Part shown: positions 1 through 32,373 of the stretch, in pieces
Position numbering within the stretch: position 1 is the first letter of the stretch
Layout: each line of letters opens with the position of its first letter
From: Candidatus Omnitrophota bacterium
GTDB taxonomy: Bacteria; Omnitrophota; Gorgyraeia; Zapsychrales; Fredricksoniimonadaceae
Assembly: GCA_043798045.1 (NCBI GenBank)
Contig: JAZDPD010000146.1
Location: 1-32,373, forward strand
Direction of reading: 5' to 3'
Length of the DNA: 32,373 bases
Notes under the pieces: model-generated
Seen by the model: only the letters and a program-made list of their open reading frames with translations
What the model was told of the DNA's origin: nothing
Databases searched by the model: none
Position numbers and translations under genes: made by a program

Positions 1-1381
1 GATCTACACGTGCCTCATTAAAAACATTTTCTAACTCTTGAGTATTATTACTTATTGCTGCAACTTGCATGCGAGCAATACGTAAATCATTAGCCTTAAG
101 AAATGTATCCGCTCTCTTAACTATTTCCGATGTAACGGAAAGCCCCATTTCACTGGCCAATTGAGCAGGCGTTGCTGCATTATCCACAACCCTTCCCATC
201 GCCACCGTCACCTGATTCATATCTCCTGTTCCATCCTGCACATCCGAAGGGATCGCCTGGGCATTTTCAACACGCTGTGTTCCGGCCCTAACAATCTTCC
301 CAACATTTTCACCATTAAAACCACCCGAGAAATACTTGCGGGGCATCAGGTCATTACTGGCGGGATCCTGCTCTTCCTTTATATAGTTGAACACGCCCTC
401 TTTATAAGCCTGCACATAGCGCTGAAAAATCTGTTCTTTTTCTGTTTTATCCATCACATCAACGCCTGCCACCTTGTTCTGATCGGCGTAAACCTGGCTC
501 AATATACTTTCTTTCAGGTTATTCTTGTACCATGTGGCCAAAATCAGCACCTGATATACCTGACGCAATAAAGCAAAGTTCTTGCCGGAATTCACTTCTT
601 TCTCAATCTCGGGAAGAATCAGATCACGGATCACCTGGGAGGAAAGCTTGCTTGATTCCTTCACATCACCCTGGCTGAGTTGATCCGTGCCTAAATGACG
701 GTCATTGGAATTTTTCTGCAGCGCCAGATAATCCTCTTCCATCAAAACCTTCAAATGGCTTTTACCCACAACCGCGGTATTGTTCATTTCATACACCTGC
801 GCCTGATCAGGCATGATCCATACCTTGTTAAAGGTATTCATGGGGATTTCAGCCGTGCCCAGCGTTTCGCGCGCCTTGGTGTACACCCGATCCCAAAACG
901 CTTTGCCTAAATCTTTTTCAGGATAAATCATGGAAGCGGAAAGCTGTTTGAGGACATAGTCCTGCGCCAAGAGATCACGGCCCATCTGTGTTTCGCCAAA
1001 CGCCTGAGGGACAATGCGATCATGCTCGTAGGGAGAAAGGTTCACCCAAAGATCTTTTTCGGAAATAGTAAGGGAAGCCAGAAAATATTTAACGAGTTTC
1101 TGTGTTTCAGACTTGATCATGGCCTGATCAGCCTTGGTATTACCGCTATCAACAATAAAATCAAACACAAGCGGCTGGTCGGGGTGAATCTTGACCGCGC
1201 GCAGCATCACAGGAACATACGCATCGCTTACAGGAACCATCATACCCGGGGCTGGCAACTCAATGACACTCTGAGCATGGGCTCTGACAGGCATGGCCAC
1301 ACCAGAAAAAACAAACGCAAACGTCTGAACAAACAACATCCCTTTAAAAACAACACTTTTACGCATGTCCTGTAAGTTCAT
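1..1381 (-). CDS. Paralog 1 (3'-truncated by window edge): signal peptide + conserved N-terminal carrier domain; cargo lies outside the window
   Basis: Not in the ORF track. Manual translation from ATG 1381 (alternative ATG 1366) gives MNLQDMRKSVVFKGMLFVQTFAFVFSGVAMPVRAHA|QSVIELPAPG...FDFIVDSG...WVNLSPYEHDRIVP...MGRDLLAQDYVLKQ...FNKVWIMPD...PRKYFSGG. The frame stays open to position 1. Confidence 0.93.
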   Translation of the reverse strand, partial: MNLQDMRKSVVFKGMLFVQTFAFVFSGVAMPVRAHAQSVIELPAPGMMVPVSDAYVPVMLRAVKIHPDQPLVFDFIVDSGNTKADQAMIKSETQKLVKYFLASLTISEKDLWVNLSPYEHDRIVPQAFGETQMGRDLLAQDYVLKQLSASMIYPEKDLGKAFWDRVYTKARETLGTAEIPMNTFNKVWIMPDQAQVYEMNNTAVVGKSHLKVLMEEDYLALQKNSNDRHLGTDQLSQGDVKESSKLSSQVIRDLILPEIEKEVNSGKNFALLRQVYQVLILATWYKNNLKESILSQVYADQNKVAGVDVMDKTEKEQIFQRYVQAYKEGVFNYIKEEQDPASNDLMPRKYFSGGFNGENVGKIVRAGTQRVENAQAIPSDVQDGTGDMNQVTVAMGRVVDNAATPAQLASEMGLSVTSEIVKRADTFLKANDLRIARMQVAAISNNTQELENVFNEARVD

Positions 1382-1461
1382 ACCTCAATCCCCCATTTTC
1401 ATTAAACGCAATCTTTGTTTATATGAACGCCTAACCACCGAAACATAAGGAAATTACTTTA

Positions 1462-1490
1462 AGTATACCCGATAGAATTTCCTGTTTCAA
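1462..1490 (-). promoter_or_regulatory. Putative sigma70 promoter P2 for paralog 1
   Basis: Minus strand TTGAAA-17 bp-TATACT, about 80 bp upstream of the ATG at 1381. Confidence 0.5.
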
Positions 1491-1501
1491 GACGTGACGT
1501 T

Positions 1502-1530
1502 AATATACTTCATCAATATAAATTTGTCAA
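1502..1530 (-). promoter_or_regulatory. Putative sigma70 promoter P1 for paralog 1
   Basis: Minus strand TTGACA-17 bp-TATATT in an AT-rich intergenic gap. Confidence 0.55.
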
Positions 1531-1617
1531 ATAAACAAATCTAACTGCATTTTATGCCATAAGTTGACATTGCAGTGATACAGATGGTGCATAATGCCAT
1601 TGTTTAAACCAAAAAAA

Positions 1618-4600
1618 TCAGAAATGTCGATTAAGCTCTGAAACGGGAAAAATTTCTTTCACAATAGGCGTTAAGCCAAAGGGTACGCCTTGCTCCAGAG
1701 AGGATTCACGAGATATCAATAAAGCCTGGTCAAGACGCCCCGAAGTTTCCAAAGAAAGCGCATCGGCCATCAGGTTAATACCACCCAGCTGATCATCCAT
1801 GGCCGCATCAGCTGTTAGCTCTTCTTTAAGAGCAACAAACACATTGTTGTAATCAACCGACCTTGTTTCCCAGCCGCTGTCAACGGCCATGCCGTTTTGC
1901 ATGCGAAGCTGCCATTCTTGCTGATCCGTTCTATAAACACGAACCGCTTCTTTTAACGCCAGGTAAAGCTCATCCACATTCTGCTGTCGGGCACCAACAT
2001 CCTCCTTGGGATTCATACGCCGAAAAGTTCCATTAAAAGCAAACCCGTTACGTTTATCGCCCGTATCAAAAACAGTATCCGCCATACCTCCAGTACGCCG
2101 CACAATCGGCAATGTTCCAAAGCGCATAGCCTGCTGATGCCTGACCCCGCATGGCTCAAAATCAGATATGGCAAACATGGCATCGGAACCACCAAATGAC
2201 AAACTACCAAAAGCGCGCACAAAGCCATGCAGCACAACAAGATTAACCCCGCGTTTACGTAATTTTTCATCCTGCGCTAACGCGATCAAACGCCGGGCTG
2301 ATATTAAGTCATCTGTCTGTTTATCCGCAGGCCCGCCAACAACAATATCAACCGGCAATGCCTCCCGGCGGCCATCACGGATATCTTCAAGAATATCCGC
2401 CAGAATATCCAACTGCTTTTGCTGAACAATGCGCTGGATCGCCTCAATCAAAATATTCGGAGAATTCTCATTAAGATATCCGTATTTAACCAGATCTTTT
2501 TCCGGCGCCGGCTGATCTTTCCCCAACATATACTGCAAGAAACTCTTGTTGATCTTTTTAGCCATAACAGCATCCGAAAGAACGGGCTTATACTGTTGTT
2601 TGATATAAGGGTCTGTTTCAGGATTAGCGGTTTCCAAATCAATCCCGTTAACAATGCCCCCAAAGCGATCTCCGATATCCTGCAACAGTTTATCTGTTTC
2701 AAATTCTGTCTGACGAATATCCTTGGCATAAGTATTGCTAACCGTATTGACATACCGGCCTTTACCGCCGAATTTCTTGATAACCCCAGGTGGAACAGCC
2801 ATAAAATTCATCTTGCCATCTTTAATGAGCAAGTTATCAATATCGCGAGTATCATTCAAACCAATTTCCTGAATAAGACGCCCAAGCGCATCAAGCCCTT
2901 TTGGCATAAAAGAAGGAAGAAAATAACTTAAAGACTCTCTCTTAAGCCTTTCGCCTTCGAAAGAATGCGCAAACTCACTTAATGCTAAATCACTCATGGT
3001 GTCAAAATCTTGAGGGAACATTGCAACAATATACTTGGGCATCGGCTGCTCAGTTAAATGTTGATTAATTAACCATCGAAAGAATGTAATGTCCTCATTT
3101 AGCCACTTAACAGCACCCTCTAAATTCTTGAATTTTAATTTCGGCTGTCCCATCGCTTTTAATAAAGGAATAATATCGTCCAAAGATGCCCATTCACTCT
3201 GAAGGAATTGAAATATTCCTAAATATTCCCCCTGATACCCAATATTATGGATCGTAAACACACTGCCCGTTTTTTCTAAAAAGCTTCCGGGAAGTTTCGT
3301 CATATATAAAGAAACAAGCGCCGCATGATGATCGCTGCTGACAATATGATCAGGAGCCTCTCCCAAAAACTTCAACAGCTCAAGAGATCCCTTGGAAAGA
3401 AGGATAGATTCATAAAATTCCTGTTTCTTCCCCAAATAAGGCTTATCAAAAAGATCCGGGGCATCAACCGCGTCAAGCATAATCACTTTAATACCGTCAA
3501 TAACAACCTTCTTGGCCTTTAACGTCACCGGTGAACGATAATTGAAATATTCATGATACTCAAAACCAGGAACATCCTCGACAAGATATTTATCCTTGAA
3601 AGAATCCGCAAGGCCTTTGAAATACGGCAGGATCACGGTCACATCATTACCCTGCTTAACAAGACTTTTGGGCAAATCATACATCACGTCCCCTTGGCCG
3701 CCTTTCATGACCAAAGGCTTGAATTCCATCCCGACAAAGGCAATCTTGCCCTTAAAATGACGATCCACCCAAACACGCCCGTTGCCATAAGGAAGATCAG
3801 CCCACTCCACAGCACCGGTTAGAATATGACAAAACATAAACGTATATTCAAATGAACGCTCAACCTGAAACTTCGTTTGAAAAACAGCATTGCCGTTTTC
3901 AATGCCTGCAAAAGAAAGCTTCAAAGGATCTTCCTTCCAGGAACCGTCACGATTGGAATACAAGAAAACATCATAATTTTCACGCAGGTCAGGATTATCC
4001 ATAATGGCACGTAACACCACCGAGGCGCCTTCAGCTGCACGCACAAACGTATTTTCTATATAACCTGAGGCTTGCGCGGCATCGCGCGAGAAATCCACCG
4101 CCGCCTCAAAAAAACCTGAAGAAGGGATTGCCGCCGTTTGTGCATTTTCAAGGATTTGGGATGTGCCGGATAAAGAAAACCCGCCCACCAGATATTTACG
4201 CAAGACAACATCATCACTGTCCGCATCTTTTTCTTCCCGCACCACATTAAACGCCCCGGCGTTGAACGCCCCGACGTAATTGCCGTAAATCTGTTCAACA
4301 TCCCCCGGATTCTTGATCCGCACGCCATAAATTTTCTTTTGATCCAGGTACGCCTTGGACAAAGCGCCACCGGCAAAACGTTTCTTATACCAAACCGCCA
4401 GGATGAGTGAATGATAAATCTGACGCAAGGGCGCAAAATTAGCGCCCTCGTTAACTTCTTTTTCGAGGGCGGGGAGGATGATTTCGCGAAGGATATTCTT
4501 GGATATTTCACCCGAATCATTCATGGAATGTACGGACGAAGCTTCCTCGCCCAATATCGGGCGGAGTGACGCCATTTCGGGCACGCCATGGCGTGCCCCT

Positions 4601-5274
4601 ACGGCATCATGATTCATCGCCACATAATCCGTATCCAACATCACCTTCAAACGTGCCTGGGTAATATAAGCCATCTGTTCAGGGCGGGTCACGGACCCGC
4701 CCCTACGCTCAAACACCTGCGCTTTTTGCGGCACGATCCATACCTTATTGATTGAATCAATCGGAATGTCGATGGTCCCAAACTTTTCCTGAACCTGGGC
4801 ATATACATCCGCCCAAAACTTTTTGCCAACAGCATTCTCGGGTGACAAAAGCGTGGCGGTTATCTGCTTGAGCACGTAATCCTGATTAAGCAGATCACGG
4901 CCCATTTCGGTCTGGCTAAAAGCCTGAGGGACAATGCGGTTTTTCTCATAAGGCGAAAGGTTGACCCAAAAATCACTTTCAGGAATTGTTATTGCTGCCA
5001 GGAAATATTTAACCAATCGGCCAACTTCATCTGCAGAAGGCGCCATCTGACCAGCCGGGTCAACAATAAAATCCATATGCCAAGGATTTTCAGGATTGAT
5101 CTTAATACCTTTAAGGACAGGAACAAAAGCCACTTCACCCGGCTTAACAAGCCACACAGGCGTCGGCTTTAAAATTTGGGCATGGCCAGGCAGGAGGCTG
5201 GAAAAAAGAAAAACAACAGCGACAAATGAGGCCGTAATTAACCTGATTGTATTATATGAATACACTTTTAACAT
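1618..5274 (-). CDS. Paralog 2: signal peptide + carrier domain + small beta-rich domain + glycogen/starch synthase-like GT5 cargo + C-terminal GGIN motif
   Basis: The ORF extends to TTG 5322; ATG 5274 with upstream AGGA is preferred. GT5 motifs: EFKPLVMKGGQGDV..LPKSL, FTIHNIGYQG, TVSNTYA, GIVNGID..NPETD, FEPCG..QAMRFGTLPIVRRTGGMADTV. Not called glgA because it is a fused, exported, divergent copy. Confidence 0.9.
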   Translation of the reverse strand: MLKVYSYNTIRLITASFVAVVFLFSSLLPGHAQILKPTPVWLVKPGEVAFVPVLKGIKINPENPWHMDFIVDPAGQMAPSADEVGRLVKYFLAAITIPESDFWVNLSPYEKNRIVPQAFSQTEMGRDLLNQDYVLKQITATLLSPENAVGKKFWADVYAQVQEKFGTIDIPIDSINKVWIVPQKAQVFERRGGSVTRPEQMAYITQARLKVMLDTDYVAMNHDAVGARHGVPEMASLRPILGEEASSVHSMNDSGEISKNILREIILPALEKEVNEGANFAPLRQIYHSLILAVWYKKRFAGGALSKAYLDQKKIYGVRIKNPGDVEQIYGNYVGAFNAGAFNVVREEKDADSDDVVLRKYLVGGFSLSGTSQILENAQTAAIPSSGFFEAAVDFSRDAAQASGYIENTFVRAAEGASVVLRAIMDNPDLRENYDVFLYSNRDGSWKEDPLKLSFAGIENGNAVFQTKFQVERSFEYTFMFCHILTGAVEWADLPYGNGRVWVDRHFKGKIAFVGMEFKPLVMKGGQGDVMYDLPKSLVKQGNDVTVILPYFKGLADSFKDKYLVEDVPGFEYHEYFNYRSPVTLKAKKVVIDGIKVIMLDAVDAPDLFDKPYLGKKQEFYESILLSKGSLELLKFLGEAPDHIVSSDHHAALVSLYMTKLPGSFLEKTGSVFTIHNIGYQGEYLGIFQFLQSEWASLDDIIPLLKAMGQPKLKFKNLEGAVKWLNEDITFFRWLINQHLTEQPMPKYIVAMFPQDFDTMSDLALSEFAHSFEGERLKRESLSYFLPSFMPKGLDALGRLIQEIGLNDTRDIDNLLIKDGKMNFMAVPPGVIKKFGGKGRYVNTVSNTYAKDIRQTEFETDKLLQDIGDRFGGIVNGIDLETANPETDPYIKQQYKPVLSDAVMAKKINKSFLQYMLGKDQPAPEKDLVKYGYLNENSPNILIEAIQRIVQQKQLDILADILEDIRDGRREALPVDIVVGGPADKQTDDLISARRLIALAQDEKLRKRGVNLVVLHGFVRAFGSLSFGGSDAMFAISDFEPCGVRHQQAMRFGTLPIVRRTGGMADTVFDTGDKRNGFAFNGTFRRMNPKEDVGARQQNVDELYLALKEAVRVYRTDQQEWQLRMQNGMAVDSGWETRSVDYNNVFVALKEELTADAAMDDQLGGINLMADALSLETSGRLDQALLISRESSLEQGVPFGLTPIVKEIFPVSELNRHF
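4530..4602. repeat. REP doublet (REPIN-like), in frame within paralog 2
   Basis: GTAC-GGACGAAGCTTCCTCGCCC ... GGGCACGCCATGGCGTGCCC-CTAC, including a perfect 20 bp palindrome at 4579-4598. Near-identical copies at 14971 and 22612. Confidence 0.8.
4682..4706 (-). repeat. GTAG-type REP palindrome in frame (encodes RRGGSVTRP)
   Basis: Minus strand GTAG-GGGCGGGTC-CGT-GACCCGCCC. Second copy at 26935-26959. Confidence 0.8.
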
Positions 5275-5350
5275 TTCTACTGATCCTACGCCAACTGCTA
5301 CAAATGTCAACAAACGCAACACTGCCCTGGAATCAATAATCTTTAAAGCC

Positions 5351-8300
5351 TTAGGTCGCCGACGCTACGGCATGTGCGAATAACGACATTGTCATTGCCG
5401 GCTTAATATCCAAAATCACTGGAACAAGGCCTTCAATATGAATATTCTCAAAATTCTGTTGGCCAACAGGCAAAAGAACACCATTCCCATTACGCTTGAT
5501 CTGTAAATCCAAATTCGCTGCATTCATGTCAATACCACCTGGCACCATGGCTTTATCAGAAGAAAACGGCTTTTCCTTAATATAAAGCTCAGAATCCTCA
5601 CTTTGATAGTATAACATTTTCCCTGAAGGAATACCGGTACCCCTAAACCACTCCATCACACCATCGATCTTTATTTTTGAAACATCCTCTGAATACGAAT
5701 TGAATATTGTATAATTAATCCTAACATTAAAACCCGTGCCATACCCTTTAACTTTACTCAAAAAATCACTGATAACCGCTTCCATCTTTTCAGAATCACC
5801 ACTACCCTCAACCCTGGCTTGAATTTTAGAAGGAACAACTTCAGTAACAAAAAAATACTTATAATTCTTATCCAAGAATCTTACTACAACCTGATCTTCT
5901 AGCACATTCCGACTCGATATAACCTGATCCACACGCCCCCACTTCCCGGTAGCGCGTACAGCCACAGGATCAAGGCGTTGAAAACCACTATCAGCAACTC
6001 CCTCATAATCCTTACTATTAAGCAAAACCTCCGACCTAAGAATGTCATCAATCTGAGGCTTGAGCTGTTTATTCAATTCATGTTCAAGCTGATCATTCAA
6101 AATATCCAGCTCTTTATGGATCGCCTGAAATTTCTCCAAAGCATCCGCAGCACTTGAGCGTGCCGACAACCCCATCACCAATGCGGTCAACCGAACCGGC
6201 CCCCTGAATTCCCTCAAAATATTGGGAACAGCCCACGCGGCAATTGCCCCATGCCCCGGGTCTTTCAATTCCTTCAAACGCGGATCCTCATGTTGAAATT
6301 CTGCAATCATTATCTTTAACTCATCCACAAAATCTGCGGCCGAACGTTCACTGGCACTGGAATATCCAGCAGCCAATACCGAAAGCCATCCCGAATAAAA
6401 GCGCCCAACCACCTCTACCCCTCGTCCAGCAATCGCCTTATCCAATTCATCTTCAATCTCCTGAGATTTGGATATCATCTTCTTGACACTTTCTCGCGCC
6501 CGCCATACAGTCTGATATTGCGTCTGCAACTGAAAGAATTGCGGATCCCGTTCAAACAACCTTATCAATGCAATCCGCTCTTTGGTCCGAAAGGCCACTG
6601 CCGCGGCCGTCCGCTTAAAACTTTCATTCACCACATTAACAATACCCGGCCCCACCGCATACCCTACAATAAATAAAGCTGAACCTAACCCAAGAATTGA
6701 AATCCATTTCCTGACCGTATCACTCATCGCCAAATCAACTGAAAACAAATCAATCGTTTGAAACGCCCGCGCTTGGCGAATGAACGGACTTACGCCCTGA
6801 GGCAATTGCGCCGTATGATTAACAACAATCTTTTTCTGGTCATCTTCAGGCAAATTCCCAAGATCATATGCTGATGTATGATTGGAAACATCCGCTACTG
6901 TTCCCGGCTTGCCGTAACCCGCCTCATAAATAACAAGCTCCGGCCTCTTTCCATCTTCATTGACACGAAATAGCCCGTCTTTAATCTCTTGTGCCCTCGC
7001 TTGATCAAATACAATCTGACCATCCTGATAATCCGTAAATCGCTTCAAGTCATTCTTAATATCTTCCGATATCCCGGGCAACCCTTCTCGGGAAAAAGTA
7101 TCCAAACGCAAAGGCGCCATGGTTGTATCCGAAGAATGACTGATGGCCCTGCCTTTGTAACTGATCTGAAACTGCAATGTCGGACTCCCATGAAACGCAG
7201 GGATAGATTTGATACGGAAAGCCTCCTCGCCTGCCCCAACAACTGTTGTTTCATTAAATTTCAAAGAAATAAGCTGAACATCATAAAAACTTTCTAACGG
7301 AGCATTCAAAATGATCTCTGCCTGTTCTTTGAAAAACTTATAAATACCCGGTTCAGCCAACATCTTAATTGACCGCCCACTGTGTTTAAGCCACGCAAAA
7401 TACGACAGCATCCCCGCCACATGATCCTCGTGCATATGCGTCAAAACAACATAGCCCATATTGTCGGGAGAAATCTTTAATGCCGTCAACGACCCAACAA
7501 CCGCAGGGCCAGCATCAACCAGAACACCTTTCTGTCCGACCCAAATCACTTGACTGCTTGCCAAACCATTAGAATCCATCGCACCACTTGTGCCTAGAAA
7601 TGTTACTCCGAATTGAGGGATTTCCTTAAGTGGCTCAACCCCAGCTATGGCAACATTCATTTCCTGCCAGGGATTTCCGTCCAATACAGCTTCTTGATCA
7701 CCATCAATCACCCGAACAGAACCATCTTTCTGATCAACAATCCCCACACCACCAACCTGCGCTTGACCTTGAGACATCACTTTAAAATCCACCATGGTCG
7801 TTGCATCCGAATGGCTTTCCAATATCTGTGCCGGGGAAATAATCTGCCATCGTCCATTAATCCTGACCCTGTCTGCTAAAACAATAGCCTCTCGCCTTAA
7901 CTGATCAATAAACGCCTGGGAATACCCTGCCTCATTCGGCAGAAAATATGGATTTCCCAGATCAAGGTATTTAATAACCCTTTCTTTCTCTTGCTCATTC
8001 TTTACAACAACAACTGTCTTGCGTCCATGAAACGCATAGTTCGCGGCTATTGCAAAATAGGCCTGCATCAAATTACTGCCATCCTGCCCGACCCAATTTC
8101 CTGATGGCGGCGCCACAATAACCGCAGGAAAATCATCCTTCTCAGGAACAAGCGCCCTGTGGAGCATGGATATCCCCAAAGAAATCACACCCTGTGATGT
8201 TTTAACATAATTCCTGTTCGGGTTATGCAAAGCAATGTCAACTTCTCCTGCAGGATAATGATAATCCCGATCAACCCCTGCCACCATGGCCAAATCGGCA

Positions 8301-9478
8301 GGAGCAACCCGCACAAGTGTTGCCACAATGTCGGATTGCGCCGCATCATTAAACCCTTGTGGTGTTATAGCCTGAACATGTTGAATGTATCCAGGCTTAT
8401 CAAACTCGACACCCGCGCTAACAGCTCCACCCGAAAAGTACTTCCGGGGAATCACCTCATGGGCATATTGATCCAGATCCTCTTTGATCAAGTTAAAAGC
8501 ACCGGCCTTAAACGCCGTCACATACTGATCATAGATTCGCTGATTATTGACAGGATCTTGTTCAATCCCTTTAACCTTGGACTGATCAGCATACACCTTG
8601 GTCAATATCGATTCCTTTAGCGCACGCTTATACCATGCCGCCAACAGCATGCCGCTGTATACCTGACGCAGTTGGGCAAAATTCTTCCCCTTGTTAACTT
8701 CTATTTCAATTTCAGGAATAATGATTGCACGCAGAATGTTTTGAGCCAGTTCTTGGGTTGTTGCGTTGGTAACGCGGTCAGCGCTCCTGGGCGCTTTCGT
8801 ATCCACCGATAACTCGCCTGGAAACGTGCCCGGGGATAATGCGGCATTATTCATGGCCTCATAATCTGTTGCCATCATCACTTTCAGATGATGCTCAAGG
8901 ACATAAACCGTGTTATCCTTTTCATAAATCACGGCCTTGCTCGGAACAACCCAAACCTTATTAAACATATCTGTCGGGATATCAGTTGTTCCAAACCTCT
9001 TATAAGCAACCTCATAAACCTGATCCCAAAACCGTTTGCCGAACGCCGTATCAGGATTAATCAATGAAGAACTGATTTGCTTAAGAATATAATCTTGAGC
9101 CAAAAGATCCCGACCCATTTCTGTTTTGCCAAAAACATCGGGAATAATCCTGTCTTTTTCATATGGCGAAAGGTTAACCCACTGGTCCGTATCCGGCACC
9201 GCCAAAGCCGCCAGAAAGTATTTGATAAGCTTTGAATACTGCGCCTGCTTCGCTTCAGAAGTCAACAGTTCATCACTGCGTTTGATAATAAAATCAAATT
9301 TAAACGGATCATTGGGATAAACAACCATGCCCTGAAGCTGGGCAGGGGTGAAGGCAGGGCTTTGGAGTACCATTGTGCCGGGTGCCGGTAAATTCAGCAC
9401 CTGCGCCATACTTCTAGAAGGAAGAATACAGTTGCTGACAAATGCCAACAACACAAACCACAATGCGATCTTTTTCAT
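5351..9478 (-). CDS. Paralog 3: signal peptide + carrier domain + MBL-fold metallo-hydrolase (RNase Z / cNMP phosphodiesterase-like) + TM/coiled-coil module + C-terminal GGID motif
   Basis: The ORF extends to 9499; ATG 9478 (MKKIALWF, GGAG upstream) is preferred. Motifs FGVTFLGTS, VLVDAG, THMHEDH (HxHxDH), AFHG, SSDT, NHTS. Hydrophobic helix WISILGLGSALFIVGYAV. Confidence 0.9.
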   Translation of the reverse strand: MKKIALWFVLLAFVSNCILPSRSMAQVLNLPAPGTMVLQSPAFTPAQLQGMVVYPNDPFKFDFIIKRSDELLTSEAKQAQYSKLIKYFLAALAVPDTDQWVNLSPYEKDRIIPDVFGKTEMGRDLLAQDYILKQISSSLINPDTAFGKRFWDQVYEVAYKRFGTTDIPTDMFNKVWVVPSKAVIYEKDNTVYVLEHHLKVMMATDYEAMNNAALSPGTFPGELSVDTKAPRSADRVTNATTQELAQNILRAIIIPEIEIEVNKGKNFAQLRQVYSGMLLAAWYKRALKESILTKVYADQSKVKGIEQDPVNNQRIYDQYVTAFKAGAFNLIKEDLDQYAHEVIPRKYFSGGAVSAGVEFDKPGYIQHVQAITPQGFNDAAQSDIVATLVRVAPADLAMVAGVDRDYHYPAGEVDIALHNPNRNYVKTSQGVISLGISMLHRALVPEKDDFPAVIVAPPSGNWVGQDGSNLMQAYFAIAANYAFHGRKTVVVVKNEQEKERVIKYLDLGNPYFLPNEAGYSQAFIDQLRREAIVLADRVRINGRWQIISPAQILESHSDATTMVDFKVMSQGQAQVGGVGIVDQKDGSVRVIDGDQEAVLDGNPWQEMNVAIAGVEPLKEIPQFGVTFLGTSGAMDSNGLASSQVIWVGQKGVLVDAGPAVVGSLTALKISPDNMGYVVLTHMHEDHVAGMLSYFAWLKHSGRSIKMLAEPGIYKFFKEQAEIILNAPLESFYDVQLISLKFNETTVVGAGEEAFRIKSIPAFHGSPTLQFQISYKGRAISHSSDTTMAPLRLDTFSREGLPGISEDIKNDLKRFTDYQDGQIVFDQARAQEIKDGLFRVNEDGKRPELVIYEAGYGKPGTVADVSNHTSAYDLGNLPEDDQKKIVVNHTAQLPQGVSPFIRQARAFQTIDLFSVDLAMSDTVRKWISILGLGSALFIVGYAVGPGIVNVVNESFKRTAAAVAFRTKERIALIRLFERDPQFFQLQTQYQTVWRARESVKKMISKSQEIEDELDKAIAGRGVEVVGRFYSGWLSVLAAGYSSASERSAADFVDELKIMIAEFQHEDPRLKELKDPGHGAIAAWAVPNILREFRGPVRLTALVMGLSARSSAADALEKFQAIHKELDILNDQLEHELNKQLKPQIDDILRSEVLLNSKDYEGVADSGFQRLDPVAVRATGKWGRVDQVISSRNVLEDQVVVRFLDKNYKYFFVTEVVPSKIQARVEGSGDSEKMEAVISDFLSKVKGYGTGFNVRINYTIFNSYSEDVSKIKIDGVMEWFRGTGIPSGKMLYYQSEDSELYIKEKPFSSDKAMVPGGIDMNAANLDLQIKRNGNGVLLPVGQQNFENIHIEGLVPVILDIKPAMTMSLFAHAVASAT
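8772..8845. repeat. Diverged partial copy of the ~130 bp in-frame insertion element
   Basis: cctgggcgctttcgtatc...tggaaacgtgcccgggga aligns by eye with 15470-15525 and 26084-26136. Peptide SPGTFPGELSVDTKAPRSADR vs SPSTLPSNVALDSKATQDANR. Confidence 0.55.
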
Positions 9479-9568
9479 GCGTAAAGACTCCATTATCAAG
9501 ATAAATTCATCAACTATTTAGTAAGTATGACATATAAATATATACGGAAACAACTTTGAAAGGCAGCG

Positions 9569-12500
9569 CTATGATTTACTCGCAAGGCCTAAAAACATTG
9601 ACACCGATGTGGCCATCGGATGGATATCAAGGATAACCGGCGTCAACCCTGAGGCATGTTGAAGTTGCTCAATCATGGCGGGATCAAACTTAAACTGAGC
9701 GCCATCACCTAAACCTTGAATTTTCATATTAATTTTATTGCGCGTCAAATCAATACCGCCCTTATCTGAAGAATCAATTTTCTGAGCAAAGTCATAAGCT
9801 TGGATCACTTTCGCATTACGTAAAACATCATTGACGTGCTCCACCAAAAACAATCGATCAACTGACACATTTCCGAAATTAAACGTTTCAAATTCTTTGA
9901 CCGCATGGATCCATTCGCTTCGTTCCAGCGCTGTCAATGGCGCCAAAACATTAGCTATAGCAAAATGCACCATAGGGGAATTCTGCTCTTGACCCGTTAT
10001 CTTTGTTCTGAAGTCGATCATTATATTAGCTTTATCGTACCCTGCCACACTGACTCTTCCGTTAAATGGATTGATAAACACACCATAAAAGATGCAAGGC
10101 AAATTCAAATGACTCAAGCCCTGAGCAATCAATGACACAGCATTATTTCCAAGCCCTGCAACCATTTTTGAATTCAATACCGTCTGGTGCAGGCCAAAGG
10201 GCCCCTGATCAATATTCAACAACACTTTTCCATTTCTAAATGCCTTGGTTTCACGCAAACGATCCGAAAACCGCTGCAAATTTTTTCTAAGTTCAACATC
10301 ACTCTCTGAAGGAGCAAAGACCAGCGACCTCAAGGAATGATCCAACTCTCTTGTGATAGGCCTTAGGCTCATCTTGGCTAACGACTTTTCATCATAAGCA
10401 AACGACCAACCTTGAAGTGCCAGCTTCTGATAAAACGTATGACGATGAGAATCCAGCACCACACCAGCGTTCTCAGAAATCGAAACCTCCTCACCCAATA
10501 ACTGCCGAACACTTTTATAAGCAAGAGTTCCAACCAGACCTCTAAAAAGAAGCTGACGCCTTTGATCCTTTGGCAATGAATAGTACTCAAGCAACTCCTT
10601 AGGATCAACCTCCACAATGCCCGACACTTCTGAATTAAATTTCCGCTCACCCCCTGCCTTAAACTCTTCCCAGGACATAAAGATATCACCCACACCCTTC
10701 CTCCAGCGCTGCTCCACCTCAGGTGTTAGTCGAGCGTAAAACACATCAAATATTTCTGTTGCCGGCTTATCTGGCCACGGGATCACATAGGTTCCCTGCT
10801 GATCAAAGCCTTCTTTTTCCAAAACAACGCGATTAAAATCTGCCTTGTCCGCAACAACTTCAAAATTAAAACGAAAAACCCCGGAAGGATCCACAACAGG
10901 CTTAAGATCATCAATCTTTAAAGGCAAATGCAATTCCTCCTCAGCCTCTCTCACTGCCGCTTGCGCGCCACTTTGACCGATTTCAACATCGCCCCCGACG
11001 GAAAGATCAACGGTCTTTTCTGCCTTCCTTACCTGCAAAAGCAATTTTCCTGTGGAACTGAACAAAAACACCACACTTGCTTTCTTCCACGTATTTTCTC
11101 TCTTGGGCACATGATAACCAATTACTTTCCCTGTTGGCGTCCCATCGGCAAGATAGGTGGGAAGATACGATGTCCATGCAGGTTTTGTATAATCAAGTTT
11201 AAATGCTTTTGCCTCGGACAACGCACCAATCAGTTCAAAAAACTGATCACTCGACAAATCAAGCTTATTGCCGAAACTAACAAGATCACTGATCAAATGC
11301 TCATTCTTGCTTAACATATATTTAATGGTTTTATTCACCCTGCCCTGATTCGTCTTAACATCTTGAAGAATTTGATTTAATTTGATCGTTAAATGCAATA
11401 CACCGGTTTGAGGATCAACAAAGGTTTTAAAAAGATCACCTTTACTCATCAACTGCTTATACATGGCCGCAACATACATGTTCCGAATAACCCCCTCAGG
11501 CCCGGCAAAGGGCAGTCCCATAAAATCTACATCCGTATCCAGGATCACTTCCGTAATATCTGGATTCAACTTTTTGGCATCAGCAATCTCGTCAGATATT
11601 CTGGCAAGCAACAAAGGATAAGCGTCGCCGGGTAGATTAGAAAATCGTGTAAAAATATCAAAGACGTACACCCTGGCTTGCGATAAGTTCTCATAAAAAT
11701 CACTCTGCCACTGACCATCTCGCCCCTGAATAAAGCCGAGCACGCGCTGACGCCGTTGATCTTGAATTTCCTGTTTAACAGGAAAAGGACTAAACGCCAT
11801 ACCAATGCGGTGATCCACAAAAGTCCGATCTTCAAGCAAGGCCGTATTAACCAACTCAAACTTCTTACGAAAACCATTTATCAGTTCAATCGTGGCGATA
11901 TTTCGCCCATCATCTCTTCCAATCATGTCAATGATCGAAAAAATGAAGAGCATGTTCTTAAGTTCTGCATCCAACTTTGATATCTCTTTCGGGAAGAAAT
12001 CCGAACCAACATTTTGAATAGCGCCGTGCAGATACACCATGCGCTGAAGATATTGAATTTCTTTTTCTGTTAAATCGGTCTTTTGACGTAACAAATCAGG
12101 TATTCTTGTCTCACCCGTCTGGTTATGAATCCAGTCCCGCTGGCCCTTCATCGACCCTAAATCATGAACCATGGGCAATATCGACATCATTTTCAGATTT
12201 ACGTCATTTGTATAAGAAAAGTCTTTCTTAACTCCATCAAGGAATGTCGAATACATCGGCAATGTCATTTTCTCTTTTTCTTCTGGGCTCAAGGCCAAGG
12301 CGTCATACAATGGCTCATAGACACCCTCAAGCAACCTGTAATATGTTTCAACCACATTAACCACATGCCGCCTCTTGCGTGGATGGATTAAAGGAAGCCT
12401 TTCCGATAAAACCTTAAGGTAAGCTGCCTCTTTGGGATGCGCATTAATCATTTTAAGCAATCTTTCCCGACCTTGCTCAATAACCTCTATTTCCTGCAAA

Positions 12501-15500
12501 TAGACGATGGCATCTTTAATCTTATCCATATCTTTGGCAAAACCCCTGTTGTCTGCTGTTGGAAGATACATGTCCAAAAAAGCCGCAAAAATAAGGCGCT
12601 TAAAGTCATCAAGGGCCAGATCATGATGCCTTCTGAAAGCTTCGAAATATTCAAACAACAAACCCATCTCTTTAGCATGAATATACGATTGAATTTCATT
12701 ATCAAAATACGGATCCTTCACGCCAAGGCTCTCAGCGTCTTTAGAGCTGTAGACAAACGGAATCATGTGCAACTTAATGATCTTTCGCAATGATTCAGCC
12801 TGAGGATACGCTTGCATAAAAACTTCATTCTGCACTAAATCAAGCGATTTCTCAGAATGCCCGGGGTAACCAATCTTGCCATCAATTCCAGGCTTACGCG
12901 TTTCAGCTTTGCCCAGATCATGCAACAAAATATGCCACTCATAAAAATCCCTGTTTTCATGAATAAAATTGATATCCTCAGCTCGTAAAATATCTTTGGG
13001 ACGATACCCCGGAATAATATCACCTACATCCTCAACCGCCTCTAGCCCTTTAAGCATGGCTTGCAGATGATGCTTAAGCGTTGGTCTTTCTATATGAAAC
13101 TCATCGCCCTGGGGCTCATTGTACGCTGACTGATACTTTTCAAGACCCTTAGCGCGAATCAACTGATCAATACCCGTCAAATCGGTTACGGGTGGGGTTA
13201 AACTAAGCACATTCAATGAGGCGTTGACCTTATCCCTTCCTTCAACAAGGGGCATTTTTTCACCATAGCGCCCAAATTGAACCACACTAGGATCAAGACC
13301 ATTGTCCAATGCCAGAACAGCCTGCGGTTTCCAACCAAACATCTTTTCAACCTGCTTTGAAATCCATTCACCCGCCGTCCAGTAATCAGCTCCAACACGT
13401 CCGCTCAACCCATCGATTACAACAGATCCTAATTCATTATTTGGCCCAACAGCCAGAACATTGACCGGATATTTTGACGGCAAAAGCACAATCACCAACT
13501 GTTTCGAAACTGAGGAATACCAATACTGCCCCGGCACAAGCACATCTTCACGGCGCCCCACCTTGCTATAACCCACACCTTCCAACAAAGCCACATCCGG
13601 CTCATTCTTCACATCTATTTCAATGGGCATATTCTTAAATGCAGACAAATATTTCTTTTCATCGCCTGCAACATCACCATAAAAAACAAAACCATTTGGG
13701 AACCTAAAAAGATGGCGCAGATCAGCTGATCTGATATAACTTTCCTTCAACAATTGATGAGCAGGCTCACCTTGCCAGAATAGCGGCGTGGCTGACAAAA
13801 CAAAATCAATCAGCTTTGGGTCAAGCTCATGACCAGCGTTCTCGTAAACTTTAAACCGGCCCCCATCCCATTTAATTTCAACACGCATGAGGCTTCGATG
13901 TCCGTCAGCATATTGAACAAGCACACGAAAAGGCCTGTTCAATCCTTGATCTGCGGCCCCGCGCATTTCCCAGAGGTCTCCCTTTGACAAAAGCGTAAAA
14001 TTCCCTGGTTGATCCCCCTGATTACCGGCGGATATCTGCAACAAAGCCCCGGGCACTTTCATCTGATCAAACGTTTTACCCAGATCCCGTAATTTTGCTG
14101 TTTCCGTCGTACCAAAGCCCAGCACACGGTCATAATGATCCTGGCCTTCTTTATCAGTAATGATAATCGGAATCTCAAATTTGGATGTAGAACGGTCATA
14201 CAGCCCCTGGCGTATCATTTGAATTTCTTCCGACTTAACTTTCATTAACTCCCCGGAAGATGTGCCAATCGGAGGGAGTCTTTTCAATTCTTCTTCTGTA
14301 AATGGCCGGGCAATTTTTCTTTCAAGGCCATTAAATTTGAGTTTTGTATCGCGGCCAATATTGACAAAAACCGTCCGCGCCTTTTTTGCCTTCGACTGAG
14401 AATCAACAACAGCGTCGGAGTAAACAATATCCTGAACAACCTTCATGGACTGATCATTTTGACCAGCCCCTTCCCCTTGTTCAAGAATCATCTGATCAAC
14501 AACATTTAACTTCGATTCAATGATCATCGCACGATCTGAAATTCCCTGCGGCAATGGGGCCCTGTCATTCGTTATTTTCAGGACTTTCCTGGTCTGATAC
14601 AACGCCGCCCCACCTGAAAAATACTTCCTTGTTACTGTCTGCTGTGTATTCGGGTCCAAGTCCTCTTTAATGTAATTGTAAGCACCCTTTTTAAAGGCTT
14701 CGACATACTTGGCCCATATCTTGTCTTTAGCAGCTTTATCAGCAATATCAACGCCGGCGACCTTATCCTGATCAACATAGAAATTCCTTAAGGGCGATTC
14801 ATGAATCGCCCCTACAATCTTGTCTTTAAACCATAGCGCCAAAATGAGGGAATGATAAACCTGGCGCAATTGGGTAAAACTTTGGCCCTCGTTCACCTCT
14901 TTTTCGAGGGCGGGGATGATGATTTGGCGAAGGATATTCTTGGATATTTCACCCGAATCATTCATGGAATGTACGGGCGAGGTTTCCTCGCCCAATATTG
15001 GGCGGTGTGACGCCATTTCGGGCACGCCATGGCGTGCCCCTACGGCATCATGATTCATCGCCACATAATCCGTATCCAACATGACCTTTAATTTGGCTTG
15101 GGTCACATAAACCGCATTGCCATGCTCAAACACCTCGGCCTTATCAGGCATGATCCAAACTTTATTGAAGGTGTCGACAGGGATATCCGTTGTACCAAAT
15201 TTGGCTTGCGCTTGTTCATACACCTTAGCCCAGAATTCTTTACCCAAGCCATTCTCCGGATAGAGCAATGACGCTGTAAGCTGCTTTAATAAATAGTCTT
15301 GGGCTAATAGATCGCGACCCATTTCGGTCACGCCAAAGGCATCGGGGACGATGCGGTCTTTTTCATATGGAGAAAGATTTACCCAGAGGTCTTTTTCAGG
15401 AACAGTGATCGAGGCGAGGAAATATTTGATTAGACGCTGGGCGTCTTTCTGGTACGGCATACGGTTGACGACCTGGGCCGCTTTCATATCAAACCCTTGT

Positions 15501-15820
15501 TCGTTTGGCAACGTGCTTGGGGACACAGAGCCCCGTTGATGATCTTGTAGCGGGGCACTATGTCCCCAGGTTGGCAACGGTTTATTGGCACCACCTTTAT
15601 CAAGAATAAAATCCAATCTGAATGGATTATCAGGATAAATCCTGACACCCTTTAAAAGCGGCGGGGTAAATGCAGCGGTTAAACCAATTCGCTCGCCTGG
15701 TGGTAAAAGGCGCAGAAATTCTTGCCCGTAAACATGAGATACTGGCGCAACAGCGCTTGTCAGCAAGAATGCTGACAGGGCAAAACAGGCCGTTATTTTC
15801 TTAATTATCGAAGACTTCAT
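9569..15820 (-). CDS. Paralog 4: signal peptide + carrier domain + phosphodiester-glycosidase(NAGPA)-like + two HD domains + Nudix + 2H phosphoesterase + C-terminal GGID motif
   Basis: 2083 aa. HD1: PQGDEFH...LLHDLGK...GHS...LHM. HD2: VHDLG...IHN...LHG...IDMIG. Nudix box: GDVEIGQSGAQAAVREAEEELHL. 2H-like: LHQTV...VHFAI. NAGPA-like (weaker): VLAVGPNNELGSVVIDG...AVLALDNG. Confidence 0.88.
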   Translation of the reverse strand: MKSSIIKKITACFALSAFLLTSAVAPVSHVYGQEFLRLLPPGERIGLTAAFTPPLLKGVRIYPDNPFRLDFILDKGGANKPLPTWGHSAPLQDHQRGSVSPSTLPNEQGFDMKAAQVVNRMPYQKDAQRLIKYFLASITVPEKDLWVNLSPYEKDRIVPDAFGVTEMGRDLLAQDYLLKQLTASLLYPENGLGKEFWAKVYEQAQAKFGTTDIPVDTFNKVWIMPDKAEVFEHGNAVYVTQAKLKVMLDTDYVAMNHDAVGARHGVPEMASHRPILGEETSPVHSMNDSGEISKNILRQIIIPALEKEVNEGQSFTQLRQVYHSLILALWFKDKIVGAIHESPLRNFYVDQDKVAGVDIADKAAKDKIWAKYVEAFKKGAYNYIKEDLDPNTQQTVTRKYFSGGAALYQTRKVLKITNDRAPLPQGISDRAMIIESKLNVVDQMILEQGEGAGQNDQSMKVVQDIVYSDAVVDSQSKAKKARTVFVNIGRDTKLKFNGLERKIARPFTEEELKRLPPIGTSSGELMKVKSEEIQMIRQGLYDRSTSKFEIPIIITDKEGQDHYDRVLGFGTTETAKLRDLGKTFDQMKVPGALLQISAGNQGDQPGNFTLLSKGDLWEMRGAADQGLNRPFRVLVQYADGHRSLMRVEIKWDGGRFKVYENAGHELDPKLIDFVLSATPLFWQGEPAHQLLKESYIRSADLRHLFRFPNGFVFYGDVAGDEKKYLSAFKNMPIEIDVKNEPDVALLEGVGYSKVGRREDVLVPGQYWYSSVSKQLVIVLLPSKYPVNVLAVGPNNELGSVVIDGLSGRVGADYWTAGEWISKQVEKMFGWKPQAVLALDNGLDPSVVQFGRYGEKMPLVEGRDKVNASLNVLSLTPPVTDLTGIDQLIRAKGLEKYQSAYNEPQGDEFHIERPTLKHHLQAMLKGLEAVEDVGDIIPGYRPKDILRAEDINFIHENRDFYEWHILLHDLGKAETRKPGIDGKIGYPGHSEKSLDLVQNEVFMQAYPQAESLRKIIKLHMIPFVYSSKDAESLGVKDPYFDNEIQSYIHAKEMGLLFEYFEAFRRHHDLALDDFKRLIFAAFLDMYLPTADNRGFAKDMDKIKDAIVYLQEIEVIEQGRERLLKMINAHPKEAAYLKVLSERLPLIHPRKRRHVVNVVETYYRLLEGVYEPLYDALALSPEEKEKMTLPMYSTFLDGVKKDFSYTNDVNLKMMSILPMVHDLGSMKGQRDWIHNQTGETRIPDLLRQKTDLTEKEIQYLQRMVYLHGAIQNVGSDFFPKEISKLDAELKNMLFIFSIIDMIGRDDGRNIATIELINGFRKKFELVNTALLEDRTFVDHRIGMAFSPFPVKQEIQDQRRQRVLGFIQGRDGQWQSDFYENLSQARVYVFDIFTRFSNLPGDAYPLLLARISDEIADAKKLNPDITEVILDTDVDFMGLPFAGPEGVIRNMYVAAMYKQLMSKGDLFKTFVDPQTGVLHLTIKLNQILQDVKTNQGRVNKTIKYMLSKNEHLISDLVSFGNKLDLSSDQFFELIGALSEAKAFKLDYTKPAWTSYLPTYLADGTPTGKVIGYHVPKRENTWKKASVVFLFSSTGKLLLQVRKAEKTVDLSVGGDVEIGQSGAQAAVREAEEELHLPLKIDDLKPVVDPSGVFRFNFEVVADKADFNRVVLEKEGFDQQGTYVIPWPDKPATEIFDVFYARLTPEVEQRWRKGVGDIFMSWEEFKAGGERKFNSEVSGIVEVDPKELLEYYSLPKDQRRQLLFRGLVGTLAYKSVRQLLGEEVSISENAGVVLDSHRHTFYQKLALQGWSFAYDEKSLAKMSLRPITRELDHSLRSLVFAPSESDVELRKNLQRFSDRLRETKAFRNGKVLLNIDQGPFGLHQTVLNSKMVAGLGNNAVSLIAQGLSHLNLPCIFYGVFINPFNGRVSVAGYDKANIMIDFRTKITGQEQNSPMVHFAIANVLAPLTALERSEWIHAVKEFETFNFGNVSVDRLFLVEHVNDVLRNAKVIQAYDFAQKIDSSDKGGIDLTRNKINMKIQGLGDGAQFKFDPAMIEQLQHASGLTPVILDIHPMATSVSMFLGLASKS
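14792..14815 (-). repeat. GTAG-type REP palindrome in frame (encodes VGAIHESP)
   Basis: Minus strand GTAG-GGGCGATTCATGAATCGCCC, a perfect 20 bp palindrome. Confidence 0.8.
14971..15043. repeat. REP doublet (REPIN-like), in frame within paralog 4
   Basis: GTAC-GGGCGAGG-TTT-CCTCGCCC ... GGGCACGCCATGGCGTGCCC-CTAC. Confidence 0.82.
15451..15582. repeat. ~130 bp hairpin-containing in-frame insertion element, copy A
   Basis: Highly similar to 26063-26195. Contains the inverted repeat ggggacacagagccccg / cggggcactatgtcccc, flanked by direct TTGGCAAC repeats. Confidence 0.75.
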
Positions 15821-15875
15821 AATATAAAGATAAACTATTATTACTTAAAGTGCCAAAAATCCACTGTGTGTACCA

Positions 15876-15906
15876 ATAAAAAACCCTACTGAGCAAGCAG
15901 GGCTTT
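15876..15906 (-). terminator. Rho-independent terminator downstream of paralog 5
   Basis: Minus strand AGCCCTGCT-TGCTC-AGTAGGGTT followed by TTTTATT, about 20 bp after the stop at 15926. Confidence 0.7.
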
Positions 15907-15925
15907 GAAACATCGATCGAAAAAC

Positions 15926-18900
15926 TTACTGAACGCCCCCGGAACCGGATGCAGTTTGAAATAATGGCATAATATCATTAATGGGTGAAATGCCCATCAA
16001 TACTGGCACAAATCCATTAAAACCCTGATCCAACAAATATTGCGACATCTTAATGTCCGCCTTCTCACCTATCAAGCCAGTAGATTTCAGATTAATGTTA
16101 CTGATATCAATACCGCCAAGATCAGAAGACATGGCATCATCCGATATAACCCGTCCATTTCCATTAATCGAAAGCGACATTTTTAAAGACTTTAAAACCC
16201 GGCGATCTTTCACATCCACATCCGCCAACACCAATGAATCAATCAAAAAGATTTGTGGTCGTTGAAACGCAATATCCTCTCGAATTTCATGGAAACGCTG
16301 TCTTAAACGAACTAAATCATCTTGACTAATAGAGCGATCTTTCAAAACACCTATCGTCGAATGATATATCTCCGGGACACCCGCGTTAAAACTCTCAAAA
16401 CCTGGTTGGACTTCTTTAAATGCCTCCTCCCTTATCTTGTCCTCCTCTTGAAATGAAAGTGATCTCGTACTTTGTTTTATCCTTTCATTCGCAATTGGAT
16501 TTGAAATCATCTCAATAGATCGCCTCTCCAAACTTCTAATATCTTTCTTAATAACTCGCCTTAACGCATCAATTTTAGGAGACATTATCTCATATTCAAG
16601 GACAATAAAACCATCCTTCATCAAACGAGGTCCTATCAATTTAACAACAAAAGGGTCCATGCTAACAGCATTCTCAGACACCAGGCGCTTCACTTCATCA
16701 AAATCAGAACGTAAAGCCCCTTTACTTCTTTCATAAAAAGCAAGCTGTATAAACGCGTCAGAAGCGTGAATGAATATATTCTCCGTCAACCCGCTCTGAT
16801 TGCCAGAAGAAAGCTCCTTTTTCGCAATGCTTATCGTCTGCTCAACTACAGCGTTAATCCCTTCACTTGCTTGCGTTGGAAAAAATACAGCCAACTCTTC
16901 TCCTTTAAGCTGCCTATTGTGTTCAATCCCCTTTTGAAAAACACTAAAAAAAGCCCCTCCTTCATTATTCACCACCTTATCCAAGGCCTGCTCAGACTCT
17001 CTAAAGACGTTAAAAGCCCGCTCCTTATCCTTCGTAAACTGCAAACTATTAAACACCTCCATCTGATCCAACAAGACCTTCGTATCAGCCACGCGCTGCC
17101 TGATTCTGGTGATTTCAGACAAATACCAATCCTGTAATCGCTTCAAACGTGTCTTCTTTCTTTGTTCATTAATCATGCCCATGACCTGATACATAGCCAC
17201 CAGATACCTGTGATACGGCACTGACAACAAATGAGCCAGCTCCCGGGAATCCTCATACTCTTCAGCAAATTTACCCCAAACACGCCACATATAATTATCA
17301 GCCTCCCGAACGCGATCCCTCCAATGCACCGACTTTTTAATAACATCATTTCCACCAGTTTTAAAGATCTCTATCAACTCCTCGATCCCATACAAGAACA
17401 CTTCGTCGGGTGATTTGAAAAACGGCATCTGTTCTGCCGCTTTTAACATGGCTTTAGCTAACGGGCGCTGCGCTCGGATAGCATAGTGATGGCCATCTTC
17501 ACGCAACGTTCTCTCTACCTTATCGAGCTGCATGGCCATCAAAAGCTGGGGATATTCTTTGATCCGATGCAAATATTCTTTATCTTTTTTCATCTGCTCC
17601 TGAATAACCTTAACAATCTTATTAAACTCATCTTGCATATGACTATCGATTACTTCTGGATCAATATTATTCATAAGCCAAATAGAATGCCTCTCTGTAC
17701 GATTCTGTTCGGCCGACACCTCCTGTTCCACCAACCTTGAGCGCACATAAGAGCTGACAAAATAATATAAATCAGGATGTTTTGACTTTAGCACTTCCAT
17801 GGTGGTATCTAATGAAACCTTTCTTAAGCGAAACGCCATCCTCACCGAGGATGCAATCAAAGCCACTTCATTCTCCCGGTCCTTTGTACTCTTAAGAACC
17901 TTTAGATTATTATAAAGGATTTGATAGTATTCATCTGTCTCGTCAATAAGTTCAATGTTCTCCTGGCCTCTTTTATAAATATTTGACCATGAAGCTATTC
18001 GTTGATGCAGCAATGGATCAACATTCTTAATAAAATCAGCAAACACTTGCACACTTGAAGCGTCCTGCAGCGTTCTTAAATCAGGATTCCTGCGTAAACG
18101 CTCCAAAACAATCTCAACTTCCATATCCCTTTCTTTGGAAAGATTGACCAAATACTTATCATCAAGTGAACCAACGGCCGCATTCTGATACTTCGGATAA
18201 AACAGATAATCCATATAAGCCGACTGCCGTATTATAAATAATTCATAATCTACCGCCCCCAGCCAATAAGCAACATGCATCCATTTAAATCCTTCGACCA
18301 ACTCGTCCATGACCTGTTCAATATTTTCTGCATCAATAGTTTTTAAGTCTTGGAAATATTTTACAAATCGATCCAACCCCACCATTCGATCATTATACAA
18401 ATCCCACATATCCTGAATGCTTAAGTCCTTTAACCCCGCCAAGAAATAATAAATTGTCGTCGTGTCATCATCGACGATTTGATTGAACAAACCTTCATCC
18501 CTAATAACCCGTTTTTGTGTTTTAAGCTCAAACGGACGGCGGTCTTTATATTTTTCATTTAAATACTTCGTCAGTCTGTCCCATGTAACATAATAATAGT
18601 CAATCTGAAAAGTAGTATAATGCGCTGATCTACGACGTAGATTACCATCAAAATATTGTTTAAAGACAGCCGGCCATTCTTGCATCGAACTTACAAAGGG
18701 CCGCTTTAATTCATGAGCTTTTTGCTGCGCCCTGAGCGCCTCAACATCCTCACGATTCACCCAAACATTTTTCTCAATCTCAATCGTCTTGGTCCTAACT
18801 TCACCAATATATATTTTTTGATGATAGGCATCAAACGTCACAACCTCCCCGTTATGCGAATTTAAAAGCTGGATGGCATCAGAAGCCCCAACAACACACG

Positions 18901-21900
18901 GGATCCTGTTTTCCCGGGAATTATTTGTCGCATGGGCTACCTCCATCCCCTGCTGCGTAATAACACCTCCAAAATGATGAAAAACCTCATTCCACTGATT
19001 ATTTGTGTTACCAGTAACTATGATCTTTTTGAATGATTCTTCTGATGAAGGAATCTTATCCGTCACTAAAAGCGGTGCAACTACAACCCCCACCTGAGCC
19101 GTAACGCCATCAAGGGACACCTTGATAACATTCACGGGAAGGGCATCTTCATCCACCACTTCAACAGAAACCTTTTCCTTACTATCAGAATCCACATTCA
19201 ACGGCCTGGTCTGAACAATATAAATATCACCATTTTTATCTTGCGCATACTCAAGATCGATTTGATCTGCCCAGCCTTTCTTTTTATATACTCGATGTAT
19301 TTGTTCCACTTGCTGAGCAAGCCTTAAAACATCCGTCTCTATTAAAGATGGCAAGGCGTTTTTCTTGGCCAGATCATCGTAAACATCATCATGGATGGCC
19401 GAAACATCATCTAAATTGATCTTCCTTGTTTGCAACCCGGCATCAGCCACAACAAAAACATTCTTCGGGCCAATACTTTTCTCAAGGATATCAAATTCAT
19501 CTCTTGGCGACAAACCAACAATCCATTTATCTTGTCTTTTACCCTCACCCTGAACAACCGACTCTCCCAACCCCCAGTTTCCCACTATTTTGTATACTGT
19601 CCGGAAACTGGAGACATCATACGTGTTTATCACACCTGCGGCCTTAGCATCTATAAATTGTTGCAAGACTACCGGCATCCTGACATCATCTGCTTTATTA
19701 CGCCTTTTAATCAAAGCAGCCATAAATCCGTCAGAATACAAACTGGCCCAAACATCTTTAATATGTGTGTAAACATCTTCAATTTTAGTTACATTAACAA
19801 AACTTTCACCTAACCCAGAAGCTGAAAACCCTTCAATATCCTCAGCATTCGCCGAACTGCGCACAGCAATATTACCGCCTAATTTATAAAACACCATACG
19901 CACTTGCGCCTTCATTACATCAGGAAGTTCTATATATCTAATCTTATCGCGAATTAACTTAAGAATACCCCTGATTTCGTTCTGATCTTTTACATTTGCT
20001 TTAACGAACTGATCTTTCTTGTATTTTAATGCGGCCTTCTCTTCTGGCTTTTTACCTCCCAGCTTTAAGATAGCACTCTCGACTTTCTCAAGATTTTCCG
20101 TCCTTTCCCAAACATTTTTAACAAACGGATTCAGTTGATGAATCAATGCCGAAATCTCTTTATTTCTCAAAACCAAATCTTCAAACGCCTCTCGGGATAC
20201 TGCTGACGTTTTCGGGATCTTTAAACCTTCAATCTTTCTCGCAAGCAATTGCAATCTTTTCAAATTGGCCCCTTTCGCACCAACGATCGTCGTATCCCCC
20301 AACAAACGACTATTAACAGGAACGACATATTGTCCGGCCATAGCCATATCACGCCACAAATCACTATCCTGTAAATACGGCAGCATCAAATCCAAAGCAA
20401 ACGCTGAAGGACTCTCTTCAAAAGACGCCAACATGTTCTCAATCGATGAAAAAATCATGCTGTCAGAATCCCACGCAACCAAATCTTTCTCTAATTCTCC
20501 TAATTGTTCAGCCGCATACCCACCTTTATTCATGCGGCTTAAAGCCTGATATCTCTTCTTTGTGTTCTCATCTGATTGCTTAAGCAATGCCGCTTTCTCA
20601 TCATGATTAAAACGGTAAATCGCCAAACGCGCTGTCATTCTTTCATTCACAGGATACATATACGGAACCTTGGATAAATCCTGAACAAGCGCCGCAACAG
20701 CCTTAACTTTATCCAACAAAACATTCGGCTTAAGTGAATACACAATGGCGGAACGCCTCAACGGATCATATTCAACCGACACCCCATTAACAGGATCATG
20801 ATGTTCAGCCGAGATTTTCTCGACAGCTGATTTTAAATCTTCATTTTCCTGATCCGTCAATGCATACAGATCCAAAGCCACCAGATTATCCGTATATTCC
20901 TGATCTTTTATCGTTAACCGAGACATATCCACATCCAGGCCCAATTCATCCTTGATCGCCCTGGCAACAGATGCCGGCCCTTCACTTTTTGAAACATTAA
21001 CAGCAATGGCCTGCTTATCCGCAAACAAGCGTTTATACGGCCCCCGCTGCTGCAGCAACACTTCCCTGCCTTCTTCATCAATCAACATCACCTGCGTCGG
21101 GCGACGCTCGCCGCCTTCAATAAAAAGAAACTTGCTCGCTTTAACCGCCTTCACCATCACTTTGGCAAGATAATAAAGGCTCAACACCGGGCTATCTTGC
21201 GTCACGCCATAATCAGCCATATACGTCGTTAGATCTTTCAGCACTTGATTCACATTATCTTGCTGACTTTGATAATCCCCTCGGGCAAAAGAACTTCTAA
21301 TACTGACGAGCTTCTCAACAGCACTATTAATATGCGGATTCTCAAGCTCCACCCGTTGTGATGCATCATTTTGATCAAGTGGCAATTGCTCAATCTTTGA
21401 ATAACTGCGGCTTTTTCCTATACCCTGAATTACAGCAATCTGTCGAACCTTGATATCTATCGGAACCATATTTGCGCGGTAGCGCTCTAAATATTCAAAC
21501 AAAGCCTTCATGTGTTCCTGTGAAACCCCGGTATCTGTCACCAAAGAAACGGTGCTATGAAAAATATCGGGCACACGTATTTCGACGCTTTCCGAAGAAA
21601 TCCCCATCGCCTTACGCTGGTCTTGCCGTTGCTGTGCTCTTTTGCGTAAATAAAGGAATTTTGGATCAGTGATTTCAAATTCCATGATAACAGCACCATC
21701 CGGCATTAAACGAGGCCCCAGCAGGCGAATATCAAACGCACCAAAACTTTGGCCAATATCTTTTGAAACCTCATCAACAACTTCCTGGAAAGATGGAAAT
21801 GGTGTTGGCCCGACCTGAAATCCTTCAGGCGCAATTGTTAAATGGATCTTATCCAGCGCCACATTCATGATGGAACTATTTTGACCCAGAACCCCCCTGA

Positions 21901-23329
21901 CCCCTTCCTGAACATCCGCATAAAACCACTTCACCCTTTGCATGTCCGCCAAAGAAACAGCCTGAAACACGCCATCCTTTCCGGCACCCGCAATCTTTCT
22001 TTCCTTAAAACGATCCGCATCCGTTACCCTAGGATCAAACAATTCCTGCGCCTCGCGGCTTAGCCGCTCCATTTTCGCGTTGGCAGCCTCCTGATAATCC
22101 AAGGCTTCTTGCTGTGCAGCCGTCATCATAGAATGATCCGCTTTCTTAAATATAGGATCGACCCTAAACTTCAAATTAAATTTCTGATCAACATCGCGGG
22201 CTATCGATGACAAATCAGTAACATGCACAAGCTGTATCTGACTGAAAACTTCTCCACCGGAGAAATAATGACGGGTAGACACCATTTCGGGCATGCCATG
22301 GTGTGCCCCTACATCTTCTTTTATGTAATTGAAGACACCCTGCTTATACGCCGCAACATAACGCTGATAAATTTCATCCTTTATCTGTTTCTCATCAGAT
22401 AAAACACCAGCCACCTTGTTTTGGCCAACATAGGATGTCCCCATAAATGTGCTCTTGATTAATTCTCGATACCATTTAGCCAAAATAGCCGCATGATACA
22501 CTTGACGGATGGCAGCGAAATTCTCACCCTCATTCACTTCTTTTTCAAGGGCGGGGAGGATGATTTCACGAAGGATATTCTTGGATATTTCACCCGAATC
22601 ATTCATGGAATGTACGGGCGAAGCTTCCTCGCCCAATATTGGGCGGAGTGACGCCATTTCGGGCACGCCATGGCGTGCCCCTACGACATCATGATTCATC
22701 GCCACATAATCCGTATCCAACATAACCTTCAAACGCGCTTGGGTTACATAAACCGCATTGCCTTTTTCAAACACCTCCGCCTTATCCGGCATGATCCAAA
22801 CTTTATTGAATGTATCGACGGGAATATCGGTGGTGCCAAATTTAGCCTGGGATTGTTCATACACCTTGGCCCAGAATTCTTTGCCTAAACCTTTTTCCGG
22901 ATTAATCAATGAGGCAGTAATTTGTTTTAACAGATAATCCTGCGCCAGCATATCGCGGCCCAAAAGAGTCTGACTCAAATCATTTTCCATCACCCGGTCT
23001 TTTTCATACGGGGAAAGGTTGACCCACAGTTGCGCCTCAGGAACCGTAATAGCGGCCAGAAAATACTTAACAGAACGAACTCCATCATTTTTAATAACCA
23101 CAGGGTCATTCCCAAGACTGCCAGCATTCACAATAAAATCAAAATCAAACGGTTTGTCGGGATGAATCACCATGCCTTTGACCAAAACGGGCGTAAACGA
23201 TGAAGAAACTCCCACCATCGTACCCGGCTCAGGTAATTGAGACACAAAAAGACTCTGCGCATAAGACATCTCGGGCGTTAACACCATTAACATCGATAAA
23301 ACAACAGCCAGAAATCTAGATATATACAT
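15926..23329 (-). CDS. Paralog 5: signal peptide + carrier domain + 2H phosphoesterase + degenerate Nudix-like + PEP-synthase/PPDK-type ATP-grasp and phospho-His domains + helical domain + second degenerate 2H + C-terminal GGID motif
   Basis: 2467 aa. 2H: IHLTI / FHSTV. Dikinase: VGAKGANL, AVRSSANAED, VWASLYS, VLQQFI, WGLGESVVQG, DLEYA..IYIVQTRPL. His domain: GVITQQGMEVAHATNNSRENRIPCVVG. No pyruvate-binding barrel, so not called ppsA. Confidence 0.9.
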   Translation of the reverse strand: MYISRFLAVVLSMLMVLTPEMSYAQSLFVSQLPEPGTMVGVSSSFTPVLVKGMVIHPDKPFDFDFIVNAGSLGNDPVVIKNDGVRSVKYFLAAITVPEAQLWVNLSPYEKDRVMENDLSQTLLGRDMLAQDYLLKQITASLINPEKGLGKEFWAKVYEQSQAKFGTTDIPVDTFNKVWIMPDKAEVFEKGNAVYVTQARLKVMLDTDYVAMNHDVVGARHGVPEMASLRPILGEEASPVHSMNDSGEISKNILREIILPALEKEVNEGENFAAIRQVYHAAILAKWYRELIKSTFMGTSYVGQNKVAGVLSDEKQIKDEIYQRYVAAYKQGVFNYIKEDVGAHHGMPEMVSTRHYFSGGEVFSQIQLVHVTDLSSIARDVDQKFNLKFRVDPIFKKADHSMMTAAQQEALDYQEAANAKMERLSREAQELFDPRVTDADRFKERKIAGAGKDGVFQAVSLADMQRVKWFYADVQEGVRGVLGQNSSIMNVALDKIHLTIAPEGFQVGPTPFPSFQEVVDEVSKDIGQSFGAFDIRLLGPRLMPDGAVIMEFEITDPKFLYLRKRAQQRQDQRKAMGISSESVEIRVPDIFHSTVSLVTDTGVSQEHMKALFEYLERYRANMVPIDIKVRQIAVIQGIGKSRSYSKIEQLPLDQNDASQRVELENPHINSAVEKLVSIRSSFARGDYQSQQDNVNQVLKDLTTYMADYGVTQDSPVLSLYYLAKVMVKAVKASKFLFIEGGERRPTQVMLIDEEGREVLLQQRGPYKRLFADKQAIAVNVSKSEGPASVARAIKDELGLDVDMSRLTIKDQEYTDNLVALDLYALTDQENEDLKSAVEKISAEHHDPVNGVSVEYDPLRRSAIVYSLKPNVLLDKVKAVAALVQDLSKVPYMYPVNERMTARLAIYRFNHDEKAALLKQSDENTKKRYQALSRMNKGGYAAEQLGELEKDLVAWDSDSMIFSSIENMLASFEESPSAFALDLMLPYLQDSDLWRDMAMAGQYVVPVNSRLLGDTTIVGAKGANLKRLQLLARKIEGLKIPKTSAVSREAFEDLVLRNKEISALIHQLNPFVKNVWERTENLEKVESAILKLGGKKPEEKAALKYKKDQFVKANVKDQNEIRGILKLIRDKIRYIELPDVMKAQVRMVFYKLGGNIAVRSSANAEDIEGFSASGLGESFVNVTKIEDVYTHIKDVWASLYSDGFMAALIKRRNKADDVRMPVVLQQFIDAKAAGVINTYDVSSFRTVYKIVGNWGLGESVVQGEGKRQDKWIVGLSPRDEFDILEKSIGPKNVFVVADAGLQTRKINLDDVSAIHDDVYDDLAKKNALPSLIETDVLRLAQQVEQIHRVYKKKGWADQIDLEYAQDKNGDIYIVQTRPLNVDSDSKEKVSVEVVDEDALPVNVIKVSLDGVTAQVGVVVAPLLVTDKIPSSEESFKKIIVTGNTNNQWNEVFHHFGGVITQQGMEVAHATNNSRENRIPCVVGASDAIQLLNSHNGEVVTFDAYHQKIYIGEVRTKTIEIEKNVWVNREDVEALRAQQKAHELKRPFVSSMQEWPAVFKQYFDGNLRRRSAHYTTFQIDYYYVTWDRLTKYLNEKYKDRRPFELKTQKRVIRDEGLFNQIVDDDTTTIYYFLAGLKDLSIQDMWDLYNDRMVGLDRFVKYFQDLKTIDAENIEQVMDELVEGFKWMHVAYWLGAVDYELFIIRQSAYMDYLFYPKYQNAAVGSLDDKYLVNLSKERDMEVEIVLERLRRNPDLRTLQDASSVQVFADFIKNVDPLLHQRIASWSNIYKRGQENIELIDETDEYYQILYNNLKVLKSTKDRENEVALIASSVRMAFRLRKVSLDTTMEVLKSKHPDLYYFVSSYVRSRLVEQEVSAEQNRTERHSIWLMNNIDPEVIDSHMQDEFNKIVKVIQEQMKKDKEYLHRIKEYPQLLMAMQLDKVERTLREDGHHYAIRAQRPLAKAMLKAAEQMPFFKSPDEVFLYGIEELIEIFKTGGNDVIKKSVHWRDRVREADNYMWRVWGKFAEEYEDSRELAHLLSVPYHRYLVAMYQVMGMINEQRKKTRLKRLQDWYLSEITRIRQRVADTKVLLDQMEVFNSLQFTKDKERAFNVFRESEQALDKVVNNEGGAFFSVFQKGIEHNRQLKGEELAVFFPTQASEGINAVVEQTISIAKKELSSGNQSGLTENIFIHASDAFIQLAFYERSKGALRSDFDEVKRLVSENAVSMDPFVVKLIGPRLMKDGFIVLEYEIMSPKIDALRRVIKKDIRSLERRSIEMISNPIANERIKQSTRSLSFQEEDKIREEAFKEVQPGFESFNAGVPEIYHSTIGVLKDRSISQDDLVRLRQRFHEIREDIAFQRPQIFLIDSLVLADVDVKDRRVLKSLKMSLSINGNGRVISDDAMSSDLGGIDISNINLKSTGLIGEKADIKMSQYLLDQGFNGFVPVLMGISPINDIMPLFQTASGSGGVQ
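22289..22312 (-). repeat. Degenerate GTAG-type REP palindrome in frame (encodes VGAHHGMP)
   Basis: Minus strand GTAG-GGGCACACCATGGCATGCCC, two substitutions relative to the 22661 copy. Confidence 0.7.
22612..22684. repeat. REP doublet (REPIN-like), in frame within paralog 5
   Basis: GTAC-GGGCGAAGCTTCCTCGCCC ... GGGCACGCCATGGCGTGCCC-CTAC. Confidence 0.82.
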
Positions 23330-23354
23330 AATGCTTACTCCTATTATTTAATGC

Positions 23355-26300
23355 TCACTCTAATCCCAACACAGTCGACAACGCCTTGATTGGCGCAATA
23401 TTAATAATGACTGGCGTGAAGCCATTAAAGCCATTCTTAATCACATCACGCACCGCGTCATCATTAAACTCGATCTTGACTGTGCCGGTTTTGCTAACAT
23501 TAATATTCTGAATGTCGATACCACCGTTTTGGGCACGATCAATTATGTACGTCCCATCCAGAATTTTTTCAATGTCGGTATACGCATCCTTGGCATGATC
23601 CGGTTTAAGGCCAGGAACAACAACTAATCCGAAAAGTATTGATTCATACCAATCCTTGATTGCTTTCAAAAGCACTTTAAGCCCACCTTTAACAACCTCA
23701 TCTTGACCTGGATTATAAAGTTCTTTATTGATTATGCGTAACGTAACAGTATCTTTCGCCTTTAAATCCTCCACAATAAATCCGCGTAGTAATCTGCCGA
23801 TGGAACGAACGTGCATCATCATTGGCGGCTCTTCAATAATACGCAGCTCATCTGGATTCCAAACCCCTAACATTTCAATGGCATTCTCGACTAATGCCTC
23901 TTTCACGCCCAATGAAGCATTCCTGTACCGCTCAACATACCTGGCTATGAATTGATTTGAACTCTTGAGAATATCCCAATATTTATACCCCGCGAAGATA
24001 ATACCCGCCGCTGGTAACGCGATAATGGCGGCAACAACAAGATCAGTCGGGAGCATGGCAAAATCAGGCTGCATCGAATTTTGTGTTGCCAAAAGCACCG
24101 GCTCGGCGTTTGCCAAAGCTTTAGACGACCTCCAATTGATATACCCTGAATCCACTTCCTCAAGCGAACGGTCCCCCAATAAAATCCTTAGGGCCCCTGA
24201 TTGGGCCCTATGGCCAAAAGCAATAACCGTGCCCCCTTTAAAACGCGCATTCACCGCGTCAAGCCACCTCTTGCTCCGTATTAAAACATCAATATAACTT
24301 TCTCCGCCTAAAGGCCGGATCACTGCATTTAAACCATAGCGGTATTGTTGGGCGTAAGGATCATTCAAAACACCAACAACCACATTTTCATGATTACCAA
24401 AATTTATTTCCTGAATTCCCTGTCGAAGAACTGGTTCATCCACCACAAGCACCTTGCCGCCCGCCTTACGATACATTTCAAGAAAAACGTCAGATGTTTC
24501 CTCTGCACGTCCCGCTGGACTTCTTATCACAACAATCTCTTCACCTGAAACAATCTTGTCTCTTAAGGCCTCAACTATTTTTAAAGCCGCAGCACGCGCC
24601 TGTTCTTTCCCTCTTGGATTAAGCTGATTGATGGCTTCATCAGAAACACCCTGGAAAACATTCATCACATTTCCAAAAGTCTCGCCGTGACGCACATACC
24701 ACAACGTAAAATCAGGAACAAATGCAACGCCATCACCATGCTTAATACGCCCCGTATTTTTATTGTACAAAATCTTACCGTCAAGCTCCGGGATCGGGCT
24801 CACATCCTGATCATTCAACACATCAAACAACACCTGCGTTTCATAAACCGGGCCAAAACCTTTTGAAATATCTTTCGGATCAGAAATGTGAATCTTGGTA
24901 TGCACCTTATCCTCATCCGACGCACCAAGCATATCCCTCAACTCTTTGGCAAGCGCCCTAAACTGCACCGCCGACTGATTATTTGTTCCCTGAATAAACA
25001 AAAATACCACCGGGCCCTGCGTCATATAGGGCACGAGATCGCGCTCAACAAATTCTTTGCCATCGTGCATACGATAGAATTTCCGCGCCTGATCAGGAGT
25101 GAGCATAATCGGCTCACTGGCTTTAACAATTTTATAGCCAGCCGCCTCTATGCGAGGAGCGATCAAACTCAAACCAGAGATAAAGCCATCTCCTTTTTTC
25201 AAATTAACAGCGTCGGGCTTGATAATTGCGATTGTGTTAAATCCATCGCGGACACCGTTTAAAAAATCTAATCGCTCTTTCATTGAAAAAACCGCCATCG
25301 CCTCGTCGGCGACATTCGCAGACAAAGCTGAATCAACTAGCGCAACCCTATTCATCATCAATATGTCAATTTGATTGACGGCTTCATGTGCCATATAAGG
25401 AGTAATCGCTACAGAAAATTCCTTTTCATTCGCAAGCTTCATTAAAGAATCTTTTGCTATGTTTAAGATTTCATGCAAACGATCTATTTCTTTAACAGAA
25501 GTCTCGGGATGATGAATGATGCTCGAAATAACATCAAATGATGTTGTCTGATGCGATGCGATATCCTGCTTGATAAATCGATCCAGCGTTAATCTCAAGG
25601 TGCTTTTCTTTCCAAACCATGAATACGATTTAACATTCCCCATACCAACATCATAAAATCCCATCAATCCAGACAGCACATTCGAAATAAGATTTCTTCG
25701 CCCCATAACGTCGGATCGGCGATACAAATCATCATTACTTTCGACTGATTCTCTAACATCCCTAAATTCAAGGAATAATAACAACGCTCCCAAAAATGAA
25801 CCCAAAAATACATAACTGCCTTGCATCAAAACCAGCATCGACGCATCAGGCGGAGTGATCACATTGTCAGATAAGGCCAATGAAACCCGCTGTACCCCAA
25901 ACAGTGCCTCATGAGAGTAATTGCCACCCATCGCCATATCAACTTTAAACATAGAGCCAATAGATGGGCGAACGGACATGGCATTATAAGTTTTCATTAA
26001 AGGAACATTCTTCATGGCGAAACCGGAAATACCGCCGGAGAAATATTGGCGGGGCTCACCTTGGTGCGGCAAACGGTTGGCGTCCTGGGTCGCTTTCGAA
26101 TCCAGCGCAACATTGCTTGGCAACGTGCTTGGGGACACAGAGCCCCGTTGATCATTTTGTATCGGGGCACTATGTCCCCGGGTTGGCAATGGTTGTTGAT
26201 CATCATCCTTAATATAATTAAAAACGCCCTTTTTATACGCGGCGATGTAACGCTGGTAAATCTCTTCCTTTAATGTCTTTTGATCGGTTGTTACACCACC

Positions 26301-27254
26301 AACCTTATTGGTGCCGACGTAGGCATTGGCGAGCAATGTTTTTTGGATTTTCTCGCGGTACCATTTGGCCAAAATAGCGGCGTGGAAAACTTGTCGGATG
26401 GCGGCGAAGTTTTTGCCTTCGTTGACTTCTTTTTCGAGGGCGGGGAGGATGATTTCTCGGAGGATATTTTTGGATATTTCATCCGAATCATCCAAGACGG
26501 GCACGCCATGGCGTGCCCTTACGTTTGCCTCATTGGCCGCAACATAATCAGAATCGAGCATCACCTTTAAACGGGCTTGTGTGACATAAACCGCATTGCC
26601 TTTTTCAAACACTTCCGCCTTATCCGGCATGATCCATACTTTATTGAAAGTATCAACAGGGATATCCGTGGTGCCGAATTTGGCCAGCGCCTGTTCATAA
26701 ACCTTGGCCCATAATTCTTTGCCCAATCCTTTTTCGGGATAAATCAACGATGCGGTAAGTTGCTTTAATAAATAATCCTGCGCCAACATGTCACGACCTA
26801 AAACGGTTTGGCCTAAATCATTCTCAATCACACGATCTTTTTCATACGGGGAAAGGTTGACCCAGAGATGGTCTTCAGGGACCGTGATGGCCGCGAGGAA
26901 ATATTTGGCCATGCGCATGGTTTCTTCTTCAATCGGGCGGGTCACAGACCCGCCCCTACGGATATCCGCCTCTGCATCAGCGTCATTACGTAATGGCACG
27001 CCATGGCGTGCCTTCATGGCATCGCCCGAATCAACAATAAAATCAAAATTTAGCGGCTTATCAGGATGAATCACCATGCCCTTAACGAGCACAGGCGTGA
27101 AAGATGATGACACCCCAACCATGGTGCCTGGCTCAGGAAGTTGTGACACAAACAAGCTCTGGGCGTAGGAAAACTCGGGGCTAATCAAAAGGGCGGACAC
27201 AAGCACCATGCTCATTAACCTGCGCCAAACTTGAGAATATAATAAATTAATCAT
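23355..27254 (-). CDS. Paralog 6: signal peptide + carrier domain + TM-helical module + nucleoside-diphosphate kinase + histidine phosphatase (PGM family) + second TM-helical module + C-terminal GGID motif
   Basis: The ORF extends to 27302; ATG 27254 with upstream AGGA is preferred. NDK: TIAIIKPDAV, ARKFYRMHDGKEF, YMTQGPV, KIHISD. His phosphatase: YVRHGET, SPAGRAEET, QEINFG, GGES, FGH. Confidence 0.9.
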   Translation of the reverse strand: MINLLYSQVWRRLMSMVLVSALLISPEFSYAQSLFVSQLPEPGTMVGVSSSFTPVLVKGMVIHPDKPLNFDFIVDSGDAMKARHGVPLRNDADAEADIRRGGSVTRPIEEETMRMAKYFLAAITVPEDHLWVNLSPYEKDRVIENDLGQTVLGRDMLAQDYLLKQLTASLIYPEKGLGKELWAKVYEQALAKFGTTDIPVDTFNKVWIMPDKAEVFEKGNAVYVTQARLKVMLDSDYVAANEANVRARHGVPVLDDSDEISKNILREIILPALEKEVNEGKNFAAIRQVFHAAILAKWYREKIQKTLLANAYVGTNKVGGVTTDQKTLKEEIYQRYIAAYKKGVFNYIKDDDQQPLPTRGHSAPIQNDQRGSVSPSTLPSNVALDSKATQDANRLPHQGEPRQYFSGGISGFAMKNVPLMKTYNAMSVRPSIGSMFKVDMAMGGNYSHEALFGVQRVSLALSDNVITPPDASMLVLMQGSYVFLGSFLGALLLFLEFRDVRESVESNDDLYRRSDVMGRRNLISNVLSGLMGFYDVGMGNVKSYSWFGKKSTLRLTLDRFIKQDIASHQTTSFDVISSIIHHPETSVKEIDRLHEILNIAKDSLMKLANEKEFSVAITPYMAHEAVNQIDILMMNRVALVDSALSANVADEAMAVFSMKERLDFLNGVRDGFNTIAIIKPDAVNLKKGDGFISGLSLIAPRIEAAGYKIVKASEPIMLTPDQARKFYRMHDGKEFVERDLVPYMTQGPVVFLFIQGTNNQSAVQFRALAKELRDMLGASDEDKVHTKIHISDPKDISKGFGPVYETQVLFDVLNDQDVSPIPELDGKILYNKNTGRIKHGDGVAFVPDFTLWYVRHGETFGNVMNVFQGVSDEAINQLNPRGKEQARAAALKIVEALRDKIVSGEEIVVIRSPAGRAEETSDVFLEMYRKAGGKVLVVDEPVLRQGIQEINFGNHENVVVGVLNDPYAQQYRYGLNAVIRPLGGESYIDVLIRSKRWLDAVNARFKGGTVIAFGHRAQSGALRILLGDRSLEEVDSGYINWRSSKALANAEPVLLATQNSMQPDFAMLPTDLVVAAIIALPAAGIIFAGYKYWDILKSSNQFIARYVERYRNASLGVKEALVENAIEMLGVWNPDELRIIEEPPMMMHVRSIGRLLRGFIVEDLKAKDTVTLRIINKELYNPGQDEVVKGGLKVLLKAIKDWYESILFGLVVVPGLKPDHAKDAYTDIEKILDGTYIIDRAQNGGIDIQNINVSKTGTVKIEFNDDAVRDVIKNGFNGFTPVIINIAPIKALSTVLGLE
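26063..26195. repeat. ~130 bp hairpin-containing in-frame insertion element, copy B
   Basis: Highly similar to 15451-15582 but located in a different loop of the carrier domain. Confidence 0.75.
26499..26522 (-). repeat. REP palindrome in frame (encodes VRARHGVP)
   Basis: Minus strand GTAA-GGGCACGCCATGGCGTGCCC. Confidence 0.75.
26935..27012. repeat. Pair of REP palindromes in frame (RRGGSVTRP and ARHGVP)
   Basis: GGGCGGGTC-ACA-GACCCGCCC-CTAC (26935-26959) and GGCACGCCATGGCGTGCC (26995-27012). Confidence 0.78.
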
Positions 27255-27379
27255 TGAATGATTCCTGTTTATTTTTGTCACACCGCCCAAGGCAATCATC
27301 ATCGAACCAGGAGAAACCCCTACAAATCATTTTGTTAGAAAATTGACTCTAACAGCATCGACCTGTTAATTCTGCATAA

Positions 27380-27826
27380 TTATAATGGCCACAAAAAACC
27401 CTTCGCCGAATTAACAGCAAAGGGAACAATTAATTCATGATTCTCTATTTCCTGAACACGCTCATATCCGACTTTGGCTAGCCAGCGCTTGAACGGCTCG
27501 GCTTTAGGTAACGGGATCGATTGAATAAGCCGGAAAATCCCCTCGGTATTCCAACAATACATTTTCTGCAGGCCACCCGCTGTATCAATTTCAATAAAAA
27601 GGGGTGGTACAAATTGTACCCCCCCTTTTTGCATTAACTCCGCAAGCTCTTTATCCCTCATTTTCAACCGTTTGAAATATTGCGCAGGGTCTTTCGAATC
27701 ACACAATGTTTCAATAACATCATTGATCACGAACCACCATTCATTATTATGAATGACTTTAGGAATCTTCCGCCCTTGAAAAATGGCAATGTTATGGATC
27801 ACAGGCATGGTTTCTTTTTCAGGCAT
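27380..27826 (-). CDS. Bro-N domain (phage antirepressor-like) protein, probably C-terminally truncated
   Basis: IAIFQGRKI..IHNNEWWFVINDVIETL...YFKRLK...NTEGIFRLIQSIPLPKAEPFKRWLAKVGYERVQEIEN. Good RBS (GGAGG). The ORF ends about 20 aa after the Bro-N domain. Confidence 0.85.
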   Translation of the reverse strand: MPEKETMPVIHNIAIFQGRKIPKVIHNNEWWFVINDVIETLCDSKDPAQYFKRLKMRDKELAELMQKGGVQFVPPLFIEIDTAGGLQKMYCWNTEGIFRLIQSIPLPKAEPFKRWLAKVGYERVQEIENHELIVPFAVNSAKGFLWPL

Positions 27827-27883
27827 ATACCCTCCATGGGCTTAATTAATTAAACCCATGATGCCACTCATATGTGTGGTACG

Positions 27884-30800
27884 TCAAATACTATCAATAT
27901 CATCAAACTTTCTTGCCACCAACGCCGCCATTTCTTGCTTTTCCGGCGTATTACCAATTGAAGGATCAGTTATGCCCATGGCTACCAAGGGGCTGGCAAT
28001 AGGGGTGATATTAATAATCACGGGTGTAAAACCATTAAACCCGTTCTTTAAAACCTCGCGCACGGCTTCTTCGTTAAACTGAATCTTGGACGTGCCGGTT
28101 TTATTGACGTCAATGTTCTTGATGTCGATACCACCGTATTGAGCATTATCAGACGCTACCGCCTCAACTTTTTCATGATAACCAGCCGCAAGCGCAGCAA
28201 ACTGATCGAGTGTCTCATTACCCATGAACGCCACTGACGGAACAACACCCTCAGGCATCTGAAGAACAGCGCCGACCCTCTCGCCAAAAATCCCGCCAGC
28301 GCCATTGATCAAAAGATCCGGATATTTGGAACGCACATCCTTTAATACATCACCGGCCTGAGTAAAGGTTTGATCCACAAAATCAGCAAAAGGGCCAAAC
28401 TGGACACCATCCGCGCCCGCAGCCACACTTTCATCCACACGCCCCATCACATAATTGTCTTTAAACGCAATGTCATTAATGATAACTATCGATGGGTGCG
28501 CGATTTTAATGGCCTTGATTGTTTCAGGCGTAAGGTACTCTTCAACGCCAACCAGATAATCAGCACCCGCCTCAATGGCCTTTAGTGCCTCGGGCACATT
28601 ATTCCTGATAAAATATCCTGCAAGGGCATTTGGCCTACCTTCTTTAAAATACTGCAAAGCGTCCTTAATATCAAAGACAGGCAGGATACCCCGATCAAAC
28701 ATCACTCTGGCCACCTCGCTCACACCCACCGCGCCCTTTTGCGTGAGCACTCCCTTAAAACTCTTATTCTTGCCAGTCTCGGTATGCAGCCCGGCGAACA
28801 AGCCTGTCTTTCTTATTTCTGTCAATGTTGCCAATTTGACCTGAGATACAGTCTCAAGCAATGCACTGATCGCCTGATAAGCCACCATGGATTGAGACCG
28901 TGAAACCTCTAAAGGCGGCACTGAGCCATCAAGAATCCTGCCAAAGTACTCCTGCGCGGACAACAAAACCTCACGCAGGAAGTCCGCTTCTTCACGCGTT
29001 TCCGGATGAGCCAAGGCTCGATTTATCACATCAACCGTTGTTGTGATAGTATTTTTAACATCCTCAATGATCATGGCCACCAGCGTCTTTTTCATAATAC
29101 GACGGTGTGAAATCAATGATGACGATTCAAGAGAAACCCATGAATCATCGCCGCCGTTATACAAAAGCTCCAGCACTGAACCGACAAAATCCTTCCTGCT
29201 GCTTGATGCACGATAAAGATCCAGGTTCTTTTGAACAGATTTCCTGATTTGTCTTAACTCGACCCAAATAACAGGCGCTGCCAGAACAGCGATGACCGCG
29301 GCATAAGATAAAATCTGGGCGCTATCTATTGGCGCGTCGGGAAGATTAATCGAGAAAGCCGAAGTTGATGGCAAATCACTCGCCATCGCGGCGTCAAAAC
29401 CCTCTGGCTCAACGCCCATTTGAAGCAAAATAAGCATACGCACTTCTTTTCTGACTTTATTCTGCAAATCTTTCGGCATTTGATCAGGAAAATTGATTCT
29501 TAACGCTGTTTGAATCATATCCGCAACTTCCTGCGGGTCAGCCGTCGGAACTCTTTTTAATGCAATATTCACACGCTTAATAATTTTAGGCACAACCATG
29601 TCAAAAAAACCAGGCGTCATGCTGAACTTATAATTTAAAATAGCCCAGCTTAACAAATCCTTCACAGGCTTAACCGCCGGCTTTGTTGACTCATATTGAT
29701 TAACGAGCGCCTTCCCACCGACACCATCTAAAACCATGAGCCACACTTCTTCCTCTCCAATCTTTTTCTCAAGAGCAGGCATTTGCGGAGGCTGCTTAAG
29801 ATCCAGTTTTGATCTAACCAAATTGGCAATTTCCAATAATCCCATTTGAGGAAACTCCATCTGGGCCATCAAGGCCAACATGTCAATCTTCTCTCTTAGC
29901 ATCCGGCAAAATGCCGGATCCAGCCAAAACTCATCCTGCTTAAAGCTTTTTTCAGAACTTGACGCTGACGGCTGGCGCATCGGCGTCATTCTTACAGCAC
30001 GATTAGCATCAATAATTGCCGCATTTTTCATATCTTCACGAAACTTCATCCAAAAACGAGCCGCCGCACCCACGGCAAGAACACCAACAATGCCCGATAT
30101 AATCCAATGCTCTTGCACCATATTAATGACATTTGCCATCATGGCTTCGTCGGAAGCATCTGTCAAATACGCTAAAGACGCATGCTGTAGTGACTGCGCA
30201 TCATCATTTGTATTCTGCCACTCCTTTGACATCATTTCCCTCAACCCAACAACCGTATAAACAACATCAGGAGCACCTTCTTGCTCAACCACCACTGAAA
30301 GTTGCTCAGGAATTTCTTGCTGATCCCTCCTTAGATGAATCGGAATCACAAAAGTATTTCCATTATCAGCGCTGATCTCCATAAATTCCTGACCTTGTGG
30401 AGGCCTAAACTCTACCCCATTAAGCAATTTCGGACTATCTCCTAAGGCAAAAACATCTACCTTTTTGATTCTAATCGGCTTGCCCGAATGATTTTCAAGC
30501 CAAAAAAGAAACTCCGCATTCGTATGATTCAAACCAATACCTGTATGTACATCAAAACTTCGACGGGCATACTCAGGTCTTAGTCTCAGCCCCATATAAT
30601 CCAGGGTTTCATAATAATAACCCATTCTCTTACTCTTTTGACCCCACGCATCTAATTGATACAGCTTTCTTGAAGCAACATCCTCACGAGCCTTCAAGGG
30701 CAATTTAATTTTAGGCACCATCACACCCTTAAGAAGGCTCTGGACATTAACATATTCAACAAGTGTTTGACCGATACCCGGCCTATAAGCCTTAACGCTA

Positions 30801-32373
30801 ATTTTATCAATGGGCTTGCCGAATGAAAGAAGCGGCACATCAAATGAAAACGTCGCATTGGCAGGGATCATTTGAAGATCGCCAATAGGAGCATCTGTTG
30901 TAGCAGTCACTTCCTTGCTCCCGTACGCATAAACACCCTGAAGCCCAACTTTGCCGTTTTTCCCTGTACCCACTACAGCCTGAAACGCTGTTTCGGCTAC
31001 ACCATCCTGGCCATAAGCACGCGCCACCAAGCCCTGTATAGGCGCTTGCTTATTGCTCATCGATGTGACTCCGAGATTAACTTTATAATAAAGAGTCATC
31101 CCTGTTTCATGATGCACATGTGGCTCAATTCCCAACACCTCAAACTTCAATCCTCTGTCAACAACCGGAACGCCCACATCCACTTTCTCAAATACTTTCG
31201 CAACACCAGATGGCTCAGACACCGCACTCACTTCCCGCGTCGACTTATTCATCAACGAAGAGAAATATCTGCTCATATCTTTCTCATACCATTTGCCTAC
31301 AGCTAATATGCCCACAACCATACCAAAAATGAGCACGAACTGCTTTAAGGAACTTCCTTCCTTAACATCCTCAACAACGCGCTTAACCTCAAGATCCGCT
31401 AACGGGGCCTTCTTACCCTCAGGGCCCGCTAAAGGAGCTTTCTTTTCGGGCTCTTGATAATTAACATTCACATGCAATGGAACCCCAACCAAATTATCCC
31501 AACGGCTCTTATTCTCATTCACCAAAACCGAAGGATGCTTCCAGCCCGTTTTAAACATATCTTCAAGACCAACCATCGAATAAAACTCCAACCCTGAATC
31601 TTGACGCCTGACCAAGATTGCAACTTGTTGTGGCAACTTTCCCTCGTTAGAAAAGTTTTGAATCGGCATATCGATCGATTGTCCCGGTAAAAGTGAAAAA
31701 TATCCATCCGCATCACGCCCTGACAAGCCATTCTTTCCAACAACTTCCCTGTCAGATGCAAACAGATAGGCTTCCACCTTGATCCGCATCGCATCACTTG
31801 AATTATTCATGAAACGAAAACCATACCCCCTACCATCATCGGCGACACCGAGCGCATTAATGAGTAACCCCTCGTAATCAGTCGTTTTTTTGTAATCGAC
31901 CACATAAGTAAAATCAGCTTCCATTCCTGCCGGAGCTGTAATCCCATCTTTAAAGGGCATCAAATCCTGATCAACTTTCATAAACATCTTGCGTTCCTCT
32001 TGCGCTGCATCAAAACGCAACTCAGACAAAGGAATGCTGGTAAAAGAAGACTGCATCGCCTTGTCATTCTTTGATGAGGCCTTTTTTTCAAACAACACCT
32101 GCATATTCTCAAAAGTAAAAACAGAGTTTTTCTGATTGTGGCGGCGGATTTGCCATTGCACCATATCAACCGCACCCTGATAATCACCTATATTAAGCCT
32201 CAAACGCACATCTTCCCCAGGACGCAAACCAATCGTCCATCCTTTGTCATTGATTGGAATTGAAGAAATCGCTGCCGCAGGATAATGAAGCATGGCAATA
32301 CCCGGCCTACCATTATTATCCTCAACCGAAATCAAAGAAGCCCCCACAGGAACCTTGCTGGAATTATAAGAAA
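27884..32373 (-). CDS. Paralog 7 (5'-truncated by window edge): repeated beta-rich domains, TM-helical modules, KDPG/KHG-aldolase-like TIM barrel, C-terminal GGID motif
   Basis: The frame is open from 27884 to the window end, so GTG 32347 is probably not the real start. The C-terminus GGIDIKNIDVNKTG...GFNGFTPVIINITP is nearly identical to paralog 6. Barrel motifs: AIEAGADYLV, AAGADGVQFGP, PDLLINGAGGI. Confidence 0.88.
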   Translation of the reverse strand, partial: SYNSSKVPVGASLISVEDNNGRPGIAMLHYPAAAISSIPINDKGWTIGLRPGEDVRLRLNIGDYQGAVDMVQWQIRRHNQKNSVFTFENMQVLFEKKASSKNDKAMQSSFTSIPLSELRFDAAQEERKMFMKVDQDLMPFKDGITAPAGMEADFTYVVDYKKTTDYEGLLINALGVADDGRGYGFRFMNNSSDAMRIKVEAYLFASDREVVGKNGLSGRDADGYFSLLPGQSIDMPIQNFSNEGKLPQQVAILVRRQDSGLEFYSMVGLEDMFKTGWKHPSVLVNENKSRWDNLVGVPLHVNVNYQEPEKKAPLAGPEGKKAPLADLEVKRVVEDVKEGSSLKQFVLIFGMVVGILAVGKWYEKDMSRYFSSLMNKSTREVSAVSEPSGVAKVFEKVDVGVPVVDRGLKFEVLGIEPHVHHETGMTLYYKVNLGVTSMSNKQAPIQGLVARAYGQDGVAETAFQAVVGTGKNGKVGLQGVYAYGSKEVTATTDAPIGDLQMIPANATFSFDVPLLSFGKPIDKISVKAYRPGIGQTLVEYVNVQSLLKGVMVPKIKLPLKAREDVASRKLYQLDAWGQKSKRMGYYYETLDYMGLRLRPEYARRSFDVHTGIGLNHTNAEFLFWLENHSGKPIRIKKVDVFALGDSPKLLNGVEFRPPQGQEFMEISADNGNTFVIPIHLRRDQQEIPEQLSVVVEQEGAPDVVYTVVGLREMMSKEWQNTNDDAQSLQHASLAYLTDASDEAMMANVINMVQEHWIISGIVGVLAVGAAARFWMKFREDMKNAAIIDANRAVRMTPMRQPSASSSEKSFKQDEFWLDPAFCRMLREKIDMLALMAQMEFPQMGLLEIANLVRSKLDLKQPPQMPALEKKIGEEEVWLMVLDGVGGKALVNQYESTKPAVKPVKDLLSWAILNYKFSMTPGFFDMVVPKIIKRVNIALKRVPTADPQEVADMIQTALRINFPDQMPKDLQNKVRKEVRMLILLQMGVEPEGFDAAMASDLPSTSAFSINLPDAPIDSAQILSYAAVIAVLAAPVIWVELRQIRKSVQKNLDLYRASSSRKDFVGSVLELLYNGGDDSWVSLESSSLISHRRIMKKTLVAMIIEDVKNTITTTVDVINRALAHPETREEADFLREVLLSAQEYFGRILDGSVPPLEVSRSQSMVAYQAISALLETVSQVKLATLTEIRKTGLFAGLHTETGKNKSFKGVLTQKGAVGVSEVARVMFDRGILPVFDIKDALQYFKEGRPNALAGYFIRNNVPEALKAIEAGADYLVGVEEYLTPETIKAIKIAHPSIVIINDIAFKDNYVMGRVDESVAAGADGVQFGPFADFVDQTFTQAGDVLKDVRSKYPDLLINGAGGIFGERVGAVLQMPEGVVPSVAFMGNETLDQFAALAAGYHEKVEAVASDNAQYGGIDIKNIDVNKTGTSKIQFNEEAVREVLKNGFNGFTPVIINITPIASPLVAMGITDPSIGNTPEKQEMAALVARKFDDIDSI

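Follow-up and report, generated by a model that had tools for sequence, protein, structure and literature searches.

The tetrapeptide motif D-x-A-[M/Q] is specific to a family of Omnitrophota proteins composed of a constant head, variable cargo and a constant tail, in which it clusters directly after the head, directly before the GGID start of the tail and at some internal joints between cargo modules. No better candidate for the point at which these proteins are cut or gripped has emerged so far, and recognition by an endopeptidase is our leading, if tentative, reading. The window analyzed here is the entire 32,373 nt stretch from position 1 to position 32,373 of the Candidatus Omnitrophota contig JAZDPD010000146.1 (GCA_043798045.1).

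The head-cargo-tail protein family

All seven genes of the window (p1-p7) are encoded on the minus strand and represent a single, very large Omnitrophota family of exported proteins, an unnamed one that we defined by profile, with a Sec signal followed by a head of about 340 aa, variable cargo and a GGID tail of about 60 aa (Table 1). In this genome the family comprises 67 ORFs or fragments, and public data contain 8,312 of its clusters. The head (WVNLSPYE ... YFSGG) is a single-copy, N-terminal module that follows the hydrophobic signal; it starts at residues 2-65 in all 150 best representatives and is present in six of the seven window proteins, p7 being truncated at its 5' end. The tail, starting with GGI[DN], is found in all six window proteins that have a C-terminus. 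The GG of YFSGG and that of GGID are invariant across the family, conserved Cys is almost absent, and none is among the head invariants. The signal peptides end in AQ in 30 of 35 paralogs, and such xAQ ends fit the signal peptidase I rule.

The cargo often consists of whole cytoplasmic-type enzymes and is freely exchanged; no orthologous counterpart of the arrangement in p6 was found in eight genomes of the same genus, and single cargo modules reappear in unrelated contexts. In the long cargo of p4, NUDIX is the sole Pfam match.

Table 1. Genes of the family and motif sites in the window (nucleotide positions; residue numbers are those of the respective protein)
Feature	Position	Strand	Residue	Context
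p1	2-1381	-		Cut by window edge; signal peptide, head (260-1276)
p1 DQAM	1118-1129	-		Within head; probably not a junction site
p1 DQAQ	797-808	-		Within head; probably not a junction site
p2, 1234 aa	1618-5322	-		Signal peptide, head (4123-5184), GlgA-like glycogen synthase cargo, tail (1621-1836)
p2 DAAQ	4072-4083	-	414	33 aa past head-end motif, here KYLVGG
p2 DAAM	1798-1809	-	1172	4-9 aa past end of GlgA homology; 4 aa before GGIN
p3, 1382 aa	5351-9499	-		Signal peptide, head (8384-9409), MBL/RNase Z-like cargo, hydrophobic-helix module, tail (5354-5584)
p3 DAAQ	8336-8347	-	385	One side of post-head strand DIVATLVRV
p3 DLAM	8285-8296	-	402	Other side of the same strand
p3 DLAM	6725-6736	-	922	Internal junction; hydrophobic helix (aa 932-950) 9 aa later
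p3 DKAM	5546-5557	-	1315	2 aa before GGID; directly upstream of tail residues predicted to dock on head
p4, 2083 aa	9569-15820	-		Signal peptide, head (14555-15727), long multi-domain cargo, tail (9572-9796)
p4 DRAM	14525-14536	-	429	Post-head
p4 DQSM	14444-14455	-	456	Ser variant, without statistical support
p4 DFAQ	9782-9793	-	2010	7 aa before GGID
p4 DGAQ	9695-9706	-		In tail; probably likewise a fold element, not a junction
p4 DPAM	9674-9685	-		In tail; the tail's own conserved position
p5, 2467 aa	15926-23329	-		Signal peptide, head (22196-23254), cargo including PEP synthase/PPDK-like module, tail (15929-16165)
p5 DHSM	22127-22138	-		Ser variant, without support as a class
p5 DASQ	21356-21367	-		Ser variant, without support as a class
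p5 DMAM	20339-20350	-	994	3-6 aa before start of PEP synthase homology (aa 1000)
p5 DDAM	16130-16141	-	2397	4 aa before GGID
p6, 1315 aa	23355-27302	-		Signal peptide, head (25971-27158), helix module, NDK, histidine phosphatase, helix module, tail (23358-23582)
p6 DMAM	25929-25940	-	455	Post-head
p6 DASM	25836-25847	-	486	Ser variant; hydrophobic helix (aa 490-508) directly after
p6 DEAM	25296-25307	-	666	NDK domain begins 20 aa later
p6 DFAM	24054-24065	-	1080	Directly past histidine phosphatase module; 4 aa before hydrophobic helix (aa 1088-1106)
p6 DRAQ	23529-23540	-	1255	1 aa before GGID
p7, at least 1495 aa	27884-32371	-		5' end outside window; modules with three hydrophobic helices, tail (27959-28177), 24-aa C-terminal extension
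p7 DKAM	32054-32065	-		Strict site
p7 DAAQ	32000-32011	-		Strict site
p7 DDAQ	30194-30205	-		Strict site
p7 DEAM	30140-30151	-		Strict site
p7 DAAM	29384-29395	-		Strict site
p7 DSAQ	29315-29326	-		Strict site; helix (aa 1019-1037) directly after
p7 DNAQ	28139-28150	-		Strict site; 1 aa before GGID

Definition and specificity of the motif

The original prediction proposed the pattern D-x-[AS]-[MQ] and listed 21 sites, all of which are present at, or within a few bases of, the coordinates it gave. The Ala form of this pattern stands: the seven window proteins contain 25 copies of the strict motif D-x-A-[M/Q], compared to 4.15±2.01 occurrences in shuffled sequences (maximum 13 in 3,000 shuffles). 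The Ser form, which includes four of the 21 sites (DQSM, DHSM, DASQ and DASM), does not: DxS[MQ] is found five times in the window vs 3.35±1.82 (P=0.24, no enrichment) and 32 times in the family members of this genome vs 23.6±4.9. The conditional enrichment at position 3 is 5-6-fold for Ala and 1.0-1.1-fold for Ser, and Ser at this position is thus not supported.

The enrichment holds throughout the family, with 174 strict sites in the members from this genome (28.1±5.2 expected) and 336 motif matches in 144 cluster representatives (56.3±7.2 expected). The broader expression D.[AS][MQ] matches 30 times in the window proteins (7.4±2.6 in 2,000 shuffles) and 269 times in 119 homologues (52.0±6.8), and shows no excess in the non-family proteome of this genome (326 vs 318±17). 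Following D-x-A, Met is enriched 9.3-fold and Gln 4.9-fold, and all other residues at most 1.4-fold (Glu, 0.6-fold); at position 3, Ala is enriched 6.2-fold; at position 1, Asp is enriched 6.1-fold, compared to 1.1-fold for Asn and 0.7-fold for Ser; enrichment in the flanks does not exceed about 2-fold. Such a sharp definition is typical of an enzyme or receptor site. The same pattern is found in the cargo interiors, with 184 matches vs 53.2 expected, Met enriched 7.6-fold and Gln 2.2-fold, and a flat non-family control. Met is the most frequent fourth residue in the wider family. A second conserved position, DPAM-like and located inside the tail, adds to the motif count; because its fourth residue varies (M, Q, L, V or I; alignment A3), it looks like a fold element rather than a junction. 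No description of a D-x-A-[M/Q] junction motif was found in the literature searched.

Location of the motif relative to domains and modules

Motif sites adjoin domain ends and avoid Pfam domains: none of 53 sites falls inside a Pfam envelope, although the envelopes cover 21% of the region (P=3.5e-6). In the representatives, the density per 1000 aa is 12.0 in the 60 aa that follow the head and 10.2 at the tail, vs 0.57 in the head and only 0.75 in cargo interiors. The motif is not universal: of 142 representatives, 93 have one in the first 60 aa past the head, and of 105, 38 have one within 16 aa before GGID. In this genome, D.[AS][MQ] is found within 40 aa downstream of YFSGG in 39 of 46 heads, in agreement with the proposed location just after a "carrier domain" (the head), and within 14 aa before GGID in 22 of 41 tails; in the window, the motif precedes GGI[DN] by one to seven residues in all six C-termini, as originally described.

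The motif follows the histidine phosphatase module in three of five different contexts; in two other genomes, the module seen in p6 is likewise followed by DPAM or DSAQ. Motif sites often directly precede a hydrophobic helix: of 170 internal sites, 11 are followed within 12 aa by the start of a hydrophobic 15-mer, compared to 35 of 5,680 random positions. In a weak test, the motif coincided with boundaries of BLAST HSPs (local alignments) in 7 of 38 cases vs 2.5±1.5 expected. GG is not enriched after internal motifs (5.3% vs 3.4%). At one neck the motif is missing from many family members, and many junctions lack it as well; the observation that not every domain is set off by it holds for p4, where no strict site lies between residues 429 and 2010 and 1,550 aa of several domains are free of it.

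Predicted docking of the tail on the head

Structure models support both docking of the tail onto the head and exposure of the motif in loops. Docking is predicted with an ipSAE of 0.73 (runs of 0.76, 0.73 and 0.73; best control, 0.01). Among solved complexes, 58 of 80 reach this mark, and among mismatched pairs, 2 of 110. Contact agreement is at least 32%, with a pLDDT of only 44-52 for the partner. From P-GGID onward, the tail is predicted to contact head residues W107-S111, Q135/D136, L139/K140 and N180-V184 (p3 numbering), all of them at least 93% conserved among 153 heads. Tail docking would account for the conserved groove of the head. With head and tail docked, the two flanking motifs would therefore lie at the neck of a cargo loop.

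Where the chain leaves the head, where it enters the tail and at some internal joints, the motif is predicted to lie in or next to loops of low model confidence. For a minimal member of 474 aa, AlphaFold2 gives pLDDT below 50 both to the post-head DDAAM and to the residues leading up to GGVD, compared to 82-93 in the adjacent strands; in p3, the DLAM at residue 402 lies within a segment of pLDDT below 50, and the DAAQ at residue 385 forms the end of a short helix (pLDDT of about 66) rather than a free loop.

A proposed processing site and alternative explanations

The junction-signal reading of the original prediction is upheld as far as the anatomy goes: the motif is family-specific, sharp, located outside domains and selected at the protein level. 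A protease or handle function fits this anatomy, but no protease was found. We rank a processing site first, with a likelihood somewhat short of even, and a non-cleaved handle second.

Under the processing model, the GGID of the tail would plug into the most conserved groove of the head, such that the cargo hangs as a closed loop, and D-x-A-[M/Q] would be a short linear recognition motif displayed at the head exit, at the tail re-entry and at a share of the cargo-module joints. An endopeptidase most likely reads the motif and cuts there, which would release the cargo from the head-tail clasp and part modules that begin with their own membrane helix. We infer cutting at the motif, and any assignment of the enzyme or of the side on which it would cut is likewise conditional.

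The search for the enzyme yielded no candidate. The head, where the original prediction advised looking for a catalytic site, gave no match to a known protease fold, with a best Foldseek E-value of 0.39 and a best VIA Z of 3.8. Nor did a co-occurring protease emerge: no S8 peptidase was found in this genome (76.6% complete), which encodes one signal peptidase S26 and one C39-like domain, at the N-terminus of a giant gene. The C39-like domain is not strictly co-distributed with the family, being present in 70 of 201 genomes of the phylum, vs 26 of 201 for the head, and found in only 18 of 25 head-bearing genomes. C39 peptidases cut after a Gly-Gly of their substrate; the family has such an invariant pair in YFSGG and in GGID, and shows no GG enrichment after internal motifs. 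Signal peptidase I, which requires small neutral residues at -1 and -3 after a hydrophobic h-region, was rejected as the reader of the junction motif: Ala fits at -1, but -3 would be Asp, and the motif precedes the hydrophobic helix, where one is present, rather than following an h-region.

The non-cleaved handle is possible, if on balance doubtful. The motif would be gripped by a partner, be it a chaperone, machinery for translocation or sorting, or a receptor on the target cell, and its repetition at the loop neck and between modules would let long chains be handled piecewise. The three-residue definition with free flanks, the exposure and the family specificity fit a handle equally well, as does the fruitless protease search, and the tandem arrays after the head, where 67 of 257 gaps between successive sites are 30 aa or shorter, represent a multivalency typical of binding motifs. 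However, AlphaFold2 leaves the motif of the minimal member undocked on the head in cis, the predicted head-tail interface begins only past the motif, and a handle does not explain why modules with an N-terminal hydrophobic helix begin right after it.

That the motif is a structural hinge or helix cap, a preferred start or end of linkers with Asp as the helix N-cap and no reader, appears improbable. The in-tail DPAM-like copy with its variable fourth residue and the short helical turns modelled for DAAQ385 of p3 and for AAM of the minimal member are compatible with this explanation, but a cap should also accept Ser, Thr or Asn as its first residue and Glu as its fourth, whereas neither Asn, Ser nor Glu is favored there and enrichment at position 4 is limited to Met and Gln. 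Furthermore, the other 1,884 ORFs of this genome show no such preference, and most sites are in low-confidence segments.

Selection at the motif acts on the protein, not on DNA, as the synonymous codon variation had suggested. Across the 174 sites of this genome, Asp is encoded by GAT and GAC in a 75%/25% ratio (background 81/19), all four Ala codons are used (GCC, 45% vs 26% background) and Gln codons match the background. The information content is about 0.2 bits at third codon positions and at most 0.26 bits in the 12 bases upstream, and hence there is no Shine-Dalgarno-like signal. A DNA-level relic is very improbable, whether a scar of cassette recombination or gene fusion in which Met was once the start codon, or an internal start of translation from which separate proteins would arise with no need for a protease: the very fast cargo turnover, the predominance of Met in the wider family, the over-used GCC before the fourth residue and the start of some modules near their native N-terminus just after Met (for example, the PEP synthase module of p5) would fit, but Gln is as frequent as Met in this genome (91 vs 83 sites) and CAA/CAG cannot initiate translation, no Shine-Dalgarno-like signal precedes the motif, homologous recombination needs more than eight conserved bases, and a neutral scar would not retain exactly D, A and M/Q while its flanks randomize.

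Comparison with known systems

In MARTX toxins and viral polyproteins, short junction sites are cut by an embedded protease, after Gln by 3C-type enzymes and after Ala by birnavirus VP4, as well as by signal peptidase I. The head-cargo-tail proteins likewise carry independent modules on one chain with a short conserved linker motif, and the Ala-then-Gln of this motif resembles the signal-peptide ends of the organism itself. The proposed MARTX analogy nevertheless fails on its defining part, the embedded C80 cysteine protease that cuts between effector modules: apart from one M23 cargo, Pfam scans of 47 family proteins recognized no embedded protease, be it the self-cleaving Peptidase_C80 or another cysteine protease family. 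Sites are also missing at many junctions.

Type IX secretion cargo of Bacteroidota combines a Sec signal, variable functional domains and a conserved C-terminal domain that is removed by a sortase-like peptidase. Shared features are the signal peptide, the variable cargo and a constant C-terminal module that is closely preceded by a point of processing or recognition. In contrast, the family described here adds a constant N-terminal head, on which the tail is predicted to dock, and its motif is also found after the head and between modules. No domain of the Por_Secre_tail type was matched in the seven window proteins (Pfam, NCBIfam).

A further comparison lies within the phylum. For the Omnitrophota giants of the "multi-enzyme metabolic cluster" or Archaeovorin type, cleavage into smaller products has been proposed (bioRxiv 10.1101/2023.11.21.568195; bioRxiv 10.64898/2026.06.07.730766); the accessible portion of the earlier preprint (West-Roberts et al. 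2023) states that the cleavage points are unknown, and that of the later one, supplement aside, contains no occurrence of "cleav", "linker", "junction" or "polyprotein". As described in these portions, the giants are chains with a signal peptide or membrane helix that tile many unrelated enzyme domains; the giant gene of this genome carries a C39-like domain. The giants differ in size, 10-147 kaa vs 1.2-2.5 kaa for the window proteins, and the constant head and tail find no mention in the same portions.

Implications

A more far-reaching reading, which we consider unlikely, is that head and tail form a reusable clasp able to hold any protein as a closed loop. A dedicated enzyme would cut at the pair of D-x-A-[M/Q] sites brought together at the neck, and each genome would thereby release dozens of different proteins, namely enzymes of cytoplasmic type, DNA-binding proteins and membrane proteins. 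Release would take place outside the cytoplasmic membrane, or else within or on the surface of a prey or host cell. In that case, the family would represent a general secreted "polyprotein and cargo-loop" delivery system, a kind that has not been described in bacteria, and the same rules would also show where the giant proteins of this phylum are cut.

Organization and spread of the protein family

Omnitrophota encode hundreds to thousands of long, signal peptide-bearing proteins that string together normally cytoplasmic enzymes. The window is one contig (C161) of a 2.3-Mb assembly comprising 276 contigs (76.6% complete), and its minus strand is filled by seven large ORFs, p1 to p7. Six of the encoded proteins open with a hydrophobic signal followed by a conserved head of ~340 aa (p7 is cut at the 5' end), and six close with a ~60-aa tail beginning with GGI[DN] (p1 is cut at the 3' end); the cargo modules lying between head and tail are mutually unrelated (see the table). 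Profiles made from the window heads and tails matched 67 ORFs or fragments in this genome, 72,311 aa in total, or ~10% of its 712,792 ORF residues. Among the 47 members that were scanned, the cargo also includes SNF2 helicase, HTH domains, GGDEF, histidine-kinase ATPase, Fic, phosphoglucomutase and GH77; such cargo only makes sense beside DNA or nucleotides, yet all of it sits behind a Sec-type signal. One family gene, on contig C82, is apparently split in two: a 289-aa ORF encodes a truncated head, and 184 bases further on lies a 573-aa ORF with Met and a hydrophobic helix at its start and a normal tail at its end.

Against 1.84 billion representatives, the head profile matched 8,312 clusters (50% identity) at E≤0.001, 6,786 of them at E≤1e-30. 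The named relatives are 'Candidatus Omnitrophica/Omnitrophota bacterium', Ca. Elulimicrobium, Ca. Aceula and some bins labelled 'uncultured Planctomycetales', and none of the relatives listed is annotated beyond 'hypothetical protein'. Of 201 genomes sampled from the phylum, 26 were found to have the head; they cover all sampled families but one of the order to which the window belongs and some families of the same class; it was detected in none of the 63 sampled genomes of one large family.

Features of the window and of other contigs of the same genome (G000)
Feature	Location	Description
p2	window	GlgA-like glycogen synthase cargo
p3	window	MBL/RNase Z-like cargo
p4	window	NUDIX cargo
p5	window	PEP synthase/PPDK-like cargo
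p6	window 23355-27302	NDK and histidine phosphatase cargo
p7	window	no module recognised in cargo
GC-rich element in p2	window 4507-4596	in frame, head loop
GC-rich element in p4	window 14948-15037	in frame, head loop
GC-rich element in p5	window 22589-22678	in frame, head loop
GC-rich element in p6	window, near 26500-26520 and 26940-27010	shorter copies
5'-truncated ORF	G000:C4:2176-6492	outside the profile-defined family
Family gene	G000:C62:2-2998	
Signal peptidase I gene	G000:C62:5345-5863	same strand as the family gene on C62
Split family gene	G000:C82:11442-14216	two ORFs
Start of giant gene (locus L001)	G000:C201:188-2620	open-ended 811-aa ORF

Definition of the motif

The original prediction had placed 21 sites of the pattern D-x-[AS]-[MQ] in the window, all of which were found where they had been described, and the pattern as such is enriched (30 occurrences vs 7.4±2.6 in shuffled sequences). 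Only the alanine half of it stands, however: the strict form, D-x-A-[M/Q], occurs 25 times in the window vs 4.15±2.01, whereas DxS[MQ], which accounts for 4 of the 21 sites, is at background level (5 vs 3.35±1.82, P=0.24). A few Ser variants do occupy canonical places, such as DASM shortly before a helix in p6, but the class as a whole is unsupported.

The motif was then defined by conditional counts over 186 family proteins, with no prior assumption. At the fourth position after D-x-A, Met is overrepresented 9.3x and Gln 4.9x, with all other residues at ≤1.4x; at the third position, Ala reaches 6.2x and Ser merely 1.1x; Asp at the first position reaches 6.1x, and the flanks no more than ~2x. 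The picture was the same in 144 cluster representatives, an independent set, with Met foremost (13.2x vs 1.6x for Gln) and a preference for Pro at x, to which DPAM in the tail itself contributes.

In the family of this genome, the looser pattern occurs 206 times vs 53.0±7.0, compared with 326 vs 318±17 among the remaining 1,884 non-overlapping ORFs (640,481 aa). The strict motif accounts for 174 occurrences vs 28.1±5.2, that is, 2.41 per 1000 aa in the family vs 0.31 outside it. The motif is thus real and family-wide, in the refined form D-x-A-[M/Q]. The truncated ORF on contig C4, which is not matched as a family member, contains 8 sites (P=2.8e-8) and may be a member whose head lies off the contig.

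As originally described, codon usage at the motif is synonymously variable. All four Ala codons are used at the 174 sites, with GCC at 45% vs 26% in the background, and the Asp and Gln codons follow the background; third codon positions carry ~0.2 bits and the 12 bases upstream ≤0.26 bits. No Shine-Dalgarno-like signal or DNA-level conservation was found at these sites, and Gln (91 sites) is about as frequent as Met (83 sites) at the fourth position in this genome.

Placement of the motif

Of the 206 occurrences of the looser pattern, 66 follow the head by no more than 80 aa, 24 immediately precede the tail, 24 are part of the tail itself, 78 belong to the cargo and 14 to the head. The expectation that the motif follows soon after the carrier and shortly precedes GGI[DN] was borne out: counted from YFSGG, the invariant end of the head, the looser pattern appears within 40 aa in 39 of 46 heads and within 12 aa in 19, and it starts ≤14 aa before GGID in all six window tails. 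Across the genome, the latter holds for 22 of 41 tails, and several of the others have near-misses such as DNAAL and DNAAV. Among the 144 representatives, sites are densest in the 60 aa past the head (12.0 per 1000 aa) and at the tail (10.2), against 0.75 in the cargo and 0.57 in the head, with a site ≤60 aa past the head in 93 of 142 heads and ≤16 aa before GGID in 38 of 105 tails. Part of the tail signal comes from a second conserved position ~25 aa past GGID (DPAM, DPAQ, DPAL, DPAV etc.), which we read as part of the tail fold because its fourth residue varies.

Cargo interiors, taken to begin ≥80 aa past the head and to stop ≥30 aa short of the tail (284 proteins, 164,270 aa), contain 184 motifs vs 53.2 expected (3.5x) with an unchanged conditional signature, and the non-family control is flat. 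The motif avoids domains, in line with the original proposal of a linker position: all 53 sites considered, from 20 proteins, are outside Pfam envelopes, which cover 21% of the region (binomial P=3.5e-6). Some sites border on domain ends: DAAM in p2 lies 4-9 aa past the end of the GlgA homology, DMAM in p5 lies 3-6 aa ahead of the PEP synthase homology, and DFAM in p6 directly follows the histidine phosphatase module. Hydrophobic 15-mers start ≤12 aa after 11 of 170 internal sites vs 35 of 5,680 random positions (odds ratio 11, P=5e-8); in the window, such a helix follows the sites at aa 922 of p3, 486 and 1080 of p6, and 741 and 1016 of p7. Past the head, sites occur in tandem (67 of 257 inter-site gaps are ≤30 aa). 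Not every pair of domains is parted by the motif, as had been noted: p6 lacks it between NDK and phosphatase, and p4 lacks it throughout a stretch of 1,550 aa.

Module boundaries derived from BLAST between paralogs (44 HSPs only) gave a weak signal, the motif lying 0-25 aa upstream of 7 of 38 HSP starts vs 2.5±1.5 and at 6 of 37 HSP ends vs 2.5±1.4. Two further ideas were rejected. Internal sites are not cryptic tail starts, GG not being enriched after them. An even number of membrane helices between head and tail, expected if both need the same side of the membrane, is not the rule: a crude hydropathy scan found no helix in 86 proteins, one in 14 and two in 6.

A predicted clasp between head and tail

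A natural minimal member of 474 aa (G000:C195:2646-4070), consisting of head, short linker and tail, was folded with an 80-row alignment (mean pLDDT 72.4, pTM 0.70). In this model, pLDDT is ~90 in the head core, 82-92 in the post-head helix and strand, and up to 93 in the tail strands, and falls below 50 in the stretches carrying DDAAM (aa 347-351), DNAAK and GGVD. The p3 head model is similar (mean pLDDT 68.6, pTM 0.68), with DAAQ385 at the end of a short helix (pLDDT ~66) and DLAM402 in a segment below 50.

Modelled as separate chains with paralog alignments, the p3 head and tail docked with an ipSAE of 0.73 (runs 0.76, 0.73, 0.73; best control 0.01), a mark that 58 of 80 solved complexes and 2 of 110 mismatched pairs attained. 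Agreement between runs extends to at least 32% of contacts; the pLDDT of the partner is just 44-52, so that the fold of the tail itself is uncertain. On the tail side, the confident interface comprises the Pro before GGID and the next ~20 residues; on the head side (p3 numbering), it comprises Q106-S111, Q135/D136, L139/K140, N180-N196, L277-R294 and the post-head strand aa 371-378, and it takes in most of the best-conserved residues of the head. Head and tail are therefore predicted to dock as a clasp, and the conservation of the top head residues would, in the model, be due to tail docking there. Such docking would bring together, at the neck of a closed cargo loop, the motif that follows the head and the one that precedes the tail (DKAM, 2 aa ahead of GGID). 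The motif marks the neck of the predicted head-tail clasp and some internal joints.

In three window proteins, a head loop contains, in frame, a GC-rich element of ~90 bp (94-100% identity between copies) that includes perfect palindromes headed by GTAG (GGCACGCCATGGCGTGCC) and lengthens the protein by about 30 aa (…ARHGVPEMASLRPILGEE…). Contigs C76, C82, C62 and C216 have additional copies or half-copies. The element resembles a hairpin repeat of the REP type that is translated as a loop.

Candidate enzymes and alternative readings

We tentatively favor, at slightly less than even probability, the reading that an enzyme recognizes D-x-A-[M/Q]; in the simplest case, this would be an endopeptidase freeing the cargo and its modules. 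This reading fits best because of the sharp three-residue definition, free flanks, exposure, post-head tandems, presence at both cargo ends and placement ahead of helices. A processing role is plausible but unproven. The catalytic site or co-occurring protease that the original prediction had suggested looking for did not emerge, and the head resembles no known protease fold. Foldseek against the PDB gave a best E of 0.39 for the head and nothing at E≤0.001, the best Z in a wide VIA-align search was 3.8, and the ESM Atlas search returned only unnamed Omnitrophota clusters; the head may be an enzyme of novel fold.

Asp at -3 is at odds with the usual signal peptidase rule. The genome encodes one S26 signal peptidase; its gene, the sole one for signal peptidase I to be detected, is located 2.3 kb upstream of a family gene on contig C62, a proximity that may be a coincidence. 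Signal peptides of the family end in xAQ in 30 of 35 paralogs; by eye, this ending is shared by many further exported proteins of this genome. In the accessible part of West-Roberts et al. 2023 (bioRxiv 10.1101/2023.11.21.568195), C39 or S8 domains are proposed to perform cleavage, and the cleavage points are described as unknown. S8 subtilisin was not found in this genome, which is 76.6% complete. A single C39-like domain is present, as the N-terminus of a giant gene. Such a domain occurs in 70 of 201 genomes, 18 of the 25 head-bearing ones among them; it is not favored as the enzyme of the family, being part of a giant gene and not strictly co-distributed with the family. In the ORF on contig C201, this cysteine peptidase domain (aa 232-311) is followed by Gly/Ala/Ser/Thr-rich hydrophobic stretches, and the homologous domain opens ORFs of ~8,000 to 44,000 aa in related genomes. 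Short head-only database proteins, considered as natural termini, are mostly fragments; neither they nor the tail-only ORFs of this genome were informative.

The main rival to an enzyme-read site, somewhat unlikely in our estimate, is that the motif serves as a non-cleaved handle for a partner. A purely structural cap is improbable, since capping would admit Ser, Thr, Asn and Glu at positions that here do not accept them. The codon data make a DNA-level scar or internal start the least credible reading, and the near parity with Met of Gln, which cannot initiate translation, speaks against an internal start as well as against a relic of a Shine-Dalgarno sequence or a site of recombination.

Turnover of the cargo

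The histidine phosphatase module of p6 recurs in four other genomes in differing neighborhoods, followed by DPAM and the tail, by DSAQ and another module, by SPAM, or by no motif. At the strict threshold of E≤1e-20, no p6 orthologs were found among 7,999 candidates, and the order of the p6 cargo was not found in 40 relatives, including all eight genomes of the same genus. Compared with these 40, the phosphatase module alone recurs, always in a new protein context and, in one genome, with 56% identity. Cargo turnover is very fast.

Relation to previous work and significance

In the accessible portions of the Omnitrophota literature, to which supplementary material may add, the head, tail and motif are not described. 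The terms cleav-, linker, junction and polyprotein are absent from the available text of the 2026 complete-genome preprint (bioRxiv 10.64898/2026.06.07.730766), as is 'signal peptide' from that of Seymour et al. 2023; the available part of PMC12583861 names a proteome data set, PRIDE PXD025008, obtained from the Ca. Velamenicoccus archaeovorus enrichment. The carrier anatomy, with its predicted clasp, appears to be new in this analysis. The sharp, family-specific three-residue motif makes it directly testable whether the long enzyme chains of Omnitrophota work intact or in pieces, and the predicted clasp provides a concrete model of the carrier that would explain the conservation of the most conserved residues of the head.
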